A stretch of 64,000 nt of DNA from Candidatus Liptonbacteria bacterium (GTDB lineage Bacteria; Patescibacteriota; Minisyncoccia; UBA6257; 2-01-FULL-56-20). Below are positions 1 through 64,000 of this stretch, one piece after another. How positions within the stretch are numbered: the stretch's first letter is position 1; the number at the start of each line of letters is the position of its first letter. Under the pieces are notes generated by a model, which saw only the letters and a list, made by a program, of their open reading frames with translations, made no database searches and was not told the origin of the DNA. The translations under genes and the position numbers were made by a program. Where the stretch lies: assembly GCA_016186635.1 (NCBI GenBank), contig JACPLI010000014.1:804-64803 (forward strand), given 5' to 3'.

Positions 1-298
1 CGGCGACGATGGGAAATATACGCTCATCATCACCGCACTGTCGGAGCGCGAGGGGAAAACAGTCGGAGTTCCCAACGTGCCGCTCGACGTTGATTTCCAG
101 GGTCAGCTGATCCGGGAAATCCCGAATGGAGCAGGGACGATGGTAAGAATCTCGACGGGGATCGGGGGAAAAATTACGGTTCCCCTGCCGAACTTCAAGG
201 AGCGCGAGAAGTGGGTCACCGTCACCGTTGACAGCGTCATCGGCGCCGGCGTCTCCGCAACAATCAAACTCCTTGGTCCGTGGCAAACCGTAACATAA
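1..298 (+). CDS. hypothetical protein, C-terminal fragment (gene begins upstream of window)
   Basis: Frame open from nt 2 to TAA at 296-298 (ORF 77-298 is its in-frame tail); no domain recognised. Confidence 0.3.
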   Translation, partial: GDDGKYTLIITALSEREGKTVGVPNVPLDVDFQGQLIREIPNGAGTMVRISTGIGGKITVPLPNFKEREKWVTVTVDSVIGAGVSATIKLLGPWQTVT

Positions 299-320
299 CC
301 GAAAACTTCAAAGAAAGGAA

Positions 321-872
321 ATGAATATGAAATGGAATTGGAAAGAATGGCTTGATGCTATTGGCGCTACCGCGGGCATCGGCGCGCTCTGGATGCACTT
401 CAAGGAGTGGGCGAGGGAAACCGCCAAACATCCTGAGATTCAGGCGAAACTGGTAAAAAAGCTCACCGAAGACGAACGCGGCGAGAACATGAAAATTGTC
501 ATCGCCAAGATGCCGCACGACTGGCGGCATCAGCGCTTCATGCACCGGCTCGCGCAAGCGCAAAAACTCGGCCTTGAACACTCGTTCATGATTGGGTTGA
601 ACAAACTCAAGCTGGACGAGATGCAGGAAAATGAAGCAGTGGAAATCCTGCAGGAACTGGGGCAAATGGAGGACACGGAATTCTGGGCATACATGGACTC
701 GCTCCATGATGACCGGTACAGCCAGTTCTTCACTCGTCTCATCCTCGGGACTGCGGAGGTCGTCCGGCGCACCGCACCAATCGCAATCTCGGCAATCATA
801 CCCGTCATCCAGCAAGCGCGGGCGGAAGCCCACAGTCTTGCGGGATGGCTCCGCCAACAGAGAGGAAAATAG
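321..872 (+). CDS. hypothetical protein
   Basis: 183-aa ORF with purine-rich SD-like aaagaaaggaa immediately upstream; no recognisable motif. Confidence 0.45.
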   Translation: MNMKWNWKEWLDAIGATAGIGALWMHFKEWARETAKHPEIQAKLVKKLTEDERGENMKIVIAKMPHDWRHQRFMHRLAQAQKLGLEHSFMIGLNKLKLDEMQENEAVEILQELGQMEDTEFWAYMDSLHDDRYSQFFTRLILGTAEVVRRTAPIAISAIIPVIQQARAEAHSLAGWLRQQRGK

Positions 873-874
873 CC

Positions 875-1933
875 ATGAACATTGACCACATTATGGACGA
901 GGTAGAGCAGTCCGTAAACGCTCTTAAAACTGCCGCGCAGCAAACCTGGCCCGAAGTGAAGACATTCATAACGAACGAGGGCAAGGAATTGTTCGTCGAG
1001 GCCAACCTCTTCACCCGCTACATCCTCCAATGGGTGGGATGTATCGGGTTGCTCATACTCTTCACCATCCTCAACGTCGCCTTGATCTGGGAATCAAGGT
1101 TCTGGACCGCACTCGTGTCGGAGGTGCTCCTCGGAGGAGGATTCGCGGCATTCGTGATGACCTTCCGTTATCCCTTGCTCGTCCCGGTGATTCCCAAAAT
1201 CCCCGGAGGAGCGAAGGTAATGGAATGGCTTGAAGCCATCATCCTCGGACTCCTCGCCGTCGGACTGTTCTTCTCGCTCATACCCTTGGGGTACAAGCAG
1301 GAGTTCTGGACGAAGGTTGAGTACCTCCCCGTGCTCATGCTTGCGGCGACCACCGCAATCGCGACGCACGTGTTCGCGCGGACGCAGACATGGAGCAAAG
1401 GCCTCCGGATTGCGGCATGGGTTGCGGTCATCTGGGCAACTGCCATGCTCTTCTTCGGAGTGAGCGGCAACCCGGAAAACCAGGTAAAGGGCGTGTTCAT
1501 GGGAATCGCGGAAGCGGTGAACGGGAAACCGAAAACGCCACGATCGCCTCCGCCGCCTCCCCAGTACGCCATCTCCCCCGGAGACGGACACTGGGCACCC
1601 CCCATCGCGGGCCTCCACAGAGCTGAGTTCATCATTCAGCCAATGGGGCAGTTGAGTCACTGGATTCTGCCTCCGGAAGGAACGGATTCTGTCATCCTTC
1701 CCGAACGCCTCCCCAGCACGCTCCGCGTGCAATTGGCGTTCGCAAGCGGGATGGTGGGAAACGCATTTTGGGGAAACCCGATGCGGCAGTTCCAGACAAT
1801 GGCTCCCATCACAGGTGTGCGGTTCGAGGTCTCCCAACCGATGACGATACAGCTCGCGTTTGCACAAAAAGATGCGAGAAGTTCGTCGTCATCACAGGGG
1901 GGCTTTTACCTGCGGAACCCGCCGGGGTACTGA
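875..1933 (+). CDS. hypothetical polytopic membrane protein
   Basis: ORF 845-1933; internal ATG at 875 preceded by agagaggaaaa; several hydrophobic helices; Pro-rich segment PRSPPPPPQY. Confidence 0.5.
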   Translation: MNIDHIMDEVEQSVNALKTAAQQTWPEVKTFITNEGKELFVEANLFTRYILQWVGCIGLLILFTILNVALIWESRFWTALVSEVLLGGGFAAFVMTFRYPLLVPVIPKIPGGAKVMEWLEAIILGLLAVGLFFSLIPLGYKQEFWTKVEYLPVLMLAATTAIATHVFARTQTWSKGLRIAAWVAVIWATAMLFFGVSGNPENQVKGVFMGIAEAVNGKPKTPRSPPPPPQYAISPGDGHWAPPIAGLHRAEFIIQPMGQLSHWILPPEGTDSVILPERLPSTLRVQLAFASGMVGNAFWGNPMRQFQTMAPITGVRFEVSQPMTIQLAFAQKDARSSSSSQGGFYLRNPPGY

Positions 1934-1974
1934 CCCCCCGCGCTACGCTGAAATTCGGATGCGAAAGTAACAAT

Positions 1975-2014
1975 CGGCCCTGCAGGTCTCAAACTTGCAG
2001 GGTCGGCCTTTTTT
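1975..2014 (+). terminator. rho-independent terminator
   Basis: GC-rich stem ggccctgcagg/cttgcagggtcggcc followed by TTTTTT, just after stop of 875-1933. Confidence 0.5.
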
Positions 2015-2016
2015 AA

Positions 2017-2106
2017 GGAGTAGTCGCTAATAATGCGAATAAGGGCAAATAACGCAAATAGATTCGCATTATTGAATCCAAATTAGCGTTATTCGCGATT
2101 ACTCCC
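2017..2106. repeat. palindromic interspersed element, AATAAYGCRAAT family, copy 1
   Basis: ggagtagtcgc-taataatgcgaat...attcgcattatt...attcgcgattactcc; same architecture at 26319, 33326, 45557, 52988. Confidence 0.7.
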
Positions 2107-2131
2107 TTATTTTTCAATACTTTTGGCGTGA

Positions 2132-2160
2132 TTGACGAAACTACTTTTGTATGCTATAAT
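2132..2160 (+). promoter_or_regulatory. sigma70-like promoter (TTGACG-17-TATAAT)
   Basis: ttgacg at 2132-2137, 17-nt spacer, tataat at 2155-2160; downstream gene 2259 has SD taaagg 8 nt before ATG. Confidence 0.5.
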
Positions 2161-2258
2161 ATCGGCATCTTTTGGGATCTCGAGACCTCAAAAATCGAGG
2201 GGTCCTAGAAGGGATCCCTTGACAAATCAAAATCAACCTCAAAGTAAAGGATCATAAC

Positions 2259-3101
2259 ATGAGCGCGAGCGCAACAAGCGGAACAGGCACGGGCGGTGGA
2301 ACACCTCCAGCGGGCGGTGGAACACCTCCAGCGGGCGGTGGAACACCTCCAGCGGGCGGTGGAACACCTCCAGCGGGCGGTGGAACACCTCCAGTTCGGC
2401 GGCGTATCCTTATCGGACTCGCAATGGTAGTGGGTGCCGGACTCATCATCTTCGGCGCCTTCACGGCGGGTAAGAAATCAACGAGTGGTCCACCCTCAAA
2501 TCCTCCGGGGGTGGGCGGCGGGAGTACCAATGCGGTGCAACAAACCCAACCCAAGGGACAAAGCATGGCTAATCTCCCGCCTGGGTCGGGAGGGTCCACC
2601 GGCGGCACTGGCACCATCACTGCGGCTCCAGGGTCGGCCCTTGCCATCGGCAACCAACTCCATGTTCACATAGGGAAAGATGGGACGGTAACCACGGGGA
2701 CGAACACACCGTCAGGAGGACCACAAACTCCCGCGACAGGGCGATTCACTGCTGACGGACTCTTCGTGTTCTCATTGGAAGACGGCACAGGAGAAGTTGA
2801 GCCGTTTCCAAACGAACATGAATTCTGGGGGCTTCTCAACTACACCGGCACCAACACCACAAAGTGGGCGACAATTCCGGAGAGAGCACCGGATTTCGCC
2901 GTCACCCCGCAGAACATCGGGTTCTCCGTCCAATTCTCGCGGGGAGACGTGGAAGACCCCACGAACTGGACGCCGTGGTACAAGTTGTCGCCGACGGGGC
3001 CGGACGTTGATATCCCCGGAAAGCCGACGGCGTACCGCCTCCAACACACAAACAGTGTGGCGGCGGCGAGAATTCACCTTCTCTTCAAGAAAAGGTCCTA
3101 G
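2259..3101 (+). CDS. repeat-containing membrane-anchored/secreted protein
   Basis: N-terminus has 5 x GGGTPPA, one TM helix ILIGLAMVVGAGLIIFGAF, then Gly/Thr/Pro-rich ectodomain; no known domain. Confidence 0.6.
   Translation: MSASATSGTGTGGGTPPAGGGTPPAGGGTPPAGGGTPPAGGGTPPVRRRILIGLAMVVGAGLIIFGAFTAGKKSTSGPPSNPPGVGGGSTNAVQQTQPKGQSMANLPPGSGGSTGGTGTITAAPGSALAIGNQLHVHIGKDGTVTTGTNTPSGGPQTPATGRFTADGLFVFSLEDGTGEVEPFPNEHEFWGLLNYTGTNTTKWATIPERAPDFAVTPQNIGFSVQFSRGDVEDPTNWTPWYKLSPTGPDVDIPGKPTAYRLQHTNSVAAARIHLLFKKRS
2293..2398 (+). repeat. perfect tandem repeat 5 x 21 bp inside CDS
   Basis: unit ggcggtggaacacctccagcg repeated 5 times without mismatch, encoding (GGGTPPA)5. Confidence 0.85.
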
Positions 3102-3130
3102 TCCCCGCCGAACGGTGAAAGTTTAGTGCA

Positions 3131-3171
3131 ACAAGCCCTCGAGGGAAATTCTCTCGAGGGTCTTGCTTTTT
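3131..3171 (+). terminator. rho-independent terminator
   Basis: caagccctcgaggg-aaattct-ctcgagggtcttg hairpin followed by cttttt, 30 nt after stop of 2259-3101. Confidence 0.6.
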
Positions 3172-3227
3172 AAGAGGTCCAACTCCACGAGTCACATTCA
3201 CTACACTATCAGAGCGATCGCTCGCGT

Positions 3228-3275
3228 AGTGTAGCAGCCCCCGTTTTTCGACAGTGTAGCAACCCCCGTTTTTCG
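3228..3275 (+). repeat. tandem direct repeat 2 x ~24 bp
   Basis: agtgtagcagcccccgtttttcgac / agtgtagcaacccccgtttttcg, ~75 nt upstream of ORF 3350. Confidence 0.6.
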
Positions 3276-3349
3276 CTGGAAGCCGGATGTCCGGGTACAG
3301 TTGTGGTATCTTACAATCAGTTGTTTCAAACTTTTAACCTTTTGTATTT

Positions 3350-3892
3350 ATGGACGAACGAACCGAAAAGATTCTCACCACACTTGCCGGGCTCTTGAAC
3401 CGCGAGATAGACACCGCTGCCGAAGACACTGCGGCGACATTCTCCAAAGACAGCATTTTGCGCAACCCATTCGTCGCCCGCCTTGTAAGCGCCGGCGGCT
3501 CGTGGGTGGAGGCGCAAGGCAATATCCTACTGAAGATGCTCGGCAATTTCATCGAATTCATGGGGAATAAACTGCCGAAGACATCAAAGGCGGCAACCGC
3601 AGCATTCGGGAATTGGCGCACGCGCTTCTTTGAAGGAATCCCTGAACGGATGAGGACTGCCGCCGCGAATGGCACGCTCGCCGAAGAGAAAGCGCGCATC
3701 GAGACGGAAATCAACGCGATGCAGGAAATCGAAAATTTGCTCTACCCGCCGGGGGAAACACCGAAGTCATTCGATTGGAATGCGTGCTTCTCGAAAGCCA
3801 AGGATGCGGTGCATGCGACGCTCGCCGAGGCAACCCCTGCCGTCACAAGATTCGCCGACTGGGCGGAGACGCTCCCGGGCGCAAAACGCTAA
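3350..3892 (+). CDS. hypothetical protein
   Basis: 180-aa ORF, Ala-rich, predicted helical; no motif recognised. Confidence 0.45.
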   Translation: MDERTEKILTTLAGLLNREIDTAAEDTAATFSKDSILRNPFVARLVSAGGSWVEAQGNILLKMLGNFIEFMGNKLPKTSKAATAAFGNWRTRFFEGIPERMRTAAANGTLAEEKARIETEINAMQEIENLLYPPGETPKSFDWNACFSKAKDAVHATLAEATPAVTRFADWAETLPGAKR

Positions 3893-3966
3893 AACTCTTA
3901 CGGCCTCTTTCGGAAATTTCCAAAGGGGCCGTTCACGTTTCTCAAACATTACCCGCATCAATATTA

Positions 3967-4000
3967 GGAAGTCCGACTTCCTTACGGAAGTCGGACTTCT
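3967..4000. terminator. perfect hairpin between convergent genes (terminator-like, no T tract)
   Basis: ggaagtccgacttcc-ttac-ggaagtcggacttc, 15-bp perfect inverted repeat between 3892 and gyrA stop at 4037. Confidence 0.35.
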
Positions 4001-4036
4001 GCACTCTCACTCGCACCCCAACCACTCAACACTCTT

Positions 4037-6610
4037 CTAAATCACCACCACGCCAGCGACTCTATCGCCGGAGTTGAGGTTCATAATCCGCACGCCCTGC
4101 GCGGAGCGGCCCGTCTGGCGGACGCTTTTGAGCTCCGTGCGGATGACCTGCCCCTTTGCCGAGAGCGCGAGGAGTTCCGTCTCCTCGCCGAGGACGATGC
4201 CCGCAACCACCTTTCCCGTCTTCTCCGTCACCTTCGCCGTGCGAATCCCGGAGCCGCCGCGGTGCTGGGTTTTGTATTCCTTGAGCGGCGTCCGCTTGCC
4301 GAACCCCTTTTCCATCACCGCGAGGAGCTCCGCCGTGTCGCTCTTCTTCACCACGTCGAACCCCGCAACCGCGTCGCCGTGGCGAAGCCGGATGGCGCGC
4401 ACGCCCGCGGCGCCGCGCCCCATGGGCCTCGCCTGCGACTCCGCAAAGCGGATGGACTGGCCCTTCTCCGTCACGAGCACCACTTGGTCATCGCCCTTCG
4501 AGAGCCGGACCCACTTCAGCATGTCGCCTTTTTTTCCGCCGGAGGCGGATCCGGAGGTCCCTTTCCCGCCAGAGGCGGGTCCGCCTCGGGCGGAGGCGGA
4601 GAGCTTCATCCCGATAATCCCCGTGCGCCGGATATTTTCAAAGTCCTTCAAAGCGGTTTTCTTTATCATGCCGTTTTTGGTCACCATCACGAGATAGCGA
4701 TGAGCGATGAGTGATGAGTGATGAGTCTCCGATGCCTTGTTTCTTGCCCCTTGCTCGCCCCGTGGCGAAGCTGTACGGGGTTCCTTGTTACTCGATGGCA
4801 CATTGACGATCGCGCTTATGTTCTCGTCTGCGGGAATCTCAAGGAAATTGTGAATCGCTTTCCCCTTCGCGGTGCGGCTCGCGGCGGGAATCTCATACGC
4901 GCGCGTTTCGAATACTCTCCCGCGGCCGGTGAAGAAGAGTATCCGGTCGTGCGTGTTCGCGTGGAAGAAGTGCGAGAGGAAATCCTCCTCGGCGACATCA
5001 GACCCAATAAGCCCCTTGCCGCCACGCCGCTGGGCTTTGAAGGTGTCGGGCGGGAGGCGCTTCACATACCCCGACGCGGAGAAGGTAATAATTGCCTCTT
5101 CCTCGGGCACGAGGTCCTCGTCGGTCATCTCCTTCAAGGCATGCGCGACCACGTGCGTCCGGCGCGCCTCGCCATACTTCGCCTTGAGTTCCATGAGCTC
5201 CTTTTTCACCACCTCAAGCATCCGCGTGGGACTCTTCAAAATGAGCGTGAGTTCCTTGATGAGCGTGCGTTTTTCTTTAAGCTCGGCTTCGATTTTCTGC
5301 CGCTCCAATGCCGCGAGCGTCTGGAGCTTCATTTCCAAAATCGCGGCTGCCTGCGCCTCCGAGAGCGTGAAGTGCTTCATCAAGTTCGCCCTCGCGTCCT
5401 CGCGGTCCTTCGATTTCTTGATGGTGGCAATCACTTTGTCTATCGCATCAAGCGCCTTTGCGAGCCCCTCCAAAATATGCGCCCGCTCCTCCGCCCGCTT
5501 CAAGTCAAACTGCGTGCGGCGCTTCACCACCTCCCGCCGGTGCGCGACGTACGCGAGGAGCATCTCCTTCAAAGAGAAGAGTTCCGGCTGGATGCCGTCC
5601 CGCAAGGCAATCATGTTGAAATGGAAATCCTTCTGGAGGTCGGAGTGCTGGTAGAGCTGGTTTAAGATTTTCTGCGGCGCGGCATCGGACTTTAGTTCCA
5701 CCACGATGCGGAGCCCCTCGCGGTCGGACTCGTCGCGAAGGTCGCGGATGCCCTCGATTCTCTTCTCCTGCACAAGTTCCGCGATGTGCTTCACGAGCTC
5801 GGACTTGTTCACCTGGTAGGGAATCTCCGTAATCACGATGTCGAACCCCGCGCGCGTACTCTCTCCCTTCTTTCGCTCCACAATCTCCGCCTTCGCCCGG
5901 GTCGTGACCGCCCCCCGTCCCGTCGCGTATGCCGCCTTCACTGCCGCGCGGTCGTAAATCACGCCGCCCGTGGGAAAATCCGGCCCCTTCACATATTCGA
6001 GCAAATCCTCCGCCGCGGCGTTCGGCTTTTCGATAAGGAGCAGGGTTGCATCCACCACCTCCACCAAGTTGTGCGGCGGGATTGAGGTTGCCATCCCCAC
6101 CGCAATGCCCAAGGTGCCGTTCACGAGGAGGTTCGGAACCTTCGCAGGAAGCACCTTCGGCTCATCGCGGGTCGCATCGTAGTTCGGCTGCCAGTCCACC
6201 GTGTCTTTCTCGATATCAAACAGCATCTCCTCCGCGACTTTCGAGAGGCGCGCCTCCGTGTACCGCATCGCGGCGGGAGAATCCCCGTCCTGTGAACCAA
6301 AATTACCCTGGCCCCACACAAGGGGGTATCGCATGGAGAAGTCCTGCGCCATCCGCGCCAGCGTGTCGTAAATCGCCACGTCGCCGTGCGGGTGGTACTT
6401 CGCCATCGTCTCGCCCACCACGTTTGCCGACTTCCTGAATTTCGCGAGATGCGTGAGCCCTATGGACCACATGGTCCACAGCACCCTCCGGTGCACCGGC
6501 TTCAGCCCGTCGCGCACGTCCGGCAGGGCGCGCGCGACAATCACTGACATCGCGTAGTCGAGGTAGGATTCCTTTAACTCACTGGTGATTTCCCGTTTTT
6601 CGATATTCAT
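4037..6610 (-). CDS. gyrA: DNA gyrase subunit A
   Basis: 857 aa; N-terminal EITSELKESYLDYAMSVIVARALPDVRDGLKPVHRRVLW and catalytic-Tyr region AAMRYTEARL are GyrA hallmarks; C-terminal beta-pinwheel repeats. Confidence 0.95.
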   Translation of the reverse strand: MNIEKREITSELKESYLDYAMSVIVARALPDVRDGLKPVHRRVLWTMWSIGLTHLAKFRKSANVVGETMAKYHPHGDVAIYDTLARMAQDFSMRYPLVWGQGNFGSQDGDSPAAMRYTEARLSKVAEEMLFDIEKDTVDWQPNYDATRDEPKVLPAKVPNLLVNGTLGIAVGMATSIPPHNLVEVVDATLLLIEKPNAAAEDLLEYVKGPDFPTGGVIYDRAAVKAAYATGRGAVTTRAKAEIVERKKGESTRAGFDIVITEIPYQVNKSELVKHIAELVQEKRIEGIRDLRDESDREGLRIVVELKSDAAPQKILNQLYQHSDLQKDFHFNMIALRDGIQPELFSLKEMLLAYVAHRREVVKRRTQFDLKRAEERAHILEGLAKALDAIDKVIATIKKSKDREDARANLMKHFTLSEAQAAAILEMKLQTLAALERQKIEAELKEKRTLIKELTLILKSPTRMLEVVKKELMELKAKYGEARRTHVVAHALKEMTDEDLVPEEEAIITFSASGYVKRLPPDTFKAQRRGGKGLIGSDVAEEDFLSHFFHANTHDRILFFTGRGRVFETRAYEIPAASRTAKGKAIHNFLEIPADENISAIVNVPSSNKEPRTASPRGEQGARNKASETHHSSLIAHRYLVMVTKNGMIKKTALKDFENIRRTGIIGMKLSASARGGPASGGKGTSGSASGGKKGDMLKWVRLSKGDDQVVLVTEKGQSIRFAESQARPMGRGAAGVRAIRLRHGDAVAGFDVVKKSDTAELLAVMEKGFGKRTPLKEYKTQHRGGSGIRTAKVTEKTGKVVAGIVLGEETELLALSAKGQVIRTELKSVRQTGRSAQGVRIMNLNSGDRVAGVVVI
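4531..4600. repeat. GC-rich hairpin element inside gyrA (family CCGCCnnaGGCGGaTCC / TCCGCCTCGGGCGGA)
   Basis: ccgccggaggcggatcc ... cgccagaggcgggtccgcctcgggcggaggcgga; same motifs intergenic at 7629 and 33391; here translated as SASARGGPASGGKGTSGSASGGKKG. Confidence 0.55.
4697..4727. repeat. heptamer tandem array (GATGAGY)x4 in frame within gyrA
   Basis: gcgatgagcgatgagtgatgagtgatgagtc; minus-strand reading gives ETHHSSLIAHRY inside GyrA. Confidence 0.8.
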
Positions 6611-6644
6611 AGTGGATGAGTGATGAGTGATGAGTGATGAGTGA
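6611..6644. repeat. heptamer tandem array (TGATGAG)x4 abutting gyrA start codon
   Basis: agtggatgagtgatgagtgatgagtgatgagtga directly 5' of gyrA ATG (6610-6608, minus). Confidence 0.8.
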
Positions 6645-6684
6645 AATTTGCCCGCTCACCACTTGCCACTCCTCACTATTGTTA

Positions 6685-6993
6685 CTATTTCATCGGTTTC
6701 ACAATATATTCCCTGGACCCTTTCAGTAGTTCGCCAATTCGTCCGAAGGCGTCCGCCACATTATCGTAGAGCACGGCGCTCCCGCGCCGCATTGTCGCCC
6801 AAAACGACGCTCCCGTTTCCTCTCCGGCGCCCGCGGTGCGCGCGCCTCCCGCATCCGCAAGGAGGTTGTTGAAGTACACAAGCCACACGTAAAGCACCAC
6901 CACCATTGCCACCGCGGAACCCGCGATGAGCACGCGCCGCTTCGTGGTGGCGTCAGCTCCTTGGAGCCGTTTCAAAAAACCTTCGGTGTTCAT
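6685..6993 (-). CDS. hypothetical small membrane protein
   Basis: 102 aa, one TM helix VLIAGSAVAMVVVLYVWLVYF; same strand upstream of gyrA; preceded by (GGAACAA)n array at 6996-7025. Confidence 0.4.
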   Translation of the reverse strand: MNTEGFLKRLQGADATTKRRVLIAGSAVAMVVVLYVWLVYFNNLLADAGGARTAGAGEETGASFWATMRRGSAVLYDNVADAFGRIGELLKGSREYIVKPMK

Positions 6994-7020
6994 TGATTTT
7001 TGTTCCTTGTTCCTTGTCCC

Positions 7021-7593
7021 TCATGCGGACTTGAGCCCAATGGTTTTTGTCCCCTGCATCGCAACGAGGTCTTTCTTTCGGAAGACAAATTTCTCCTCGG
7101 CTCCGCCGCTTTCACCCATCTCCTTGAGGAATGACGCAGGAGATTTCTCATACGCGGGGATGACCACCTTCGGCTCGAGCTGGCGCACCACCTTCTCCGC
7201 GGCTTCGTCGCTTAAATATTTCGCGCCGAGCCGAAGGAACACCACGTCCGGCTCGTTCAGTTTCTCCAGCGCGTCCGCCTCAAGGCCTTTCGCGAGAGGA
7301 CCTAAAAACGCGAACTTCACATCCTCCCACCGCACGAGATACGCGGTGTGCGCCCGCCCGGCTCCCACCGGAAGCGCAATACCGCGCACTTCTATCCCCT
7401 TGGACTCGTATTCGCCGGGGAACGCGACCTCCGTCTGCGGACCCGGTTCCGCGTCGGGAGCAGGAATTTCTGCGTCGGTTTTCAAGACCACATCGCCCTT
7501 CAAGCGGTTTGATGGGGGGTCAACGAGCACCGAAACATCGCCGCTCTGGATGCGGAACGAACCCTCGCCGAGATAGGTGATAACCACGAGCAT
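7021..7593 (-). CDS. MBL-fold-like protein with degenerate metal-binding motif
   Basis: From internal ATG 7593: MLVVITYLGEGSFRIQSGDVSVLVDP resembles N-terminus of UPF0173/MBL hydrolases but the HxHxDH His ligands are replaced; ORF-track N-terminal 27 aa are translation of a hairpin repeat. Confidence 0.4.
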   Translation of the reverse strand: MLVVITYLGEGSFRIQSGDVSVLVDPPSNRLKGDVVLKTDAEIPAPDAEPGPQTEVAFPGEYESKGIEVRGIALPVGAGRAHTAYLVRWEDVKFAFLGPLAKGLEADALEKLNEPDVVFLRLGAKYLSDEAAEKVVRQLEPKVVIPAYEKSPASFLKEMGESGGAEEKFVFRKKDLVAMQGTKTIGLKSA

Positions 7594-7628
7594 AGTATAG
7601 CCGAAATCCAGGATAATTTCCAATGATT

Positions 7629-7657
7629 CCGCCAAAGGCGGATCCGCCTCGGGCGGA
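7629..7657. repeat. hairpin element ccgccaaaggcggatccgcctcgggcgga
   Basis: two adjacent short hairpins; near-identical copy at 33391-33420, related copy inside gyrA 4531-4600. Confidence 0.6.
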
Positions 7658-7766
7658 CAATTATCAATTTTCAAAAAATGCGTCGTAGAGAACCGATTGA
7701 AAATTGAACATTGATACTTGAAAATTCAGAAACGCGGGCTTGCGTTTCTGGGAAATCCCCGTATAA

Positions 7767-8873
7767 TTGCGAAACATGCCAGAAGCACAAAACAAGGCGG
7801 CGCAGGCAACCCTCCTTGAAACGCTCAAGGCGGCAATCCCCGCGGGCGAGTGGCCGAAGGAGGGAAGCGTCACTGAAGTGAAACTGCTCCGCAAGACGGA
7901 CCGCAAGGTGTTTTTCGACATGGGCAAATTCGGCACCGGCATCGTGTGGGGCGCGGAGCTGATGAACGCGCGGGAGATGGTGAAGAACCTAGAGTCAGGC
8001 GGCACGTGCCTTGCAAAAATCAAGTTGCTCGAATCAGACGACGGCTACATCGAACTTTCGCTCGCTGAAGCAGGCAGGGAACGGCTCTGGCAGCAGGCGA
8101 AGGAACTCCAAGAATCGGGCGAGCTTGCGAAGGTGAAGGTGGTGGGCGCGAATGCCGGGGGGCTCACCGCAATGCTCTTTGACCTCAAGGCGTTCCTGCC
8201 CGTCTCCCAGCTTTCGCAGGAACACTACCCGCGCGTCGAGGACGGCGACCGGCAAAAAATTTTTGACGAGCTCAAGAAATTTATCGGGCAGGAGCTCACG
8301 GTGAAGGTGATTGACGTGAACCCCCGCCACAACAAGTTCATTCTCTCGGAGCGCGAAGTGGTGAGCGGGAATGTGAAGGAGCTCCTGAAGAAATACAAAG
8401 CGGGCGACGATATCCAGGGGCTCGTGACGGGCATCGCTGACTTCGGCGCGTTTGTGCGCTTCGTGGACGAGCCGCAACTCGAGGGACTTATCCATATCTC
8501 CGAACTCTCGCACGCGCTCGTCGAGAACCCGAAAGACGTGCTCAAAGTGGACGAGACGGTGAAGGTGAAAATCATTGACATCCGCGAGGACGGGCGCGTG
8601 TTCCTCTCTTTGAAAGCGCTCCAGCCCGACCCGTGGAGCACACTCGGCGACCGGTTTAAGAAAGGAGGCGAGGTGGAGGGCAAGGGCTATAAGCTCAACC
8701 CCTTCGGCGCGATGGTGGACCTCGGCGGCGGGATTCAGGGCACCGTGCACATCGCGGAGTTCGAGTCTGCGGACGCGATGAAACAGTTGCTCACGCCCGG
8801 CAGCGCGCGCACGTTCGTCATCGAAGCGGTGAAGCCGGAGGAGAAGAGGATTGTGCTCAAGTTGAAGAAATAA
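7767..8873 (+). CDS. rpsA: 30S ribosomal protein S1 (four S1 domains)
   Basis: repeated S1 RNA-binding motifs e.g. GLVTGIADFGAFVRFVDEPQLEGLIHISELSHALVENPKDVLKVDETVKVKIIDI; TATAAT 10 nt before ATG. Confidence 0.8.
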   Translation: MRNMPEAQNKAAQATLLETLKAAIPAGEWPKEGSVTEVKLLRKTDRKVFFDMGKFGTGIVWGAELMNAREMVKNLESGGTCLAKIKLLESDDGYIELSLAEAGRERLWQQAKELQESGELAKVKVVGANAGGLTAMLFDLKAFLPVSQLSQEHYPRVEDGDRQKIFDELKKFIGQELTVKVIDVNPRHNKFILSEREVVSGNVKELLKKYKAGDDIQGLVTGIADFGAFVRFVDEPQLEGLIHISELSHALVENPKDVLKVDETVKVKIIDIREDGRVFLSLKALQPDPWSTLGDRFKKGGEVEGKGYKLNPFGAMVDLGGGIQGTVHIAEFESADAMKQLLTPGSARTFVIEAVKPEEKRIVLKLKK

Positions 8874-8922
8874 CCCCTCGATATCCAATAGGTTTCCAAA
8901 AGGTTCCCGATTGATTTCTACA

Positions 8923-8963
8923 ATTTAGCAAACTACACGCTATAGCGTGTAGTTTGCTAAATT
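8923..8963. repeat. perfect palindrome aatttagcaaactacacgc-tat-gcgtgtagtttgctaaatt
   Basis: 19-bp arms, 50 nt after rpsA stop; related copy at 11531-11572. Confidence 0.65.
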
Positions 8964-9080
8964 GCACAGTCATACAGTTGGTCATCCCAAGAACACCCGG
9001 GGCGGCTTTGGATTCACTCACGTATTGTCGTGTATTGAAGGATTGAAAGAAAACATGTAAGCTGGGTACTGCTAACGCAT

Positions 9081-9488
9081 GCCGCGGTAGCTCAGTGGTA
9101 GAGCATTCGCCTGAACTCTTCGGGCACCGGTTCAGTAATGAGCCGGAGAAAACTGGGTGAATTCGGGGGAACTTCTTTACTTTAAGAACAACCCCGAGCC
9201 AATCCTTCGCTAAAGCTATGGATTGCAAGCAAGCTACATGAGAAGGCTTGCCTGCTGTAGCCTTCGGCGAAGGCAGGTGTAGAGACTATCCCTTCGGGGA
9301 GTACTCTCCGACATGGGTCGGAGCGGAAGCGCCCAGCTCCATGCCAGATTTCAGACACCAGAAATCAGCTATCGGACAATGCATCCGATATCTGAAATCC
9401 GAGATCTAATTTCTGAACGTGGATGATGATATAGTCCAAACTCGCAAGGAAGAGCGATTGGTCGGGTGTTCGATTCACCCCCGCGGCA
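9081..9488 (+). tRNA. tRNA-Phe (anticodon GAA) interrupted by a group I intron; exons about 9081-9112 and 9449-9488
   Basis: exon1 GCCGCGG-TA-GCTC-AGTGGTA-GAGC-A-TTCGC-CT; exon2 GAAGA-GCGAT-TGGTC-GGGTG-TTCGATT-CACCC-CCGCGGC-A; joined gives a canonical cloverleaf with loop CTGAAGA; no CCA encoded. Confidence 0.75.
9113..9448 (+). other. group I intron in tRNA anticodon loop (after U33), ~336 nt, no ORF
   Basis: 5' exon ends in U and its GCCU can pair with intron GGGC (P1 with U.G); P7-like strands AGACTA (approx 9288) and TAGTC (9432-9436); last intron nt G. Confidence 0.65.
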
Positions 9489-9490
9489 CA

Positions 9491-9979
9491 TTATAACGAG
9501 GATAAAAACTCTTGCACGAATGCAGGACTGTTAATTATCAAAGCGCAGTTCTGTAAATTATACCCCTTATATCCCTCAAGCTGCTTGATAACACTGTAAA
9601 TCTGCCGTTTGCTATTTGGCCTGTTAGTGACAAATACCCCGGTGTTATTATCCATTCTTTTATAATCGTGAATCAGGACGCACCGTAAATGCTTGTACAG
9701 AACATTTAAAGAGGAGCCGCACTGTTGCGGACGCTTTTGGTGCAACTGAGAGCATTGAAGCCTACTAATCTGTTTTTTTCTGAGGACGTCATTTTCCTTT
9801 AACTGACGCAGGGTCGTGGGCATATTCTCTTTGATATACCGATCTACACACCCATTAGTAGATAAACTTTCCATAAAACAAAAGGCTATGAGAAGCGCTG
9901 GAACGGGAAGGTTGAGCTCTGAGTACTGGAGTCCCGAAAGAATTTTTCTCGCCTCTCTTTTCAATCTTGACACATCCAT
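9491..9979 (-). CDS. hypothetical protein in AT-rich islet
   Basis: 162-aa ORF inside low-GC segment 9490-10150 flanked by tRNA genes; no motif recognised; may be a fragment of acquired DNA. Confidence 0.3.
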   Translation of the reverse strand: MDVSRLKREARKILSGLQYSELNLPVPALLIAFCFMESLSTNGCVDRYIKENMPTTLRQLKENDVLRKKQISRLQCSQLHQKRPQQCGSSLNVLYKHLRCVLIHDYKRMDNNTGVFVTNRPNSKRQIYSVIKQLEGYKGYNLQNCALIINSPAFVQEFLSSL

Positions 9980-10197
9980 AAGCCAGTTCAGTACCTGTAA
10001 GGACCAGAACCTTGTTCGGGAAGATTATCGAGCCGGTCCCAGTCCTCTTGAGAAAAGTCGTTATAGTAGTCAAACCCAATCCAAAGAAAAAAGATCACGA
10101 ATGCGATGACTACTAACACGGTTATCGCGAGATCCTTGATTCTCCTCATCATTTCTTGATGTTAACACTTCGCCCACACAAAATTTGTAAGCATCTG

Positions 10198-10268
10198 TCG
10201 GGGAGCCGAGAATCGAACTCGGACTACATGCTCCCAAAGCATGCGTACTACCACTATACGACTCCCCG
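10198..10268 (-). tRNA. tRNA-Pro (anticodon TGG)
   Basis: minus-strand cloverleaf CGGGGAG-TC-GTAT-AGTGGTA-GTAC-G-CATGC-TTTGGGA-GCATG-TAGT-CCGAG-TTCGATT-CTCGG-CTCCCCG-A. Confidence 0.85.
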
Positions 10269-10369
10269 GTGTATTTCTAGCGGGGCAAGAAGGACTCGTG
10301 CTACCGTTACACTACAGTCCGAAGCGCCACTTCAAATTACGCCTTTTTTCGGCTAGAATCAAACCGCTT

Positions 10370-10445
10370 GTCCCCGTAGCTTAACGGATAAAGCGGCTCC
10401 CTTCTAAGGAGTAGACTGCAGGTTCAAGTCCTGCCGGGGACACCA
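10370..10445 (+). tRNA. tRNA-Arg (anticodon TCT), CCA encoded
   Basis: GTCCCCG-TA-GCTT-AACGGATA-AAGC-G-GCTCC-CTTCTAA-GGAGT-AGACT-GCAGG-TTCAAGT-CCTGC-CGGGGAC-A-CCA. Confidence 0.9.
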
Positions 10446-11218
10446 TGAAACTCATCTCACTAAACGCGTTCGGCGGCAAGGCGTATGCACCGCTCATGGA
10501 GTTCGTGAAGGAGCATGCTCCAACGACGGACATTTTCTGCCTTCAAGAGATATTTTCTTCGCCATCGCCCGTACACGAGAGCCACGGGGCGCGCATGAAC
10601 CTCTTTGAAGAACTGGGTGCCGCACTTCCTGATTTCCAAGGGCTCCTTGCGTCAGAGCAGGATGGGTGGGACTTCCAAGGACCCGTTGGCTTCCCCGTCT
10701 CCATGGGCAACGCCTTGTTTGTCCGGCGCACATTCCCCATTGCATCGTCGGGTAACTTTTTCGTGTACCTCGCAAAAAATAAAGTGATTGACAACCAACA
10801 CTTTCCGCAAAGCGTCATCTATACACGCCTTGAAATACGGGGTGCGCGGCTCACCGTTGCCAATTTCCACGGCATCCCCCAGCCCGGGCATAAACTCGAC
10901 ACGCCGGAGCGGCTCGCGCAGTCGCAGCGCATTTGCGAGTTTTTGGCGCGCGAACCCGGCGCGAAGATTCTCTGCGGCGATTTCAACCTTCTCCCCGGCA
11001 CGCAGTCCCTTGCGCTGGTTGAGAAAGATATGCGGAACCTCATCACGGAATTCAGCATCGAGCGCACCCGGAGCCGGCTTTCCCCGTTTTTCGGCAAGCC
11101 CGACTTTCAACCCTTCGCGGACTACATATTCACCTCTCCCCGCATACACGCAACGCGCCTTGAAGCGCCCGACGTCCAAATCTCCGACCACTTGCCGCTC
11201 GTGCTCGAGTTTTCGTAA
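10445..11218 (+). CDS. endonuclease/exonuclease/phosphatase (EEP) family protein
   Basis: 257 aa; N-terminal DIFCLQE and C-terminal ISDHLPLVLEF are typical EEP catalytic motifs; ATG overlaps CCA of tRNA-Arg. Confidence 0.75.
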   Translation: MKLISLNAFGGKAYAPLMEFVKEHAPTTDIFCLQEIFSSPSPVHESHGARMNLFEELGAALPDFQGLLASEQDGWDFQGPVGFPVSMGNALFVRRTFPIASSGNFFVYLAKNKVIDNQHFPQSVIYTRLEIRGARLTVANFHGIPQPGHKLDTPERLAQSQRICEFLAREPGAKILCGDFNLLPGTQSLALVEKDMRNLITEFSIERTRSRLSPFFGKPDFQPFADYIFTSPRIHATRLEAPDVQISDHLPLVLEFS

Positions 11219-11225
11219 GAATATG

Positions 11226-11242
11226 TGTGCGCGCTGAGGGGA
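11226..11242. repeat. 17-bp direct repeat of tRNA-Val 3' end (att-like)
   Basis: tgtgcgcgctgagggga matches 11412-11428 (complement of tRNA-Val acceptor/T-stem 3' end). Confidence 0.7.
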
Positions 11243-11413
11243 AATCAAACGTCGCTTCGCTCCCTCACAACCCTCCGCCTACGCTAAAGCTTCGGCGGAC
11301 AAGTCGGTTTCTCCTCCCGCCTGCCCGCCGTAGTTTCATACGGAGGCGGGACCCCTCCTTCGGTTCGATCCCCTCAGCGCACTCAACAAACAAGATGGAT
11401 ATTGCTAATTTTG

Positions 11414-11485
11414 TGCGCGCTGAGGGGATCGAACCCCCGACCTACTGTGTGTAAAACAGTCGCTCTACCACTGAGCTAAGCGCGC
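11414..11485 (-). tRNA. tRNA-Val (anticodon TAC)
   Basis: GCGCGCT-TA-GCTC-AGTGGTA-GAGC-G-ACTGT-TTTACAC-ACAGT-AGGTC-GGGGG-TTCGATC-CCCTC-AGCGCGC-A. Confidence 0.9.
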
Positions 11486-11530
11486 CCGCCCACAATACTT
11501 CCATACAAATCGCAGAAAATCCAGCGCCGC

Positions 11531-11572
11531 AATTTAGCAGATTACATGCGGTCGCGTGTAATTCGCTAAATT
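11531..11572. repeat. imperfect palindrome aatttagcagattacatgcg-gtc-gcgtgtaattcgctaaatt
   Basis: same outer arms AATTTAGCA...TGCTAAATT as 8923-8963. Confidence 0.55.
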
Positions 11573-11727
11573 GACTTCAGATGCCGAAATAATATACTTT
11601 CAACAATTCCCATGCTTCTCACCCGCCGCATCTCAACCTGGTCCAGTTTTGTGAGAATCCCCCTCTCTTTCTGACCCTGCCTTCCGGCAGGCAGGCGAGA
11701 GGCGTTGCACCGTATGCGTGTACGGTA

Positions 11728-11751
11728 CCCCGCCTCCAGGCGGGGTTTTTG
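11728..11751 (+). terminator. rho-independent terminator
   Basis: ccccgcctccaggcgggg followed by TTTTT; a second hairpin ccgtatgcgtgtacgg lies just upstream. Confidence 0.65.
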
Positions 11752-11961
11752 CTTCACAACAAAGCACATATGAAAAACGAAGAAGACGCAGCAAAAATAT
11801 TTGAGATCCAACCAGAAACTCAAAAAGCTCCTCAACAAAATCAAAACACAAACGGAGAAACGTGCGAGAGTCCTCCTCCAAAAAAACAAGACCCGTGTTT
11901 CGATCCGTACTAATTAAAAGAGGATACCTCGGCTATAACCGGGGCATCCTCGCTCACATCA

Positions 11962-12672
11962 ATGCTGGTTATACCCATAAAAACTCGCGTGTTCAGAGAA
12001 GGAGAAAAACTCTTCCCTTTCATAACGCGCTACATTAAAAAAGTTCCGGAGCGCTCGGTCCTTGTAATCACTTCAAAAATTCTCGCGCTTTCTGAAAAAA
12101 GAACTGCGCCTATAAAGAATTCTCGCACGAAAGCTGAACTCATCCGCAAAGAAAGCGAGGTGGCCATTCGCACCAAATACGTGTGGCTCACGATAAAAGA
12201 CGGGATGATGATGGCCTCGGCGGGGATTGATGAATCAAACGCGAACGGCAAACTGATACTCCTCCCCCATGACAGCTTCGCCGCCGCGCACGCACTCCGC
12301 AACGAATTGCGCCGACTCTACCGCATCAAACATCTTGGGGTGCTCATCACCGATAGCCGCACAATACCGCTTCGCCTAGGAGTAACGGGCGTAGCGGTGG
12401 GGTATGCGGGATTCCGGGGCGTGAGAGACTATCGCGGCGCTCCCGACATTTTCGGGAGAAAGTTCAAATTCGCCCGCACGAATGTCGCGGACAGTTTAGC
12501 AACCGCCGCCACGCTCCTTATGGGAGAAGGAAACGAGCAACAGCCGCTGGCACTTATTCAAAATGCGCCGATAGAATTTTGCGAAAAAGTGGCCCTCCGA
12601 GAAACGCACATAGACATTAACGAGGATATGTATAAACCGCTCTTCGTGCGTCTTCCGAAATCGCGCAGGTGA
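11962..12672 (+). CDS. CofE-like protein (F420-0:gamma-glutamyl ligase family fold)
   Basis: 236 aa; MMASAGIDESNANG and GVLITDSRTIPLRLGVTGVAVGYAGF match the conserved CofE/PF01996 core motifs. Confidence 0.7.
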   Translation: MLVIPIKTRVFREGEKLFPFITRYIKKVPERSVLVITSKILALSEKRTAPIKNSRTKAELIRKESEVAIRTKYVWLTIKDGMMMASAGIDESNANGKLILLPHDSFAAAHALRNELRRLYRIKHLGVLITDSRTIPLRLGVTGVAVGYAGFRGVRDYRGAPDIFGRKFKFARTNVADSLATAATLLMGEGNEQQPLALIQNAPIEFCEKVALRETHIDINEDMYKPLFVRLPKSRR

Positions 12673-12676
12673 TTAT

Positions 12677-13693
12677 TCACCGCGCCATGCTTTCCAACAC
12701 TTCAAGATAAAGTTTCTCAACTATTTTCTCCTGCGCACGCCCGGTCGCCACGTAGTGGTCGAGCCCCGGCGCGGCGTTCACTTCAAGCACCCAGTACTCG
12801 CCGGGCTTCTCGGTAATGCTTCCCTTCACCATAATATCCACCCCGCAAAGGCGGAGCCCCATGTCTTTCGTAAGACGCACCGCAATCCGCCGGAATGCCG
12901 GGTGCACATCCTTCGTCACATCCACGGAATCCCCTCCCGTCGAGAGGTTCGCGTTATCAAGCAAATAGATGCGCGCGCCCTCCGGAGGGACGGAGCGGAG
13001 CGTAAGTCCCTGGCGCCGGAGCTTCAGCGCAATGCGCGGGTCGCCGAACTTGAGGCGCGTGTCGCGGCTCGCGGCGACGAACCGGCGCTGTTTTTCTTTA
13101 AGAAGTTGCCGTATGGTGCGCCTCCCGTCCCCCACCACGTGGAGCGGGATGCGTTCGTAGGCGGAGATGACGCGCCCGTCGAGCACGACCACGCGGTAGT
13201 CGGTGCCTTTGACCGGGCGCTGCACGAGCGCCACGCGGTCGCCCGCGAAGCTCGCGCGCATGGCGCGGAAAAACTCCGCGCGCGTATGCGCGAACGCGAC
13301 ATTCGTTCCCTGACTCCCGCTGTTCGGCTTCACCACGACCGGGAACCCGAGTGTGCGCGCGTAGCGGTACGCCGCATCAATGCCGCGGCGCGAACCGATG
13401 GCTTTGCACCAATCATGGGAGAAAAACGCTTTTCCCGGAATCACGGGGTAGCCCATCCGCCGCATAAAAAAATTGGCGTAGTCTTTGTCTTTCGCGATGT
13501 CGGATGCGCCGAGCGGGTTCAGGTCGAGACTCGAATAGCGAAAATAGCGCTTCCTGCCGTTTTTGAAAAGAATCTGCCCGACGATATTCCACTCGGGCTC
13601 GAGCACCACCCGCGCGCCGATTTGCGGGGCGATTTTTTTGAGCACCTTCCCCAAAAGCGGGGCTCGGTAATTCGTTCGCATCTTACTTATCAA
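12677..13693 (-). CDS. ATP-grasp family ligase (RimK/cyanophycin-synthetase-like)
   Basis: 338 aa; FPVVVKPNSGSQGTNV ... RVALVQRPVKGTDYRVVVLDGRVISAYERI ... EVNAAPGL are ATP-grasp motifs. Confidence 0.7.
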   Translation of the reverse strand: MISKMRTNYRAPLLGKVLKKIAPQIGARVVLEPEWNIVGQILFKNGRKRYFRYSSLDLNPLGASDIAKDKDYANFFMRRMGYPVIPGKAFFSHDWCKAIGSRRGIDAAYRYARTLGFPVVVKPNSGSQGTNVAFAHTRAEFFRAMRASFAGDRVALVQRPVKGTDYRVVVLDGRVISAYERIPLHVVGDGRRTIRQLLKEKQRRFVAASRDTRLKFGDPRIALKLRRQGLTLRSVPPEGARIYLLDNANLSTGGDSVDVTKDVHPAFRRIAVRLTKDMGLRLCGVDIMVKGSITEKPGEYWVLEVNAAPGLDHYVATGRAQEKIVEKLYLEVLESMAR

Positions 13694-13717
13694 AGCTCGG
13701 TGAATAATTCGATTTCT

Positions 13718-13741
13718 GTCATTCCCGCGGAAGCGGGAATC
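13718..13741. repeat. hairpin gtcattcccgcggaagcgggaatc
   Basis: family also at 38551, 49086, 49903. Confidence 0.6.
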
Positions 13742-13769
13742 TATATCGTTATCGTTGAAGGGTTCTAGA

Positions 13770-14642
13770 TTATCGGGTCAAGCCCGATAATGACAATTGG
13801 GGGGTGTTATTCACCAAGCTCTTCTCATTCAACTTGTAGAAATTTTCGAAAAGCTTCGCGACAAGGATAGGTCCCGTGCCGCCAGGGGTGGGGGTGTAGG
13901 AAATAGTAGCGAGCGATGAGTGGCGAGTGGCGAGACTGCTGGAATCGAAGTCACCGAGAAGCTTGCCGCCCACGGAGTCGTACCCAAAATCAACCACAAG
14001 CGCGCCTTCTTTAAGCGTCTCTGCATTGAAAAGCCCTGCCTTGCCAGCGCCGGAGATTACCACATCACAGTTCTTGAGGATGGCAAAGTCCGCGCCGCGG
14101 CCCAACACATACAATTCACTCACCTTCCGCATGAGCCAGACCGCAATCGGCTTCCCGATGAGCATCCCCGCACCGATGACCGCCACTCGCTTACCCTTGA
14201 GGTCAACCTTCGCGCGCCGCAGGACCTCCTCCACGGTCGCGACCGCAGGGTGCAATACCTTCGCGCGGTTGTTGTAGTGGGCGCCCAGCGTCCGCTCGCT
14301 CAAGCAATCGGGGTCCTTCTCCGGCGGAATCGCATTCACGATGTAGGTGGCGTTCAGCGGCTCGGGGAGCGGCAGCTGCACAATCACGCCGCCGCAGGTT
14401 TTCCCCGCCGCGAGTTTTCCCACTTTCTCGCGGAGCGCATCATTCCCTAGGGCAGGAGCAAGTTTATAAATACGATAATCAATTCCCAGCCCTTTCGCGG
14501 TGTCCTGCTTTAGTTTTTGAAAACTTTCGGATGCGGGGTCATCGCCAATTAAAACTCCGGCGAAGAATTTCTTCGGCTTTGGCTTTTCTTTGAGGCGCCC
14601 GAGAAGCTCGGCGGCGATTTTTTTCCCGTCAATCATTGGCAT
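13770..14642 (-). CDS. folD: bifunctional methylenetetrahydrofolate dehydrogenase/cyclohydrolase
   Basis: MPMIDGKKIAAEL..., GVIVQLPLP, ...TPTPGGTGPIL FolD motifs; start placed at ATG 14642 (track start is a TTG within a heptamer array); C-terminal tail reads through hairpin repeats. Confidence 0.88.
   Translation of the reverse strand: MPMIDGKKIAAELLGRLKEKPKPKKFFAGVLIGDDPASESFQKLKQDTAKGLGIDYRIYKLAPALGNDALREKVGKLAAGKTCGGVIVQLPLPEPLNATYIVNAIPPEKDPDCLSERTLGAHYNNRAKVLHPAVATVEEVLRRAKVDLKGKRVAVIGAGMLIGKPIAVWLMRKVSELYVLGRGADFAILKNCDVVISGAGKAGLFNAETLKEGALVVDFGYDSVGGKLLGDFDSSSLATRHSSLATISYTPTPGGTGPILVAKLFENFYKLNEKSLVNNTPQLSLSGLTR
13917..13948. repeat. heptamer array (GAGTGGC/GATGAGT) in frame within folD
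   Basis: gtagcgagcgatgagtggcgagtggcgagactg encodes insert SSSLATRHSSLATIS just before the conserved TPxPGGxGP motif. Confidence 0.75.
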
Positions 14643-14644
14643 AG

Positions 14645-14770
14645 CAAGTGGCAAGTGGCAAGTAGTATGTAGCGAGTAGTATGGAGCAGGGAATAAGAAA
14701 AGTAAACGCGAATAAGCAAAAAAACCGCTTCGCTTCGCTATTCGCTACTTGCTACCCGCTACTTGCTCAC
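14645..14770. repeat. inverted pair of heptamer arrays (GCAAGTG)n ... (CTACTTGC)n forming a long hairpin
   Basis: gcaagtggcaagtggcaagtagtatgtagcgagtag ... ctacttgctacccgctacttgctcac; between glyA stop and folD start. Confidence 0.6.
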
Positions 14771-16086
14771 GCATCTATCCCCGGCACCGGGAACTTCGTC
14801 GCAAGCGCTTTCACGCGTTCGCGGATTTTCTTCACTGTTTCATGCCCCTCAAGCGTTTTCTCAAAATCTCTCACCGCCTGCGCGCGCTTCTCTTTCTCAT
14901 CCGGCAACGGAGTTGTCGCGAATGCCTTCACCACTTCCGCAATCCATGTGCCGATGACTACCATTTCCTTTTCCTTCATACCGCGCGTGGTGAGTGCTGG
15001 TGTTCCCAAGCGGATGCCCGAAGGATAAAACGGCACCGAAGGGTCGTTCGGCACCGTCGTGAAGTTCGTGTTGATTTCGGCGGCTTCAAGCGCCTTCGCG
15101 ACAAAGACCCCGCGCCCCGGCCCGAAGGGGCGTAGGTCAATGAGCATGAGGTGGGTTTCGGTCCCACCCGAGACAAGTTTCAACCCCTCTTTAATAAGTG
15201 TCGCGGCAAGAATCGAGGCATTTTTCACAATTTGCGCGGCATAGTCCTTAAATTCCGGCCGCAAGGCCTCCCCCAACGTCACGGCAATCCCCGCAATCGT
15301 GTGCTCGTGAGGCCCACCCTGCATGCCCGGGAACACCGCTTTGTCTATTTTCTCCCGCAGTTCTTCCTTGCAGAAAATCAGCGCCCCCCGCGGCCCGCGC
15401 AACGTCTTGTGCGTGGTAGTCGTCACCACATCCGTTGAGGGGAAAGGCGAGGGGTGTGCGCCGCCGATGACGAGCCCCGAGATATGCGAAATATCCGCCA
15501 TCGAAATTGCGCCGATGGAGCGCGCAATCAAAGCCATTTTTTCAAAATCCACCTTCCGCGGGTACGCGGTAAATCCGGAGAGGATGAGCTGCGGCTTCGT
15601 TTTCTCCGCGAGCTTTTGAATCGCGTCGTAGTCGAGCACTTCCTTCTCCGCATCGAGCGGATAAAACACGAAGTTGAAAAGCTTCCCCGAGGCGTTCACT
15701 GGCGAGCCGTGCGTGAGGTGCCCGCCCTGGTCGAGCCGCAAGGACATGATGGTGTCTCCGGGTTTCAATAACCCGAGGTACACCGCAAGGTTCGCGGGGC
15801 TCCCCGAATACGGCTGGACGTTTACATGATACCCTTCGGCATTGAACGCTTTCAAGGCGCGCGCCTGCGCAAGACGCTCCACCTCGTCAATGTGGACATT
15901 CCCGCTGTAGTAGCGGCGCCCCGGGTACCCCTCGGCATACTTGTCGTTCAAAATGCTCCCCGCCGCCTCAAGCGCGGCGGCAGAGGCGTAGTTCTCCGAA
16001 GGAATCATTTCGAGTCCCTCTTTCTGCCGTTTTTTCTCGCGCTCGATGATGGCGAAAACTTCGGGGTCTTGGGATGCGAGATTCAT
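14767..16086 (-). CDS. glyA: serine hydroxymethyltransferase
   Basis: LEMIPSENY, PLP-site THKTLRGPRG, GMQGGPHEHTIAG; start at ATG 16086 (MNLASQDPEV); upstream track extension is translation of AGTAATT repeats. Confidence 0.95.
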   Translation of the reverse strand: MNLASQDPEVFAIIEREKKRQKEGLEMIPSENYASAAALEAAGSILNDKYAEGYPGRRYYSGNVHIDEVERLAQARALKAFNAEGYHVNVQPYSGSPANLAVYLGLLKPGDTIMSLRLDQGGHLTHGSPVNASGKLFNFVFYPLDAEKEVLDYDAIQKLAEKTKPQLILSGFTAYPRKVDFEKMALIARSIGAISMADISHISGLVIGGAHPSPFPSTDVVTTTTHKTLRGPRGALIFCKEELREKIDKAVFPGMQGGPHEHTIAGIAVTLGEALRPEFKDYAAQIVKNASILAATLIKEGLKLVSGGTETHLMLIDLRPFGPGRGVFVAKALEAAEINTNFTTVPNDPSVPFYPSGIRLGTPALTTRGMKEKEMVVIGTWIAEVVKAFATTPLPDEKEKRAQAVRDFEKTLEGHETVKKIRERVKALATKFPVPGIDA

Positions 16087-16160
16087 AGTAATTGAGTAAT
16101 TAGTAATCAAGTAATTGGGGACGAATTACATATTTACCCAATTACATAATTACAGACGCG
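16087..16160. repeat. heptamer arrays (AGTAATT)x4 and (AATTACA)x3 abutting glyA start codon
   Basis: agtaattgagtaattagtaatcaagtaattgggg...gaattacatatttacccaattacataattacag. Confidence 0.75.
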
Positions 16161-16221
16161 CAAGTATCCGTAGCATATCACGATATTGTGCTATTTCCAG
16201 CCCCGCGATAGAATTGGTTCA

Positions 16222-16815
16222 ATGATTTTGTCCGACCGCGACATTAAGAAACATCTTGCGTCCGGGAAAATAACCATCGAGCCGCTTTTCCCTGATTCTC
16301 TCCAGCCGGCGTCCGTAGATTTGCATCTCGGACCCGACTTCCTCTTTTTCATCACCGACGAGCATGTCTGCATCGACCTTCGGGAGCCGATGGACCACAT
16401 GATGAAAAGCGTGACCATCGACGAAGCGCGCCAGTTTATTCTCCACCCTGGCCAGTTCGCGCTGGGGATGACCCATGAAGTAGTGGGCGTGGGAAACGAC
16501 ATGGTGGGGCGGCTCGAAGGCAAGTCCTCCCTCGGCCGCGTGGGGCTCATCATCCACGCCACCGCCGGATACATTGACCCGGGCAATAAGCTTAAAATCA
16601 CGCTTGAGCTCCACAACATTTCAAGTTTGCCGATAAAGCTCTTCTATAAAATGCCCATCGCGCAGATTTCCTTCTCTCCGCTCTCCTCCGCGGCAGACGT
16701 ACCCTACGGCAGCACGAAATTGGACAGCAAGTACTACGGCTCCATGAAGCCGCAGGCGAGCCAATACTGGAAGAATTTCAAGAACAAAAACTCGTGGATG
16801 AACTTCGGCGCATGA
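16222..16815 (+). CDS. dcd: dCTP deaminase
   Basis: MILSDRDIKKHLASGKITIEP ... QPASVDLHLG matches dCTP deaminase N-terminus; start at internal ATG 16222. Confidence 0.85.
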   Translation: MILSDRDIKKHLASGKITIEPLFPDSLQPASVDLHLGPDFLFFITDEHVCIDLREPMDHMMKSVTIDEARQFILHPGQFALGMTHEVVGVGNDMVGRLEGKSSLGRVGLIIHATAGYIDPGNKLKITLELHNISSLPIKLFYKMPIAQISFSPLSSAADVPYGSTKLDSKYYGSMKPQASQYWKNFKNKNSWMNFGA

Positions 16816-17237
16816 AGGTCAAGATTATTCGCATTGAGAAAGACCTGCCGCTCCCGGAGTACCACACCGAGGGCGCGGTGGCGTTCGACATGTACTCGCG
16901 CATTGACGCCGTGCTCGCGCCAAAAGAACTGAAAATTGTGCCGTCAAACCTCATCATTGAGGTGCCAAAGGGGTATTGCCTTCTCCTTGCGCCGCGGAGC
17001 AGCACGCCCCGGAAGAAAGGGCTTGTACTCCGCGGGAGCAATCTTATCGACCAGGACTACCACGGGCCGAATGACGAAATCGGCCTCGCGCTCTATAACT
17101 TCACCGATGCGCCCGCGGAGATAAAACGCGGGGAGCGCATCGCCCAAGGGCTCATTATTCCCATCGTTCGCGCCGAGTGGGAAGAAGTTGCACAAATAAA
17201 AGAATCCTCGCGAGGAGGGTTCGGGAGTACGGGGTAA
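16812..17237 (+). CDS. dut: dUTP diphosphatase
   Basis: MKVKIIRI..LP.YHTEGAVAFD ... LLAPRSS ... GSNLIDQDYHGPNDEIGLALYN ... RGGFGSTG (all five dUTPase motifs); overlaps dcd stop. Confidence 0.85.
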   Translation: MKVKIIRIEKDLPLPEYHTEGAVAFDMYSRIDAVLAPKELKIVPSNLIIEVPKGYCLLLAPRSSTPRKKGLVLRGSNLIDQDYHGPNDEIGLALYNFTDAPAEIKRGERIAQGLIIPIVRAEWEEVAQIKESSRGGFGSTG

Positions 17238-17342
17238 AGCACTCGCTTAGAGGTGAGGGCAACGAAGCCCGTATTGTCCCTCGGTGCCATACGATGTTTC
17301 TCTATGCCGATACGGGCATCGTCGCCGTAACCCTTCGACCAG

Positions 17343-17963
17343 TCAGCGATTTCTGCTTGTCCAAAGATTCGCCCACCACGCGGAGGGTTCCACTTCATAG
17401 ATTGCCCTGCCAAGTTCCTTTGAGGACTTGAGCTTTAGTTTCTTGAGCTGCGCGTTTGTGCGGAGCTTCCCTTTCCCTTCGTAGAGCCATTTCATCGCCT
17501 CGCGGTTCCCCTGCCACTCGTACTCGCGGAGCAGGAGAATCTCGTCGAGCAGGTCCGCGTCCTTCGCGATAATCGCTTCTTTTTTCTTCCGCGCCTCGTA
17601 CTCGCGCGCGAGCATGTGGAGGTCGCCGAAGGGCAATCCGCCGAGCTGCTCCGTGATAATCTCATCGTTGAACACTTTCATGTACCGCTTGTGCACCCAG
17701 TTGTGGTCATTGCTCCGCGCTTCGCCTAAATCGTGAAGCAATGCCATAAGCACTACTTTTCCCACGTCCGCGCGTTCTTTCCTCGCAAGCGCCCATGCAA
17801 TCAGCGCCACGCGGAAGGAGTGCGAAGCGATGTTGTCCGACATATCGTCAGTCAACAGCGTCTGCCGGTGCACGCGCAAAAGCTTCCGCATTGTCCCCGC
17901 CTCGAAGAGGAAGTTGGCAAGCTTCTCATCGCGGTTCCTGCGGGAATTGCGCCGTTTCGTCAT
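17343..17963 (-). CDS. HD-domain phosphohydrolase (YfbR-like 5'-deoxynucleotidase family)
   Basis: HSFRVALIAWALA ... VLMALLHDLGEARSNDHNW contains the H..HD metal motif; adjacent to dcd/dut. Confidence 0.7.
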   Translation of the reverse strand: MTKRRNSRRNRDEKLANFLFEAGTMRKLLRVHRQTLLTDDMSDNIASHSFRVALIAWALARKERADVGKVVLMALLHDLGEARSNDHNWVHKRYMKVFNDEIITEQLGGLPFGDLHMLAREYEARKKKEAIIAKDADLLDEILLLREYEWQGNREAMKWLYEGKGKLRTNAQLKKLKLKSSKELGRAIYEVEPSAWWANLWTSRNR

Positions 17964-18037
17964 GGGGTGCCCGACGGGGATTGAACCCGTGTCATCCCGG
18001 CCACAGCGGGAAGCTTTGCCACTAAGCTACGGGCACC
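17963..18037 (-). tRNA. tRNA-His (anticodon GTG) with G-1 and encoded CCA
   Basis: G-GTGCCCG-TA-GCTT-AGTGGCA-AAGC-T-TCCCG-CTGTGGC-CGGGA-TGAC-ACGGG-TTCAATC-CCCGT-CGGGCAC-C-CCA; CCA overlaps start codon of HD gene. Confidence 0.9.
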
Positions 18038-18152
18038 ATCTCGCAGGGGAAGTGTACTACAAAGGTTCAACCTTCGGCAATCTCCCCGAAAAGCTCCGCA
18101 CGGGGCAGGCAAGGTGGAACCTTGAATGATTCCGCTTTTTTTCGTATGCTCT

Positions 18153-18190
18153 AGTAGCTGTAGCTAATGGCTATTGGCTAATCGCTATCT
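18153..18190. repeat. 7-nt-periodic array (GCTAATG/GCTATTG/GCTAATC/GCTATCT) abutting ftsH start codon
   Basis: tagtagctgtagctaatggctattggctaatcgctatct directly 5' of ATG 18191. Confidence 0.6.
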
Positions 18191-20026
18191 ATGTCGAATC
18201 TCACTAAAAACATTTTCTGGGCAATCGCCACGCTGTTCGCCATCTCCTTCGTGTTTTCCATGTTCGCGGACACCGCAGGCGCGCCGGAGAAATTAAGTTT
18301 GAGCCAGCTCGCGCAGAAAATTGCGGCGGGGGAGGTGAAGGAAATTACCGTAAACGGCGACGACCTTGTCATCAAACTCCAGGACGGGAAGCCCGCGTCG
18401 GCAAAAAAGGAGAGTGAGGCGGGGCTCACAGAAACCTTCAAAAACCTCGGCGTGGAGCCGGCGATGCTCCAGCGCGTGAACGTGAGCGTACAGAGCCAGT
18501 CGGGGTGGCAGTTTTGGGCAGGAGTCCTTATTCCCACGCTCCTCCCCATCATTCTCATCGGCTTTTTCTTCTGGCTCATGTTCCGGCAGGCGCGCACGGG
18601 CGTAAACCAGGCGTTCAGCTTCGGGCGCTCGAATATCCGCCTCACCACCTTTGACAAGGAAAAAATCACGTTTAAGGACGTGGCAGGACTCAAGGAAGCA
18701 AAAGAAGAGCTTGTGGAAATCGTGGACTTTTTGAAAAATCCGAAAAAGTTCCTTGACCTCGGCGCGCGCATTCCCCGCGGCGTGCTCCTCATGGGTCCTC
18801 CGGGCACGGGGAAAACCTTAATTGCAAGGGCAACCGCGGGCGAGAGCAACGTCCCCTTCTTCCATATCTCGGCGTCGGAATTCGTGGAGATGTTCGTGGG
18901 AGTTGGGGCTTCGCGGACACGGGACGCCTTCACGGTCGCAAAGAAAGCCGCGCCCGCAATCCTTTTTATTGACGAGATTGACGCCGTCGGGCGCCAGCGC
19001 GGCGCGGGGCTCGGAGGCGGGAACGACGAACGCGAGCAAACCTTGAACCAGATTTTGGTGGAGCTTGACGGCTTCGACCGCGATACGAGGGTAATAATTT
19101 TGGCGGCTACGAACCGACCTGATATTTTGGACCCCGCACTCCTCCGCCCCGGACGATTCGACCGGCGCGTGGTCCTCGACCTTCCCGACTTGAACGACCG
19201 CGAGGCAATACTCAAAATCCACGCGAGGGAGAAAACGCTCGCGGGCGCGGTCGACCTCCGGAAAGTCGCCGTGCGCACGCCGGGATTCTCCGGCGCTGAC
19301 CTCGCTAACTTAATGAATGAAGGCGCCATCTTCGCCGCGCGGCAGAATAAGAAGCATATCTCGCAGGACGACCTCTTCAGCTCGGTTGAAAAAGTGCTCC
19401 TCGGCCCCGAGCGAAAAAGCCGCGCCATCAGCCCCCGCGAAAAAGAAATCACCGCCTACCACGAAGCAGGGCATGCCCTGACCGCCGCCTCCCTCAAAGA
19501 CGCGGACCCCGTGCACAAAATTTCCATCATCAGCCGCGGCATGGCGGGGGGATATACGATGAAGCTCCCTCTCGAAGACCAGCATCTCCGCACGCGCCAG
19601 CAGTTCCTCGCCGACCTCGCCATGATGCTCGGCGGCTACGTGTCGGAAAAACTTATGTTTGGAGATATCTCCACCGGCGCCTCGAGCGACCTCAAGGAAG
19701 CGACGCACCTCGCGCGGAAGCTCGTTACCCGCTACGGCATGAGCGAAAAACTGGGGCCGCAAACCTTCGGGAAAACCGAAGAGCTCGTCTTCCTCGGGCG
19801 CGAAATCGCCGTGGAGAAAGATTACTCCGAAAAAGTCGCGGCGGAGATAGACCATGAAGTGCGGTCATTTATCTCCCGCGCGCGCGCCACGGCGGAGAAA
19901 CTCCTCAAAACCCACAAAGCCGCGCTCAAAGCAATCGCCACAACGCTCGTCGAGAAAGAAACGCTTGAGCAGGAAGAATTCCTCGCGGTTTTAAAACCCT
20001 TCAAAATTAAGCCGGTTGCAGCATAG
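18191..20026 (+). CDS. ftsH: ATP-dependent zinc metalloprotease FtsH
   Basis: 611 aa; Walker [13 protein letters not shown] region, zinc motif HEAGHAL; two N-terminal TM helices. Confidence 0.95.
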
Positions 20027-20071
20027 ACGCGGTAAATAGAAAGTGGTGGATAATGGGAGTATACTAGGCGT

Positions 20072-21553
20072 ATGAAGATATCGCGCGGGAGTTGCCCAAC
20101 GACGCTCGTGCTCCTCGCAGCCACTGCGGGGGTAGTGGCAACTATCGCAACGTTTACAAATCCGGCCGCCGCAGCCACGCCCGACACACAGGTGAAGTAT
20201 GACCGGAAAATGCCGCTCCCGCCCGCGGAATTCGTGCCGCTTAGCACAGTGGAAATAAAAAGCATAACCGCGCCGCAGCTGTGCCATGACGCAACTTTCC
20301 AGAATCAATTTAGAGTTGACCCGGCGTTCCAAAAGAAGCACCTTGCCGATTGGAAAAAGCAGGCGCAGTGCGCACAAGGAATCGCGAAAGCGACTGCGCT
20401 TGGGCAAGAAATCTCGGGCATAGACACTGCGGCGTATAACTCTGTTCGAGCGCTTAAAGAATCGCTTGAGCAGACAAAACAAGCTCTTGCAAAAAGAACA
20501 ACAATTGACGGGCTTCTTCTTGTCGCAATTCCAATCGGCGGATTCGTACCGAACGGGTATCAAAGCGCAAAGAGTATCGAGGTGAAATGCGTAAGTGGTG
20601 TAGAAAAGGCCGTCGGTAGGGGCATCTTCACGGAAGGATTTGAGTTTAAACCCGTAACGCCGGAGCAGACTGCGAAAATAGCTGAACTGAAAAAAAATGC
20701 GGCAGAGATTCAAGCGAGATATAACGGACTTGCGACCGACTACGCAAAGAACGGCGGCAAGGGCAGTTTTTTGGAAGCAACCTGGGCGCGCGCGGCGGCT
20801 ATAGCGGCTGATTTCGGTAATTTGCTTAATTCTGCCAAAGCAGATTTTGTGTTGCTCACGCCAGAGGCAGTTGACCTCCGGCATTCGGACTTAAAGCTGG
20901 AGCAAAAGTTTTCTATTTCTTTCAGGATGACTCCTGGCAAGCAGGTAGAGGTACCGTCGCTCCCGAAAATCATACGAGACCACGGAGGCGTGCCTTCCGG
21001 CGCGGTATTCGAAACGGGAACCGTTAAGGTCGGCGACAAAACCTTTTTAGGGCTGCCAATACCGGCGACGCACACTTTGGACGGGTTTCGCAAAGGAGTT
21101 GATATGCTTCTCAAGAGTTTCACCACTGGCGAGTTCTTTGTGTTTGATGAAAAGACTAACGAGTTCGTACCGGATAAAAAAAAGGAAGGGGACATATTCG
21201 CTATCAGTGAAGCCGCATTGAAACTAAGACGCGATGCATTGCAAGCGAAACTAGATGCGCTCAAAACCGAGAATTATAACTGTACAACCTCCGCCACACC
21301 CCCCCCACCCACCAATCTCCAGTCTTCGCTCACTCCAAGCGTCCAGGGATTGAGAGAGTATGTTGAAGAACTTAAAAGAGAGCGCGACGGGCTAAAAGTG
21401 CAGATTGAGGGAATCAGGCGGCAACGGAATTATTCGCCCTCGCCATTGCTGGAGCAACAGTCAAATACCACCCCTTTGCGTCGGCAGCTCGGGGACATTG
21501 CGGAAGCGCTCGGAAATATTCTCAAGGCGCTCCAAGAAGCGAGTATGTTATAG
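20072..21553 (+). CDS. hypothetical secreted protein (paralog A) with conserved C-terminal module
   Basis: signal peptide MKISRGSCPTTLVLLAATAGVVA; C-terminus LKVQIEGIRRQRNYSPSPLLEQQSN shared with 21561-23030. Confidence 0.55.
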   Translation: MKISRGSCPTTLVLLAATAGVVATIATFTNPAAAATPDTQVKYDRKMPLPPAEFVPLSTVEIKSITAPQLCHDATFQNQFRVDPAFQKKHLADWKKQAQCAQGIAKATALGQEISGIDTAAYNSVRALKESLEQTKQALAKRTTIDGLLLVAIPIGGFVPNGYQSAKSIEVKCVSGVEKAVGRGIFTEGFEFKPVTPEQTAKIAELKKNAAEIQARYNGLATDYAKNGGKGSFLEATWARAAAIAADFGNLLNSAKADFVLLTPEAVDLRHSDLKLEQKFSISFRMTPGKQVEVPSLPKIIRDHGGVPSGAVFETGTVKVGDKTFLGLPIPATHTLDGFRKGVDMLLKSFTTGEFFVFDEKTNEFVPDKKKEGDIFAISEAALKLRRDALQAKLDALKTENYNCTTSATPPPPTNLQSSLTPSVQGLREYVEELKRERDGLKVQIEGIRRQRNYSPSPLLEQQSNTTPLRRQLGDIAEALGNILKALQEASML

Positions 21554-21560
21554 TGAAAGG

Positions 21561-23030
21561 ATGCAAAAACTAGCACGAACGGGACTCTTCTTCGCGGGCA
21601 TCGTAGGCATTTTTGTGCTTCTTTCCCTTTACACCCCACACGCACAGGCGCAAACCCCACAAGGAAACGAAGGAGCGGAAATCACGTACCCCTACTACAA
21701 AAAAACAGAGCGATGGGTCAATACCTGCTCCAGTGAAAGTCCGGTGTGTAACTCAAACCAGAGTAAGCGCATAGAGGAAAAAGTGGGGAAGTCCACGCGA
21801 TTTAGTTTCCTTAAAAAACTGGCTACGAATTTGATTCCGGGAAGCAGCCTGTTTACCTCGGCGAATCTCAAAAGTTCGGAGAAGGAAACGACGCTCTACC
21901 AGCCATGGTATGCCAAAAGTTATGGCATTACGAGTTGCAGGAGAGAACATACCTATACCACTTTTTGGGGGGCGCTTTCAATATTGAAGGGGAAAATCGG
22001 CACCTCCGAAGGAAAGACGAGGTCGTTCTGCACTGGAGAAAGAGGAAGGGACGAGGGGATAGAGCTTACCGACGTTCCCCCTGATATCGAAACGCGTTCT
22101 TACCGAGGCGCGCTGACTACCTCCATCCCCTCGCAGGGGATGACCACGGAACACGCGGTGAAAGAAGATTCTCGCGCACTACTCGCGCTCACGGTTCCCG
22201 AAGCGATGACGGTGGCGCCCACCACCATGAGAGAAGTGTGCAAGACATTCGCGAAAAACCTTCCAAAAACCTGCGCAAACACGGCAGTGTCGACTCTTGT
22301 GCCCGGCGGCATGCTCATCACCGCGAGCGGCATACTCGAGCCGATAACCGACGCGATACAACACCTCCTCTTCAAAGATAACCCGAGGTGGCAAGTACCG
22401 CTTTCGGTGCAAGCGTATTCGCTTGTTTCCACTCCGTCCGGAGCAGAAGAAAGGCTGGTTCCGTGCAACGCGGTGAGAGTTGCAGGAAAAACATTAGATG
22501 CGAACTGCGGCGTCACGGTATCGGTAAGTAAGAAGCAGTTGGTGCGAGACGTAACTCCAAGCACGAATGTTCCATACTATCGGTACGAACTCGCCGTTTC
22601 CGGGCCGGCCATAAAACAAGCATCGGCGCCGACTCGCCCGCTTCTCGGAGTTATTTCCCAGTCTCTCGGCATCACACAGGACGACGACGCCGAGGAAGAA
22701 GGAGCAGTTGTCTTCGACCAAGACGGATTCCTTGTGATTGAGGGATGGGACAATGAAGACTTGCCGATCGAGTCCCCTCTCGCGTCGCTCATTCAAGAAC
22801 TCCGCGAGCGCGTGAGAACGCTTGAAACAAGCCGCAATGCGCTCAAGGTGCAGATCGAGGGGATTAGGAAACAGCGGAATTATTCTCCTTCACCATTACT
22901 CGAACAGCAATCAAATGCCGCACCGCAACCACAGCCGTATGCCGCAACGCCGCAACAGCGCGCACAGCTTGGGAACATCATGGAGACACTCCAAAGCATT
23001 CTCGGGGCGATGGAGGAGGCGGTGCGGTAG
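21561..23030 (+). CDS. hypothetical secreted protein (paralog B) with conserved C-terminal module
   Basis: start at ATG 21561 (SD gaaagga); signal peptide LFFAGIVGIFVLLSLYTPHAQA; C-terminus LKVQIEGIRKQRNYSPSPLLEQQSN. Confidence 0.55.
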   Translation: MQKLARTGLFFAGIVGIFVLLSLYTPHAQAQTPQGNEGAEITYPYYKKTERWVNTCSSESPVCNSNQSKRIEEKVGKSTRFSFLKKLATNLIPGSSLFTSANLKSSEKETTLYQPWYAKSYGITSCRREHTYTTFWGALSILKGKIGTSEGKTRSFCTGERGRDEGIELTDVPPDIETRSYRGALTTSIPSQGMTTEHAVKEDSRALLALTVPEAMTVAPTTMREVCKTFAKNLPKTCANTAVSTLVPGGMLITASGILEPITDAIQHLLFKDNPRWQVPLSVQAYSLVSTPSGAEERLVPCNAVRVAGKTLDANCGVTVSVSKKQLVRDVTPSTNVPYYRYELAVSGPAIKQASAPTRPLLGVISQSLGITQDDDAEEEGAVVFDQDGFLVIEGWDNEDLPIESPLASLIQELRERVRTLETSRNALKVQIEGIRKQRNYSPSPLLEQQSNAAPQPQPYAATPQQRAQLGNIMETLQSILGAMEEAVR

Positions 23031-23145
23031 AACTCGTTGTACGTTTTCGGTTTCGCCGCCCGTATCGCTTCACGTTGACGTCTTACATATGCCCACACCG
23101 ATACGGGCTACGACACCGTCACCGCTCAACACCAAGTAAAATAAG

Positions 23146-23210
23146 TGGGCCAGGAAGGACTCGAACCTTCGATCCTCTTGGTATAAGCAAGATGCTTTAG
23201 CCGCTAAGTC
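23146..23210 (-). pseudogene. tRNA-like fragment (anticodon arm with loop CTTATAC, T-arm, acceptor 3' strand) lacking matching 5' half
   Basis: minus strand ...GCA-TCTTG-CTTATAC-CAAGA-GGATC-GAAGG-TTCGAGT-CCTTC-CTGGCCC-A; complementary GGGCCAG occurs only ~520 nt upstream (approx 23663-23669). Confidence 0.4.
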
Positions 23211-23256
23211 CCGACGCTCCGGTCGGGACCCCGACCCTGCAAGGCGTCGGGGCTAC
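23197..23256. repeat. double-hairpin element R copy 1 (CCCCGAC..GTCGGGG / TCCCGACC-GGAGC-GTCGGGA / CTTAGCGGCtAAAGCA)
   Basis: near-identical unit at 23591-23660; related hairpin at 28706-28740. Confidence 0.6.
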
Positions 23257-23258
23257 TG

Positions 23259-23329
23259 TGGGCGCACTAGGAATCGGACCTAGGTCGGGCGTGTATAAGA
23301 CGCCTGCTTTGCCATTAAGCTATGCGCCC
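23259..23329 (-). tRNA. tRNA-Ile with rare anticodon TAT (UAU)
   Basis: GGGCGCA-TA-GCTT-AATGGCA-AAGC-A-GGCGT-CTTATAC-ACGCC-CGAC-CTAGG-TCCGATT-CCTAG-TGCGCCC-A; unusual T-loop TCCGATT. Confidence 0.75.
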
Positions 23330-23583
23330 ATCCTTATCTTCCCATCTCTCACTATCTTCTCAAGATAATCCTTTCTTTTCAACCTTTTCAGTCGCCTTTC
23401 AATCTCGCGAGCTTTTGCAAGCGTTGGAAACTCTTGAGAAAAAACGAACGCGAGATTCCCAAGCCGCATCGTGGACGGCGTATGACCGCCGAAGTGGTGC
23501 GTTAATCTTGCACCAATGTCGGTGGTACTCCCCACGTAAAACCTCCCGTCCCGCCCATTCTGCAATATATACACCCAAGCCAT
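23320..23583 (-). CDS. GIY-YIG nuclease family protein (small YhbQ/UPF0213-like)
   Basis: from ATG 23583: MAWVYILQNGRDGRFYVGSTTDIGARLTHH = GIY-YIG core; stop codon TAG lies inside tRNA-Ile positions 8-10. Confidence 0.7.
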   Translation of the reverse strand: MAWVYILQNGRDGRFYVGSTTDIGARLTHHFGGHTPSTMRLGNLAFVFSQEFPTLAKAREIERRLKRLKRKDYLEKIVRDGKIRMGA

Positions 23584-23590
23584 AGTACCT

Positions 23591-23660
23591 GCTTTGCCGC
23601 TAAGTCCCGACGCTCCGAGGTCGGGAGGCCACACCCCCGACGTGCTAGTCGGGGCGTCGA
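23591..23660. repeat. double-hairpin element R copy 2
   Basis: gctttgccgctaagtcccgacgctccgaggtcggga...cccccgacgtgctagtcgggg. Confidence 0.6.
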
Positions 23661-23687
23661 CCCTACTGGCCCGCGCGCTCCCCACTC

Positions 23688-24275
23688 CTACTGCTTCACT
23701 ATCGCGTCAAACCGGTCCATTGCCTGCCCGGCTTGGCCGTTGAACGTGTTGATTGCCTGCACTTCCGCGTTAATCTGGTTCACGAGCACCGCTACCTGCT
23801 TCGCCGAGCCGGGGACTCCCTTGAAACGCCCCTCGAGCGCCTGCAGGAGCTCGCTCAAGTAGTTGCTGTAGCTGATAAGCTTGTTTAAAAGCGCCAAGCG
23901 GCTCGCGATGGACTCAAGCGCCGCCTGCCGCGCCTCGAAGGACTGAATGCCGGAGAGCGCCTTCGTCATCGCGCCGATTTCGTCTGCGAGCGCCACCGCC
24001 TGGTTGCGAATCGCCTCACTCTGCTTCGTGGCATCGAGTGTAATGGCAAGCGCCTCGGAGAACTTCCCCTTCTTGTCGAGCTCGCTGATTTTCTCGATGC
24101 TCGTTCGGGAATCGTTCGAAAGGTTCACAATGTTTTGGGAGATGAGCGCTCCCCGAAGGCGGGCGTCTTGGAACTCCGAAGGGATTCCTTGCGAGAAGGA
24201 AAAGAGCCGGCTCGCGCCGTAGCCGGCGGCCACAATTACCACAAACGCAAGGAATAATTTGGTGCGGCGGGACAT
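23688..24275 (-). CDS. hypothetical membrane-anchored coiled-coil protein
   Basis: start at internal ATG 24275 (MSRRTKLFLAFVVIVAAGYGAS = TM anchor); remainder Ala/Gln/Leu-rich helical; track N-terminal extension overlaps tRNA-Gly. Confidence 0.45.
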   Translation of the reverse strand: MSRRTKLFLAFVVIVAAGYGASRLFSFSQGIPSEFQDARLRGALISQNIVNLSNDSRTSIEKISELDKKGKFSEALAITLDATKQSEAIRNQAVALADEIGAMTKALSGIQSFEARQAALESIASRLALLNKLISYSNYLSELLQALEGRFKGVPGSAKQVAVLVNQINAEVQAINTFNGQAGQAMDRFDAIVKQ

Positions 24276-24369
24276 GCGTTCTTCTCCTTTGTAGCGCATC
24301 TTGGGGAAATAATCAACGGGTCTTGAGTAAGCGGTAGGGAGTAGGTAGTATGTGGTAGGGAAAACCGAA

Positions 24370-24443
24370 GCGGGCGTAGTATAGTGGCAGTACGGAATCC
24401 TTCCAAGATTCAGGTACGGGTCCGATTCCCGTCGCCCGCTCCA
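24370..24443 (+). tRNA. tRNA-Gly (anticodon TCC), CCA encoded
   Basis: GCGGGCG-TA-GTAT-AGTGGCA-GTAC-G-GAATC-CTTCCAA-GATTC-AGGT-ACGGG-TCCGATT-CCCGT-CGCCCGC-T-CCA; coordinates shifted +1 to agree with ORF track. Confidence 0.85.
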
Positions 24444-24448
24444 CACCA

Positions 24449-25660
24449 CTATTTCACCTTCGCCCGGAAAAAGTGGCGCTTGCCGACTCTGATTGTCTCG
24501 CCGCCGGAAAAAGAAGGCGCCATATGCGGGTCTTTGAGCGCCGCGCCCTCGACATGCACGCCTCCCTGCGCAATGAGCCGCCGCGCCTCGCTTTTACTTT
24601 TCACGACGCCGGTTTTCAGCACCACGTCAAGGAGAGGCAACTTCCCCACTTCCAGATAGGGAATATCCGCATTGTTCACGTCTCTCTCCGAAAAAATTTT
24701 TTTCCAGTCCTTTCGGGCTTTTTCTGCATTTTTCTCACTACAGTATGTCTTTACAACCTCAAAGGCCAAGGCAAGCTTTGCGTCTCGAGGATTATCAAAC
24801 TCTTTAAGCTTCCTAATCTCATCAAGTGGCATAGACGTTGACAATTCTGCAACTCCAGAAATCATCCCATCCGGCATAGCCATCACTCGCCCGAACATTT
24901 CACCCGGGCTATCGTCAAGATTCACTAAACTTGCCTCAGTTTTACTCAATTTTTTCCCAGTATTGGAATCCACGAGCAATTTCACCGCAACAAAGAAATT
25001 ATCCTTCCACACTTGGTCTCGAAAAGCGCGGCCGACATTCATATTAAATATCTGGTCACGACCACCAATTTCTACATTCACTCCAAGTTCTCTACCGTCC
25101 CATCCCTGCAAAAGGGGGTAAATAAATTCTCTTAGTTCTATAGATTTATGTTCTTCTAATCTCTTCTTAAAATCAGCTCGCTCTAACAAATTCTGAACAG
25201 AAAAAGCACCAAGTAGGGATTTGAAAAAATCTTCGAACTTCATCTTTCCAAACCACTCCGAGTTATATCTTACTTGTGCAGCATTCTCGCCTGAAAAATT
25301 CAGAATGCGAGATACCTGCTTCTTGAAAGTCTTCCAGTTCTCTTTAATCTGTTTTGGCGTGAGGGGTTGCCGCGGCGCCATCTTATCCGTCGGGTCTCCA
25401 ACCCGAGCAGTAAAATCTCCGATAAGCAGAATCGCTTTATGGCCAAGATCCTGAAATCTACGAAGGGTCCATAAGCCCGCCGCATGGCCAAGGTGAAGAT
25501 GCGAGCTAGTGGGATCGATACCGAAGTAGAAAGACAGCCGCCGACCGCTTAACAACTCTTTCTCAAACGCTTCAACGGATGGGTACACCATACTGAGCGA
25601 TCGCGTAAGAGCCTCTCTAACAAGCCTTTTGTCTTTCTTCGCCCCCATTTCTTTCTCCAT
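24449..25660 (-). CDS. tyrS: tyrosine--tRNA ligase
   Basis: GIDPTSSHLHLGH (HIGH region), KLSKT (KMSKS), C-terminal S4-like domain; start placed at ATG 25660. Confidence 0.9.
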   Translation of the reverse strand: MEKEMGAKKDKRLVREALTRSLSMVYPSVEAFEKELLSGRRLSFYFGIDPTSSHLHLGHAAGLWTLRRFQDLGHKAILLIGDFTARVGDPTDKMAPRQPLTPKQIKENWKTFKKQVSRILNFSGENAAQVRYNSEWFGKMKFEDFFKSLLGAFSVQNLLERADFKKRLEEHKSIELREFIYPLLQGWDGRELGVNVEIGGRDQIFNMNVGRAFRDQVWKDNFFVAVKLLVDSNTGKKLSKTEASLVNLDDSPGEMFGRVMAMPDGMISGVAELSTSMPLDEIRKLKEFDNPRDAKLALAFEVVKTYCSEKNAEKARKDWKKIFSERDVNNADIPYLEVGKLPLLDVVLKTGVVKSKSEARRLIAQGGVHVEGAALKDPHMAPSFSGGETIRVGKRHFFRAKVK

Positions 25661-25735
25661 ATCTAGGCTACATTCTACACAAAAAAGCCTCATCCCGTAA
25701 GAGCGGCTTTTTTTCTCACGCACTCACCTTCATAT

Positions 25736-26317
25736 TTACGAACTCTTCACAATCTGGTCGAGAAGCCCGTACTCCTTCGCTTCCGCGGCGGTCATATAGA
25801 AATCGCGGTCGGTGTCTTTTTCGATTTTTCCGATGGGCTGGCCCGTGTGCTTCGCTAGAATCTGGTTGATGTTGTCTTTTATTTTGATGATGTGCCGCGC
25901 CGTGATTTCCACCTCAATCGCCTGTCCCTCCACGCCGCCCATGACTTGGTGGAGAAGGATTTCGGAATTCGGCAGGGCAAAACGTTTCCCTTTCTTCCCT
26001 GCGGCGAGGAGCACCGCGCCCATCGAAGCCGCCATGCCGACGCACATCGTGGCGACATCCGGCTTCACATACTGCATCGTGTCGTAAATCGCCATGCCCG
26101 CGGTGACCGAGCCGCCGGGAGTGTTCAAATACAGCTTGATGTCTTTCTTCGGGTCCTCGTGCTCAAGGAAAAGAAGCTGTGCGATAATATTGTTCGCCAC
26201 CGCGTCCGTGACCGGACCGCCTAAGAAAATGATGCGTTCCTTAAGAAGCCGCGAGTAGATGTCGTAGGCGCGCTCGCCGTACTGCGATTTTTCGATGACG
26301 GTGGGAACAAGGTTCAT
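25736..26317 (-). CDS. clpP: ATP-dependent Clp protease proteolytic subunit
   Basis: 193 aa; active-site [14 protein letters not shown] region and conserved ClpP fold motifs. Confidence 0.95.
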
Positions 26318-26318
26318 A

Positions 26319-26472
26319 GGAGTAATCGCTAATAATGCGAATTATAATTTAATAACGCGAATTATTCAAACGTGGGAGGAGTATTCGCGAATAATGCAAA
26401 TATGGATTAAATAATGCGAATGGAATCTATTTGCATTATTTGCCGGAGATTCGCGATATTCGCGATTACTCC
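26319..26472. repeat. palindromic AATAAYGCRAAT-family element, copy 2 (longest, ~155 bp)
   Basis: ggagtaatcgctaataatgcgaat...attcgcgaataatgcaaat...aataatgcgaat...attcgcgatattcgcgattactcc between hppA 3' end and clpP 5' end. Confidence 0.7.
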
Positions 26473-26665
26473 TAGAGGAACGGCACCAGAAGTAAAGCAA
26501 TAATGTTGATTATCTTGATTACCGGATTGATTGCGGGTCCCGCCGTGTCCTTGTAGGGGTCGCCCACGTCGCTCGCTTCACTCACTCCCTCACAACCTCT
26601 CGGTTTTGAGTGATTTCCTACACGGTGAAACTCCCGTTTCCCCGACCCCCTTCCCGTGGGCGACC

Positions 26666-28690
26666 CTAGAGAAAAGGAACAAGCAACAGCGCAATTATAT
26701 TAATAATCTTTATCACAGGATTTATGGCTGGTCCAGCAGTATCTTTATACGGGTCGCCCACCGTGTCGCCCGTAACCGCCGCTTTATGCGCCACAGACCC
26801 CTTCCCGCCGAGATTCCCCTCTTCAATATATTTTTTCGCGTTATCCCACGCAGCGCCGCCGGAAGTCATTGCGAGCGCCACGAAAAGCCCCGTCACGATA
26901 GAACCCAAGAGAAGTCCTCCAAGCGCCGCCGCGCCGAGCGCCCATGCGACGAGTATGGGGATCACGACCGGCAAGAGCGCCGGCACCACCATTTCCCGAA
27001 TCGCCGCGCGCGTCACGATATCCACGCACTTCGCATAGTCCGGCAACGCTTTTCCCTCCATAATTCCAGGAATCTCCCTAAACTGCCGGCGCACTTCAAC
27101 CACTACGCTCCCCGCCGCCTTCCCCACCGCGCGCATCGAGATTGAAGCGAAGAGATAGGGGATGAGCCCGCCGATGAAGAGTCCTGCGATTACCTTCGGG
27201 TCGGTGAGGTCAAACGACTGCCCCGCATACTTCGCGCCGAGGTCGTGCACATACGAGGCGAAGAGCACCACCGCCGCAAGCCCTGCCGAGCCGATGGCAT
27301 ACCCCTTTGTTACCGCCTTTGTCGTGTTTCCCACGGAGTCAAGCGCATCCGTCACTTCGCGCACCGAGTCGGGAAGCCCCGCCATCTCCGCAATGCCGCC
27401 CGCATTGTCCGTAATCGGACCGAAGGCGTCAATCGCGACCACAATTCCTGTCATCGAGAGCATGCTCATCACCGCGAGCGCCACGCCGTAGAGTCCGGAG
27501 ACGGCATACGCACCAAGGATGCCCCCCACAATCACCAGCACGGGGAGTGCCGTCGCCTCCATTCCCACCGCGAGACCGGCGATGACGTTCGTGCCGTGGC
27601 CGGTTTCGGATGCCTGTGCAATCGCACGCACCGGACGGAACTTTTTCGACGTGTAGTACTCCGTAATAAGCACGATGAGCGCGGTCACTGCAATCCCGAG
27701 TACCATGGGGAGAAAAAGCTCCCATTGGCTCAGCGCGCCGCCTGCTCCCCCGGAGGACTGAAAGAGTCCCGCAACGCGGCCGCTCACGAACCAAAACCCG
27801 ATAAGCGCAAGCGCGCTTGCACCCGCAAGTCCCTTATACAGCGCCCCCATAATATACGCGCTCTTCGCGGAGCTCCCCGCAGGAAGGTGGACAAAGAAAA
27901 GCCCCAGCACCGACGCAATCGCGGCGACCCCCCCCATGAGAAGAGGGAGCGTTACCGCAACAGCGGTGCCGGGGAACGTAAGCGCCCCAAGAATCATTGC
28001 GGCAATCGCCGTCACTGCATACGTCTCAAAAAGGTCTGCCGCCATACCCGCGCAGTCTCCCACGTTGTCGCCGACATTGTCGGCAATCACCGCCGGGTTC
28101 CGCGGGTCGTCTTCAGGAATCCCCGCTTCCACTTTGCCTACAAGGTCCGCGCCCACATCGGCCCCCTTCGTAAAAATGCCGCCGCCCAAACGGGCGAAGA
28201 CAGATATCAAGCTTCCCCCGAAACCGAGTCCGATCAAGGCGCTCACGTTGTTCGTCGCCGCATAGAATCCCGCAACCGAGAGCAGCGCAAGCCCTACCAC
28301 GAGCAAACCCGTCACCGCGCCTCCTTCAAACGCCACCGCAAGCGCATCTTTAAATCCCCGCTTCGCCGCCTCCGCGGTTTTCACGTTCGCGCGGACGGAC
28401 ACGTGCATACCAACATACCCTGCCGCTCCCGACGCAACCGCCCCCACAATAAAACCGGCCATCGTTGTTGCATCCACGAGTACCCCAATGAGCGCCGCAA
28501 TGACGACTGCCACTCCCGCAATGGTCTTGTACTGCCGGTTCAAAAACGCCTTCGCGCCCGTGCGTATCGCACCCGCAATTTCTTCCATACGCGCATCGCC
28601 CCCGGGACGCTTCGCAATCCGCCCGCCAAGCCACGCGGCAACAAGAATGGAGAGCGCGCCCGCACCTACCGCAAATGATACTGGATTCAT
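26666..28690 (-). CDS. hppA: membrane-bound H+-translocating pyrophosphatase
   Basis: 674 aa, ~16 TM; [20 protein letters not shown] and [11 protein letters not shown] motifs. Confidence 0.95.
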
Positions 28691-28705
28691 ATTTTGGGTA
28701 ATAAC

Positions 28706-28800
28706 CCCGACGCTTCGGTCGGGGCTCCGACTCCCGCCGCAACGGGACGCCGGAGCTAATAACTTATGACTTATGACAAATGACCTTTCTCACTCTCACT
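28706..28800. repeat. hairpin ccccgacgcttcggtcgggg plus heptamer arrays (CTTATGA, CTCACTC, CTCTTAC)
   Basis: between hppA start and nusA stop; nusA C-terminal tail [14 protein letters not shown] is encoded by the arrays. Confidence 0.5.
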
Positions 28801-30012
28801 CTTACTCTTACTTTCATCCCCATGCTCATTTGTATTCTCGCTTTCGGTTTCGACAACGCCCGCCACTCCTCCTTCCTGAGATTCCTCGGGGCGCGTCTGC
28901 GAGCGCACGTCGAGTTTCCACCCGGTGAGCTTCGCCGCGAGCCGCACGTTCTGCCCGCCCTTGCCGATTGCCAAACTCAACTGGTCCTCGGGCACATAGA
29001 CGCGCGCCTCGCGCCGCGGCAAAACCTCAACCTTCTCCGCCTTCGCCGGAGAGAGCGCATTCCCCACAAACGTTCCCGAATCCTCCGACCACTCAATGAT
29101 GTCCACCTTCTCGGGACCAAGCTCGTTCGTCACCGCCATCACCCGCGTGCCGCGCTGACCCACAAGCGCCCCTACCGGGTCCACTCCCTCTGCCTTCGAC
29201 GCAACTGCAACCTTCGTGCGGTTCCCCGCCTCACGCGCAATCGCCTTTACCTCAACCACCCCTTCCGCGAGTTCGGGCACCTCGAGTTCAAAAAGCTTCG
29301 CAACAAATTTCGGGTGTGAGCGGGAGAGCACAATGCCGGGCAAGCGCGTGTCTTCCTGCACCGCGAGCACGAGGAACCGGAGCCGCTCCCCGGAGCGGTA
29401 GTGCTCTCCCGGAATGGACTCATTTGCGAACATCACTCCCACCGTCCGCCCCAAGTCCACATACACGTGCCCGCGCTCGAACCGCTGGACGATGCCGCTC
29501 ACAATCTGCCCTTCCTTATCCCGCCACTCGGAGAGGATGGAGTCACGCTCCGACTCCCGGAGTTTCTGCAAAATGATTTGCTTCGCGGTCTGCGCCGCGA
29601 TGCGGCTGAAGTCCTCGTGCGTCTCAAGCGGGAACAGCATTTCGTCGCCGAGTTTCGCGTTCGGCTTCACTTTTTTTGCTTCGTCTAAAAATACGTGGCG
29701 CTCGGGATTATAGCGCGGCAACACGGTTATCCCCTCTTCGCCCTGCGGCGCAGCCTCCGGCGGCGCCTCTTCCGTCCCCTCTTCCACAATGCGCACGGTG
29801 GATTCATCCACCACGGTTTTCACATGCCAAAAACGCAGCTCTCCTGATTTTGAATCGAGCTTCGCGCGCACCACATCACCCCGCGCCCCATACTCTTTTT
29901 TGTATGCGGCAGCAATGGAAGATTCGATTGCCTCAAGCACACGCTCGGGCTGAAGCCCTTTCTCCTCCGCAACTTGCTTGAGCGCGCGGGATATATCTTT
30001 GATATTCAGCAT
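28771..30012 (-). CDS. nusA: transcription termination/antitermination factor NusA
   Basis: N-terminal domain, S1 and KH domains (e.g. [32 protein letters not shown]). Confidence 0.9.
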
Positions 30013-30230
30013 CGAAATATTCTAATTAAAAATTCCGCATACGCGGAATTAAAATCCTTAACCTCATCTTACCCCCACAGAGAACGCCCGTCAAACGGCG
30101 CTTGTCCTATTTCCTGCGGGGACGCTGTCTGCGGCGGGCTGCCGCAACGCTCACTCTCGTGCCGCCGCACTGCGAGAAGCCCCGCAAGAAACAGGACTGC
30201 GCACTATTGGAAATATAACAAGGAACGTAA

Positions 30231-30593
30231 CTAGCACACATTCTCATAGTGGCGGATGTCCTCTCCCCCGTCATCCAGGAGCGTAATCGCCACGAGGTCA
30301 ATGCGCCAACCCCTTTTGTCGCGGAAAAGCTCGGCGTGCTCGTTCGCGAATAGTGAGCACGTTCTCCTCATCTTTGCAATCTTCGCCCGCGACATTTGGT
30401 CTTCCGGCTGGAGCCGCCCCTCCCGCATCGTCTTTACCTCCACAAACACAAGTGTCCCGTTGGGACTCTTTGCCACAATATCCAGTTCCCCCCATGGCTT
30501 GCGATAGTTTCTCTCCAAAACCCGATAGCCCTTTTTAGAAAGGGATTTGCAGGCGATTTCTTCGCCGAGTTTCCCGATTTCACTCTTTTCCAT
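30231..30593 (-). CDS. yraN: YraN/UPF0102 family endonuclease
   Basis: GKLGEEIACKSLSKKGYRVLERNYRKPWGELDIVAKSPNGTLVFVEVKTMREG matches UPF0102 motif. Confidence 0.75.
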   Translation of the reverse strand: MEKSEIGKLGEEIACKSLSKKGYRVLERNYRKPWGELDIVAKSPNGTLVFVEVKTMREGRLQPEDQMSRAKIAKMRRTCSLFANEHAELFRDKRGWRIDLVAITLLDDGGEDIRHYENVC

Positions 30594-30630
30594 TACATTG
30601 TGTGCACGCGTTAAACATTATATGATTTAT

Positions 30631-31071
30631 ATGAATCGTAAAGCGATAAACATGGAATTATCCTACGAATACATACGCGGTGTGGTTGAAGGAGAAGGAT
30701 GTTTTACATTCTCAAAGTCAAACGGGAGAAAAATTCCTGCTTTTGCAATAAGAATGCACATTCGAGACAAGAGCTTGATATGTGCAATACGAGATACTCT
30801 TGGATTAAGAAATAAGGTTTATGTCTATGATTATCAAGCAAAGGACAGGATAGAAAGAGCACCACAGGCAACGCTGATAGTAAGAGAATTTGGTCAACTC
30901 AAAAACATAATAGTTCCATTCTTTTACAAAAGGTTAAGGGGGAACAAACGAAATCAGTTTGAACTGTGGTTAGAGAAGATAGGTAACGATCCAAGCGTAC
31001 CAGAGAGTTTTAAATTCATATACAAGATTTACAAAGCAGGGTTCTATGATAAGAATCCAAAGTTTCCATAG
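30631..31071 (+). CDS. LAGLIDADG-family homing endonuclease (single-motif, free-standing)
   Basis: YIRGVVEGEGCFTF is a LAGLIDADG motif variant; ~147 aa; sits in AT-rich islet 30594-31290; start could also be ATG 30622 or 30652. Confidence 0.65.
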   Translation: MNRKAINMELSYEYIRGVVEGEGCFTFSKSNGRKIPAFAIRMHIRDKSLICAIRDTLGLRNKVYVYDYQAKDRIERAPQATLIVREFGQLKNIIVPFFYKRLRGNKRNQFELWLEKIGNDPSVPESFKFIYKIYKAGFYDKNPKFP

Positions 31072-31170
31072 GGTAGCATTGAAAGTTTGGACTAGTACAG
31101 ACGTTTGCCGCTTGACAAAGATATTCAATGAAAATTTATATAAAATTGAGAACCGCATTATTTTCCAATG

Positions 31171-31227
31171 GTTTGTCAGTGTTTTACAAGATTTTCCCAA
31201 TTTCTGACAAACAAAAAAGTTTGTCAG
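31171..31227. promoter_or_regulatory. three TTTGTCAG sites in inverted arrangement (putative operator)
   Basis: gtttgtcag (31171-31179), ctgacaaac (31204-31212), gtttgtcag (31219-31227) upstream of dksA-like gene. Confidence 0.35.
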
Positions 31228-31444
31228 GACTGTATGTGAGGAGAGAATTTTGAGCTAATTTTCCATATTTTTGCCGGATTAACTCGGCAAAGGATTGCCT
31301 ATTTTACCTGCCTCTTTCTTGCCGATTTATCCACCTACTCTTGCCGCATACAGGGGATTATCCACAGAATCGTGCACAGATGGGGGCGACCGGCCAATCA
31401 ACCGCCACTCAGCAACTTCATCGAGATTGTGGGTGGGGGAGCAT

Positions 31445-31798
31445 ATGCAGTGTGGTATGCTAGTCCCTATGGACACAAAAAATCTTGCACACTACAAAAC
31501 GCTCCTTGAGCGGCAGAAAGAAGAACTGCTTCGGGAAATCGCCTCCCACGCACAGAAGGAAGATTTCGGGAGCGATGTGGATTCCTCCGACGAGGCAACC
31601 GATGAAGCAGAAGAGGCGGGCAATCGGCTCGCAATCGTCGAGTCGCTCAAGGAAGATGTCGGTGAAATAGATTCCGCGCTCGAGAAAATCCGCCGAGGAA
31701 CCTACGGCGTCTGCGAGCGCTGCGGCGCATCAATTGAAGAAGAAGTGCTCACTACTGCGCCCGAATCTGCAGTATGCCGCTCGTGCAAGAAAAAATAG
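31445..31798 (+). CDS. DksA/TraR-family C4 zinc-finger protein
   Basis: C-terminal GTYGVCERCGASIEEEVLTTAPESAVCRSC four-Cys finger plus coiled-coil; start ATG uncertain (31445, 31457 or 31469). Confidence 0.65.
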   Translation: MQCGMLVPMDTKNLAHYKTLLERQKEELLREIASHAQKEDFGSDVDSSDEATDEAEEAGNRLAIVESLKEDVGEIDSALEKIRRGTYGVCERCGASIEEEVLTTAPESAVCRSCKKK

Positions 31799-31807
31799 GC
31801 ACGTCCG

Positions 31808-33331
31808 ATGCGCGACCACCTCGCCCGCGTGCACTCCGCAGAACTTGAGGGAATTAACGCGCGCCCCATCGAAGTTGAAGTTGACCTCAACGTCGGCCTC
31901 CATGCGTTCAACATTGTGGGACTCGCCGACAAGGCGCTGAACGAAGCGCGGGAGCGCGTGAACTCCTCGCTCAAAAATTCCGGCGTAAAGCCGCCGAACA
32001 GGGAAAACCGGAAGATTACGGTGAACCTCGCTCCCGCTGACGTAAAAAAAACGGGTTCGCAGTACGACCTTGCAATCGCGATAGGGTACCTCCTCGCCAC
32101 GCACCAGATAAAAGATTTTGACGCGAGCGACAAGCTTTTTATGGGAGAACTCGCGCTTGACGGCAGGCTCCGTCCGGTGCACGGAGCGCTCTGCATCAGC
32201 CACATGGCAGCGCAGTCCGGTTTCCGCTACCTCTTCCTCCCCGCGTCGAACGCCAACGAGGCCTCGGTAGTGCCCGACACGCACGTGGTTCCGGTTGAAA
32301 CACTGAATGATGCGATTGCATTCCTTGAGGGAAACCGCTCGCTCGCGCGTCACGCGTACCGCCCCGCCGAGCCGCCCACCGCGAATGTCCCCGACTTCGC
32401 CGACGTCAAAGGGCAGGAGAACGCGAAACGCGCGCTCATCATTGCGGCGGCGGGAGGGCACAATCTCCTCATGAGCGGGCCTCCCGGAGTAGGAAAGAGT
32501 CTCCTCGCGCACGCAATGGTGGGAATACTCCCCGCAATGGAGCCGGAGGAGTCCATTGAAGTTACAAAAATCTGGAGCGCCGCGGGGTTCCCTATGGCGG
32601 GGCTCCTTGCCGCACGGCCGTTCCGCGCGCCGCACCAAACCGCCACGCTTCCTGCAATCGTGGGAGGCGGCAGCGACCCCAAACCAGGCGAAATCAGCCT
32701 TTCGCACCGCGGCGTCCTTTTTCTCGATGAGTTTCCTGAATTTCAGCGTCACATTCTCGAAGCGCTCCGCGCGCCTCTCGAATCAGGCACCGTGCACGTC
32801 GCGCGCGCAAAGGGCGCGCTCACGTTCCCCGCGCGGTTTACGCTTATCGCCGCCATGAACCCCTGCCCGTGCGGATATCACGGCGACCCGGAAAAGGACT
32901 GCAAGTGTGCGCCGTACGAAGTGGTCCGTTACCAGAAGAAAATTTCCGGGCCGCTCACCGACCGCATTGACTTGCACGTCACCGTGCCGCGCGTGCCGAT
33001 TGAGCATCTCCGCGCGCCGCATGCCGCGGCGCTCACGAGCGCGGATGCGCGCGCCGTAATCGAGGCCGCGCGCGCCCGCCAGCGCGAACGGCTCAGCACA
33101 CTCCACATCACCACCAACGCCGACATGAGCTCCAAACACACCGAGTTGCTCGTGCGCATGGACCGGGGAGGGGAGGAGTTTGTGAGCACTCTCACACACA
33201 AAAAAATTTCTCCCCGCGCCTATTACCGCATTTTAAAAACCGCCCGCACGATTGCTGACATAGAAAATGCAGAATGCGTGTCTTCGGGGCACCTCGCGGA
33301 AGCGTGGAGTTACAGGGTGCGCGAGGAGTAA
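31808..33331 (+). CDS. comM: YifB/ComM-family Mg-chelatase-like AAA+ ATPase
   Basis: 507 aa; N-terminal Lon-like domain, Walker A GPPGVGKSL, sensor regions, C-terminal ChlI-like domain. Confidence 0.9.
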   Translation: MRDHLARVHSAELEGINARPIEVEVDLNVGLHAFNIVGLADKALNEARERVNSSLKNSGVKPPNRENRKITVNLAPADVKKTGSQYDLAIAIGYLLATHQIKDFDASDKLFMGELALDGRLRPVHGALCISHMAAQSGFRYLFLPASNANEASVVPDTHVVPVETLNDAIAFLEGNRSLARHAYRPAEPPTANVPDFADVKGQENAKRALIIAAAGGHNLLMSGPPGVGKSLLAHAMVGILPAMEPEESIEVTKIWSAAGFPMAGLLAARPFRAPHQTATLPAIVGGGSDPKPGEISLSHRGVLFLDEFPEFQRHILEALRAPLESGTVHVARAKGALTFPARFTLIAAMNPCPCGYHGDPEKDCKCAPYEVVRYQKKISGPLTDRIDLHVTVPRVPIEHLRAPHAAALTSADARAVIEAARARQRERLSTLHITTNADMSSKHTELLVRMDRGGEEFVSTLTHKKISPRAYYRILKTARTIADIENAECVSSGHLAEAWSYRVREE

Positions 33332-33453
33332 AAGTATCGCGAATATCGCAAATCGGCGGCAAATAATGCGAATGGATTCGCGTTATTTCCGCCAAAGGCG
33401 GATCCACCTCCGGCGGAGAATCAACCGTAATTCGCATTATTCGCGAATACTCC
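33326..33453. repeat. composite palindromic element (AATAAYGCRAAT family copy 3 fused with CCGCCAAAGGCGGATCC hairpin)
   Basis: ...tatcgcgaatatcgcaaat...aataatgcgaat...ccgccaaaggcggatccacctccggcgga...attcgcattattcgcgaatactcc between convergent comM and M23 peptidase. Confidence 0.7.
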
Positions 33454-34481
33454 TATTTGGCGAACGGGTTCACCGCTCCCAATACTTCAAAGTGCGCGTG
33501 GCACCCCGCCGCATCTCCCGTATCGCCCATCCTGCCGATTTCCTGCCCTTGTTTTACATACTCGCCCACATCCACCGACGCGGATTTAAGGTGCGCGTAG
33601 CGTGTCCGGACGTTGGCGCCCGCGGGGTGCTCGATCAGTACAAATGTCCCGTAGCCGCCGTTCCATCCGCCGCTCCCCTCGCCGTATTGCGCATCGGGCA
33701 CCGCAAGCCCCTCCGCCGCCGCGACGACTGGCGTGCCGCACACGCCCGCGATGTCCACTGCGTTCACCGGGTGGAGATTCCCGAGATTAAATCCGGACGC
33801 CGGCATCATAAAGTATCCCTTGAGCGCGGGAAGCGGCTTTCCATTTTCCCTCACGCGCGCGGCGAGCACGCCGGGGATAATGGGCCGGGCTCCCGGACCG
33901 AGCATCGCCACATTCACAGAGCGGTTTGCGTCCGCGATGTCCTTCGCCGCGACGCCGAACGCGTCCGCAACCGATTCAAGCGTTTCCCCTTCTTTGGTAA
34001 AGTAAACCGTCCCTGATACCGGGGGAATCTGAAGCGCCATCCCCACCGCAAGCCGGTTTGCCTTGACGTCCGGATTCGCCCGAAGCACGGTTTCGAGCGA
34101 TACCCCGAACTTTGCCGCAATCCCCGAAAACGTGTCGCCGCGTGCCACCTTATAGGTGGCAAATTCGGTGCGCGGCGAGAAACCCGGGGCGCTCCCGAAG
34201 GCACTAAGCGCGGCGAGGCGCACTCCCTGTGCCGCAGCGCGCTCGCCCGCCCGGTGCGCCGGAGACATGCCAAGCCGCGGGCGGCTCGCCATCGCCACGC
34301 TCACCGATTGAGCGCCCCGCGCGTGTAGCGCCGGCCCCCCCCACACCCCTTTCGCAAGAACCCGTGGGAGCTCTCCCGAAGAGTCAAGAATTCCCGCAGT
34401 GGCAAGTGCAACAAGCAACAAAACCGCGGCCACAAAAGGCGTGCGCTCCTCATGAAGCGATAGAATCATACTAATATTCAT
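33453..34481 (-). CDS. LysM-domain M23-family peptidase
   Basis: signal/TM, LysM YKVARGDTFSGIAAKFGVSLETVLRANP, M23 motifs GGYGTFVLIEHPAGANVRTRYAHL and HAHFEV. Confidence 0.8.
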   Translation of the reverse strand: MNISMILSLHEERTPFVAAVLLLVALATAGILDSSGELPRVLAKGVWGGPALHARGAQSVSVAMASRPRLGMSPAHRAGERAAAQGVRLAALSAFGSAPGFSPRTEFATYKVARGDTFSGIAAKFGVSLETVLRANPDVKANRLAVGMALQIPPVSGTVYFTKEGETLESVADAFGVAAKDIADANRSVNVAMLGPGARPIIPGVLAARVRENGKPLPALKGYFMMPASGFNLGNLHPVNAVDIAGVCGTPVVAAAEGLAVPDAQYGEGSGGWNGGYGTFVLIEHPAGANVRTRYAHLKSASVDVGEYVKQGQEIGRMGDTGDAAGCHAHFEVLGAVNPFAK

Positions 34482-34522
34482 AGTATACTCCCGAACGCGG
34501 AGTTTTCAACTCCTCTTGCATC

Positions 34523-36388
34523 ATGGACGCTCCTCTGAACCCGGAACAGCAGAAAGCCGCTTCCGCCCCGCACGGACCCCTCCTCATTGTTGCAGGGGCA
34601 GGCACCGGCAAGACGAAGACGCTCACGAGCCGGCTCCTCCGCCTCATAGAGGAAGGAGTTGTCCCGTCTTGCATCTGTGCGCTCACGTTTACGAACAAGG
34701 CGGCGAAGGAAATGGCGAACCGCGTCGCGACGATGACGAATGACCATAACGATGACGGCGGTCATAGTCATCGTCATAGTCATCGTATGAACGACCTGCC
34801 CTTCATCGGCACATTCCACTCGCTCGGGGCAAAAGTTCTCCGCGCTGAAGCGCGTGCAGTGGGGCGAACGCAGGGTTTCACCATCTTCGACGACGGCGAC
34901 TCGCTCTCCGCAATGAAGAAAGTTATGAAAGAACTTGACTTCCGCACGGGCAAACCCGCACAGGCGCTCCGCTACATTTCGTGGAAAAAAAGCGGGGCGG
35001 GAGAAGGCGTGGATGCCGGCACGCGTGACGACAAAAAGATATTTGAGCGTTACGAGGCATTCCTCGCCCGCGCAAACGCATTCGACTTCGATGACCTCAT
35101 CGCAAAGACAGTTGCGCTCTTCGAGCACAGCCCCGAGACGCTCGCGCGATATCAGAAGCGTTATACGCACATCCTCGTTGACGAATACCAAGACGTGAGC
35201 CCCGCGCAATACACGCTCGTGCGGCTCCTCGCGGGACGGCGCGCCCACGTGAGCGTCGTAGGAGACGACGCGCAGATGATTTACGGGTGGCGCTACGCAA
35301 ATCTCGACACGTTCCTTCACTTTGAGCGCGACTGGCCCGGCGCCCGCGTCGTGCTCCTCGAAGAAAACTACCGCTCTACCGCAATAATCGTCCGCGCCGC
35401 CTCTGCCGTCGCCGCGCAGAATGCGTTCGCCCGCAAAAAAGAACTCTGGACGCGGAATCCCGACGGAGAGCTCCTCACTATTGCCGAAACCGCGGACGAG
35501 GACGATGAAGCGGAGTGGGTGGGCGCGCAAATTGCGCGCACTATGACAGATGACGATCACCATGACGCCGGTTATCGTCATAGTCATGGTCATGGTCACG
35601 CCGGCAACTCCGTTGCCGTGCTCTACCGCACGAACGCCCAGTCGCGCGCGCTCGAGCAGGCGCTCCTCCGCCGCAACATTACGTACAAAATTTATGGAGG
35701 TCTGAAGTTCTACGAACGCCGCGAAATAAAAGACATCGTGGCGGGACTTCGTCTTGCGATAAACCCTCGAGACGAAATGAGCCGCGACCGCTTAGAAAAG
35801 GCCTTCCGGGTACGCGTGTTTGAAAACGTCGTGGCTACACTCACGAAGTGCGGTGGAACTTCCCCGCGCGCAGCAATCGAGAAGTTTCTTGCCGCTACGG
35901 ACTATTTTGAACATCTCGAGCGCGAAACCACGAACGCGGAAGAGCGCCGGGAAAACATCACCGAACTCCTCCGTTTTGCGGAGGGCTTCACCAACCTTGC
36001 TGATTTTCTCGAGCACGTTTCCCTTGTGCAGTCCACCGATGATGTGAACGCGAATTGCCAATTGCCAATTGCCAATTGCCAACCAGTGGTACATCTCTCC
36101 ACCATCCACCTCGCCAAGGGGCTTGAGTTCGACCGGGTGTTCCTCGCGGGATGTGCGGAAGGGCTCCTCCCGCACGCCCGCTCCATAGAAACGGAAGATG
36201 CAACAGAAGAAGAACGGCGGCTTATGTATGTGGGGATGACGCGCGCGCGGAAGAAGCTCTCGATTTCATTCTTCGGGATTCCCTCGAGGTTCCTTGGAGA
36301 AATCCCGGAAGATCTCATGGCGTACGAGAAAACCTCCGGCGCGGCCGATGATGAAAATAGTGAGGGGGCAGCGATTCAACTCAACTAG
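34523..36388 (+). CDS. UvrD/PcrA-family ATP-dependent DNA helicase
   Basis: Walker A GAGTGKT, motifs ILVDEYQD, VGDDAQMIYGWR, TIHLAKGLEFD, VGMTRAR; carries three in-frame heptamer-array inserts. Confidence 0.9.
   Translation: MDAPLNPEQQKAASAPHGPLLIVAGAGTGKTKTLTSRLLRLIEEGVVPSCICALTFTNKAAKEMANRVATMTNDHNDDGGHSHRHSHRMNDLPFIGTFHSLGAKVLRAEARAVGRTQGFTIFDDGDSLSAMKKVMKELDFRTGKPAQALRYISWKKSGAGEGVDAGTRDDKKIFERYEAFLARANAFDFDDLIAKTVALFEHSPETLARYQKRYTHILVDEYQDVSPAQYTLVRLLAGRRAHVSVVGDDAQMIYGWRYANLDTFLHFERDWPGARVVLLEENYRSTAIIVRAASAVAAQNAFARKKELWTRNPDGELLTIAETADEDDEAEWVGAQIARTMTDDDHHDAGYRHSHGHGHAGNSVAVLYRTNAQSRALEQALLRRNITYKIYGGLKFYERREIKDIVAGLRLAINPRDEMSRDRLEKAFRVRVFENVVATLTKCGGTSPRAAIEKFLAATDYFEHLERETTNAEERRENITELLRFAEGFTNLADFLEHVSLVQSTDDVNANCQLPIANCQPVVHLSTIHLAKGLEFDRVFLAGCAEGLLPHARSIETEDATEEERRLMYVGMTRARKKLSISFFGIPSRFLGEIPEDLMAYEKTSGAADDENSEGAAIQLN
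34761..34789. repeat. heptamer array (GTCATAG/TCATCGT)x4 in frame in helicase
   Basis: gtcatagtcatcgtcatagtcatcgtatg encodes GHSHRHSHRM; antisense gives spurious MTMTMT ORF. Confidence 0.8.
35571..35599. repeat. heptamer array in frame in helicase
   Basis: gttatcgtcatagtcatggtcatggtcac encodes YRHSHGHGH. Confidence 0.8.
36053..36075. repeat. heptamer array (AATTGCC)x3 in frame in helicase
   Basis: aattgccaattgccaattgccaa encodes NCQLPIANCQ immediately before conserved TIHLAKGLEFD. Confidence 0.8.
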
Positions 36389-36444
36389 GATCAACCCCCA
36401 TGCACCACTTTTTATCCCACGTGGGATAAAAAGTGGTGCATATT

Positions 36445-37638
36445 TTACTTGCTCGCGCCAGTCATAAAGATAGGAGCTCCTTCTTTCCAAACGCCCTCGC
36501 ACTCATCCGAGTAGTCAAGACAAGGAACCACACCAGGAGTATAGAGCCCCAGCCACCACACGCTCGCGCGCAGGGTCTTGAACGCAAAAAAGAGAGGAGA
36601 GGAGAGAAATGTCTTCGGCACAAAGAGCGCGCCGTTCGGCGGCGCCACCGGCCCGCTCACGGGCACCCAGTACGCGTTTTCACATTCGCAGGTCAAGGGC
36701 TGCCCCAACGTAACCCCAAACGGAGGGTTTGCGGCGAAGGCGGGGAGAGCGCCGAAGAGCCCGAGCACGCGCTCAAAGAAACCCCCGTGCTCCCGAAGCG
36801 CGGTGAGCTGGAACTGCCGTGAAAATTCTTTGTTCTCATGCTGCGCAGTCGCCATAAATTTCTCGAAGAAAGTTTTGAGCTCGGCGCTCTCCGCTGCGCC
36901 CCGCTCCGCCGCAAGCGCCTTCTCAATGAGCGCAAGCGTGAGCCGGTCAAACCCGAGCATTCTCTTCTGCACCGCCACCGCTTCTCCGTACACTTTTATT
37001 CCGCGCATGAACGCGAGCTTCGCAGTGATGAAATCCTTCCACGCAAGGAGCGAATCGCGGATTGCGGCAAATAAGCCGTCCCCGAGCGCCCGCGCCACAA
37101 GGTCCGCGGGGAGGAGCTCCACGCCGTCATCGTTCCGGAGTGCCGCCCGGAACCGCTTTGCATCAAAGCGCACCTCGCGCGAGTGCGAGACAAAATACTG
37201 CACATATGCCTCGGGTGTGCGTACGCCGGAAGCATCAATCGTAGTCTCCGCATCCGCAACTGCCGGCAGGGGGAGCATTTCCGCTTGCGGAGAGGGGAGG
37301 GGGAGCATCGCCGCGACTTCTTCCTTGACCTGCTTGAGCGTGGGAATTGAAACTGAATAGGGAGTTCCCTCCGAGCGAGCGCGGGGAGCGGCCCCCCCGT
37401 TATTCTCACGAGGCGCTGCGTGCCCCGTATCGCCTTGCTGCGGGGCAAGCCACCCTCCGCGGGAGCCCACAAACGCATTTCCCGGCGCCGCGGCGGCTCG
37501 CGGCGCTTCGCGCGGCGGCTCCACCACTTCGGCGCGGCGTGATGAGAAAAAACGGGGCACGAACACCACTATTGTCACTGCGATAACTGCTGCGGCACAG
37601 ATTATCATTACCCGCCACAGCTTCGGATTACCTGCCAT
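36445..37638 (-). CDS. hypothetical membrane-anchored protein
   Basis: 397 aa; N-terminal TM VMIICAAAVIAVTIVVFV; Ala/Pro-rich linker; no known domain. Confidence 0.45.
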   Translation of the reverse strand: MAGNPKLWRVMIICAAAVIAVTIVVFVPRFFSSRRAEVVEPPREAPRAAAAPGNAFVGSRGGWLAPQQGDTGHAAPRENNGGAAPRARSEGTPYSVSIPTLKQVKEEVAAMLPLPSPQAEMLPLPAVADAETTIDASGVRTPEAYVQYFVSHSREVRFDAKRFRAALRNDDGVELLPADLVARALGDGLFAAIRDSLLAWKDFITAKLAFMRGIKVYGEAVAVQKRMLGFDRLTLALIEKALAAERGAAESAELKTFFEKFMATAQHENKEFSRQFQLTALREHGGFFERVLGLFGALPAFAANPPFGVTLGQPLTCECENAYWVPVSGPVAPPNGALFVPKTFLSSPLFFAFKTLRASVWWLGLYTPGVVPCLDYSDECEGVWKEGAPIFMTGASK

Positions 37639-37662
37639 CCCTCTATTATATATAATGCACGC

Positions 37663-38502
37663 ATGCCAGGAGCAAGATTAGGCCAGCACTTCCTCCGTGA
37701 CCAAGGCGCCCTCCGCGCGGTTGCGGCGGCGCTCGAGCTCGCGCCGGGCGACACCATTATCGAAATCGGCGCGGGGCATGGGGAGCTCACGGAAGAGTTG
37801 ATGAGTGAAAAGTGGAAAGTGAAGAGTGGAGAAAAAATACAAGTTCTTGCCATAGAAAAAGATTCGCGGCTTGCAAGAACGCTTCGAGAAAAATACTCGC
37901 GAAGCAGGAACATTGAAATAGTCGAGGGCGATGTGCGAACCGTATTGCCCTCCTTACTCACCACTTCTCACTCATCACTCGCCACTCGCCACTCGCCACT
38001 CGTTTACAAGCTCTGCGGCAACATCCCCTACTACCTCACTGGGTTTCTCTTCCGCATCGTGAGCGAACTTGAGCCGCTCCCCGCGCGGGCGGTGTTCACC
38101 ATTCAGAAAGAAGTTGCGGAGCGAATTGATGCAAAACCGCCGCACATGAATCAGCTTGCGGCGAGCGTGCAGTTCTGGGCGGAGCCGAAAATAATCCGCG
38201 TGGTTCCTCGGAGCGCGTTCTCACCGGCGCCAAAAGTGGACTCGGCGATTCTATTACTCAACCCTGTCATAAAAAAGGGAGAAAGAGGAGAAAAGGGGGA
38301 AAGGGGGAAATACTATGCGGCGGTCCATGCGCTCTTCTCCCAACCCCGCAAGACCATTCTGAACAACGTGGCGGCGGCGCTCCACGTGCCGAAAGAAGAA
38401 GCCGCACACACGCTTCATGAAGCGGGGATAGCTCCTCTCGCCCGCGCGCAGAACCTTTCTGTTGCAGATATCAAAAAGATATCCTCGCTTTTCCCGCTTT
38501 GA
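37663..38502 (+). CDS. rsmA: 16S rRNA (adenine1518/1519-N6)-dimethyltransferase
   Basis: GQHFLRD, SAM motif IIEIGAGHGELT, GNIPYY; contains three low-complexity in-frame inserts (37797-37835, 37952-38002, 38275-38315). Confidence 0.85.
   Translation: MPGARLGQHFLRDQGALRAVAAALELAPGDTIIEIGAGHGELTEELMSEKWKVKSGEKIQVLAIEKDSRLARTLREKYSRSRNIEIVEGDVRTVLPSLLTTSHSSLATRHSPLVYKLCGNIPYYLTGFLFRIVSELEPLPARAVFTIQKEVAERIDAKPPHMNQLAASVQFWAEPKIIRVVPRSAFSPAPKVDSAILLLNPVIKKGERGEKGERGKYYAAVHALFSQPRKTILNNVAAALHVPKEEAAHTLHEAGIAPLARAQNLSVADIKKISSLFPL
37952..38002. repeat. heptamer array (CTCAYCA/CTCGCCA)x7 in frame within rsmA
   Basis: ccttactcaccacttctcactcatcactcgccactcgccactcgccactcg encodes SLLTTSHSSLATRHSPL between conserved EGDV and KLCGNIPYY. 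Confidence 0.8.
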
Positions 38503-38550
38503 AATAAGGAATGTGCCGCCCGCCATCCCCTCACGCCATACGGCACGATT

Positions 38551-38576
38551 GTCATCCCCGCATTCGCGGGGATGAC
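38551..38576. repeat. hairpin gtcatccccgcattcgcggggatgac
   Basis: variant of GTCATTCCCGCG...CGCGGGAATC family. Confidence 0.5.
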
Positions 38577-38706
38577 GGAGGGGATAAGATTGCGTATTCA
38601 GGGGAAAGATTGCGGGGGTGTGCACAAAAACCACGGGCTTGAGATTGTGCGCAAGGTATAATGAGTATGGCGTATTCTATCCACCGCCGCTCCACACCTT
38701 TTCCAC

Positions 38707-41463
38707 ATGGACATCAAGAGACTTATCGCAGGATTCCTCGTCTTCGCCGGGCTCGCCGCGGCGCTCGCGCTCGCCATCCCCTCCCTCTTCTCGCCGCCCG
38801 CCGTTCCCGCCACGCAGAAAACAAAATCAGCGGTAGCTCAAAACGCGTTCCTTTCACAATCAGGAGGCGGCGCGCAGGAAGCATACATTACATCTTCCCG
38901 CTCCGCCGCAAGAACGCCAGGCGCGTCCGCAAATCTCACTCAAAAGCTCGGCACCCTGCTTGCACAGGAGGTCATCCGCACCAACGAAGCGGCGGGGACT
39001 TTACAGGGCCCGCCCTCAGGGCTCATTATCCCCGCACGGAAAACGCTTGAAGCGGCGATAGAGGAGAATATTTCGAGCGCCGCGCAGGCCGCCTCATTCC
39101 TCCCGCGGTTTGACGAACCCGTGCCGGACCGCGAACTCCGCGTTCTTCGAACGCCGCGCGCGGAGGACTTCGCGGCATACATGAACGCCGCCGCGCACAC
39201 GCTCGGGGAAACCGTGGGGAGCAGCGCGTTCGAGAAACTCCTCGAAGGGACGCCGAATATGGAAGCGGCATACACCGCCGCCGCGGTCTACGGGAACGCC
39301 GCGCAGGGACTCGCGCGCACCCCCGTGCCGGAACCCTTTGTGCCGCTTCATAAGAGTATCCTCGCGGCAGTCAAGAACCGGAAGGCGCTTGTTGACCTCG
39401 CGCTCGGAGACCCGTCCGACCCGCTCAAATCCCTTGCGGCGCTCCGGAGCGTCGAAAACCGCGTTGGCGAAATCCTTGACCGCGACGCCGACGCCATCGA
39501 AAAGGAAGCGGGGCTGCTCCAGCGCATCTCGTTCTCTGTCCCAGAAGACGGGCGGGGCGCCTTCGCGCGCCTCCTCGGAATCGAGCGCGCATTTGCGCAA
39601 GGCGCGGTGGTGCCGGTGAACGACGCGAAGCTCAACGCGACCACCGCCACGCTCACGAAGCAAAAGGTGAAAGACGATACGAGGAGCTGGTTCCAGCGGC
39701 TCAAAGACCTGTCGCTCAAGATGTTTCTCCAACAGCTCAAGAACCAGCTCATCGCCATGCTCGAGCAGCAAATCGTAAACTGGATTAACGGAGGCGGTTC
39801 GCCACAGTTTATCACCGACTGGAAGGGGTTCCTCGGAAACGCATTCAACAATGCGGTGGGGGCGGAAATCGAAAGAGTGCTTCCGGAGCTCTGCCAGCCG
39901 ATGTCGCCGCTCCTCCGCGTTACCTTCACCCTGCCGAGCGTGAACATCCCCGTCTACAGCGGCTGTACGCTGAACCAAATCGTGGATAACGTGAAGAACT
40001 TCTACCGCGACTTTCGGAATGGCGGGTGGATTCAGTACGGCGTCACCTTCGAGCCCACGGGAAACTATTTCGGCGCGCTCATCGAGGGGCACGACCGCGC
40101 GACGCGCGAAGCGCTCGCCGCCCTCGGCGCCGAGCGGGACAAGGCGATTGCCGCAGCAGGATTTTTGAGTTCGTCGGTATGCCCCTCCACCGGAAAACCG
40201 CCGGATGAGAAAAAGGGATGCCCGGGCGGCGAATCGCCGCTCGTAAAGACCCCCGGGAAACTCCTGGGAGACGCCGTTTCAAAAGCGGTGGTTGACTCGC
40301 CCTTCGAGCTTATCGTGAATGCGGACGATATCGCAGGACTGGTGCAGACCGTCGCGAATGCCGCGCTGAACCGGCTCGTGATGCTCGGCATTGACGCCGC
40401 CTCCGGAAGGTCCACCGGCAAAGGACTTACCTCCATTACCCCTGCCACAGCGCCCCCCGCAAACACCGCCGATTCCCTCTGCTACGGCACCACTGGCGCC
40501 GCGCGGACGGAGTGCCTGCGCAAGGCCCAAAGTGCTTCAAGCACGCAGGGGCAATCGCCGCTCGCAGACCAGACCTCCTGCAGTTCCCTCGCCGACCCCG
40601 CGCTCCGCGCGAACTGCGAGGCCACCCAGCGCGAAGCGGCGGAGACCGCCGCGTCCATCGGAGAAGGCGGCACGCTTCCCGGCTTCGAGAGCCAGCCGGC
40701 ACGGGTGGACCTTAGCGGCGCAACCGCGTCCCAAAGCCGCTCGCGGCATCCTACCTACGACGCCTCCGCCGCAATCGACGGGTCTCCGCAGACATATTCC
40801 GACACGTGGCCCGGTTCTCCCTCATGGTGGGAACTCACGCTCGCCGCACCCGAGTATCTCGAATTCGCCCACATCGTAACGCATGGAACTGTCCCGCTTA
40901 GAGGATTCGCGCGGGCGAGAATCCCCGTAGAACCCTTCCTCACGCTCTTTGAGCCGGGCGGCGCGGCATGGACAGTTGATTTGCCAAGCGGGGTATCGGA
41001 CATGCAAATATATCTCAACACCGAGCAGGCGCGGAATACCGGCACAGGAACTATTCTCCCCGCGTCGAGCATCCGCGTGAACAAACTCCGCATCGATGCG
41101 GAGCGCCTTGCGCTTGCCACTGTGGAACTCTTCCGCCGCATGGCGCCGGTGCTCGACCTCTCGAAGGTGCTCGCCACGCTCACGAAAGCGGAGGCAGTGA
41201 GGTTCTTTCCGCTCCCGTGGGCGACGGCGACCTACTACCCCACCTACAACAGCCCGACGCCCGCGCCCGCCTCCGCGATTTCGCTCGTGATTGCCGAGAA
41301 CAGCGCGCGGGGAAGTACGTTCCCGCCGGTTGAGGAGAACCTTACCCGCCCCGAACTCACTCGCTACCAGCTTGACTTGCCAGGGCAGTACCGCTTCACC
41401 TACACCGTGGACATCGGCGGCGTGAGCGCCTCGCGCACGCGCATTGTCACCGTTACCGAGTAA
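38707..41463 (+). CDS. large secreted/membrane-anchored hypothetical protein, first gene of T4SS-like cluster
   Basis: 918 aa; N-terminal TM/signal LIAGFLVFAGLAAALALAIPSLF; Cys-containing extracellular region; no known domain. Confidence 0.5.
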   Translation: MDIKRLIAGFLVFAGLAAALALAIPSLFSPPAVPATQKTKSAVAQNAFLSQSGGGAQEAYITSSRSAARTPGASANLTQKLGTLLAQEVIRTNEAAGTLQGPPSGLIIPARKTLEAAIEENISSAAQAASFLPRFDEPVPDRELRVLRTPRAEDFAAYMNAAAHTLGETVGSSAFEKLLEGTPNMEAAYTAAAVYGNAAQGLARTPVPEPFVPLHKSILAAVKNRKALVDLALGDPSDPLKSLAALRSVENRVGEILDRDADAIEKEAGLLQRISFSVPEDGRGAFARLLGIERAFAQGAVVPVNDAKLNATTATLTKQKVKDDTRSWFQRLKDLSLKMFLQQLKNQLIAMLEQQIVNWINGGGSPQFITDWKGFLGNAFNNAVGAEIERVLPELCQPMSPLLRVTFTLPSVNIPVYSGCTLNQIVDNVKNFYRDFRNGGWIQYGVTFEPTGNYFGALIEGHDRATREALAALGAERDKAIAAAGFLSSSVCPSTGKPPDEKKGCPGGESPLVKTPGKLLGDAVSKAVVDSPFELIVNADDIAGLVQTVANAALNRLVMLGIDAASGRSTGKGLTSITPATAPPANTADSLCYGTTGAARTECLRKAQSASSTQGQSPLADQTSCSSLADPALRANCEATQREAAETAASIGEGGTLPGFESQPARVDLSGATASQSRSRHPTYDASAAIDGSPQTYSDTWPGSPSWWELTLAAPEYLEFAHIVTHGTVPLRGFARARIPVEPFLTLFEPGGAAWTVDLPSGVSDMQIYLNTEQARNTGTGTILPASSIRVNKLRIDAERLALATVELFRRMAPVLDLSKVLATLTKAEAVRFFPLPWATATYYPTYNSPTPAPASAISLVIAENSARGSTFPPVEENLTRPELTRYQLDLPGQYRFTYTVDIGGVSASRTRIVTVTE

Positions 41464-41468
41464 ACCCT

Positions 41469-44114
41469 ATGAAAAGCCCCTTCGCTATAGTCCATCACTT
41501 CATCCGCCGCATTGGGGGAATCTTCCGCTCTGCTTCCCGGCGCACGCGGCTCACCGCCGTGCTCTGTGCTGGTTTCTTCGTACTCGCCGCAGTGCTCCTT
41601 CCTTCGCCAGCGCACGCAGGCGTAGCCGACTTCCTCGGCAGCCTTACCAACACCTTCATCGGCGGCATACTGGGAGGAACCGTCGGGTTTGTCGGATTCG
41701 TCATCTCCTACATCGTGAGCGCCGTGGTCGGCTTCTTCACCGCGCTCGTCGTCTTCGGCATCGGGGTGGTGCTCCAGCTCAACACGAACATCATAAACTC
41801 CGTCGCCGTGCAGGAGGGATTCAAGGTGACACTCTCCATCGCGAACCTCGGCTTCGTCCTCGGCATCATCATTATTGCGATTGCCACCATTCTGCGGTAC
41901 GAGCACTACGGCATGAAGCGCCTCCTCATCAAGCTCATCGCGGCGGCGCTCCTCGTGAACTTCAGCTTGGTCATCGGCGGCGCCATCGTGAACTTCTCCG
42001 ACCGGATGTCCGGCGTGTTCCTCTCCGCCTTCCCGGGCGGCGGAGGCGGCGCCACCGCTTTCGCAGACGCATTCGCCGGAGCATTCGGTCCCCAGCGCCC
42101 CTTCCTCAACCAAACCATCAAGGATGCGGACACCATCTCAAGCGCCGAGGATTTGGAAAAAGTCGCGGGCGCCGGCTCCGCAGGACAAAGTTTGGGCACG
42201 CTCTTCGTGCCGCTCATCAACCTCATCTTCGTCGCCGCCATCCTTATTGTGATGTTCATCACAATAGCCACGTTCTTCTTCATGCTCCTTGTCCGCTATG
42301 TATATCTCGGCATGCTCCTCATCCTCATGCCTTTCGCGTGGCTCCTGTGGGTCTTCCCCTTGACCGAAGGCATCTGGAAGAAGTGGTGGGATAAATTCCT
42401 CAAGTGGACGTTCTTCGCGCCGATTTCGCTCTTCTTTATGTGGCTCGTGATTATCACGGGGCAGGTAATGTCCTCGGGGAATGCGGCGGACCCGTCCCAG
42501 GGGCTCCAAGGGCTCGCGTACATCGCGCCGCCCGACAGCTACGCGCGTGGCTTGAAGAGCTTCGTGGGGAGCGCCGCGAACCAGGTGATGGGCACCTTCC
42601 TCCAGGCGGCGGTTCTCGTGGGGCTTGCCATCGGCGGCCTCATCGCCGCGGAGAAATTCTCCATCACGGGGTCCCACGCGGCGATGGGCGCGGTAAAGGG
42701 CATCGGAAAAGCGGCACAGGGGTATGTGGGGAAACGCGCGAGACAGGCGGGCGGAGCGATTCTCCAAAAAGCGGGGGTGCAAAATGCCGCGACCGCACTC
42801 CAGCAAAAAGGAGCTGCTGCGCTTCGGCAAAGTAACATTAATCTCGGCGCAGGAAGCAAGAGCAGAATCCTTAGGGCCGTAGCAAAGCCGTTTAATTTTG
42901 CCGCGAACGCGGCGGCAAAAGCTCTCGGTTACACCGTCGGGTATGCTCCCGGGGCAGATTATGTCGCGGCGCGTACGGGTCGTGTGATTCAGGCAGGCGT
43001 CGCCGGAGGGCGGAGCGGCTTGATGGGCGGCGCGGAAGCGGATGTGAAAGATGCAACCAAAGGACTCACCGAAGAACAGCAGGCGAACCTCGCAAGCACC
43101 ATGACCGCGCCGCAACGGGTGGCGCTTGTTAAAAAGGCGACAAAGGAAGGATGGCTCGACAAAATTGACAGCAAGTACTACGGCCCCGAAGAAAAGGAGC
43201 GGACATTCAAAGCGCTCGGCCAGGAAAAGGCGTATGACGATGCATTTAAGGCGAGCCAAGGGGCAGGAGAAAAGAAACCATACGCGGAAGAACAAGATAA
43301 GGCGAGAGGAGTGGCAAAACAAGAAGCGGAAATGTGGGCAGAAAGACAGGGTCTCCCCCACAAGACCGATATTTCAGAAGCGGGGAGGATAGCGTATGAG
43401 ACCGCAAAAACACATGGGGATAGCGATAAAGACGCGGAGGAAAGGCGAAATAAAGCAATAGCAGTCGCAAGATACAGAAAGGGTCAGGTTGCGTATGAAG
43501 AAGCAAAAGCGCACGGAGATAGTGATGAAGATGCAGAAAAAGCTAGGGGAAAGGCGCTCGAAAAAGCCCAAGAGCCCTCCGAATACGAAAAGTTTGTAAA
43601 AGAAAAAGTAAAGAAAGCGGAAGAAGAAACAATGGCTGATGAAGTAGACCCGGAGACAGGGAAGAAAACCGGAAGAAAAGTAAACGCACAGGAGAAAATC
43701 AAAGAAATTACAGGCAAAGCTACGGAAGACTTAAAGAAAGGAGACAAAGTGCAGTATAAAGAAATCTTCGGCGACAAGGCGGCGTTTGGATTGAGCAAAG
43801 AAAGCATCAAAGCGATGGGCGAGGTATTTGCCCAAAAAGTGGCTTACTCGAACCAACAACTCATCCCGAATATCATCTCTAAGATGAGTGCGAAGCAATT
43901 TGATGGATTTAAGAAAATGTATACAAAAATCCTCAAAGACGGCATCGCCTCCACGAGCGGCGACCAAAAGAAGTATTTAGAAGAAGGTCTCGACAGATTC
44001 ACCAAGAAAATCCTTGCACACCACATGACAGGCGCCGCGCACGAAGGAGGAGGAGGTGAAGAAGAACACGCCGCGCCCGCGCCCCCTCCTCCTAGCGGCG
44101 GAGGCACAACTTAA
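41469..44114 (+). CDS. VirB6/TrbL-like polytopic membrane protein with long K/E-rich C-terminal extension
   Basis: 881 aa; N-terminal ~420 aa with >=6 TM helices in the arrangement typical of VirB6/TrbL, then hydrophilic charged tail; immediately upstream of PrgI-like and VirB4-like genes. Confidence 0.5.
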   Translation: MKSPFAIVHHFIRRIGGIFRSASRRTRLTAVLCAGFFVLAAVLLPSPAHAGVADFLGSLTNTFIGGILGGTVGFVGFVISYIVSAVVGFFTALVVFGIGVVLQLNTNIINSVAVQEGFKVTLSIANLGFVLGIIIIAIATILRYEHYGMKRLLIKLIAAALLVNFSLVIGGAIVNFSDRMSGVFLSAFPGGGGGATAFADAFAGAFGPQRPFLNQTIKDADTISSAEDLEKVAGAGSAGQSLGTLFVPLINLIFVAAILIVMFITIATFFFMLLVRYVYLGMLLILMPFAWLLWVFPLTEGIWKKWWDKFLKWTFFAPISLFFMWLVIITGQVMSSGNAADPSQGLQGLAYIAPPDSYARGLKSFVGSAANQVMGTFLQAAVLVGLAIGGLIAAEKFSITGSHAAMGAVKGIGKAAQGYVGKRARQAGGAILQKAGVQNAATALQQKGAAALRQSNINLGAGSKSRILRAVAKPFNFAANAAAKALGYTVGYAPGADYVAARTGRVIQAGVAGGRSGLMGGAEADVKDATKGLTEEQQANLASTMTAPQRVALVKKATKEGWLDKIDSKYYGPEEKERTFKALGQEKAYDDAFKASQGAGEKKPYAEEQDKARGVAKQEAEMWAERQGLPHKTDISEAGRIAYETAKTHGDSDKDAEERRNKAIAVARYRKGQVAYEEAKAHGDSDEDAEKARGKALEKAQEPSEYEKFVKEKVKKAEEETMADEVDPETGKKTGRKVNAQEKIKEITGKATEDLKKGDKVQYKEIFGDKAAFGLSKESIKAMGEVFAQKVAYSNQQLIPNIISKMSAKQFDGFKKMYTKILKDGIASTSGDQKKYLEEGLDRFTKKILAHHMTGAAHEGGGGEEEHAAPAPPPPSGGGTT

Positions 44115-44122
44115 ACACGCTC

Positions 44123-45544
44123 ATGAACAACCCAACCGTAATACCCGAAGAAAAAATCTTCCAGCGCTGGGATATGCTCCCCGAGGGACTCCGCGAGGCG
44201 CTTGTCTCTGAAAAATACGGCGATATTCTCTGGAAAACCTGCGCGGCGGAGCATCTCTCCGAGGAAAAAACGGGCGAGGTCGCCCGCATCGCTTCGTGGG
44301 TGTTTCTGGGATTCCTCCACCCCGAGGACATCGCGCGCGAGGTGCAGCTTTCGACCGGCATCCACGCCGAGGTTGCAAACGCGATTGCCGCGGCGCTCCA
44401 CGCGAAGATTTTCGCGCCGCTCCGCGAGACGCTCGAGTCCTCCTACGCCCCTCCGGGAACCACGCCCCGCTACGGCGAGGCGCCTGCGGGGCCCGTCATG
44501 CTTGAGGATATTCGCTCCATGGAAGACCGCGAGGGCGCGCCTGCTTCGCCGGAGCTCCCGCGAGGCGCGCAGGGCGCTTCTCTCTCTCACGGGATGGAAG
44601 CAACGCTCGAGAAGCTCCGCCCCTCCGCCGCAGAAGAGCCATTCTTCAAAGAAACGCCCGTAGCGCTTGAGGCGCTTAAGGAACAAGGAACAAGGAACAA
44701 GGAACAAGGAGAAGCCTTTGAAGTACCACCAGCATTCGAGATGCCGCCTCCCGAAAGAATGAGTGATGCGGGAAGAGTGATAAGTGATGAAGCGACCCGT
44801 CCCTCACCCCTCACCACTCAAAACTCATTCTCGCCACTCGCCACTCAACCCTCGCCACTTGAAACTTCCCCCTTCATCCTCCACGAAGAAGCCCCCGCGC
44901 CTTCGCTCCCGAACGTCGGCGACTTTTCGCTCGACATCAGGCCGGAAGAGTTCGGCCCCTCGGAGCAGGAACTGCAGAAAGCCCCGCAGGCGGACATCGA
45001 GATAGGGGGAGCAACAGAAGGAATAAGGAATAAGGAACAAGGAACAAGCGAGGAAGAAAAGGAATCGAGAATCGTTCACTACGGAGACTTGCGCACGCCG
45101 CTCGAAAGCGTGAGTGGCGAGGGAAAAGTGATGAGTGATGAGGCAACTCTCCTCTCACCCCTCACCCCTCAACACTCATCACTAGATGCAACTCCCGTTC
45201 CAAGCCCGACGTTTGCAGCGTTCAACCTCTCCGACCTTGCAGGGCTGGATGCTCCGCCTCCTCCACCTCCCGCCGCAACCGCGCCCGAGCCGGACGTGCC
45301 CCCGCCTCCGCCCGCCACTCAACCCTCGCCACTCGAAACTTCTCCAAAAAAGCAAGGGTTCTTTGCGCGGCTTTTCGGAAGAAGAGGAAGGGGGACTCTA
45401 GAACCTTCGGATGCCCAAGGTTCGACCTTGGAAGCAACCCCGGAACCCGACCTGCCTCCGCCTCCGCCCGATGAGCCACCCGTGCCGCCTCTACCCCCTG
45501 CTACCGGCGCCGACACGATAAACTTAGATTCTTTCAAGTCCTGA
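44123..45544 (+). CDS. hypothetical protein with folded N-domain and Pro-rich low-complexity tail
   Basis: 473 aa; tail contains AAGGAAC and GTGATGA-type heptamer arrays translated as EQGTRNKEQG, SDEATRPSPLTTQ etc. Confidence 0.45.
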   Translation: MNNPTVIPEEKIFQRWDMLPEGLREALVSEKYGDILWKTCAAEHLSEEKTGEVARIASWVFLGFLHPEDIAREVQLSTGIHAEVANAIAAALHAKIFAPLRETLESSYAPPGTTPRYGEAPAGPVMLEDIRSMEDREGAPASPELPRGAQGASLSHGMEATLEKLRPSAAEEPFFKETPVALEALKEQGTRNKEQGEAFEVPPAFEMPPPERMSDAGRVISDEATRPSPLTTQNSFSPLATQPSPLETSPFILHEEAPAPSLPNVGDFSLDIRPEEFGPSEQELQKAPQADIEIGGATEGIRNKEQGTSEEEKESRIVHYGDLRTPLESVSGEGKVMSDEATLLSPLTPQHSSLDATPVPSPTFAAFNLSDLAGLDAPPPPPPAATAPEPDVPPPPPATQPSPLETSPKKQGFFARLFGRRGRGTLEPSDAQGSTLEATPEPDLPPPPPDEPPVPPLPPATGADTINLDSFKS

Positions 45545-45556
45545 CTCGGAAAACCT

Positions 45557-45602
45557 TAATTCGCGTTATTTGCCCCAATTCGCATTATTCGCGATTACTC
45601 CT
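45557..45602. repeat. palindromic AATAAYGCRAAT-family element, copy 4
   Basis: taattcgcgttatttgccccaattcgcattattcgcgattactcc ending 1 nt before ATG 45603. Confidence 0.65.
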
Positions 45603-46109
45603 ATGCAATTCCAAGTTCCCCAATTTATCGAGACGGAAGACAAGATTGTGGGGCCTTTCACGCTCAAGCAGTTTATCGCGGTCGGCGCCGCAGTAGGCGT
45701 CTCGCTTGTCCTGTACCTCGTCGTCGTGCCGTGGCTCTGGCTCGTGCTCTCTATTCCCCTCGTCGGCGGCGGGATTGCCTTCGCCTTCGTGAGGGTAGGG
45801 GGGCGCGCGCTCCCTTCGGTCGCGCTCGCGGCGCTCCGCTATCTCTGGAAACCGCAAACGTACGTGTGGCAGCCGGAAGCGCAAGGAACAAGGGACAAGG
45901 AACAAGGAACGAAAACGGAAGAAAAGACGGGCGGGCTTTCGCTTGAGGAAGTGCTCTCGGGACTCTCCCTGCGGCGGACATGGCAGAAGCTCCAAACCGG
46001 CGCGGAGAAGCTCTCGCCGGGGCTCTTCCTCGCTCAGCGCGACCGCTACTCCATCTACCGGAAGCGGAGCGGGGAGAGGAGCGCCGCGAGGAGGATAGAT
46101 TACCGCTAG
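45603..46109 (+). CDS. PrgI/VirB3-like small membrane protein
   Basis: start at ATG 45603; two TM helices FIAVGAAVGVSLVLYLVVVPWLWLVLSIPLVGGGIAFAFV; position directly upstream of VirB4-like ATPase as in Gram-positive-type T4SS. Confidence 0.5.
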   Translation: MQFQVPQFIETEDKIVGPFTLKQFIAVGAAVGVSLVLYLVVVPWLWLVLSIPLVGGGIAFAFVRVGGRALPSVALAALRYLWKPQTYVWQPEAQGTRDKEQGTKTEEKTGGLSLEEVLSGLSLRRTWQKLQTGAEKLSPGLFLAQRDRYSIYRKRSGERSAARRIDYR

Positions 46110-46112
46110 AGG

Positions 46113-46168
46113 ACAAGTGGTGAGTGATGAGTGGTGAGTGGGGAGTGGTTAAGTGGCGAGTGATGAGG
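46113..46168. repeat. heptamer array (GTGGTGA/GTGATGA/GTGGGGA...)x8
   Basis: ggacaagtggtgagtgatgagtggtgagtggggagtggttaagtggcgagtgatgagg. Confidence 0.8.
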
Positions 46169-46582
46169 GAATACAATGCAATGCAAATCAAATCGTATAA
46201 AGAACTTACTGTTTGGAAAAAATCGGTTGTTCTTGTGGAAGAAGTTTACTGTTGCACCGCAAAACTTCCGAAGGAGGAGTTATATGGTCTCGTTATGCAA
46301 GCGCGCCGCGCAGTAGTTTCAATCCCGTCAAGCATCGCCGAAGGTTCGAGAAGGAAAAACGGCATGGAATATCTGCAGTACATAAGGATTGCGGATGGAT
46401 CATCGGCAGAACTTGAGACACAACTCATCATAATAAAACGCCTCTACCCTCACGTAAATGTCGCGAGAGCAGAACAGCTGCTTGATGAAGTGCAACGAAT
46501 GCTGCACGCAATGCGGCGGACTCTCGAATCTAAAATCAGGCTTACCCGAACACCTCCAAGCGAGTACAATGATAAAGAATAG
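46163..46582 (+). CDS. four-helix-bundle protein (23S rRNA intervening-sequence protein family)
   Basis: KSYKELTVWKKSVVLVEEVY...LPKEELYGLVMQARRAVVSIPSSIAEGSRR...ADGSSAELETQL matches PF05635-type proteins; lower-GC islet; start 46163 or 46181. Confidence 0.65.
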   Translation: MREYNAMQIKSYKELTVWKKSVVLVEEVYCCTAKLPKEELYGLVMQARRAVVSIPSSIAEGSRRKNGMEYLQYIRIADGSSAELETQLIIIKRLYPHVNVARAEQLLDEVQRMLHAMRRTLESKIRLTRTPPSEYNDKE

Positions 46583-46652
46583 CCACCACTTCCCTCACCC
46601 CTCACCACTTATCGCTCATCACTTATCACTCGCCACTTATCACTCAAAACTC
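46582..46652. repeat. heptamer array (CCTCACC/ACTTATC/ACTCGCC...)x10 abutting virB4-like start codon
   Basis: ccaccacttccctcacccctcaccacttatcgctcatcacttatcactcgccacttatcactcaaaactc then ATG 46653. Confidence 0.8.
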
Positions 46653-49079
46653 ATGCCCAAAGAATTCGCCAACGCCCAGGACCTCGTCGCGGTCAAGGAA
46701 ATCCGAGACGGGACGCTCATCTTGAAGGACGGCGGCCTCCGCCAGATACTTATGGTGAGCGGCGTGAACTTCGCGCTCCGCTCGGAGACGGAGCAAGGCA
46801 TCATCACCGCCAGCTACCAGAACTTTTTGAACACGCTCGATTTCCCCCTGCAGCTCATCATCCACTCCCGGAAAATCAACATTGATACATATCTCGAGAA
46901 GCTCGCCGCGTACGAGCAGAAAGAGCCCTCCCCCCTCCTCCGCAACCAAAACGCCGAGTACCGCGAGTTCATCAAGGGGTTCGTGGACAAAAACGCGATT
47001 ATGGAGAAAACATTCTTCGTGGTCGTGCCGTGGACGACCGTCTCACTCCCCACCACGAGGAGTCTTATGCGATTCATCCCGTTTCTCGGGAGAAGCAAGG
47101 GGGCGGAAGCGGCAGAGGCGAAAGAGAAGGAAGAGTCCTTCGAGGAGTCGCTGGAACAGCTCCAGCAGCGCGTCTCCCAGGTCGCCGAGGGGCTTGCCGC
47201 CGTGGGGCTTGAAGCGGTCCCTCTGGGCGACCGCGAGCTTGCGGAGATGCTCTACAACTTCTACAACCCCGAATCCGTCGAGCGCGAAAACCTTGCGCTT
47301 CCCGCCGACGAGAAAGGCGGGGCGAATGCAACGGCCCAAACCCAAGGCGCGGAGAAACCCGTGAAGAAGGGCGGAATTGGCGATGTCTCAAAAATCATTG
47401 CGCCGGCAGGCGCGGAGGTGACGCCGAATTTCGTCAAAATCGGCAGCAAGCTCGCAAAAACGTTTTTCGCGCTCTCCTACCCGAGGTACCTTGCAACCGG
47501 CTGGTTTGAGCCCATCGTGAACCTCCCCAGCCTTCTCGACGTCTCCATCTTCGTGAATCCCATGAACACGGGGGATGCCCTCAAAAACCTCCGCAAGAAA
47601 GCCGCCCAGCTCGAATCGCAAATCGCGGATACGGAAGAGAAAGGGCTCGTGCGCGACCCCCTGCTCGAAACCGCGCTCCGCGACGTGGAATCCCTTCGGG
47701 ACACGCTCCAGCAATCGGAGGAAAAGCTCTTCCACGCCGCCCTCTACATCACGATTTACGCGGACGCGCCGGACCAGCTTGCGCGGCTTGAGGGGCAAAT
47801 CACTTCGCTCATGGAAGCGAAGCTTGTTTACATCAAACCCGCCCTCTTCGAGCAGCTTGAGGGGCTCCTCTCGGTTTTTCCCTTCGGAGGCGACCGCCTC
47901 AATATCGGGACGCCGATGAACTCGAGCCCCATCTCCTCTTTTTTCCCATTCGTCTCCGAAGACCTCACCTCGAACGAGGGCATCATGTACGGCATCAACC
48001 GCCACAACAATAGCTTGGTCATATTCGACCGGTTTTCTCTCGAGAACGCAAATCAGGTCGTCTTTGCAAAATCCGGCTCCGGAAAATCCTACTCCACGAA
48101 ACTCGAAATCATCCGTTCGCTCATGGTGGGCGCCGAAGTCATCGTGATTGACCCCGAGAACGAATACCAGCGCCTCGCGGAGGCTTTGGGCGGGAGCTTC
48201 TTCAGCATTTCGCTCTCGTCCGAAGAGCACATCAACCCGTTCGACATCCCCATCATTCCGGAAGGGGAGTCTCCTTCGGACATCCTCCGGTCGCACGTCG
48301 TGAACCTCGCGAGCTTGGTGAAGCTCATGCTCGGGAAAATCACGCCCGAGGAAGACGCGCTCCTCGACCGCGCGATTACCGAAACCTACGCCTCGCGCGA
48401 AATCGTGGCGGGGGAAGATTTTTCCGGCAAGGAAGCCCCGCTCCTTGAGGACCTCGAAACCGTGCTCCGCAACCTTGAGGGCGGGCGCGCGATGGCGGAA
48501 CGGCTCTATAAGTACACGAAGGGGTCCTTCGCGGGATTCGTAAACCAGCACACGAATATCGACATCGGCAACCGCTTCATCGTCTTCTCCATCCGCGACC
48601 TTGAGGAGGAGCTCCGCCCGATTGCGATGTTCGTCATCCTGAACTTCATCTGGAACCTCATCCGCGCGAAGTTGAAACGCCGGATTCTCATGATTGACGA
48701 AGCATGGATTATGATGAAAAACGAAGACTCCGCCACGTTCCTCTTTGGGCTCGTGAAGCGCGCCCGGAAGTACTACCTTGGCGTTTCCACCATCACGCAG
48801 GACGTCGAGGACTTCCTGAGGTCTCCCTACGGCAGGCCCATCATCACGAATTCCTCGGTACAGCTCCTTTTGAAACAAGCGCCTGCGACGATTGATATCG
48901 TGGCAAAAGCGTTTGACCTCACGGAAGCCGAAAAATCGCTTCTCTTGGGCGCGGAGGTCGGCACGGGGCTCTTCTTCGCGGGGAAAAAGCACGTCGCCAT
49001 CCAGATTGTCGCCTCGTATTTCGAGGACCAGATTGTAACGACAAACCCCGCACAGCTCCTTGAGGAAAAATCCCGCTAG
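46653..49079 (+). CDS. VirB4/TrbE/PrgJ-family T4SS ATPase
   Basis: start at ATG 46653 (MPKEFANAQDLVAVKEIRDGTLILKDGG = typical Gram-positive-type VirB4 N-terminus); Walker A FAKSGSGKSYS; Walker B LMIDEAW; C-terminal VirB4 domain. Confidence 0.85.
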   Translation: MPKEFANAQDLVAVKEIRDGTLILKDGGLRQILMVSGVNFALRSETEQGIITASYQNFLNTLDFPLQLIIHSRKINIDTYLEKLAAYEQKEPSPLLRNQNAEYREFIKGFVDKNAIMEKTFFVVVPWTTVSLPTTRSLMRFIPFLGRSKGAEAAEAKEKEESFEESLEQLQQRVSQVAEGLAAVGLEAVPLGDRELAEMLYNFYNPESVERENLALPADEKGGANATAQTQGAEKPVKKGGIGDVSKIIAPAGAEVTPNFVKIGSKLAKTFFALSYPRYLATGWFEPIVNLPSLLDVSIFVNPMNTGDALKNLRKKAAQLESQIADTEEKGLVRDPLLETALRDVESLRDTLQQSEEKLFHAALYITIYADAPDQLARLEGQITSLMEAKLVYIKPALFEQLEGLLSVFPFGGDRLNIGTPMNSSPISSFFPFVSEDLTSNEGIMYGINRHNNSLVIFDRFSLENANQVVFAKSGSGKSYSTKLEIIRSLMVGAEVIVIDPENEYQRLAEALGGSFFSISLSSEEHINPFDIPIIPEGESPSDILRSHVVNLASLVKLMLGKITPEEDALLDRAITETYASREIVAGEDFSGKEAPLLEDLETVLRNLEGGRAMAERLYKYTKGSFAGFVNQHTNIDIGNRFIVFSIRDLEEELRPIAMFVILNFIWNLIRAKLKRRILMIDEAWIMMKNEDSATFLFGLVKRARKYYLGVSTITQDVEDFLRSPYGRPIITNSSVQLLLKQAPATIDIVAKAFDLTEAEKSLLLGAEVGTGLFFAGKKHVAIQIVASYFEDQIVTTNPAQLLEEKSR

Positions 49080-49085
49080 AGCCCT

Positions 49086-49153
49086 GTCATTCCCGCGTAT
49101 GCGGGAATCCAGGAAAGTGAGATAAGGTTCTGGGTTCCCGCTTCCGCGGGAAC
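49086..49153. repeat. ~70-bp double-hairpin element, left copy (GTCATTCCCGCGtatGCGGGAATC ... GGTTCCCGCTTCCGCGGGAAC)
   Basis: direct repeat of 49903-49968 (about 85% identical); the pair brackets gene 49189-49854. Confidence 0.7.
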
Positions 49154-49188
49154 AACAGAAAGAATACATTCGACCCCTGCACACTACC

Positions 49189-49854
49189 ATGGAACCCGAG
49201 CCAAAAATCTCCGTCGTTGAGGCGATATGGATAGGAACCGTATTCGCGCTCATAGACATTGCGGAAGTCGCCATTGTATTCTTCGGGCTCGACGATTTCT
49301 GGATTCTCGACGCGCTCGCGTCAACGATATTTGTGTATCTCGTCCTCAAGACAATCCCGCCGTTCCGCCAGCTCATCACATGGATTGGAGAACTCTTCCC
49401 GTATGTGGGCGCGCTCCCGCTCCTCACCGCAGGATGGCTCTGGACCACGTGGGCAGACTGGCATCCCGAGGGACTCGGCGCGAAGACGCTCGCCGTGGCG
49501 GAAACGGCGGCGTCCGCGGCAAAGGGAGGAGGGGGAGGAAAAGGCGCCGCGGAAGGCGGGGGAGGGGGCACAGCGGGCGCGCCCGCGCAGGCGCCGCAGG
49601 CACGCGCCGCCGAACAAGCCCCAGCCGGCGCGGGAACAACCGCAGAATCCGCTCCGGCATCCGCCGCGCCGGGCGGAGCGCCGGGAGCGCAACCGGTTCC
49701 CGATGAGGCGCTTGGGGTTCAAAAAGAGCCGATGGAAAAGGTACGGGAGCTCATGGAAAAACCGCTCCCGCCGGAAGAACCCGTCTCCTCAACCGAACCG
49801 CCAGCGCCCCCTCCTCCGAAACTTGAGGATGTGCGCCGGAGGGAAATGCTCTAG
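49189..49854 (+). CDS. hypothetical membrane protein with Gly/Ala/Pro-rich tail
   Basis: 221 aa; 3 TM helices; KGGGGGKGAAEGGGGGTAG low complexity; flanked by direct repeats. Confidence 0.45.
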   Translation: MEPEPKISVVEAIWIGTVFALIDIAEVAIVFFGLDDFWILDALASTIFVYLVLKTIPPFRQLITWIGELFPYVGALPLLTAGWLWTTWADWHPEGLGAKTLAVAETAASAAKGGGGGKGAAEGGGGGTAGAPAQAPQARAAEQAPAGAGTTAESAPASAAPGGAPGAQPVPDEALGVQKEPMEKVRELMEKPLPPEEPVSSTEPPAPPPPKLEDVRRREML

Positions 49855-49867
49855 AATGAAGGAGGAT

Positions 49868-50641
49868 ATGAATACCCGCGAATTACAACCTCCTCTTCCT
49901 TGTCATTCCCGCGAAAGCGGGAATCTAGGGGCACTAAGGGAGATCCTGGGTTCCCGCTTCTGCGGGAACGACAGAACGGCTCGCTTTATCGTCTCAGTTG
50001 CATTGCTTATTGTAATCGCAATGCTTCTGCCGCACGCGTACGCGCAAACCGAGCCGCAGGTCATCATCAGCTGGCAGGCGCACACCTATACCCCTCCCGG
50101 CTACGCCGGAAAGGCGCTCTCGACTGGCGGCTCAAAAGTGAGCGCGTCGCTTGATGTGCTCCACGGAGGGAAGCTTGCCGACCTCTCCGGAGAGACCTTC
50201 TACTGGTACCTCAACAACCGCCTCATTTCGCGCGGCAGGGGGCTCACGAGCGTTTCGCTCCGCGCGCCGGAGGAACTGCGCGGCTCATTTTCGCTCCGCG
50301 TCGAAGCCCTTTCTTACCGCGGCGGCGCCCTGCTCCGCGCCGTGAACATCCCCATCGTCCGCCCCGAGGCCGTGCTTGCGGCGCCTTTCCCCGACGCAAA
50401 AGTTTCCTCGCCGCTCTCCCTCCGCGGCATACCCTTTTTCTTCAACGTCACGGACCCCTTGGAGCTCGTCACGCGGTGGACGGTGAACGGCGCGCCCGCG
50501 TCGCAGACAGGCAACCCCACGGAACTCACTGCAACCATCCAAGGCGCCGCCGGCAGCGCGCTCTCCATAGCGCTCTCGTTCCTCAATCCCGCGTTTGATT
50601 TCGAGGCCGCGCAGGCGTCGGCAACATTCACGCTCAAATGA
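49868..50641 (+). CDS. hypothetical secreted protein
   Basis: ATG 49868 (or 49856) after aaggagga; N-terminal 40 aa are translated hairpin repeat, then signal-like FIVSVALLIVIAMLLPHAYA-QTEP; true start uncertain. Confidence 0.4.
   Translation: MNTRELQPPLPCHSRESGNLGALREILGSRFCGNDRTARFIVSVALLIVIAMLLPHAYAQTEPQVIISWQAHTYTPPGYAGKALSTGGSKVSASLDVLHGGKLADLSGETFYWYLNNRLISRGRGLTSVSLRAPEELRGSFSLRVEALSYRGGALLRAVNIPIVRPEAVLAAPFPDAKVSSPLSLRGIPFFFNVTDPLELVTRWTVNGAPASQTGNPTELTATIQGAAGSALSIALSFLNPAFDFEAAQASATFTLK
49903..49968. repeat. ~70-bp double-hairpin element, right copy
   Basis: gtcattcccgcgaaagcgggaatc...ggttcccgcttctgcgggaac. Confidence 0.7.
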
Positions 50642-51747
50642 AGTCCCCGCTCTCCGCACTCGCGCTCTTCCTCCTTGCCTCCGCCAGCTGGCGGACCGCC
50701 GCCTTTGCCTCGACCATCAACACGAACATCCCCGGCACCGCCCCCACCACAAGTCCCGCAGGGTTCGTCGCAAACTTCTACCAGTTCGCCTTGATGCTGG
50801 GCGGCATTCTCGCCTTCGGCGCCATCGTCTACGGCGCGATTCTCTACGCCGTCTCCGCGGCGAGCCCCGAACTGCGGAGCAGGGGGAAGGACCACATCAT
50901 ACAAGCGCTCATGGGGCTCGCGCTTCTCATGGGCGCGGTCCTCATCATCAACTACGTGAACCCCGACATCATCACGCATCCGCCGGGCACGGTAACGTTT
51001 ACGCTCAAAGATGTGAATTTGGAAGGTTTGAAGGCAAAAACCGGAACCCCGCCGGCGTACAACCCCTCGTCGATAGTGGACTACAATAAGCTGAATGAAG
51101 AAGCGAAAGAAGCAAGAAGGGAGGCCCAGAGGCTGGAAACGAGGGCGGCGGACCTCCGCAGAGAAGCATTACTCCTTGAGGAAGATGCGTTGTATGACCC
51201 GTCAGTTAAAACGAGGATAGACCAGCTGAATAAAGAGGCGGGTGACATAGAGCGCCAGCTCATCGGAAAAACGGCGCTGGCGTGGGCAAAGCGTCACGAC
51301 CTGGATTCCCGCGTCGCGCTCGAGAACAACGACCCTGCAGAAGCGGCGCGCCTCAGAGACGCGCGCGACAGGAGATTGGGAACTGCGGCGGTAAATCTGA
51401 ACGGCGCGGGAGACGCCGCAGGGGCTGCCGGCCTCCTCGTTGATAAGTTTAAGTACGGCGTCCAGTTCGACGCCGATGCCGCCGCGCGGGACGTCGCGGA
51501 ACGCATGAAGGTAACCGGCCAAGGAGCCGTAATCGCAAAGTCAACGGCGGAGTCCCAAGCAAAATCCGTGATGGAAAAAATAGTGACGAACGCAAAAACA
51601 AAGGCGGCCGAGGTGGAGAAAATCTCCCCGGGAAGCGGACAAAAAGTGCGTGATGAGGCAAAAATTGCGATAGATAAAATCAAAACTATCTGCGCGCAAA
51701 ACTCATTAAGAAGTTGCGCCGGCTTTACGTACGACCCTTCAAAATGA
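50638..51747 (+). CDS. pilin-like protein (VirB2/TrbC-like topology) with coiled-coil C-terminal extension
   Basis: signal peptide LALFLLASASWRTAAFA then two hydrophobic helices FYQFALMLGGILAFGAIVYGAILYAV / IIQALMGLALLMGAVLIINYV, typical of T4SS pilins; C-terminal ~220 aa charged/helical. Confidence 0.45.
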   Translation: MKSPLSALALFLLASASWRTAAFASTINTNIPGTAPTTSPAGFVANFYQFALMLGGILAFGAIVYGAILYAVSAASPELRSRGKDHIIQALMGLALLMGAVLIINYVNPDIITHPPGTVTFTLKDVNLEGLKAKTGTPPAYNPSSIVDYNKLNEEAKEARREAQRLETRAADLRREALLLEEDALYDPSVKTRIDQLNKEAGDIERQLIGKTALAWAKRHDLDSRVALENNDPAEAARLRDARDRRLGTAAVNLNGAGDAAGAAGLLVDKFKYGVQFDADAAARDVAERMKVTGQGAVIAKSTAESQAKSVMEKIVTNAKTKAAEVEKISPGSGQKVRDEAKIAIDKIKTICAQNSLRSCAGFTYDPSK

Positions 51748-52988
51748 AACGCCTCCTCTATCTCCTCATCATCCTCGCAGTCGCGGGCGCCGTCGTCCTC
51801 GCCGGGTTTTTCCTGCGCTACCGCAATGAGCCGGTTGCGCCTTCTCCGGCGGAAGAAATGGCGGGAGAAGAGCTCCCCGCGCCAGAGCTTGCCCCGACTG
51901 AAACGTCGGGGGGCGCCACCGCCGAGATGCCTCCCGCGCCCGCCTCTCCTTCCGAGCCCGTCCTCCTCGGCGACGGACTCCGCATCTTGTATCAAAACCC
52001 TGTTTTTGCACTTGCGCCCGCTCCAAACGGCGGCGTGCTGGTGATGGGCATCGACGGGGCGGTTGCCGCAGTGCGGGACACCGCCGCCACCTTGAGCCCC
52101 ACGCCGATTGCAGAGCTCCAAAAAGCGCTTTTTTCCGCGGGCGGCGTAAAGGCGCTTGCGCTCTTCGGCGACCGCACTGCGCCGCAAGCGGGCGTCTTCG
52201 ATGTCGCCTCGAAAACGTGGCAGCCGTTCCCATTCTCCATCATTGACGCGGCGTGGTCGCCGAACGACTCCCGCGCCGCATATCTCGCGCGGCAGAACAG
52301 CGGCGCTGTCGTGCTGGGAGTGCTCGATCTCGCGAACGCGAAGGCAAAACCCCAGGAACTTCTTCGCGCGCGCTTCGCGGACATCACGCTTGCATGGCCC
52401 TTGCCCGACCTTATCTTTCTCCAAGAGCGCCCCAGCGCGGCGGTTCCGGCGCGCGCGTGGATTTTTGACATGAAAAAGAAAATGCTTGCGCCGTTCGCGG
52501 AAGAACAGCGCGGACTCGCAGTGCGGTGGCCTGCCCCGGCCGGAGCGTCGGGGCCCCCGGGAGAATGGCTCGCCTTCGCCGCGGGAGATGCGGGACGGGG
52601 CGGGCGGCTGTACCTCGTCTCACCGCAGGGGACCATCCGCGAGGAGCTTACCTTCCTCACGCTTCCGCAAAAGTGCGCCTCCTTCGGCGGCGGCGCGGCG
52701 CCAAAGGCAGCCTCCGCGGCGCCCTCATCCGCTCCCGCCACTCTTATCTGCGCCGTCCCGCGCGACGCAGATACGCTCAATGTGAGCGCGCTCCCGGACG
52801 CGTACTGGAAACGGGCGCTTTTCACTGAAGATGTCTTCTTAATGATAAACCTTGCGACGGGCGCGACCCGAACTCTCTTTGACGATGCCGCTCGCCCGCT
52901 CGACGCCGACATGCTCGCCGTCTCGGGCGACACGCTCTATTTCATAAACCGCTACGACCAGAAACTGTACTCGCTCCAGATTAAATAG
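51744..52988 (+). CDS. hypothetical membrane-anchored/secreted protein, last gene of T4SS-like cluster
   Basis: start ATG 51744; TM LLYLLIILAVAGAVVLAGFFL; Ala/Pro-rich; no known domain. Confidence 0.45.
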   Translation: MKRLLYLLIILAVAGAVVLAGFFLRYRNEPVAPSPAEEMAGEELPAPELAPTETSGGATAEMPPAPASPSEPVLLGDGLRILYQNPVFALAPAPNGGVLVMGIDGAVAAVRDTAATLSPTPIAELQKALFSAGGVKALALFGDRTAPQAGVFDVASKTWQPFPFSIIDAAWSPNDSRAAYLARQNSGAVVLGVLDLANAKAKPQELLRARFADITLAWPLPDLIFLQERPSAAVPARAWIFDMKKKMLAPFAEEQRGLAVRWPAPAGASGPPGEWLAFAAGDAGRGGRLYLVSPQGTIREELTFLTLPQKCASFGGGAAPKAASAAPSSAPATLICAVPRDADTLNVSALPDAYWKRALFTEDVFLMINLATGATRTLFDDAARPLDADMLAVSGDTLYFINRYDQKLYSLQIK

Positions 52989-53038
52989 GGAGTAATCGCG
53001 AATAATGCGAATCTGGACTTCAATAACGCGAATTCATT
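52988..53038. repeat. palindromic AATAAYGCRAAT-family element, copy 5
   Basis: gggagtaatcgcgaataatgcgaatctggacttcaataacgcgaattcatt immediately after stop of 51744-52988. Confidence 0.65.
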
Positions 53039-53195
53039 CCCAACCCACCCGAGGATAGGCGCCCGCCACACGGTTCCGAGGGAACAGCGGAGATAACGGG
53101 ATTGCGCCAACTGTTCCCGCTCGCGCACTCACTCGCGGACAGTTGCGGGACTGGAGGCGAGCGACCCGTCCCCCGGAACCGCGTGCGGGCGCTCC

Positions 53196-53624
53196 CTATC
53201 CGACCGGCTTCACCACCACGTAACGCTCCTTCCCTTCTCCCACGCTCTCCGTCGTCACCTCGGGGTGCACCGCAAGGGCGGTGTGGACAATTCTGCGCTC
53301 ATAGGAGTTCATCACTGGCAGCGGAACCTCGGCTCTCGTCATGTGCACTTTTTTCGCCGCCGCCTTGGCGAGTTCAACGATTAAATTTTCCCGCTCCTGC
53401 CGGTAGTTGTTTACGTCAAAAATCACCGGGGGGATGCCGTGCTTCCGCCCGACGAGCTGCACCACGTGGTTCAAACTGGCAACCAGCGCAGGGAGCGCTT
53501 CCTTCACCAGCGCTTGATTGTCGTAAATGAAAACGGTGCCGCGCCGCTCCTCGCGCACTTCAACATGAAAGTCACGGAATCCCATCCGCTCAAAAAGCTC
53601 TTGTACGAAATTTCGAAAGTCCAT
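53196..53624 (-). CDS. jag: Jag/SpoIIIJ-associated KH + R3H RNA-binding protein
   Basis: start ATG 53624; R3H motif YERRIVHTAL; conserved position downstream of yidC. Confidence 0.75.
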   Translation of the reverse strand: MDFRNFVQELFERMGFRDFHVEVREERRGTVFIYDNQALVKEALPALVASLNHVVQLVGRKHGIPPVIFDVNNYRQERENLIVELAKAAAKKVHMTRAEVPLPVMNSYERRIVHTALAVHPEVTTESVGEGKERYVVVKPVG

Positions 53625-53649
53625 ATTCTCATTATGTGCTCGATTCGCG

Positions 53650-54387
53650 CTATTCGCGCCTGCCCGCCTCTGGCGGGATTCCTCCTTGGGCAAGCTGCCG
53701 ATTCACGATGAGCTGCTGTACCACCGAAAACGCCGAGGAAACCGCCCAGTACAAGCTCACTGCCGCCGGGAACTGCCAGAACACCACGAGCGTAATGAGC
53801 GGCGCAATGTACACCATGTTCCGCCCCATCCGCTCGGCGTCGGTGGGAGAGTGCCCACCTCCCCGCAGCGCAGGAAGCGCCATGCGCCCCTGAATATACT
53901 GCGCAAGTGCCGCCAAACCCACCATGAAGATACTCTGCTCACTTAAATTAAGCAAGCCGAAAAAGCTCGGCGTGAGCGTTTCCGGCGCATGCACGAAACT
54001 ATAGACTTCCTTCGCAACCACCTGCGGGTCGAGTATGCCGGAGAATACCTGATAGAGCGCGATGAGCACGGGGAGCTGCACGAGAAGAAGGAGAAATCCG
54101 GAGAAGGGGTTGATGCGGTGCGCGCGGTAAAGCTCGAGCATCGCTTTCGCCTGCCGCTCGCGGTCTTTCGCATGCTGCTCCTGGATTTTTTTGAGCTCCG
54201 GCTGCAGGCGCTGCATCACCACCTGATGGCGGACGCTTTTGTGAAACAGCGGGAAAAGAATGAGGCGGATGGCGATAGTAAGGAATATGATGGCAAGCCC
54301 CAGGTCCTGAAACGCAAGGGAATTGTAAAGCGCGACGAGCGCGTTTAAGAGCGGCTGGTAGAAAAAGGTGTCGTAGAGATAGACCAT
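53650..54387 (-). CDS. yidC: membrane protein insertase YidC (short form)
   Basis: 245 aa, 5 TM; conserved YidC/Oxa1 core (FLTIAIRLILFPL..., ...LVQLPVLIALYQVF). Confidence 0.9.
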   Translation of the reverse strand: MVYLYDTFFYQPLLNALVALYNSLAFQDLGLAIIFLTIAIRLILFPLFHKSVRHQVVMQRLQPELKKIQEQHAKDRERQAKAMLELYRAHRINPFSGFLLLLVQLPVLIALYQVFSGILDPQVVAKEVYSFVHAPETLTPSFFGLLNLSEQSIFMVGLAALAQYIQGRMALPALRGGGHSPTDAERMGRNMVYIAPLITLVVFWQFPAAVSLYWAVSSAFSVVQQLIVNRQLAQGGIPPEAGRRE

Positions 54388-54416
54388 TGGGATATTATAG
54401 TGGGGAGTGATAAGTG

Positions 54417-54755
54417 TTACGTGATACGGGATGCCTGCACTGCCGCATCGCGAGCGCGGTCAAGTTCCGCACGCAACTCTCCCGAAGAAAGGCGCGCCGC
54501 GGGGCGTGCGAGGATAACCACAAAGTCCGAGGAAAGGGAAGAGGGCCATGCGCGCATCGCCGCACACACCACGCGCTTCAGCCGATGGCGCACCACGGAA
54601 CGCGCATCTACCGCGGCGCCTGCCACTACCCCGAATCTGTTATGCCCCGCCTTGTTCGCCTGTGCTTTGAGAGTAACGGCGGGAGAAACATAGAGCGCGC
54701 GCACGCGCACCCTCAAGAGTTCGGCTACAGGCGCCCGAAACCGCCGAGCAAGCAT
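54417..54755 (-). CDS. rnpA: ribonuclease P protein component
   Basis: 112 aa basic protein with RNR-like motif region HRLKR...; located between rpmH and yidC as in most bacteria. Confidence 0.8.
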   Translation of the reverse strand: MLARRFRAPVAELLRVRVRALYVSPAVTLKAQANKAGHNRFGVVAGAAVDARSVVRHRLKRVVCAAMRAWPSSLSSDFVVILARPAARLSSGELRAELDRARDAAVQASRIT

Positions 54756-54764
54756 AGCACTTCC

Positions 54765-54899
54765 TTACACAGTGAGGGAGTGCCGCTTTTTAAGGCGCCT
54801 CCGGCGCAGCACCGCGCGCCCGCCCGGGCGGCGCTGGCGGGAAAGAAATCCGTGTGTGCGGGCTCGTTTCTTCTTCTTTGGCTGATAGGTGCGAGACAT
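54765..54899 (-). CDS. rpmH: 50S ribosomal protein L34
   Basis: 44 aa [44 protein letters not shown] (compare MKRTFQPS..KRNRSHGFRARM...GR.VLA.RR.KGRKRLTV); below ORF-track size cutoff. Confidence 0.85.
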
Positions 54900-55242
54900 G
54901 CATTCATGGTATCACGATTACTCCTCCATGCCAACCCCTAGGGCTCAAAAAATGCGTTGTGCACAGAAAATCCCCAAACTCGCGCGCAAGAGACTTTTGA
55001 CGGCTTCCAAATTCCACCTACAATGAATCCATCGGCGATGGAAGTTTCGCCCCCGCAGAATGAAGCCCGTGAGGGGCTCGCGCCGCCCGCACCGCATGAA
55101 GCTGCGCGTTTCATGGAATGAATCCTGTGAGAAGCAACAAAACTATGCACTATACATCTCGCCGCGCACCGCACCGGAAAAGCGTCGCAGGGGGTAAATA
55201 TAACTTGCTGCGGTTGTCCGAGGACAACCTGCTTCTAACGGG

Positions 55243-56604
55243 ATGAACCTCGAAGAACTGTGGCAATCAACACTCGCTGAGATGGAGGTGCAGCTCTCGC
55301 GGGCAAACTTCTCCACATGGCTGAAGAGCAGCCGGCTTGTCGACAAACAAGACGGCACGCTCTATATCGCGCTTCCCAACAACTTCGCCAAGGAGTGGGT
55401 GGAAAACAAGTATCACAAGAATCTTTTGGGGATTATCCGCAATTTCGATGCATCGGCGCGCAAATTAGAGTTTGTAGTGGCGCCCCATCACCTCGAAGCA
55501 ACTGCTCCCGGCGCCGCCCTCTCGCATCATCCCCAGCGGATGGAAACGAACGTGGGGGGGCTTGACCTTGCAGTTGACCCTGAATCAAACTTAAATCCCC
55601 GCTACTCGCTTTCCTCGTTCGTCGTTGGCCCCTCGAACGAGCTTGCGTTCGCGGCGGCATCGGCGATCGTGAACGATGTCGGGCGAAAATACAACCCGTT
55701 TTTCGTCTACGGCGGCGTGGGATTGGGGAAAACCCACCTCATCCAGGCAATCGGAAACGAGGTGAAGCTTAAGTATAAGAACAGCATCCGCCCCAAGTAC
55801 GTCCCCTCGGAGCGCTTCACGAGCGACGTGGTATGGGCAATCCGCAACAAACGGATGGAAGATATAAAAAAGAAATACCGGGACGTGGACCTTCTTATTA
55901 TTGACGACATTCAGTTTATCGGCGGGAAGGAAAAGACCGAGGAGGAGTTTTTCCACACCTTCAACGCGCTCTACGAAGGCAACAAGCAAATCATCATCTC
56001 GTCGGACCGCCCTCCCCAGTCAATTCCCACGCTTGAGGAAAGGCTGCGGTCGCGGTTTGAGGGAGGGCTTATCGCGGACATCAGCTACCCGGAATATGAA
56101 ATGCGGGTGGCAATCATCAGAAGCAAGCTTCAGGAGGTAAACCAAACCCTTCCCGACGGGGTGGTGGAGCTCGTCGCGAAGCGCGTCAAGAAGAATATCC
56201 GCGAACTCGAGGGAATTTTGAACAAGATTCTCTTCTATCAGGAACGGAAGCAGGCGCAGATTGCGGAGTCGGTTGCGGAAGAGATTATTGAGAAGTCGGC
56301 ACAAAGCCTTTCGCGCCGCGTGACGGATGCCCAAATCCTCAAAGCGGTTGCGGAGTTTTTCAACATCAGCGCGGACGACCTCATCACCCACAACCGCCGG
56401 AAGGAAGTGGTGGAGCCGCGGCAGATTGCGATGTACCTGCTTCGGGATATGCTGGAGTTATCCTATCCGTCGATTGGGGAAAGGCTGGGGAGGGACCACA
56501 CCACGGCGATACACGCCTATGAAAAAATCAACCGTGATGTGAATAAGTATGCACTGCTGAACCAAAAAATTCTCATGATAAAAGACCTTATTCATAAGGG
56601 GTAA
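55243..56604 (+). CDS. dnaA: chromosomal replication initiator protein DnaA
   Basis: 453 aa; Walker A GGVGLGKTHL, Walker B LLIIDDIQF, sensor motifs, C-terminal DNA-binding domain HTTAIHAYEKI. Confidence 0.95.
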   Translation: MNLEELWQSTLAEMEVQLSRANFSTWLKSSRLVDKQDGTLYIALPNNFAKEWVENKYHKNLLGIIRNFDASARKLEFVVAPHHLEATAPGAALSHHPQRMETNVGGLDLAVDPESNLNPRYSLSSFVVGPSNELAFAAASAIVNDVGRKYNPFFVYGGVGLGKTHLIQAIGNEVKLKYKNSIRPKYVPSERFTSDVVWAIRNKRMEDIKKKYRDVDLLIIDDIQFIGGKEKTEEEFFHTFNALYEGNKQIIISSDRPPQSIPTLEERLRSRFEGGLIADISYPEYEMRVAIIRSKLQEVNQTLPDGVVELVAKRVKKNIRELEGILNKILFYQERKQAQIAESVAEEIIEKSAQSLSRRVTDAQILKAVAEFFNISADDLITHNRRKEVVEPRQIAMYLLRDMLELSYPSIGERLGRDHTTAIHAYEKINRDVNKYALLNQKILMIKDLIHKG

Positions 56605-56739
56605 CCCACACACCATCCCCACCCCTCTTGCCATTTCCTCTTTGCGCTATATGCATGCCGCCGCTCCATCCCCATATCCACACACCTAACAGTAACAGCA
56701 GTAACAATAATCTATTTATCCTTTATACTACTTATTACT
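56605..56739. promoter_or_regulatory. dnaA-dnaN intergenic region, candidate oriC segment
   Basis: DnaA-box-like tatccaca at 56675-56682, ttatcc at ~56716; AT-rich; heptamer array (AGTAACA)x3 ... TTATTAC abutting dnaN ATG. Confidence 0.4.
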
Positions 56740-57849
56740 ATGAAAGCGGTTGTATTGCGGGCAGGAGTTGTGGAAGCGGTTTCCGCGGCGGGGCGTGCCG
56801 CAGGAGGAGATACGCTTCCGGCGCTGAAGCATATTCTTATCGAAGCGCACGGCAATAAGCTGGTATTTACCGGTACGAATCTTGAACTGGCGGTGCAATA
56901 CAGCGTGTCGGGGAAAGTGATTGAAGCGGGAAGGGTCACCGTACCCGCCCGCCCGTTTACGGAGGTTCTTGCGACACTTCGGAGTGAGCGGATTAATCTT
57001 GAACAGAAAGGCGCAAACCTTTCGCTTGCCTCCGACAACTACCGCGCCACATTCCAAGGGCTTCCCGCCGAGGAATTCCCTTTAATCCCCAAACTGCAAA
57101 GCACGAGGGCATGCATTGAGTGCAAAGCGCCCGCATTGCGGGATGCGCTTAGTGCGGTGCTCATTGCCACGGAGTTTTCCGACCTCCGCCCCGAACTCAA
57201 CAGCGTATTGCTCCATGTTGCACCCGAGCGGATGGCGTGTGCGGCAACCGACAGTTTCCGGCTTGCCGAACAGCAGATCCCTCCCTCGCAATTCTCCGCG
57301 GGAGAAACGCGCGAGTTTCGCGCCCTCATTCCTTTAAAAACAAGCCGCGAGCTTCTCCGCGTGCTTGGGGATGAGGGCAATGCGAAGGTCTGCGTGGACG
57401 AGAATCAAATCCTCGTTTCCGCCGGAGCGGCGGAGTGCATTTCCCGGCTTGTTGACGGGGCGTTTCCCGAGTACTCCGCGATCGTTCCCACATCGTTTAA
57501 AAGCGAACTCACGGTGGGCCGCGAGAACCTTCTCGAAGCCATCAAGCTCGCAAGCGTGTTCAACGACCGAAACAGCGAAGTTCGGTTTGCGTATTCCCGG
57601 GAGCGGAAGGTGCTTGAGGTGAGCGCTGCCGCACAGGGCGCGGGAGAGAACGTATATGCGCTCCCCGCAGCCGTTCGGGGAGAAGACGGGGATGTTCTCT
57701 TCAACGGGCGATACATTAATGACATGCTGCGCGTGGCGCGCGGGAGCGAGGTGTCCATCGGGCTGAACGACGAAGCCTCCCCCGCGCTTTTCCGCTCCCA
57801 AGGGGACGCATCGTATTTTTATATCGTGAAGCCGATTCTCAAAACCTAG
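56740..57849 (+). CDS. dnaN: DNA polymerase III subunit beta
   Basis: 369 aa three-domain sliding clamp; conserved N-terminal LEAHGNKLVFTGTNLELAV and C-terminal motifs. Confidence 0.9.
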   Translation: MKAVVLRAGVVEAVSAAGRAAGGDTLPALKHILIEAHGNKLVFTGTNLELAVQYSVSGKVIEAGRVTVPARPFTEVLATLRSERINLEQKGANLSLASDNYRATFQGLPAEEFPLIPKLQSTRACIECKAPALRDALSAVLIATEFSDLRPELNSVLLHVAPERMACAATDSFRLAEQQIPPSQFSAGETREFRALIPLKTSRELLRVLGDEGNAKVCVDENQILVSAGAAECISRLVDGAFPEYSAIVPTSFKSELTVGRENLLEAIKLASVFNDRNSEVRFAYSRERKVLEVSAAAQGAGENVYALPAAVRGEDGDVLFNGRYINDMLRVARGSEVSIGLNDEASPALFRSQGDASYFYIVKPILKT

Positions 57850-60341
57850 CGATAGAAAATTACCTGGGTTTTCGCGAGCACCTCATTCCCGTCGGCGGCC
57901 TCCACCTCGAGAAGGTTTTGTTGCCGCGCCTCTCTGAGCGGGATGCTGCGGGTGAGCGTGCTCCCCGTCGGGAAAGGCCCTTGGACATTTTCGAGGAGCG
58001 CCCCGTTGAGTCGGATGCGCATCTCCTGCGCGGCGCGGGGGCCTAAGAAGCGCGCGAGGAGAGGAATCGAGCTGCCCTGCGCGACAAAACCATTCTCCGG
58101 GGTTTCAATGATGAGCTGCGCAATTCCTATTGTGGAGGAGGCATTGTAGTTGCCGAAGTCGGGCATAAAGCGCGCCGCCCAGCTCAAGACACCCGTTTCC
58201 CAATTTTCGAACTGCGGGTCTTGCGCGGGGTCGGCGGGCGGGGGACCGGTGGGGTCATCCTTGTCCACGGAGTAGAGGATGGTGTGAATCTCGCGGTTTG
58301 CGCGGTAGTCCCCCGCGAGGATTGGCTTTGAGGGGGCTACGGGGTCGGGGCGGGGGAATGCTTCTGCGGGGAAATTTTGGGAGGCGTGAGCAGCTTGGAA
58401 AAACGCGCTCCAAATCGGCACGGCCGCGAATATGCTCGAGCCGCTTTTGTGCATGGGAGTGTTCTCGTTGCTGCCCGCCCATACTCCCGCGACGAGCGTC
58501 GGGGTATACCCAATCGCCCACGCGTCGCGGTAATCGTTTGATGTGCCGGTTTTCATGGCGACGTCGCGGTCGGCGAGCGTGGTGTACGAGGTGCTGTTGC
58601 CGAAAAGCCCCCGGCGCGCCTCCACGTCGGTCAAGATATCATTCACCAAGCGGACGGATTGCGCGTCGGCAACGCGTACGGGCGCGTCTTGATATGACTC
58701 GATAATCTCCCCATTGCTCGCATACACTTGGAGGATGTAGCTCTGCGCGTGCCGCACGCCGTCGTTGGCGAGCGCGGCGTAGGCGCCTACAAGTTCTGAG
58801 AGGTGCACGGCGCCGCCGCCTAAGACGAGAGAAAGCCCGTAGGCGCCGGGGTCGGTGAGTGTGGCAATGCCGAAGCGCTTGGTGTTCTCGAGGACGTCGC
58901 GGAGGCCGGCGAGGTAAAGCATCTTGACCGCAGGGAGGTTGCGCGAGCGCGCGAGCGCTTCTCGGATGGACATCGGTCCGCGGAACGAGCCGTCGAAGTT
59001 GTGCGGGTGGAAACAGGTGGAAGGCCCTGTGCTCGAAGCAGCAGCTTCCTCATATGCGGGGATTGAGGGGCAGTCCGGGTCCCGCGCCGCAAACTCTGTG
59101 GGGACGTCAAAGAGCACGGTGTCCGGCGCATACCCTTTCTCGAATGCGGTGAGGTATACGAAGGGCTTTAGGGCTGACCCGGGTTGGCGCAGCCCTTGGG
59201 TTGCCACATTAAAATTGCCGTCATGCTCGACATCGAAGTAATCGCGCGACCCGGCAAGCGCAAGAATTTGCCCTGTTGCAGGGTCCTCCGCCACAAGCGC
59301 CGCATTATTCCCCCCGTAGAGCGCCTCGTTTCGGTCCGCTCCTTCCCGCACCGCGGTTTCGGCAAGTTGCTGGAGTCCCCAGTTCAGTGTCGTGAGCACG
59401 CGGAGCCCTCCCTTCTGGACGAGGTCCTCGCCGTACTTCTGTGTGAGATAATCTTGCACGAGCATCACGAAATGGGGCGCTTTAATAGATTGCCCCTGCG
59501 GAGCGAACGTAATCTGCTCTTGTTCAGCCGTTTCGTGCTCTTGCACCCCGATTTTTCCGGCACCCCGCATTTTTTTCAGGATGAATTTCGCCCGCGCGAG
59601 AAGTTCGTTCCGGTGGGTGCCCCACGGCGAGTAGTAGGTGGGCGCTTTCGGGAGCGCGGCAAGCACCGCCGCCTCTCCCAGCGTGAGCGCACTCGCATTT
59701 TTCCCGAAAAACGTTTGGCTCGCCGCCTCCACGCCATAGGCGGTGGGACCATAGGGGATTTCGTTCAGGTACAGCTCCAGAATTTGATCCTTTGAGTATT
59801 GGCGGTTGATGTTGGTTGCAAGAATAAGCTCTTTGAGTTTCCGTGTGATAGTTTGCTCCGGCGAAAGGAAGGCGTTTTTTGCAAGCTGTTGTGTGATGGT
59901 GGACCCCCCTTGGACGATTCTCCCGCGCTCCACGTTTGCGAGGAGGGAGCGGAGGATTGCCTTCCAGTCAAACGCCGGCTCGTTATAAAAGTTTTCATCT
60001 TCCACCGTAATGGTTGCACTCTTCAGATAGGAGGGGATATCCGCGAGCGGAACGACAGTTCGCCGTTCGCCGCCGCTTACCTCATAGAGCAGTACCTTCC
60101 CGCTCCGGTCGTAAATTTTTGTTGACTGGGCGACCTTGCGGTGGCGTATTTCTTCGATTGACGGGAGGTCTTTTGCGAGGATGGAATAAGCGAGTGTGCC
60201 CGCGACGGCGGCGAGTGCGATGCCGCAGAGGAGCGCCGCGATGGCGCGTATAGTCCACGTGCGCAGTGCGGACGGGCGGCGGCGTGCATGGCGAAGATGT
60301 GCCATGGTTCGTATTGTAGCCCGCGGGGAAGAGAGTTTCAA
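57846..60341 (-). CDS. class A penicillin-binding protein (transglycosylase + transpeptidase)
   Basis: GT51 motifs EDENFYNEP, GGSTITQQLAKN; transpeptidase SxxK/SxN/KTG region (KTGTSND); N-terminal TM anchor. Confidence 0.9.
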   Translation of the reverse strand: MKLSSPRATIRTMAHLRHARRRPSALRTWTIRAIAALLCGIALAAVAGTLAYSILAKDLPSIEEIRHRKVAQSTKIYDRSGKVLLYEVSGGERRTVVPLADIPSYLKSATITVEDENFYNEPAFDWKAILRSLLANVERGRIVQGGSTITQQLAKNAFLSPEQTITRKLKELILATNINRQYSKDQILELYLNEIPYGPTAYGVEAASQTFFGKNASALTLGEAAVLAALPKAPTYYSPWGTHRNELLARAKFILKKMRGAGKIGVQEHETAEQEQITFAPQGQSIKAPHFVMLVQDYLTQKYGEDLVQKGGLRVLTTLNWGLQQLAETAVREGADRNEALYGGNNAALVAEDPATGQILALAGSRDYFDVEHDGNFNVATQGLRQPGSALKPFVYLTAFEKGYAPDTVLFDVPTEFAARDPDCPSIPAYEEAAASSTGPSTCFHPHNFDGSFRGPMSIREALARSRNLPAVKMLYLAGLRDVLENTKRFGIATLTDPGAYGLSLVLGGGAVHLSELVGAYAALANDGVRHAQSYILQVYASNGEIIESYQDAPVRVADAQSVRLVNDILTDVEARRGLFGNSTSYTTLADRDVAMKTGTSNDYRDAWAIGYTPTLVAGVWAGSNENTPMHKSGSSIFAAVPIWSAFFQAAHASQNFPAEAFPRPDPVAPSKPILAGDYRANREIHTILYSVDKDDPTGPPPADPAQDPQFENWETGVLSWAARFMPDFGNYNASSTIGIAQLIIETPENGFVAQGSSIPLLARFLGPRAAQEMRIRLNGALLENVQGPFPTGSTLTRSIPLREARQQNLLEVEAADGNEVLAKTQVIFYR

Positions 60342-60385
60342 AAATAAAACCCCGCCTGTCCATGGACAGGCGGGGGCAATAGCGG

Positions 60386-60568
60386 CTAGTCGTTCAACCC
60401 GAACCGGTCTTCGCGCCGCTCACCCTCCTCTTCCTGTTCCTCGCTTTCGAGAGGGGGGGTTGTTTCCTCTAACTCGTCATCAAATGTCGTGAGACCGTCA
60501 TTCTCGTCGTCCTCGTCGCTCAAGCCGCGCGACAGCTCTATGAGATGGACCCGTTCCATAAGTAGCAC
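60386..60568 (-). CDS. small acidic hypothetical protein
   Basis: 60 aa, Asp/Glu-rich; weak support. Confidence 0.2.
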   Translation of the reverse strand: MLLMERVHLIELSRGLSDEDDENDGLTTFDDELEETTPPLESEEQEEEGERREDRFGLND

Positions 60569-60661
60569 GTTATTCTCGACCTTTCATCAGCACCATCACT
60601 TTGTTATAGAGGAGTCCATTTTGTTGTCAACCCCTCACTGCAACGAGGAGGAAGTGAGGGG

Positions 60662-61141
60662 TCAATCCCGACCGAATGCTTTTATAAAGTGCGCGGCGAG
60701 CGCAGCTGCAAGCGCGTCGCTTACATCGTCAATCACGGAGAGCGAGGGGCATTTCAGGATGATGCGCACCATTTTTGCGACAGAGGATTTGTCCGCGGCG
60801 CCGTATCCGGTAAGGTGAGATTTTATTTCGCCGGGACCGAATTCAGCAATCGGGAGATTGTGCTCCGCGGCGGCGAGGAGGATTACCCCCCGGGCTTGCG
60901 CCACGGCAATGCCCGTTTTCTGGTTCCTCGTGACGAAGAGTTTCTCGACGGCGATGCCCGCGGGGCGGAATGCCCCAATCACCGTATCCATCCCGCGCTT
61001 GATATCTCTGAGGCGCAGATGCGCTTCTTCGTGGCGCGCAGGGAGGAGCCCCGCGCCGACATAGCGGCACTCGTTCCGGGAACTTTCGATAACGCCGTAT
61101 CCGGCGCGATGCGTGCCGGGGTCGATGCCGAGAATTACCAT
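60662..61141 (-). CDS. ruvC: crossover junction endodeoxyribonuclease RuvC
   Basis: MVILGIDPGTHRAGYGVIE... catalytic Asp/Glu motifs of RuvC fold. Confidence 0.9.
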   Translation of the reverse strand: MVILGIDPGTHRAGYGVIESSRNECRYVGAGLLPARHEEAHLRLRDIKRGMDTVIGAFRPAGIAVEKLFVTRNQKTGIAVAQARGVILLAAAEHNLPIAEFGPGEIKSHLTGYGAADKSSVAKMVRIILKCPSLSVIDDVSDALAAALAAHFIKAFGRD

Positions 61142-61213
61142 GACGATGACTGATGACTATGACGTAAGGATGGATTGTGGGCAGTCATTGTCATGTGTCA
61201 TAGTCATCGTACG
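61142..61213. repeat. inverted heptamer arrays (GACGATG/ACTGATG ... GTCATTG/TCATAGT) abutting ruvC start codon
   Basis: gacgatgactgatgactatgacg...cagtcattgtcatgtgtcatagtcatcgtacg between yebC stop and ruvC ATG. Confidence 0.75.
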
Positions 61214-61734
61214 TTGGTATACACTTTCTGCACATCCTGGTGCTCATGGAGTGCGGCGACGAGCGCGGCGAGCTTCCGTGCATCATCCGGCGCGAGTTCG
61301 ACGGGAAACTTTGCGCTCCATGCGCCCGCGCCTTTGTCCTCAAATGCCCACCGGACGCTCCCCGGCTCTGCCCACTTGCCCCCCGATTCATGCAAAATAT
61401 TTTTTACTTCCGCAACCGCACGGTTCTTGTTATCACTCGTTACTTCAATGAGAAGCGCGGCGCCCCCCGGCCCATATGCCTCAAAGAGCAGTTCCTCCAT
61501 GGTTGAGCCATCCTCGTGCGCCCGCCCGATGGCGCGCGTGATGTTCGCGGCAGGGACGTTTTCCGCGCGCGCTTTCTCGACCGCCGTGCGGAGGCGGGGG
61601 TTGAAGTCCGGATTCGGGTCCTTTTGTGCGGCGGCGGTAATCGCCGAGAGGAGCTTTGAGAATGCCGCCCCGCGTTTCTTATCCGCAATTTCCTTTTTAT
61701 GCTTGATTCCCGCCCAGTGCGAGTGGCCAGCCAT
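61204..61734 (-). CDS. YebC/PmpR-family transcriptional regulator (short form)
   Basis: MAGHSHWAGIKHKK N-terminus diagnostic of YebC family; 176 aa. Confidence 0.85.
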   Translation of the reverse strand: MAGHSHWAGIKHKKEIADKKRGAAFSKLLSAITAAAQKDPNPDFNPRLRTAVEKARAENVPAANITRAIGRAHEDGSTMEELLFEAYGPGGAALLIEVTSDNKNRAVAEVKNILHESGGKWAEPGSVRWAFEDKGAGAWSAKFPVELAPDDARKLAALVAALHEHQDVQKVYTNVR

Positions 61735-61885
61735 AGTGCTAGCATATAATTTTCAATTATCAATTTCCAATTTTCAAAATACTGAACTATTGGAGTCTCT
61801 CTGGGAAGTTGTAGTTGCTTTGAAAATTGATAATTGAACCTTGAAAATTTGCCGTGCAAGCAGCAAGAAGTATAGAATAGAGCAT

Positions 61886-63580
61886 ATGTCTCAAGTTGCT
61901 GCCCCTACTCCCTTAAACGAAGAACTGATAAAGCTCCGGCGGGAGGGCGAAGAGCGCGCCGCGAAGCGGCTGGGGGGAGAATTGGGGTACCCCTACGTGG
62001 ATATCGGCAAGACCCCCGCGTCGTTTGAAGCGGTTACCGCCATTCCTGAGCCGCAGGCGCGAGAAGCCCTTGCGGTGGGGCTTGAGCGCGGAGACCGCAC
62101 GCTTGCCGTGGCGGTGGCGGACCCCCGCCTTCCGCCGACACTCCGGCTCCTTGTCGAGTTAAGAAAGCAATTCCCCGCGCTCAAAGTGGTGATTGCGTCG
62201 AGGTCGGGAATCGCCCAGTTGTGGCATATGTACTCGTTTTCCGTAAAGGAGGCGAAAGGCATCACGGGAAAGGTGGAATTTGAGGCGCGGCTTGCCGAGC
62301 TCATGCGCAAACTCCCCAACTTCCGCGCGGTGAAGGAAGCGTTTGGAGCGCTTGATTTTGCCAAGGAGAGCACCACGGACTTTCTCGAAATGCTTCTTGC
62401 GGGAGCCCTTGCGAACGAAGCGTCCGACGTGCACTGCGAAGCCGAGGAAGAGCAGGCGAAATTCAGGTTTCGCATCGACGGGCGCCTCCACGACGTAGCG
62501 ACCAATATCCCTCTCAAAAACTACGAAGCACTCCTCGCACGCTTCAAACTTCTTGCAGGGTTAAAGATTAATGTCCGGGACGAGGCGCAAGACGGGCGTT
62601 TTACCGTGCGCGCGGCGAGCGATAAGGAGATAGAAATCCGCGTTTCCATTGTCCCGTCCGAGTTCGGGGAGACGGTGGTGATGCGGATTCTTGACCCGAA
62701 GGAAATCATCCTCACCTTTGCAGACCTTGGCCTCCGCGAGGACGACCTTGTGATTGTGAACGCCGAACTCGCGAAGCCGAACGGGCTTATCTTAAACACC
62801 GGTCCTACCGGCTCGGGAAAAACCACCACACTCTACGCCTTCTTACGGAAGCTGAACGACCCCGAGGTGAAGATTATTACGGTTGAGGACCCGATTGAGT
62901 ACCGCGTGGAGGGCATCGAGCAGACGCAGGTGGACGCGGAAGCGGGATACACCTTCGCGAGCGGGCTCCGGGCAATCGTGCGGCAGGACCCCGACGTGGT
63001 TCTCGTGGGGGAAATCCGCGACACGGAGACCGCGGACATCGCGCTCCAAGCGGCTTTGACTGGGCACCTCGTGCTTTCGACGTTGCACACGAACGATGCG
63101 GTAGGGGCAGTGCCGCGGCTCACCAATTTAGGCGTCAAGCCCGCGACCATCGGGGCAGCGGTTTCTCTCGTAATTGCCCAGCGCCTTGTACGGAAGCTGT
63201 GCGAGAAGTGCAAAAAAGAAGTGCCGCTCACTCCGGAAACAGAGGCGCATATCGCTTCGTTCCTGAAGCGGATTCCCTCTCGGGTTGACCGGGCGCCCTA
63301 CGCGCACCCTACGCTCTTTGAGCCGGCGGGGTGCGGCGCGTGCAACCACTTTGGGTACAAAGGCCGCATCGGGATTTTCGAGTTTTTCCGCGGCGGTCTC
63401 GAGCTCGAAGAAGTAATCCTTCAAGAGGTGGCGGAGACGGTGCTGGTACAGCTTGCCGTGAAACAGGGCATGGTGCGGATGCAGGAAGACGGAGTCCTTA
63501 AGGCTCTTCGCGGACTCACTAGTTTGAAGGAAGTGGAGGAAGTGACGGGCCCTTTGGAGTGGCAGTCGACTGGGATCTGA
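61886..63580 (+). CDS. GspE/PilB-family secretion/pilus assembly ATPase
   Basis: start ATG 61886; Walker A GPTGSGKTTT, Asp box, Walker B VLVGEIRD, His box LVLSTLHTNDA, C-terminal CxxC...CxxC zinc finger. Confidence 0.85.
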   Translation: MSQVAAPTPLNEELIKLRREGEERAAKRLGGELGYPYVDIGKTPASFEAVTAIPEPQAREALAVGLERGDRTLAVAVADPRLPPTLRLLVELRKQFPALKVVIASRSGIAQLWHMYSFSVKEAKGITGKVEFEARLAELMRKLPNFRAVKEAFGALDFAKESTTDFLEMLLAGALANEASDVHCEAEEEQAKFRFRIDGRLHDVATNIPLKNYEALLARFKLLAGLKINVRDEAQDGRFTVRAASDKEIEIRVSIVPSEFGETVVMRILDPKEIILTFADLGLREDDLVIVNAELAKPNGLILNTGPTGSGKTTTLYAFLRKLNDPEVKIITVEDPIEYRVEGIEQTQVDAEAGYTFASGLRAIVRQDPDVVLVGEIRDTETADIALQAALTGHLVLSTLHTNDAVGAVPRLTNLGVKPATIGAAVSLVIAQRLVRKLCEKCKKEVPLTPETEAHIASFLKRIPSRVDRAPYAHPTLFEPAGCGACNHFGYKGRIGIFEFFRGGLELEEVILQEVAETVLVQLAVKQGMVRMQEDGVLKALRGLTSLKEVEEVTGPLEWQSTGI

Positions 63581-63773
63581 GGGCATATCCGGCTTGCGCC
63601 GGATGATGGGTCTGTCCGATTAATACCGGGCAGGATAGAATTACTTCGAGGATGGGCTTCGCCGAAGCCAAGCCGTCCTGAATAATATTAGAAATAATTC
63701 CAGCCCTCAGATCTCAGGCGGGTGCGCCATTGCGGTGCGGAGATAGTAGCATAAAAAATATTTATTGTCAAGC

Positions 63774-64000
63774 ATGCCCAATATATCCTCCAGAAAGCTT
63801 AAAAATGATGACGGCACCGCTGATCAGGCACTTCGTCCTGCTACATGGGAGGCGTATGTGGGGCAGGAGCGGGTAAAGGACAATTTGAAAATCCTCATCG
63901 AAGCCGCGAAGAAACGGGGAGAGGCGGCGGATCACCTTCTCTTCTCCGGACCCGCGGGTTTGGGGAAGACGACGCTCGCGCACCTCGTCGCGCGGGAGCT
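63774..64000 (+). CDS. ruvB: Holliday junction DNA helicase RuvB (5' part; continues beyond window)
   Basis: [69 protein letters not shown] matches RuvB N-terminus and Walker A. Confidence 0.85.

Follow-up and report, generated by a model that had tools for sequence, protein, structure and literature searches.

The analysis presented here indicates that the dispersed AT-rich elements in a 64,000-nucleotide stretch of Candidatus Liptonbacteria DNA (the window, meaning the whole stretch analysed) are probably gene-less arm pairs and single arms derived from a GxxExxY nuclease cassette that is widespread in Patescibacteria, MITE- or REPIN-like elements whose arms are putative protein-binding arrays. 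The full form of this cassette consists of a 44-nt arm, a ~130-aa GxxExxY gene and an inverted 44-nt arm, and flanking by inverted arms is the rule for the GxxExxY family in Patescibacteria. The repeat unit of the arms shifts with the GxxExxY protein lineage, and the gene-less forms are multi-copy and polymorphic at unrelated stop-to-start junctions.

Arms in the 64-kb window

The original prediction had placed five intergenic elements in the window, and all five sites were recovered. The 12-mer AATAAYGCRAAT, with at most one mismatch allowed, has 19 matches in the window versus 0.98 ± 1.02 expected (none of 100 shuffles reached 19), and 18 of the 19 fall within the five sites. An nhmmer arm profile made solely with arms of other genomes and then run on the window recovered nine 44-nt arms, all at these five sites, with E-values of 8.5e-14 to 3.8e-08, and found no further copy elsewhere in the window. 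Element GC is 0.36–0.48 versus 0.57 for the window, in keeping with the AT-richness that had been described. With all ends aligned, the arm reads (TA)GGAGTAATCGC-GAATAATGCGAAT-N7-8-AATAAYGCGAAT, the last block of which is also written AAATAAYGCGAAT. The arms, and one foreign repeat nested among them, are as follows.

2017–2060, + strand: left arm of copy 1, type B, spacer AAGGGCA, reading GGAGTAGTCGC-TAATAATGCGAAT-N7-AAATAACGCAAAT; nhmmer E 3.9e-11
2062–2105, − strand: right arm of copy 1, type A, spacer TTGGATTC; nhmmer E 6.5e-13
26319–26362, + strand: solo arm, type A-like; nhmmer E 5.7e-13
26378–26421, + strand: left arm of copy 2b, type A; nhmmer E 8.7e-12
26428–26472, − strand: right arm of copy 2b, type B, family D10; nhmmer E 5.6e-12
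33325–33373, + strand: left arm of copy 3, type B; nhmmer E 2.8e-08, profile positions 7–44
33376–33453, − strand: right arm of copy 3, a split match of 33425–33453 (profile 1–30) and 33376–33389 (profile 31–44)
33390–33424, no strand: nested 35-nt foreign repeat inside the right arm of copy 3, a CCGCCAAAGGCGG / CCGCC-N-GGCGG double hairpin, family D14
45558–45601, − strand: solo arm of copy 4, type B; nhmmer E 8.5e-14
52989–53034, + strand: solo arm of copy 5, type A; nhmmer E 3e-13

The expected palindromic, multi-hairpin architecture holds for copies 1–3, which contain full arm pairs, and arm pairs fold better than shuffles (z −4.2 to −5.5). It does not hold for copies 4 and 5, which are single arms whose weak folding against shuffles (z −2.3 for 45557–45602, z −0.2 for 52988–53038) makes them neither palindromes nor hairpins. 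In copy 1 (2017–2106) the two arms make a 90-nt imperfect palindrome with a DNA fold of −17.4 kcal/mol (z −4.2), located, in one of the settings proposed for the elements, between a canonical terminator (1974–2006, 10 nt before the left arm) and a strong promoter (2132–2160). The stretch 26319–26472, previously taken as one copy, is indeed occupied by arms but resolves into a solo arm (26319–26362) and a complete pair (26378–26472), the latter folding at −22.3 kcal/mol (z −5.5). The outer end of the solo arm stops 1 nt short of the ATG of clpP (26317, − strand), and its variable spacer holds a sigma-70-like TTGAAT-17-TATAAT sequence aimed at clpP that matches at 10 of 12 positions. The TAG that stops an H+-PPase 3' remnant (26471–26567) takes its G from the outer end of the right arm of copy 2b.

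Copy 3 is the most rearranged of the set. Its left terminus carries a 6-nt insertion (GGAGTA-AAAGTA-TCGCG), and the TAA within its GGAGTAA is the stop codon of a Mg-chelatase/ComM-like gene (31808–33331); the outer G of its right arm belongs to the TAG stop of an M23 peptidase gene (33453–34481, − strand). The CCGCCAAAGGCGG hairpin had been described as fused to this copy, but the 35-nt repeat is instead inserted inside the right arm, where it splits the profile match; D14 occurs three times in the window, at 4564, 7627 and 33387. The inner end of the copy 4 arm lies 13 nt past the stop of gene 44123–45544 and its outer end 1 nt before a PrgI-family ATG (45603), while the copy 5 arm begins directly past the TAG stop (52986–52988) of gene 51714–52988. 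These two solo arms stand on either side of a 7.4-kb type-IV-secretion-like cluster and turn their outer ends toward it. Abutment on an ATG, formerly counted once, in fact occurs twice, and GCGATTACTCC-T-ATG stands before both clpP (26317) and PrgI (45603). At the other kind of boundary, an arm's GGAGTAA supplies the TAA, or its outer end completes or directly follows the TAG, that stops 31808–33331, 33453–34481, 51714–52988 and the PPase remnant.

Four other contigs of the same strain, which occurs in GCA_016192265.1 and in three Logan assemblies, carry an identical copy of arm 45558–45601, and no empty site was found among these contigs, which are 99.9–100% identical to the window. No record of an identical ClpP protein was found. 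The window genes include PrgI/TraC-type secretion genes, H+-PPase, ClpP and YidC, with many proteins lacking a family match and no integrase among those annotated, and their make-up is that of an apparent Patescibacteria (CPR) genome. A Shine-Dalgarno sequence is missing from most window genes, and TATAAT-N6-ATG is present at several, which suggests that leaderless starts are common in this host. Between PrgI and a TraC/VirB4-like gene lies a 23S_rRNA_IVP-family gene that is bracketed by inverted heptamer arrays in a layout like that of the arms. The only Rfam 15 matches of the window at the gathering threshold are tRNAs, and a permissive scan of copy 2 gave a chance hit (E 0.95). Integron attC features (a GTTRRRY core and an ORF-attC array) were not observed, the ends reading GGAGTAATCGC and no cassette array being present.

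The GxxExxY gene between inverted arms

An exact match to the 24-nt terminus occurs at 79 loci in 36 other Patescibacteria genomes of GC 0.37–0.61 (37 genomes with the window), including MAGs of Liptonbacteria, Harrisonbacteria, Wolfebacteria, Colwellbacteria, Paceibacteria and others, so that additional copies, whose absence was to count against the proposal, do exist beyond the window; viral contigs gave no match to the terminus. The recurrent forms are '++--' pairs of ~90 nt, many solo arms, which make up about half of the sites, and some three-arm composites, with a unit spacing of 19–21 bp. Identity over the first 24 nt comes to 0.89 for arms of one genome and 0.88 for arms of different genomes, values inflated by the strict pattern with which the 79 loci were picked; that arms are no more alike within genomes than between them speaks against recent bursts and fits a host-protein binding site equally well.

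At 7 of the 79 terminus loci (L078, L032, L046, L049, L056, L058 and L016) a ~130-aa ORF adjoins the arms, and at most gene-bearing loci an arm stands on each side of the gene. This ORF is a GxxExxY protein (TIGR04256, 1.4e-31; PF13366 PDDEXK_3, 2.7e-30) with a PD-(D/E)xK, Cas4-like fold and the invariant residues E55, D73 and E83-x-K85. The same arms adjoin GxxExxY in 13 metagenome loci that were selected by protein (L084–L095 and L100). No GxxExxY gene lies within the 64-kb window. The earlier remark that no transposase accompanies the elements holds for the window, but the same arms flank a nuclease gene in other genomes; most copies are gene-less, and an invariable association with a transposase gene, which would have pointed to insertion-sequence ends, is not the case.

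The association was also approached from the protein side, with 428 relatives confirmed and 80 metagenome loci fetched by protein similarity alone, of which 79 were testable. In 59 of these 79 loci the 110 nt upstream and downstream of the gene form a significant inverted repeat, with the direct-orientation control at background. Canonical AATAAYGCRAAT arms occur only at a protein identity of at least 57% to the query; remoter GxxExxY proteins have arms of like design built from other units ending in C[G/T/A]AAT (TACGAAT, TACAAAT, TCTCTAAT and TCACGAAT, and also those of L066 and L074). Protein identity and arm similarity are correlated (Spearman 0.33; none of 999 Mantel permutations reached this value), a co-divergence that mere physical linkage would also produce. 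The next gene starts −6 to +8 nt from the repeat end in 36 of 54 cassettes, and no other enzyme was found between the inverted arms of the 59 protein-selected cassettes. Arms can bracket other genes as well, as with a Cas2-like ORF in L062 and the secretion cluster in the window. Outside Patescibacteria, inverted arms were present at two of six plasmid-borne GxxExxY genes, clear in Bernardetia and short in Treponema, and the plasmid-borne genes of Fusobacteria and Prevotella have direct repeats instead.

GxxExxY relatives number 5,316 clusters at E ≤ 1e-10, with their function listed as unknown. Searches with the GxxExxY sequence gave no match among solved structures or defence-system models and only a marginal match, of unknown function, in PHROGs, and literature searches returned nothing on the function of GxxExxY, TIGR04256 or PDDEXK_3, and likewise no account of Patescibacteria MITEs or REPINs or of leaderless promoters in Parcubacteria.

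Gene junctions, turnover and competing readings

The arms fill stop-to-start junctions, also inside ribosomal-protein operons. An ORF of at least 60 aa starts 0–1 nt outward of 50 of 160 ends (31%), and within 0–3 nt the count is 55 of 160 (34%) versus ~5% in a random control; at a further ~42 ends the arm overlaps the stop codon of an ORF that reads into it, in most cases in the TAG-GAG-TAA frame. The abutting ATGs are the true starts of unrelated housekeeping genes (L14, L22, L6, L24, L17, SecY, Adk, SSB, MreB and FtsE), for L14 with a Pfam alignment that covers positions 1–122 of 122. The arms therefore sit within essential operons, have no terminator role there and define no regulon. Most arm pairs join two different types (A+B in 20 of 43), and they are polarised: A arms face the next start and B/S arms take in the stop of the incoming ORF (odds ratio 3.7, p = 0.016), a polarity that fits descent from an oriented cassette.

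Orthologous junctions, whose comparison had been suggested for these elements, can lack an element, hold one, or hold an arm of another family, as in the four cases below.

Junction before L14: canonical arm in L033; different arm family in L005; empty in L142
S8-to-L6 junction: canonical arm in L005; different arm family in L142; empty in L070 and L144
Junction before SSB: canonical arm in L051, L053 and L006; different arm family in L077; empty in L121
Junction before clpP: canonical arm in the window and in L031 (opposite orientation); different family in L094 (a TCTCTAA-type palindrome); none empty

At the junction before FtsE, L056, L058 and L016 share a cassette, L003 has a solo arm, and L028 has a GIY-YIG-like gene with its own inverted repeat in place of the GxxExxY cassette; cassettes are syntenic across genera, and L016 carries a nested or duplicated cassette. 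In the JAUSKB genome, a 150-nt three-arm composite occurs in five copies at five loci with its internal junctions conserved, each time between a stop and, 0–1 nt on, the ATG of a different gene.

Among competing explanations, the one that survives best, although we consider it unlikely, treats the arms as host regulatory modules, that is, as arrays of promoters or operators to which a conserved host protein binds, with GxxExxY just one of the controlled genes and AATAAT plus GCGAAT acting as a −10 hexamer and 6-nt discriminator for leaderless transcripts. The frequent abutment on start codons is compatible with such a role, as are the largely Shine-Dalgarno-less host with its TATAAT-N6-ATG gene starts, the sigma-70-like site in the solo arm aimed at clpP, the arm that precedes the clpP orthologues of both the window and L031, the spacing of units at two helical turns, and conservation at the level of constraint. 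Moreover, AATAAY-GCRAAT followed by ATG is in modest excess, at N = 6 in 7 cases and N = 4 in 18, versus 0 and 1 in the control, so that an inward leaderless promoter (AATAAT-GCGAAT-ATG) is a secondary possibility. However, the −10-like units of full pairs all point inward, toward each other, and an outward leaderless promoter was rejected because inspection showed no −10-like hexamer N6 from the abutting ATG and no promoter-like match stands at the PrgI arm. Many of the ends point at convergent genes or at the 3' end of a gene, as in copy 3, and a single orthologous junction may be empty, filled, or hold a different arm family. The neighbours, which besides the ribosomal proteins, SecY, Adk, SSB and MreB include GyrA, tRNA synthetases and pilus genes, are functionally unrelated, for which reason a regulon operator was also rejected. 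Finally, the systematic inverted bracketing of one protein family would be unexpected for a general promoter.

Action at the RNA level, in which paired arms form a transcript stem that ends transcription, lends stability to the mRNA or undergoes processing, by RNase III in the manner of 23S rRNA intervening sequences, we regard as improbable. The full copies do fold clearly better than shuffles, the window's 23S_rRNA_IVP-family gene has a like layout, and weak terminator-like hairpins were scored inside copy 3, although these are only marginal matches of 5–6 bp and none was scored at copies 2 and 4. Against these points, 222 of 325 paired-arm mismatches are transversions, and changes that G.U pairing would tolerate are as frequent on one strand as on the other (52 vs 51), on which grounds the RNA hairpin/RNase III model was rejected. 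The A and B arm spacers are not complementary, and the solo arms could not form a stem. The transversion excess, the lack of G.U bias, the non-complementary spacers, the commonness of solo arms and the absence of an Rfam match together favour recognition as double-stranded DNA over a selected RNA stem. Bidirectional terminators, one of the roles initially entertained, were likewise set aside as intrinsic terminators, given the lack of a T-run, the position of copy 1 behind its own canonical terminator, and the arms inside ribosomal-protein operons elsewhere.

Ordinary MITEs of a DDE transposon (for example of the TA-duplicating IS630/Tc1-mariner type), with the transposase elsewhere in the genome and GxxExxY as passenger cargo, would account for the terminal inverted repeats, small size and many copies, and for TA being the second commonest dinucleotide outside the ends (33 of 170) and flanking several pairs as TA...TA (for example window copy 2), but we judge this very improbable, since AT is equally common there (35 of 170), arising from the CAT of the abutting start codon, the flanks of copies with and without the gene share no consistent direct repeat (TT/AT, AG/AT, AA/TA and GT/AT in gene-bearing copies), no DDE transposase lies between the arms of ~20 canonical gene-bearing copies or of the 59 protein-selected cassettes, and arm sequence tracks the GxxExxY lineage.

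A proposed mechanism and its relation to known systems

Descent from a GxxExxY cassette, the reading we prefer, suggests the following mechanism. Each arm would carry three units that contain GCGAAT, arrayed at distances of 9 bp and ~20 bp, so that the earlier idea of binding arrays for a DNA-binding protein appears to have pointed in the right direction. The cognate nuclease may bind these units as double-stranded DNA and cut at or near the outer arm boundary, after which host repair or recombination could copy the unit into new junctions without target duplication. Gene-less pairs might then be spread or kept in trans, in the way that RAYTs act on REPINs. The ends would be adapted to be harmless, with TAG-GAG-TAA stopping the incoming ORF and the next ATG standing 0–1 nt past the other end, and they may tolerate or promote initiation at that ATG. 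The close spacing to ATGs may reflect targeting, an initiation signal or a selective filter that acts in a gene-dense genome. PD-(D/E)xK nucleases are not known to transpose on their own, and the mobility mechanism is therefore conjecture.

A broader proposal, which we put forward tentatively and with less confidence than the derivation itself, is that GxxExxY proteins are the enzymes of a class of cassettes that has so far gone unrecognised, very small and either mobile or persistent, each made of a nuclease and its cognate multi-repeat arms, with no target duplication and with REPIN-like gene-less progeny. These cassettes would be junction colonisers of streamlined Patescibacteria genomes, including their ribosomal-protein operons, with ends evolved to stop the upstream ORF and to allow or drive the next start, and the small-gene cassettes of 23S-IVS proteins and GIY-YIG proteins would be parallel members. 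Such a cassette-plus-repeats system appears to be undescribed in the searchable literature. If this is true, it would supply a DNA ligand and a biological role for a large family (PF13366/TIGR04256) that has no known function in that literature, and would place a second, mechanistically different repeat-plus-enzyme system beside REPIN-RAYT in a radiation whose mobile DNA is poorly charted. Elements that sit harmlessly 0–1 nt before essential genes such as those for L14, SecY and SSB also bear on how transcription and translation start in hosts with many leaderless mRNAs and without Shine-Dalgarno sequences. In practice, the conserved 24-nt terminus can serve to mark contigs from Patescibacteria, and it is known to cause assembly breaks.

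Several known systems share parts of this design. Free-standing homing endonuclease genes (GIY-YIG Seg and HNH Mob of T4-like phages) are likewise small nuclease genes between conserved genes, with no target duplication and with presence/absence polymorphism, and at the one syntenic junction in L028 a GIY-YIG-like gene takes the place of the GxxExxY cassette; homing endonuclease genes, however, are without long inverted arms and leave no multi-copy gene-less derivatives at unrelated sites. Compared with Cas4 and RecB-family nucleases, GxxExxY proteins are smaller, at ~130 aa roughly two thirds of Cas4, and have no CRISPR context. The 23S rRNA intervening-sequence cassettes, which encode a PF05635 four-helix-bundle protein, also consist of a small ORF with an inverted repeat on either side, placed with precision between essential transcription units or within them, but they differ in protein family and repeat unit, and the pairing of GxxExxY arms bears no sign of RNA-level selection. 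The likeness to MITEs such as the Neisseria Correia element lies in a size of ~90–155 bp, terminal inverted repeats, a gene-less and dispersed state near gene starts, the frequency of TA at boundaries, and possible outward promoter activity, for which the predicted site at the clpP arm is the candidate here. Unlike MITEs, the elements described here have no consistent target-site duplication and no related DDE transposase. A longer element with the same ends does exist, but it encodes only a 130-aa PD-(D/E)xK nuclease and no known transposase; the comparison with the Correia element is a descriptive one.

The closest parallel is with the REPIN-RAYT systems of Proteobacteria. Both comprise short intergenic repeats that occur as inverted doublets and singlets (here nine arms at five sites, with 79 loci elsewhere), a cognate enzyme gene that is itself flanked by inverted repeats, a repeat that differs with enzyme lineage, and an inheritance that appears long-term and vertical, to judge from cassettes syntenic across genera and from arm identity that is the same within as between genomes. 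The initial description of the elements as REP/BIME-like is therefore apt in that they are dispersed, intergenic and palindromic, but they are not members of the REP/BIME group. The linked gene encodes a PD-(D/E)xK, Cas4-like nuclease, whereas RAYT is an IS200-like HUH/Y1 transposase, and the arms are 44 nt long with three direct sub-repeats, whereas REP is a 20–40-nt hairpin with a GTAG/CGTC tag. The arm consensus GGAGTAATCGC lacks that GTAG tag, having A at the position that would complete it, a position of just 1.0 bit, and the single arm is non-palindromic. The present elements, moreover, belong to Patescibacteria and fill stop-to-start junctions exactly, including those inside operons. 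The system is thus REPIN-RAYT- and MITE-like in its logic, and distinct from both in its enzyme class, arm design and junction behaviour.

Cassettes and arm-flanked cargo

The window contains, at 46111-46659, a second cassette family with the same layout as the GxxExxY cassette, the ~130-residue PD-(D/E)xK, Cas4-like nuclease gene (PF13366/TIGR04256) that lies between inverted arms in other Patescibacteria. Its gene encodes a 23S rRNA intervening-sequence (IVS) protein and is flanked by inverted heptamer arrays, GTGATGA-type on one side and TCATCAC-type on the other, with the right array extending to the following ATG (~46655). Heptamer arrays that enclose no gene are also dispersed through the window.

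46178-46582: gene of family PF05635 (23S rRNA intervening-sequence protein), with PrgI on one side and the TraC/VirB4-like gene on the other
4691-4728, 6600-6651, 13900-13937, 37948-38015, 44757-44874, 45108-45195 and 54399-54447: gene-less heptamer arrays

Two solo arms, single copies of the 44-nt repeat with GCGAAT units, enclose the entire PrgI / IVS-protein / TraC-VirB4-like / T4SS-pilin cluster (45558-45601 and 52989-53034), and their outer ends point toward it. Were this cluster to circularise, the two solo arms would make up one complete element, uniting spacer types A and B, that connects the last stop codon with the first ATG.

Among the compared Patescibacteria loci, L062 (1353-1789) carries a Cas2-like/PaaX_M small ORF (PF20803, PF09827) between two arms in direct rather than inverted orientation, and arms can thus flank cargo other than GxxExxY genes. 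In a Harrisonbacteria locus (L028, 2176-2452), a small GIY-YIG-like gene has its own 12-nt inverted repeat, CCCCGCCCTCTA...TAGAGGGCGGGG, and occupies a junction syntenic with that at which three other genomes (L056, L058 and L016) have the GxxExxY cassette; different small-nuclease cassettes may have a hot spot here. Two arm families are adjacent in one genome on the 893-kb contig of L094 (1700-1790 and 2391-2948), where clpP has a gene-less palindrome of TCTCTAA units immediately upstream and, immediately downstream, a GxxExxY cassette with canonical GCGAAT arms. In that cassette the gene has a TAAACT-N6-ATG start of its own, preceded by a terminator-like hairpin.

Gene ends, gene starts and tRNAs

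The window holds two copies of the H+-PPase gene's 3' end, at 26471-26567 and 26665-26761, which are 74% identical. The TAG of the remnant copy (26471-26567) overlaps the end of the adjacent arm element, and the inverted decamers GGTCGCCCAC and GTGGGCGACC delimit the ~97 nt separating the copies. Such an arrangement suggests that the 3' end of the gene underwent a replacement or an insertion.

The start codons of the divergent genes 36445-37638 (-) and 37663-38502 (+) are separated by only 24 nt (37639-37662). This spacer contains a palindromic TATATATAAT common to both genes, with TATAAT 6 nt before each ATG, and resembles a minimal bidirectional promoter serving two leaderless mRNAs. Genes 28771-30012, 53650-54387 and 20072-21553 begin in a similar way, with TAnnnT-N6-ATG. 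The window also holds two adjacent tRNA genes of the same anticodon, one of which has an Rfam score of only 38 bits.

23145-23217 and 23258-23329: tRNA-Ile, anticodon TAT

Other repeat and palindrome families

Four further repeat types are present in the window.

4564-4598, 7627-7661 and 33387-33421: 35-nt double-hairpin repeat (TTCCGCCAAAGGCGGATCCGCCTCGGGCGGA), three copies
8921-8965 and 11529-11573: 45-nt near-perfect palindrome (CAATTTAGCAAACTACACGCTATAGCGTGTAGTTTGCTAAATTG), two copies ~2.6 kb apart
2290-2415: perfect tandem repeat, 5-6 copies of a 21-nt unit (CGGGCGGTGGAACACCTCCAG), within ORF 2259-3101
13713-13753, 49082-49113, 49121-49161 and 49898-49929: intergenic hairpin repeats, GTCATTCCCGCG-N4-CGGGAATC

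One copy of the double-hairpin repeat is nested within the arm pair at 33325-33453, and its core motif also occurs in L002, L022, L025, L028, L029, L032, L044, L058, L071, L084, L100, L137 and L160, all from Patescibacteria. The two 45-nt palindromes flank a region encoding tRNA-Pro, tRNA-Arg and tRNA-Val, and the ORF with the tandem repeats is the gene immediately downstream of the arm pair at 2017-2106. The intergenic hairpin family resembles the ATTCCC-N8-GGGAAT repeats of Neisseria. Its motif CATTCCCGCG is also found in about 12 other loci.

Follow-up and report, generated by a model that had tools for sequence, protein, structure and literature searches.

Heptanucleotide arrays at genes of a CPR genome

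The window (the whole 64-kb stretch of DNA analysed) belongs to a Parcubacteria/Paceibacterota (CPR) genome and carries short heptanucleotide arrays ahead of start codons, inside coding sequences, and on both sides of a four-helix-bundle protein gene located between prgI and virB4 (Table 1). Comparison of the stems with folds of shuffled sequences gave z values of −3.7 to −4.4 for most of them and −2.1 for the glyA stem, and the longest inverted repeats of the window include heptamer pairs. In the gyrA stem, the 5' arm GUGAGGAGUGGCAAGUGGUGAG faces a 3' arm of (ACUCAUC)x4.3 that ends 4 nt before the ATG. The two arms of the folD stem (14643–14675 and 14735–14767) belong to the GCAAGTG/CACTTGC family, with the 3' arm 7 nt short of the ATG. 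The units upstream of ftsH are partly self-complementary, and the unit family of the array at 6997 is shared with those at 44678, 45018, and 45882. The array pair beside yebC has 31-nt arms that are 84% complementary and spaced by 40 nt; the ATTGAAA array at 7696–7726 resembles these arrays.

Table 1. Heptamer arrays, stems, and cassette parts in the window.
Feature	Position	Strand	Details
In-frame (ACTCATC/GCTCATC) array in gyrA	4695..4728	-	aa 628–638
Gene-less stem just upstream of gyrA ATG	6613..6681	-	−30.8 kcal/mol, z −4.42
(GGAACAA)n array upstream of ORF 6685–6993	6997..7022	-	3–6 nt upstream of ATG
In-frame (CTCGCCA)x2.4 array in folD	13918..13934	-	close to C-terminus
Stem upstream of folD	14641..14767	-	−47.3 kcal/mol, z −3.71
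Stem upstream of glyA	16086..16154	-	adjoins ATG; 7/8-nt AATTACT-type units; z −2.1
(GCTAATG/GCTATTG) array upstream of ftsH	18153..18187	+	ends 3 nt before ATG
(GTCATAA)n array, 5' region of H+-pyrophosphatase-like gene 26666–28690	28756..28784	-	
Perfect in-frame (AATTGCC)x4.3 array in UvrD/PcrA helicase gene	36049..36084	+	
Two inverted arrays within ksgA/rsmA	37799..38004	+	37799–37830 (GAGTGAA type), 37950–38004 (CACTCGC type)
Array cluster in ORF 44123–45544	44676..45185	+	low-complexity part
In-frame (CAAGGAA)x4 array in prgI	45882..45912	+	past PrgI domain
Cassette 5' arm	46112..46171	+	~8 degenerate heptamers (AGTGGTG AGTGATG AGTGGTG AGTGGGG ...)
Four-helix-bundle protein gene (S23p/23S rRNA-IVS protein, Avd-like)	46163..46582	+	PF05635
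Cassette 3' arm	46590..46651	+	~8.7 heptamers (CCCTCAC CCCTCAC CACTTAT CGCTCAT CACTTAT CACTCGC ...)
Stem taking in ruvC start codon	61140..61207	-	6–7-nt GTCAT-type units; −24.8 kcal/mol, z −4.25
Inverted AATTTTC/AATTATC array pair, divergent yebC/61886 intergenic region	61748..61849	.	

Within coding sequence, the gyrA array falls in an insertion of ~27 aa (query 606–640) relative to E. coli GyrA 638–647. The two ksgA arrays code for two variable loops of the methyltransferase (Pfam RrnaAD, aa 5–275). Alignment of KsgA with 26 orthologues revealed that arrays are limited to 4–5 variable loops, and that the same loops hold arrays in many species, with differing units and often as insertions. 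ORF 44123–45544 contains (AAGGAAC)x4.7 at 44678, (AAGGAAT/C) at 45018, and two internal stems (44757–44860, and 45112–45185 with z −4.27) built from GAGTGAT and CCCTCAC/CTCGCCA arrays.

A four-helix-bundle cassette between prgI and virB4

Two inverted heptamer arms surround the four-helix-bundle gene and form with it a cassette inserted between prgI and virB4; the first-pass annotation had overlooked both the pairing of arrays as inverted arms and the gene that one such pair encloses. The 5' arm begins 3 nt past the prgI stop codon, the 3' arm stops 1 nt short of the virB4 ATG (46653), and in the predicted fold the 5' arm pairs with 46590–46650. The start of the enclosed gene is ambiguous (GTG 46160 or ATG 46163). 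Its product is assigned to Pfam PF05635 (E 4e-29) and NCBIfam TIGR02436, and matches PDB 2GSC, Xanthomonas XCC0516 with 5 chains (E 2.5e-18).

Period 7 is the over-represented tandem period

Analysis of the window by several scans indicated that period 7 is its sole over-represented tandem period. Period 7 accounted for 28 of the 74 Tandem Repeats Finder rows, and period 14 for 5 more. Exact arrays, defined by at least 10 consecutive lag-matches, numbered 12 at period 7, compared with 0.0 for 20 dinucleotide shuffles, with 0–1 at each other period from 4 to 15. A mismatch-tolerant scan found 16 arrays at period 7 and 0–4 at the other periods of 5–11 and at 13; its 14 arrays at period 14 were largely period-7 arrays counted again. 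A sliding-window scan gave 15 at period 7 versus 0–3. The lag-7 autocorrelation suggested by the first-pass annotation was indeed raised (0.2605, with 0.2594 at lag 14), compared with 0.2496–0.2542 at the remaining lags of 4–30, multiples of 3 left out.

The arrays were recovered at 99.9–100% identity in Logan contigs from six SRA runs and in the NCBI MAG GCA_016192265.1; present in independent assemblies, they are therefore no assembly artefact. Array interiors were the usual break points of short-read contigs. The scans of the window agreed with the first-pass annotation that the arrays are real, differ from ordinary microsatellites, run in both orientations and many unit flavours, and occupy gene boundaries as well as gene interiors. 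Its statement that the unit length is always 7 held as the best period at 22 of the 27 positions it listed and was slightly overstated because of the exceptions: period 6 at 34761 and 35571, period 8 at 38275, mixed periods at 16087 (7/8) and 61142 (6/7), and a tie of 6 and 7 at 56686.

Arrays and four-helix-bundle genes beyond the window

The relatives contained 71 period-7 arrays in 1.31 Mb, compared with 6 in shuffles and 5–33 at other periods. The excess occurred in ~30 of the 80 related loci (about a third; GC 33–59%), in line with the lineage-wide process proposed earlier. Coding sequence held 56 of 82 arrays and intergenic DNA the other 26, though the latter makes up 9.3% of the sequence. 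The suspected association with start codons was borne out, with 19 of the 26 intergenic arrays lying at most 40 nt upstream of a start, and 3 were near a stop codon. Partner arrays with the same unit within 600 nt were direct for 25 and inverted for 29 of the 82 arrays; inverted pairing is not specially favoured outside four-helix-bundle cassettes. Near-identical full-length copies, which would prove recent mobility, were not found.

The arrays could be simple microsatellites produced by polymerase slippage that favours 7-nt units, an idea of Mrazek 2007 (as cited in PMC4692102), piling up under weak selection; the link with four-helix-bundle genes would then be incidental, because both would gather in permissive DNA. 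The 58 distinct canonical units among the 82 arrays, their local clustering in both orientations, and their restriction to variable loops and intergenic DNA are consistent with slippage, as are the heptamer excess already known from unrelated bacteria and the arm mismatches, which show no G-U-compatible bias (39 vs 36; 83 transversion-type). A one-unit change would, however, frameshift essential genes, yet most of the arrays lie in coding sequence, and identical units recur tens of kilobases apart in the window.

The flanks of metagenomic four-helix-bundle genes also argue against slippage. On contigs taken without taxonomy, a period-7 tract flanked 37 of 68 such genes (54%), compared with 8% of nearby control positions, which were mostly within genes; other periods of 4–12 were found at 0–3. 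Flanks scoring ≥24 were inverted at 42 of the 68 genes and direct at 5, and an inverted score of ≥30 was reached by 27 of the 68 genes and by none of 182 control positions, with a purine-rich 5' arm in 23 of these 27. AGTG-containing units (nAGTGnn) occupied 15 of 42 upstream arms from unrelated contigs, against ~3% expected. We consider plain slippage an unlikely explanation of the arrays as a whole, and slippage-prone seeding, as raised in the first-pass annotation, a possible origin for them.

Four-helix-bundle genes are generally linked with inverted heptamer flanks. Of 15 such genes examined on cyanobacterial plasmids, 14 had a period-7 tract alongside and 7 had clearly inverted flanks (score ≥30). 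In the relatives, flank complementarity had a median of 35 for these genes versus 15 for other genes, and 7 of 12 surpassed the 99th percentile set by 1033 other genes (p = 1.3e-7). The cassette arms of CPR loci are degenerate, and only 3 of 13 four-helix-bundle genes, versus 4.2% of other genes, passed the strict period-7 threshold. Loci with a four-helix-bundle gene carried 3.8 times as many heptamer arrays elsewhere (1.36 vs 0.36 per 10 kb, p = 0.002). The AGTG-containing family seen in the metagenomic arms is the main unit family of the window too.

Heptamer arrays as proposed arms of foldback cassettes

We lean, by slightly more than an even chance, towards a reading in which STRR-like heptamer repeats make up the arms of foldback cassettes resembling intervening sequences, and the arms of gene-less derivatives of these. 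The arrays are best read as the same kind of heptanucleotide tandem repeat as the cyanobacterial STRR and the Xanthomonas GGGAATC repeats, and their paired inverted form is a little-described element that is not confined to the present genome. Foldback would be the organising principle, with two inverted arrays joined as arms in a long, imperfectly paired stem. The stem with a gene in its loop (46112–46171 with 46590–46651) has the layout of the Coxiella 23S rRNA intervening sequence (IVS), the stems directly ahead of the gyrA, folD, glyA, and ruvC starts would be its gene-less counterparts, and single or paired arrays are kept in frame in loops of KsgA, GyrA, UvrD, PrgI, and the product of ORF 44123–45544 that tolerate insertions. 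Arrays may arise and spread locally through slippage in a 7-nt register or through template switching, which would involve neighbouring copies in direct or inverted orientation and leave survivors where they are tolerated.

In transcripts, the stems would be putative RNase III substrates; a cut could detach the cassette from the operon RNA, and the gene that follows would then have a short leader lacking a Shine-Dalgarno sequence. The antisense strands of the stems, however, fold as well as the sense strands, and the arm mismatches are not biased towards G-U-compatible types; with no RNA-level signature in the stems, RNase III processing is proposed by analogy only. Any function, whether in such processing or in binding by a pentameric protein, is putative, and the elements are probably mostly selfish or neutral rather than switches. 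Against the cassette reading, many arrays have units, such as AAGGAAC and AATTGCC, from families with no relation to those of the cassette nearby.

Rather doubtful, in our view, is a role of the arrays as binding sites of the four-helix-bundle protein, each subunit of the pentamer taking up one heptamer in the manner of TRAP or Hfq; by such binding the protein would autoregulate its own cassette and also work in trans on gyrA, folD, glyA, ruvC, and virB4 through their 5' stems. The homologue from Xanthomonas forms a toroid of five identical subunits, and arms are usually of 4–5 units (median 32 nt in the metagenomic cassettes), with 4 units or 28 bp in the Xanthomonas and Coxiella examples; some arms, however, reach 8–14 units. 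The unit family of the cassette arms is the dominant one of the window, dispersed arrays of L041 and L061 share units with their local cassette arms, and arrays sit at 5' ends, but one genome holds several unrelated unit families and a regulatory purpose of in-frame coding arrays is not obvious. In Coxiella, moreover, the S23p protein is reportedly probably not made in vivo.

The footprint-leaving element mentioned in the first-pass annotation received no direct support. A small mobile element that repeatedly inserted and excised, leaving 7-bp target duplications, would account for the constant period, the patchy occurrence among relatives, and the GC-rich mini-hairpin that lies within an array at L041 (1549–1636) and L061 (5072–5142), flanked on both sides by one and the same unit. 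The window, however, has no transposase, no defined element ends, and no array interrupted by a mini-hairpin; the cassette flanks are inverted rather than direct and the units too diverse for a single target preference, which makes this origin very improbable. Phase-variable contingency loci, in which frameshifts or changes in promoter spacing would switch genes, are hardly credible: a 7-nt unit does move the reading frame and Coxiella strains differ by one heptamer, but the host genes are housekeeping genes (gyrA, ksgA, uvrD, folD), arrays have merely 2–5 copies, and the proposed search for length polymorphism found identical array lengths in the six SRA runs and the NCBI MAG.

Comparison with known systems

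Read as foldback arms, the arrays resemble several known elements. Drosophila foldback (FB) transposons likewise have long inverted termini of short tandem repeats and an optional coding centre, many copies being ORF-less; they come from eukaryotes, are much larger, and carry a transposase gene, and any mobility of the window elements is putative. The Rickettsia palindromic elements (RPE) of Ogata et al. 2000 reportedly have a defined 100–150-bp consensus and no heptamer periodicity. They too are small palindromic repeats, in frame in conserved protein genes at tolerant surface positions, whereas the window copies share no more than their period and a loose family of units. The REP/REPIN sequences associated with RAYT transposases are short, dispersed, mainly extragenic palindromic repeats, often in inverted doublets, but unlike the window arrays they are conserved in sequence, come with a cognate RAYT gene, lack heptamer periodicity, and are absent from coding sequence (PMC3116915).

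The first-pass annotation could assign the arrays to no known element class, but two documented systems match them. The 23S rRNA IVS of Coxiella burnetii and Leptospira places an S23p/four-helix-bundle ORF, homologous to the window protein, in the loop of a terminal-inverted-repeat stem, with inverted heptamer arms and tandem heptamers making up the arm upstream of the ORF (PMC4990558). In Coxiella, three tandem GACAGAT (two in some strains) and a degenerate GACAGAA precede the S23p ORF, and RNase III cuts the 28-bp terminal stem at the first repeat (PMC4990558). In contrast, the window element lies between prgI and virB4 rather than in helix 45 of 23S rRNA and has a stem of ~55 bp, and its RNase III cleavage is putative.

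A heptanucleotide repeat excess is likewise documented for cyanobacteria (STRR of Calothrix, Nostoc, and Anabaena; Mazel 1990, as cited in PMC4692102) and for the GGGAATC repeats of Xanthomonas, which as in the window are dispersed, typically of ~4 units, in genome-specific unit families near ORF ends and partly in inverted pairs (PMC4692102). That account of heptamer repeats does not mention the S23p gene link. A GGGAATC repeat overlaps the beginning of the gene for XCC0516, the S23p protein whose structure is PDB 2GSC. These repeats occur in large genomes and are strongly non-coding, whereas the present host has a CPR genome of <1 Mb, two thirds of the arrays are in frame within genes, and the window units do not form G-quadruplexes. 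The metagenomic four-helix-bundle cassette L115 has GGGGACT units, presumably equivalent to the STRR1 unit CCCCAGT. The foldback reading would tie a candidate-phylum bacterium to the heptamer repeats of cyanobacteria and Xanthomonas.

Period-7 arrays in the window and in related genomes

The window has a GC content of 57% and contains dnaA, dnaN, gyrA, ftsH, clpP, and a PrgI/VirB4 cluster. Its heptamer feature is real and statistically extreme. Of the 74 rows that Tandem Repeats Finder returned for the window, 28 have period 7 and another 5 have period 14. Stretches of 10 or more exact lag-matches numbered 12 at period 7, compared with 0.0 in 20 dinucleotide shuffles of the window and 0–1 at each other period from 4 to 15. 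Two mismatch-tolerant scans yielded 16 and 15 period-7 arrays versus 0–4 at the other periods of 5–11 and at 13; the 14 arrays at period 14 are largely identical with those of period 7. With multiples of 3 set aside, autocorrelation at lags 7 and 14 stands above that at the remaining lags, and the unit families ACTCATC, ACTCGCC, AACAAGG, and ACCCCTC each occur at 2–3 distant loci. The first-pass annotation had given the unit length as always 7, which holds as a rule with exceptions: period 7 fitted best at 22 of the 27 positions, and five positions deviated (Table). The arrays are not an assembly artefact, as the Logan contigs of six SRA runs, like the metagenome-assembled genome (MAG) GCA_016192265.1, match the window at 99.9–100% identity with equal array lengths. 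Many Logan contigs terminate exactly within a heptamer array; from the agreement of independent contigs and from these ends, we conclude that the arrays are real and break short-read assemblies.

The host belongs to the Parcubacteria/Paceibacterota, and a VirB4 search gave 80 loci of that group with amino-acid identities of at most 79%. Analysis of these loci (1.31 Mb) revealed period 7 as the commonest tandem period, with 71 arrays versus 6 in local shuffles; 22–28 arrays were found at periods 6, 9, 12, and 15, and 5–8 at periods 5, 10, 11, and 13. The excess is patchy, with about 30 loci carrying arrays over a GC range of 33–59% and close relatives (L011, for example) having zero. When presence/absence boundaries were sought in close relatives, no pair was similar enough, and alignments ended at the arrays. 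Period 8 replaces period 7 in some genomes, among them that of L047 (Table), where ksgA is enclosed by inverted (TTTAATCC)n arms with a score of 87. Two distantly related genomes share a 79-nt heptamer stem with CTAATTN arms at non-orthologous sites and in opposite orientation.

Positions of the arrays relative to genes

The first-pass annotation had correctly placed the arrays at gene boundaries and inside genes. Of 82 strict arrays positioned by our own gene calls, 26 are intergenic, a 3.4-fold enrichment given that intergenic sequence makes up 9.3% of the total, and 56 lie in coding sequence. Among the intergenic arrays, 19 precede a start codon by at most 40 nt, compared with 3 near a stop codon (about 9e-4 for this split by our own binomial estimate). 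In the window, an array adjoins the ATG of gyrA, folD, glyA, ftsH, virB4, ruvC, and ORF 6685-6993. G-depletion of the ATG-adjacent arm was seen in the window and was absent in AT-rich relatives.

Arrays in coding sequence are in frame, with the reading frame kept open. Alignment of KsgA with 26 orthologues showed that the arrays share 4–5 variable loops in many species, with species-dependent units, and are frequently insertions compared with array-free orthologues. The GyrA array lies within an insertion of about 27 amino acids relative to E. coli GyrA. A streamlined CPR genome thus tolerates in-frame heptamer repeats in GyrA, KsgA, and UvrD, and such arrays bear on annotation, on assembly through contig breaks, and on protein-family alignments. 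The ksgA reading frame of L041 also accommodates one of two GC-rich mini-hairpins found within heptamer arrays (Table). These hairpins are reminiscent of small dispersed repeats known from Nostoc.

Pairing and folding of the arrays

The heptamer arrays rank among the longest inverted repeats of the window. Folding against shuffled controls gave stem z values of -4.4 for gyrA, -3.7 for folD, -4.25 for ruvC, and -4.27 for the second stem of ORF 44123. The arrays cluster locally in both orientations: across all loci, a same-unit partner lies within 600 nt in direct orientation for 25/82 and in inverted orientation for 29/82, whereas the background rate in the rest of each locus is about 10%. A search for an RNA-strand signature found that sense and antisense strands fold alike, and arm mismatches showed no G-U bias (39 vs 36); both tests were neutral, which counts against RNA-level selection. 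An Rfam scan of the window, which is free of rRNA, matched seven tRNAs only.

A four-helix-bundle cassette between prgI and virB4

At one site, inverted heptamer arms surround a four-helix-bundle gene (PF05635/TIGR02436). In both the minimum-energy and the centroid fold, the arms pair over about 55 bp (z -3.98); the resulting stem begins 3 nt past the prgI stop and finishes 1 nt ahead of the virB4 ATG. In most relatives, this junction holds no more than a TATAAT box with a very short leader, and in L013 it carries a heptamer stem without a gene. Four-helix-bundle genes occur in 13 relatives' loci, at varied junctions of the same cluster, nearly all with inverted periodic arms. Flank complementarity of these genes scores 35 at the median, compared with 15 in 1033 other genes, and 7/12 exceed the 99th percentile of other genes (p = 1.3e-7). 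Under a strict period-7 flank criterion, 3/13 passed versus 4.2% of other genes, a rate held down by the degeneracy of the arms. Loci with a four-helix-bundle gene contain 3.8 times more heptamer arrays elsewhere in the locus (p = 0.002). Other genes with inverted flanks were set aside: those of a Cas2-like gene (L041) and an HTH gene (L035) are palindromic operators without heptamers, and those of a PDDEXK_3 gene (L027) have 8–9-nt units.

Flanks of four-helix-bundle genes in plasmids, metagenomes, and published sequences

Four-helix-bundle genes are systematically flanked by inverted period-7 arrays, and by no other period, in metagenomes, on cyanobacterial plasmids, in the Coxiella IVS (the 23S rRNA intervening sequence), and at the crystallised Xanthomonas homologue. 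A tblastn search of 72,556 plasmids with the window protein matched 20 records, all cyanobacterial except one (Gemmatirosa); the hosts include Nostoc (9), Calothrix (4), Anabaena, Aulosira, Geminocystis, Pseudanabaena, Stanieria, and Picosynechococcus. Inspection of 15 plasmid loci (14 cyanobacterial and the Gemmatirosa one) revealed a period-7 tract beside the gene in 14/15 and clearly inverted flanks (score at least 30) in 7/15 (examples in the Table). The Gemmatirosa gene has (CTCCTGCC)n, with period 8 in place of 7. On a Pseudanabaena plasmid (L099) and the Anabaena sp. 90 plasmid (L103), a CRISPR-cas operon has the four-helix-bundle gene inserted between its cas6 and cas4. The copy in L099 is flanked by direct arrays of great length, (AAAGCTA)x14 and (AAAGCCA)x10.

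A metagenome scan with a 7-sequence alignment provided 68 four-helix-bundle genes with usable flanks. A period-7 tract was present in 37/68, and any other period from 4 to 12 in 0–3. Inverted scores of at least 30 were reached by 27/68, versus 0/182 shifted control positions, and lowering the threshold to 24 gave 42 inverted and 5 direct cases. The median arm measures 32 nt, and the arms lie about 20 nt ahead of the ATG and about 15 nt past the stop. The 5' arm is purine-rich in 23/27, and AGTG, the window's own unit family, appears in 15/42 upstream arms (GAGTGAC, TAGTGGC, and so on).

The Coxiella IVS carries 3 (in some strains 2) tandem GACAGAT units and a degenerate GACAGAA ahead of its S23p ORF; it also has a terminal stem of 28 bp, and its first repeat is a site of RNase III cleavage (PMC4990558). 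The window protein also matches PDB 2GSC (XCC0516), a homopentamer, and the XCC0516 start codon is overlapped by a 4-unit GGGAATC repeat (Rehm et al., supplementary table). A literature search on heptamers in CPR/Parcubacteria and on S23p flanks found no general link between heptamers and four-helix-bundle genes stated in the papers searched.

Other repeats and landmarks

Another dispersed repeat family of the window recurs with a period of roughly 9–10 nt; its 'ATTACTCCT' end adjoins the ATG of clpP and prgI, and it forms a 48-nt inverted pair upstream of clpP. Paired palindromes flank one gene on both sides; they are similar to bacterial repeats of the ATTCCC-N8-GGGAAT type known elsewhere, and similar units are translated as 'IPAKAG' in the KsgA of two relatives (L004 and L032). 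A 21-nt tandem repeat encodes a 7-aa protein repeat and has no internal heptamer periodicity. The cumulative GC skew minimum likely marks the replication origin. One Logan contig (L089, SRR12113385), which is identical to the window over several kilobases and strongly divergent inside dnaA only, derives from a recombinant strain or is chimeric.

Table. Positions and units of arrays, repeats, and landmarks (window coordinates unless a comparison locus, L, is named)
Feature	Position	Description
Array positions deviating from period 7	34761, 35571	Period 6
	38275	Period 8
	16087, 61142	Mixed
Tied array position	56686	Periods 6 and 7 equal
Cassette arms	46112-46171, 46590-46651	Around four-helix-bundle gene 46163..46582
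Starts with TATAAT-like box	7776, 37663, 38707, 53650-, 57846-, 61886 and others	Box 6–12 nt upstream of ATG, no Shine-Dalgarno
9–10-nt repeat family	2025-2070, 26317-26474, 33335-33445, 45555-45602, 52990-53035	AATAATGCGAAT / ATTCGCGATTACTCCT
Paired palindromes	13722, 49084-49158, 49901-49973	GTCATTCCCGCG-N3-GCGGGAATC ... GGTTCCCGC-N4-GCGGGAAC
Palindrome-flanked gene	49189-49854	GTCATTCCCGCG/GGTTCCCGC pairs on both sides
21-nt x 5 tandem repeat	2290-2394	Perfect, (CGGGCGGTGGAACACCTCCAG), in ORF 2259-3101
Two neighbouring tRNA genes	23145-23329	Both tRNA-Ile, anticodon TAT (ARAGORN)
GC skew minimum	~54.7-55.3 kb	Beside rnpA/yidC (minus strand) and dnaA/dnaN (plus strand)
L089, identical part	~56.15 to 61.78 kb	Identical to window
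L089, divergent part	55400-56150	34-75 mismatches per 250 nt
CTAATTN stem	L054 8580-8690; L080 3638-3714	Stems 85% identical to each other
Period-8 arrays	L047 1850-2880	Seven arrays
Mini-hairpins in arrays	L041 1549-1636; L061 5072-5142	~36 nt, flanking units alike
Nostoc edaphicum plasmid		(GGGAGTA)n, gene, (CCCTACT)n
Calothrix brevissima and N. punctiforme		(GGGTGTA)n ... (TACACCC)n
Nostoc C052		(AGGGAAC)n ... (GTTCCCT)n

Proposed mechanism

The architecture is a foldback in which heptamer arms enclose a four-helix-bundle ORF or no gene, accompanied by in-frame arrays in tolerant protein loops. By analogy with Coxiella, RNase III may cut the heptamer stems in transcripts. Such cuts would release the cassette from the host RNA, and the genes downstream would retain only short leaders devoid of a Shine-Dalgarno sequence. 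Such leaders would fit the host genome, since many of its genes look leaderless, with TATAAT 6–12 nt ahead of the ATG; this suggests widespread leaderless or near-leaderless mRNAs. The virB4 genes of most relatives show this pattern too. Candidate origins of the arrays are protein-dependent maintenance or, following proposals made for other bacteria, slippage by 7 nt or template switching.

To our knowledge, the bacterial heptamer excess has been recognized since 1990 (STRR, the tandem heptamers of cyanobacteria) and 2007 with no mechanism. Small proteins of the PF05635/TIGR02436 family, in turn, rank with the most common uncharacterised ones in cyanobacteria, CPR, and other groups. The heptamer-flank result joins these two puzzles. 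We tentatively raise the possibility, which we do not yet favor, that STRR-type heptamers and four-helix-bundle/S23p proteins are halves of one widespread foldback cassette, whose inverted arms would be made, maintained, or bound by the pentamer, which would ride rRNA and operon transcripts in at least four lineages (CPR, Cyanobacteria, Coxiella, and Xanthomonas), and whose gene-less derivatives would seed arrays genome-wide, even in frame in essential genes. The link between STRR and the S23p intervening sequences is a potentially important generalisation.

Comparison with known repeat systems

A phase-variable contingency locus would vary in repeat number. No such polymorphism was found among six SRA-run assemblies and one MAG, all from one population, and of five exact-protein look-ups for length polymorphism, four gave 100%-identical arrays and one no match; moreover, the arrays lie in gyrA, ksgA, uvrD, folD, glyA, ruvC, and ftsH, not in surface or host-interaction genes. 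Mobile elements of the MITE/REPIN type were rejected because the stems share units only, with different loops and unit order, and are not near-identical full-length copies with defined ends; a search of the window for a transposase found none. A HIP1-type cyanobacterial origin is dismissed, as GCGATCGC occurs just twice in the window.

The heptamer feature is instead kin of STRR-like heptamers and of S23p intervening sequences. With the heptanucleotide SSR/STRR class, the window arrays share head-to-tail units of 7 and many dispersed loci with few genome-specific unit families. Canonical STRR units are CCCCAGT, TTGGTCA, and CAACAGT, in heterocystous cyanobacteria; the window units differ from these, and the host is a member of the Parcubacteria/Paceibacterota. 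The STRR class is also strongly non-coding, whereas 56/82 arrays here fall in predicted coding sequence despite the intergenic enrichment. With the S23p-type IVS, the cassette shares an S23p/PF05635 ORF inside the element and terminal inverted repeats forming a stem around it; that IVS sits in a 23S rRNA helix, whereas the window cassette sits between prgI and virB4.

What the first reader, a model, noticed from the sequence alone, without database searches (positions are those of the whole stretch)
4531..4600. GC-rich hairpin repeat translated as a Gly-rich insertion in the GyrA C-terminal domain
The 70-nt segment inside gyrA carries the same paired hairpins (ccgccNNaggcgg, tccgcctcgggcgga) found intergenically at 7629-7657 and 33391-33420. 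In gyrA it encodes SASARGGPASGGKGTSGSASGGKKG between beta-pinwheel blades. This looks like a MITE-like palindromic element that landed in frame in an essential gene and was tolerated.
Basis: partly seen in the sequence, partly recalled or inferred. Interest (0 to 1): 0.5.

Follow-up and report, generated by a model that had tools for sequence, protein, structure and literature searches.

The report
Tiny palindromic repeat inserted inside gyrA
A 30-base GC-rich double-hairpin repeat, found with the same stems in uncultured bacteria of many phyla, has inserted in frame into the essential gyrase gene of this Liptonbacteria genome, where it encodes a floppy glycine-rich surface loop; this is a new, very small and very widespread relative of the palindromic repeats known to colonise genes in Rickettsia.

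Summary
gyrA (4037-6610, minus strand, Ca. Liptonbacteria) carries a 66-nt in-frame block at 4535-4600. It consists of 15-nt hairpin units TCCGCC-N3-GGCGGA. The same 30-nt double hairpin lies intergenically at 7628-7657 and 33388-33417, where shuffles expect 0.

It is an insertion. 106 of 110 Parcubacteria GyrA orthologs are empty at this codon boundary. Four orthologs in three separate lineages carry the 30-nt doublet there, and a fifth carries it in a different GyrA loop. AlphaFold models the segment as a disordered loop between confident beta-strands.

About half the copies sit inside long ORFs for housekeeping proteins, and 54 of 62 of those are read as Ser-Ala-x-Gly-Gly twice. The stems covary. 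The flanks prefer tTt|aAa and show no target duplication.

No linked transposase was found, and a GIY-YIG lead was not confirmed. The best reading is a REP/RPE-like miniature palindromic repeat that copies itself into ORFs harmlessly. I found no published description. The mobilisation mechanism is unknown.

The parts
4037..6610 (-). Host gene gyrA (857 aa; typical relatives are 805-812 aa)
   Evidence: ORF, translation. It is 100% identical to P0001, 'DNA gyrase subunit A [Candidatus Liptonbacteria bacterium]', with PF00521+PF03989.
4535..4600 (-). 66-nt in-frame insertion of hairpin units, encoding SASARGGPASGGKGTSGSASGG (residues 671-692), in the third CTD repeat between strand GIIGMKL and strand DMLKWVRL
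   Evidence: Absent in 106 of 110 orthologs. pLDDT is below 50 for residues 672-692, flanked by blocks of 75-89. Absent from solved GyrA CTDs such as 4g3n and 3uc1.
4580..4594 (.). Intact hairpin unit TCCGCC-TCG-GGCGGA
4565..4579 (.). Intact hairpin unit, C-G outer-pair variant CCCGCC-AGA-GGCGGG; together with 4580-4594 it forms a complete 30-nt doublet
4535..4549 (.). Intact hairpin unit TCCGCC-GGA-GGCGGA; the neighbouring unit at 4550-4564 is degenerate
7628..7657 (.). Intergenic 30-nt doublet TCCGCCAAAGGCGGATCCGCCTCGGGCGGA, between divergently oriented genes (Lactamase_B_3-like ORF on the minus strand, S1-domain ORF on the plus strand)
   Evidence: Gene order inferred by synteny with L001. 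The syntenic spacer of L001 (8980-9160) has no copy.
33388..33417 (.). Intergenic 30-nt doublet with one stem mismatch (TCCACC), between convergent ORFs 31808-33331(+) and 33453-34481(-); it sits at the apex of a longer imperfect palindrome of ATTCGCG-type repeats (33337-33456)
   Evidence: (families D7, D8, D14).
53663..53677 (.). Single hairpin unit CCCGCC-TCT-GGCGGG next to ATTCGCG repeats

Best explanation
The gyrA segment is a copy, grown to 66 nt, of a miniature non-coding palindromic repeat. Its unit is a 15-nt GC hairpin (TCCGCC-NNN-GGCGGA). The propagating form is a head-to-head dimer of exactly 30 nt: TCCGCC-NNA-GGCGGA-TCCGCC-TNN-GGCGGA.

New copies appear at T-rich|A-rich junctions (consensus tTt|aAa) without target-site duplication. 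The length is a multiple of three and no reading frame on either strand contains a fixed stop, so an insertion into an ORF neither shifts nor terminates it. In the commonest phase it is read as Ser-Ala-x-Gly-Gly-Ser-Ala-x-Gly-Gly, a flexible linker-like peptide. Copies therefore survive in surface loops of even essential proteins.

In this lineage a 30-nt copy entered the turn between two strands of the third GyrA C-terminal-domain repeat before the split from the sister genome (L001). In the window genome it then grew to 66 nt, by a second nested insertion or by unit duplication.

Shown here: the repeat identity, the insertion status, recurrent independent occupation of the same site, the frame bias, the stem covariation and the disordered-loop prediction. 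Inferred: that it is mobile DNA acting in cis with a trans-acting activity (a structure- or sequence-specific nuclease or transposase) or by hairpin-induced template switching; that it is translated; and that it is neutral or nearly so for gyrase.
For: Identity with the intergenic copies, 0 expected by chance.

Ortholog alignments:
- 106 of 110 orthologs are empty at the site.
- P0002 has STKGGSASGG = TCCACCAAAGGCGGATCCGCCTCGGGCGGA.
- P0033 has SAQGGSASGG = TCCGCCCAAGGCGGATCCGCCTCTGGCGGA.
- P0084 has SSKGGSASGG = TCCTCCAAAGGAGGGTCCGCCTCTGGCGGA.
- All three sit at the identical codon boundary.
- These carriers belong to three lineages whose nearest relatives (73-85% identity) are empty.
- P0108 carries TCCGCCAGAGGCGGACCAGCCTCGGGCTGG in a different, N-terminal-domain loop.

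Empty alleles differ by exactly 30 nt and show no duplication.

The flanks are unrelated and GC ranges from 27 to 70%.

Coding copies: about 62 of about 130 copies lie inside long ORFs, 54 of them in the Ser-Ala-x-Gly-Gly frame. The hosts include DnaG, DnaK, DnaJ, PolIII alpha, RNAP beta', aminoacyl-tRNA synthetases and DEAD helicases; 117 Pfam families were hit in 52 proteins. The DnaK copy is an insertion relative to E. coli DnaK. Four of the five copies with TGA in the first loop are non-coding; the fifth (L033) puts an in-frame stop into a T9SS C-terminal-domain ORF.

Flank logo: T at -2 and A at +2 in 80% of copies each, both together in 65%.

Stems covary: 49 doubly changed pairs remain Watson-Crick and 9 are broken. 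Internal compensatory pairs occur in L003, L116, L077, L129, L108 and L035.

AlphaFold: pLDDT is below 50 for residues 672-692, between confident strands.
Against: - No transposase, RAYT or other gene is recurrently linked to the copies in 125 loci of 8 kb.
- No target duplication or conserved termini point to a known transposition chemistry.
- Copy density in this window is modest: three sites in 64 kb.
- Identity of the 24 stem positions across many phyla is hard to explain for selfish DNA without an identified vehicle; only 5 hits occurred in 2.9 million viral contigs.
- Such conservation could instead indicate a function.
- Recurrence at the same GyrA codon could partly reflect recombination between lineages rather than independent insertion.
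- Nearly all data come from metagenome-assembled genomes.
- Translation of the segment was not tested.
Confidence: 0.8

Rival explanations
1. The doublet is primarily a functional DNA or RNA signal (a binding site for a conserved protein, a terminator or RNA-stability hairpin, or an uptake-type signal). On this view it is maintained by selection, and the coding copies are by-products.
For: The stems are conserved and covary across phyla. The copy at 33388 lies between convergent genes at the apex of a larger palindrome, a terminator-like position. Single hairpins follow a tmRNA gene in L145 and lie near tRNA genes.
Against: The copies lack a U-tract. The copy at 7628 lies between divergent genes. 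About half of all copies are inside ORFs for unrelated housekeeping proteins, where a terminator or operator would be harmful. Copies arise as clean 30-nt indels, not by substitution. No Rfam family matches.
Confidence: 0.12
2. The element spreads without any dedicated enzyme. The strong hairpin stalls replication, and the nascent strand switches template at short T-run/A-run microhomology, copying the 30-nt palindrome from one locus into another.
For: No linked gene was found. There is no target duplication. The flanks prefer T-runs on the 5' side and A-runs on the 3' side, which could serve as microhomology. Nested or expanded copies occur in gyrA and tandem copies in L032 and L039.
Against: The element boundaries are very sharp at exactly 30 nt in most copies, whereas microhomology-mediated switching would be expected to carry over variable amounts of donor flank. 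The model does not by itself explain cross-phylum identity.
Confidence: 0.2
3. The doublet is the cis element of the small GIY-YIG (YhbQ/Slx1-like) nuclease cassettes that are common in these genomes.
For: GIY-YIG ORFs occur in 9 of 125 doublet-ascertained loci. In 4 of those 9 the doublet is within 200 bp of the ORF (L045, L039, L070, L006); I estimate a binomial p of about 0.008. GIY-YIG/Slx1-type nucleases are structure-specific (my own knowledge).
Against: Reverse ascertainment gave three independent GIY-YIG loci with no doublet within 3 kb; one has a single hairpin 150 bp away. In two of these loci (L132, L138) the ORF has its own unrelated inverted repeats, CCCCGTAG.GAAATTT. The window's GIY-YIG ORF at 23323-23706 is more than 15 kb from any doublet. 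In the close cases both features sit in partial tRNA duplicates, a shared junk-accumulating context.
Confidence: 0.08
4. The Gly-rich segment is an ordinary lineage-specific GyrA loop that arose by slippage or point mutation, and its similarity to the intergenic hairpins is coincidental.
For: GyrA C-terminal-domain loops are length-variable in this clade. The growth from 30 to 66 nt may involve local duplication.
Against: The match to the intergenic copy is 26/28 nt, with 0 expected. Three other lineages use the same codons. The same 30-mer appears in hundreds of unrelated contexts.
Confidence: 0.02
5. The element is a technical artefact (linker, adapter or assembly chimera).
For: GGCGGATCCGCC contains a BamHI site and resembles synthetic linkers. 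The literature search for this string found only cloning primers.
Against: The element is found in assemblies from many independent studies and platforms. These include 0.7-1.6-Mb contigs (L022, L044, L104, L109) and a single-cell genome (L009). The loops vary, the stems covary, and the positions are in frame in permissive protein loops. It is shared at the orthologous site by sister genomes from different samples.
Confidence: 0.01

Closest known systems
Rickettsia palindromic elements (RPE)
   Same: Both are palindromic repeats inserted in frame into many unrelated, often essential genes. The added peptide is thought to be compatible with the protein fold, and copies are also intergenic (PMC10969869 and PMC3733652, read).
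   Different: RPEs are about 100-150 bp, encode 30-50 aa, fall into several families and are confined to Rickettsia. This element is 30 nt (10 aa), a single family, and shared by many phyla.
REP / BIME / REPIN elements, including the intragenic REP dimers of Opitutus terrae, Thauera and R. conorii (Di Nocera et al. 2013, PMC3733652)
   Same: Both are short GC-rich hairpins that occur mostly as inverted dimers. In O. terrae the dimer partners are separated by only 1-2 bp, and some dimers lie inside replication, repair and tRNA-synthetase genes, encoding 20-30 aa. Stem covariation is seen here.
   Different: The defining GTAG or CGTC tag at one end is absent. No RAYT or tyrosine transposase was found next to copies. 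REP families are species- or genus-specific, whereas this sequence is shared across phyla. About half of its copies are intragenic rather than a small minority.
Mobile GC clusters of yeast mitochondrial genomes (PMC4478555, listed; details from my own knowledge)
   Same: Both are 30-40-nt GC-rich palindromes embedded in A+T-rich flanks. Both are presumed mobile with no encoded enzyme and are occasionally found inside coding and rRNA genes.
   Different: GC clusters are organellar and fungal, usually have short target duplications, and are not shared between distant hosts. I did not compare sequences here.
MITEs (for example Correia, ERIC, RUP)
   Same: Both are small non-autonomous repeats that can create in-frame fusions.
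   Different: MITEs are 70-300 bp, with terminal inverted repeats derived from an IS and target-site duplications. None of these features is present here.
DNA uptake sequences (USS/DUS) and HIP1-type iterated palindromes
   Same: Both are short conserved motifs tolerated in ORFs with a reading-frame bias.
   Different: Those motifs accumulate by substitution within existing sequence and are lineage-specific. Here copies are clean 30-nt insertions.

Membership tests
MITE | Target-site duplication flanking the element | tested here: not met
   Filled versus empty gyrA alleles differ by exactly 30 nt with nothing duplicated. Only 15 of 127 copies show 5-7-nt direct flank similarity; several of these sit in local short tandem-repeat arrays (e.g. 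L050, L053, L086-L088).
MITE | Terminal inverted repeats related to an IS, size about 70-300 bp | tested here: not met
   The element is 30 nt and palindromic throughout. No IS or transposase recurs in 125 loci.
REP / REPIN | Short (about 15-40 nt) GC-rich imperfect palindrome, commonly as inverted dimers | tested here: met
   The units are 15 nt. Perfect-stem units formed 131 runs of two and 37 singles (many of the singles are halves of degenerate doublets), with no longer runs. Folding is significant.
REP / REPIN | Conserved GTAG or CGTC tetranucleotide tag at one end | tested here: not met
   The position-by-position logo shows TCCGCC...GGCGGA with tTt/aAa flanks and no such tag. The definition comes from PMC3733652.
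REP / REPIN | Cognate RAYT (Y1 transposase) gene flanked by the repeats | tested here: inconclusive
   No gene family recurs in more than 5 of about 130 loci, and the recurrent ones are housekeeping or GIY-YIG. Whole genomes could not be searched.
REP / REPIN | Predominantly extragenic, hundreds of copies per genome | tested here: not met
   About 48% of sampled copies lie inside long ORFs. There are three sites in this 64-kb window. Whole-genome counts were not available.
Rickettsia palindromic elements | In-frame insertion into many unrelated ORFs | tested here: met
Rickettsia palindromic elements | Length of about 100-150 bp and the sequence families of Rickettsia | tested here: not met
   The element is 30 nt and its hosts are Patescibacteria, Omnitrophota, PVC phyla and others. 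RPE sizes come from PMC10969869.
Conserved GyrA structural feature (ancestral CTD loop) | Present at the homologous position in orthologs and in solved structures | tested here: not met
   106 of 110 orthologs lack it. The M. tuberculosis and E. coli GyrA CTD structures lack it.
Known RNA family (Rfam) | Match at gathering score to a curated covariance model | tested here: not met
   Only tRNAs were found in the window. The best hit on 7580-7700 is CRISPR-DR58 at 18 bits against a gathering score of 38, E = 0.21.

The most novel reading that the evidence does not exclude
One 30-nt double-hairpin palindrome is a pan-phylum mobile element of uncultivated bacteria (Patescibacteria, Omnitrophota, PVC, Ignavibacteria/Bacteroidota, Chloroflexota). 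It spreads by an unidentified, possibly enzyme-independent or structure-specific mechanism. It inserts preferentially at TTT|AAA-like junctions, lands also in loops of partial tRNA copies, and is translated as SAxGGSAxGG in about half of its copies. That would make it the smallest known gene-colonising repeat and a recurrent source of new Gly-rich loops in essential proteins.
Probability: 0.45. Interest if true: 0.8.

Novelty: new variant of a known kind. Interest (0 to 1): 0.66.

Why it matters
If the reading is right, it extends the 'selfish DNA in protein-coding genes' phenomenon, known mainly from Rickettsia and a few REP-rich species, in two directions. It reaches the streamlined genomes of the candidate phyla radiation and of Omnitrophota. 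It also reaches a much smaller element, 10 codons long, whose sequence is shared across phyla.

This would give a concrete, datable mechanism for how disordered Gly/Ser-rich loops arise in conserved proteins. It would supply insertion markers for the phylogeny of uncultured lineages. It would explain some of the length heterogeneity that complicates alignment and annotation of CPR proteins. It also poses a clear open question: what moves a 30-nt palindrome between and within genomes that carry few recognisable transposases?

For gyrase specifically, it identifies two loops of the C-terminal domain that tolerate 22-30 extra residues.

Tried and rejected
- **Rfam.** The gathering scan of the window and an E-value scan of 7580-7700 found no family.
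- **Linked mobiliser.** All-against-all clustering of 3100 ORFs from about 130 loci found no family in more than 5 loci. The top clusters are FolD, ABC ATPase, SHMT, enolase and small GIY-YIG proteins.
- **GIY-YIG lead.** Adjacency in 4 of 9 loci looked promising. The profile-based locus search failed because the alignment was too divergent. Reverse ascertainment through three proteins gave only three independent loci, none with a doublet. I kept this as a low-probability rival.
- **Target-site duplication.** None in general.
- **Extended palindromy of flanks.** Above random only at positions ±1-3.
- **tRNA insertion.** ARAGORN calls a tRNA-Val in L070 only after deleting the 30 nt, but its acceptor stem has two mismatches and an intact tRNA-Val lies upstream. 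L113, L045 and L039 are partial tRNA duplicates. These are pseudo-tRNA contexts, not evidence for tolerated insertion in functional tRNAs.
- **Loop complementarity** (is the doublet a perfect 30-nt palindrome?). 15% observed against 13% expected, so the two loops are independent.
- **Viral vehicle.** Only 5 hits in IMG/VR.
- **Literature.** Seven searches, including the exact DNA and peptide strings, found only cloning primers, synthetic linkers and the known REP/RPE/MITE literature.
- **Neighbour-joining tree.** It timed out and was replaced by an identity matrix.
Full report
**1. The observation**

The window comes from a Candidatus Liptonbacteria (Parcubacteria/Patescibacteria) genome. The 857-aa ORF at 4037-6610 on the minus strand is gyrA. 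It is 100% identical to a database entry of that name and has the usual DNA_topoisoIV and DNA_gyraseA_C domains.

Positions 4535-4600 read, on the plus strand:
- TCCGCCGGAGGCGGA
- TCCGGAGGTCCCTTT (a degenerate unit)
- CCCGCCAGAGGCGGG
- TCCGCCTCGGGCGGA
- GGCGGA

That is four and a half tandem 15-nt units, three of them perfect 6-bp hairpins with 3-nt loops. On the coding strand this block encodes SASARGGPASGGKGTSGSASGG, residues 671-692.

The paired-hairpin pattern occurs three times in the window, at 4566-4593, 7629-7656 and 33389-33416. None is expected in 100 dinucleotide-preserving shuffles. Single-unit patterns are also enriched.

**2. It is an insertion, and it recurs**

In an alignment of 110 Parcubacteria GyrA proteins, 106 have nothing between the strand ...GIIAIxL and KKGD.LKW.... 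Four proteins are occupied: the window protein, P0002, P0033 and P0084.

I fetched the DNA of the three orthologs. All three hold a 30-nt double hairpin at exactly the same codon boundary:
- L001 (P0002): TCCACCAAAGGCGGATCCGCCTCGGGCGGA
- L002 (P0033): TCCGCCCAAGGCGGATCCGCCTCTGGCGGA
- L129 (P0084): TCCTCCAAAGGAGGGTCCGCCTCTGGCGGA

The first of these is 29/30 identical to the window's intergenic copy at 7628-7657.

The carriers fall into three lineages:
- P0001 with P0002, which are 88% identical.
- P0033, whose nearest relatives (about 85% identical) are empty.
- P0084, whose nearest relatives (about 73% identical) are empty.

Empty alleles (L130, L003) differ by exactly 30 nt and show no duplicated target.

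A fifth ortholog, P0108, is empty at this site. It carries TCCGCCAGAGGCGGACCAGCCTCGGGCTGG (SARGGPASGW) in a loop of the N-terminal domain. Its contig also has a perfect copy at the 3' end of the neighbouring Lactamase_B_3 gene.

The window's 66-nt block is thus an ancestral 30-nt insertion, shared with the sister genome, that later grew. The cause was either a second nested copy or duplication of units. I cannot tell which.

**3. Structural context**

AlphaFold2 with the 110-sequence alignment gave mean pLDDT 74. The low-confidence segments include 672-692 (the hairpin insert) and 608-635 (a second insert, see section 9). Both lie between beta-strands modelled at pLDDT 75-91.

Against solved GyrA C-terminal domains (M. 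tuberculosis 4g3n/3uc1, E. coli 1zi0), HMMER breaks the alignment at exactly these two places. Where the query has 30 and 33 residues, the solved chains have 9 and 6.

The hairpin insert lies in the third of six CTD repeats, in the turn after the strand GIIGMKL.

**4. The element is not specific to this genome**

I scanned one genome per GTDB species with CCGCCNNNGGCGGANCCGCCNNNGGCGG. About 0.3 chance matches would be expected for 21 specified bases in 596 Gb (my arithmetic).

The hosts include:
- most classes of Patescibacteria, including Saccharibacteria, Microgenomates and Doudnabacteria
- Omnitrophota
- Kiritimatiellae, Lentisphaerae, Verrucomicrobia and Planctomycetes
- Ignavibacteria and Bacteroidota
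- Chloroflexota
- a few others

The set includes contigs of 0.7-1.6 Mb and one single-cell genome. One high-GC hit (Nocardioides) looks like chance.

The conserved block is exactly 30 nt. Flanks are unrelated between loci.

The logo is tTt TCCGCC-NNA-GGCGGA-TCCGCC-TNN-GGCGGA aAa:
- T at -2 and A at +2 occur in 80% of copies each, and both together in 65%.
- The first loop is purine-rich (AGA, GGA, AAA, GAA, CAA, CGA).
- The second loop is the pyrimidine-rich mirror class.
- The two loops are not more complementary than chance, 15% against 13%.

So the element is a head-to-head dimer of two independent hairpins. Doublets dominate in this doublet-ascertained sample: perfect-stem units formed 131 runs of two and 37 singles, many of which are halves of degenerate doublets.

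**5. Coding copies**

Of about 130 copies, about 62 lie inside ORFs of at least 150 codons with at least 25 codons on each side. Of these, 54 are in the frame that reads Ser-Ala-x-Gly-Gly-Ser-Ala-x-Gly-Gly. The typical context is F|SAKGGSASGG|K.

The host proteins are unrelated housekeeping enzymes. They include DnaG primase, DnaK, DnaJ (in the G/F region), DNA polymerase III alpha, RNA polymerase beta', several aminoacyl-tRNA synthetases, DEAD-box helicases, PurA, PurC and ALAD. In total 117 Pfam families were hit in 52 proteins. The DnaK copy is a 10-residue insertion relative to E. coli DnaK.

Four of the five copies with TGA in the first loop are non-coding. The fifth (L033) introduces a stop into a T9SS C-terminal-domain ORF.

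No reading frame has a fixed stop, so the frame bias cannot be explained by stops within the element. It probably combines two effects. One is selection for the innocuous Gly/Ser/Ala peptide. The other is the target preference: TTT|AAA is Phe-Lys in phase 0 and would contain TAA in phase 1. This last point is my inference.

**6. Selection on structure**

Among near-consensus copies, 49 doubly changed stem pairs remain Watson-Crick and 9 are broken.
- The outer T-A pair switches to C-G in about 40 hairpins.
- Independent internal compensatory changes occur in L003, L116, L077, L129, L108 and L035.

Either hairpin formation is needed for propagation, or palindrome-internal correction keeps the arms matched.

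**7. What moves it?**

This is unresolved.
- There is no target duplication and no extended terminal repeat.
- There is no recurrent neighbouring gene.
- Viral contigs gave few hits, 5 in IMG/VR.

Small GIY-YIG ORFs lie within 200 bp of the doublet in 4 of 9 loci that contain one. But three independent loci ascertained through GIY-YIG proteins have no doublet. In two of them (L132, L138) the ORF has different inverted repeats of its own. The close cases all lie in partial tRNA duplicates, where the doublet sits in the D-loop or anticodon loop of the defective copy. I regard the link as unproven.

Two mechanisms remain: a trans-acting structure- or sequence-specific enzyme, or hairpin-induced template switching at T/A microhomology.

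**8. Comparison with what is known**

The kind is known.
- Rickettsia palindromic elements insert in frame into many genes (PMC10969869).
- Di Nocera et al. (PMC3733652) documented REP dimers inside replication, repair and tRNA-synthetase genes of Opitutus terrae, Thauera and R. conorii.

This element differs in several ways:
- It is only 30 nt long.
- It lacks the GTAG/CGTC tag that defines the REP superfamilies.
- It shows no detectable RAYT association.
- It has a roughly 50% intragenic fraction.
- Above all, its sequence is shared across phyla.

Seven literature searches, including the exact DNA and peptide strings, found no description. The held library is incomplete, so this absence is weak evidence.

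**9. The wider repeat landscape of this genome**

gyrA carries a second in-frame insertion at about 4699-4790, encoding ...SNKEPRTASPRGEQGARNKASETHHSSLIAHR. It is built from this genome's intergenic heptamer arrays:
- (GATGAGT)x4 is 27/28 identical to the array immediately upstream of the gyrA start codon.
- GTTCCTTGTT matches the (AAGGAAC)n arrays.

Similar arrays are translated inside ORFs 44123-45544 and 45570-46109. Other orthologs show other repeat-like peptides at the same variable loops. Colonisation of ORFs by several classes of short repeats therefore seems to be a general property of this clade.

**Verdict**

The finding is more interesting than first scored because of the cross-phylum distribution and the high coding fraction. 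The mobilisation mechanism is unknown.

Noticed in passing
window 4699-4790 (gyrA residues about 606-637): A second in-frame insertion in gyrA. It is made of the genome's intergenic heptamer repeats: (GATGAGT)x4 is 27/28 identical to the array at 6615-6644 just upstream of the gyrA start, and there is a CCCCGT...ACGGGG hairpin plus AAGGAAC-type motifs. AlphaFold pLDDT is below 50, and the segment is absent from solved GyrA CTDs.
   Followed up: partly
window 6615-6644, 13918-13934, 36053-36082, 37956-38002, 44678-44860, 45018-45178, 45882-45910, 46116-46167, 46592-46646 and others: Many tandem arrays of 7-nt units (GATGAGT, AAGGAAC, CACTCGC, AATTGCC and others). Some lie in spacers and some inside ORFs 44123-45544 and 45570-46109, where they are read as KEQGTRN-type 7-aa repeats. 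In other phyla's loci (L050, L053, L086-L088) the TCCGCC doublet sits inside such short tandem-repeat arrays.
   Followed up: partly
window 2016-2108, 26318-26475, 33337-33456, 45553-45604, 52984-53038: A family of ATTCGCG / AATAATGCGAAT repeats that form long imperfect palindromes in spacers. The one at 33337-33456 has the TCCGCC doublet at its apex.
   Followed up: no
window 13714-13745, 49082-49113, 49898-49929: Another hairpin repeat family, TGTCATTCCCGCG-NNN-GCGGGAATC. Two of the copies are followed about 25 nt later by a second hairpin, GGGTTCCCGCTTCYGCGGGAAC. A related GTCATTCCGAGCG... motif precedes type-B GIY-YIG ORFs in L006 and L011.
   Followed up: no
window 23323-23706 (-), tRNAs at 23146-23217 and 23259-23329: A small GIY-YIG nuclease ORF next to tRNA genes, with a duplicated tRNA fragment (23196-23225 and 23590-23625). 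In L132 and L138 homologous ORFs are bracketed by about 20-nt inverted repeats CCCCGTAG.GAAATTT, and in L039, L045 and L070 they sit between a partial and an intact tRNA. They look like mobile cassettes that target tRNA genes. The family has thousands of members, mostly in Patescibacteria.
   Followed up: partly
window 2290-2394 in ORF 2259-3101: A perfect 21-nt x 5 tandem repeat encoding (GGGTPPA)x5 near the N-terminus of a 280-aa protein.
   Followed up: no
L070 590-723; L113 2400-2560; L045 7270-7335; L039 7380-7480: The doublet lies in the D-loop (L070, L113 twice, L045) or anticodon loop (L039) of partial or defective tRNA gene copies. After the 30 nt are deleted in silico, ARAGORN calls a tRNA-Val in L070, but its acceptor stem is imperfect.
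   Followed up: yes
L033 1239, L058 1102, L044 6021, L063 390: In Bacteroidota and Ignavibacteria the doublet recurs inside T9SS C-terminal sorting domains. In L058 it interrupts the PNPF|NPS motif, and in L033 it does so with a TGA loop that would truncate the domain.
   Followed up: no
GyrA N-terminal-domain loop after AEIVERK (window about 5840-5880; alignment A1 columns 247-277): Liptonbacteria-clade GyrAs have short Gly/Arg/Ser-rich extras here (GRGG, SRSGG, ARLPAGRQGG, PARTEGGSRSGG). These may be decayed remnants of hairpin insertions. In L001 the extra is a different GC palindrome, CCTGCCTGCCGGCAGGCAGG.
   Followed up: no
proteins P0058, P0063, P0076, P0080, P0088, P0092 and others: Several Parcubacteria GyrA orthologs are 1100-1290 aa long and carry intein/LAGLIDADG domains (PF14890, PF14528).
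   Followed up: no
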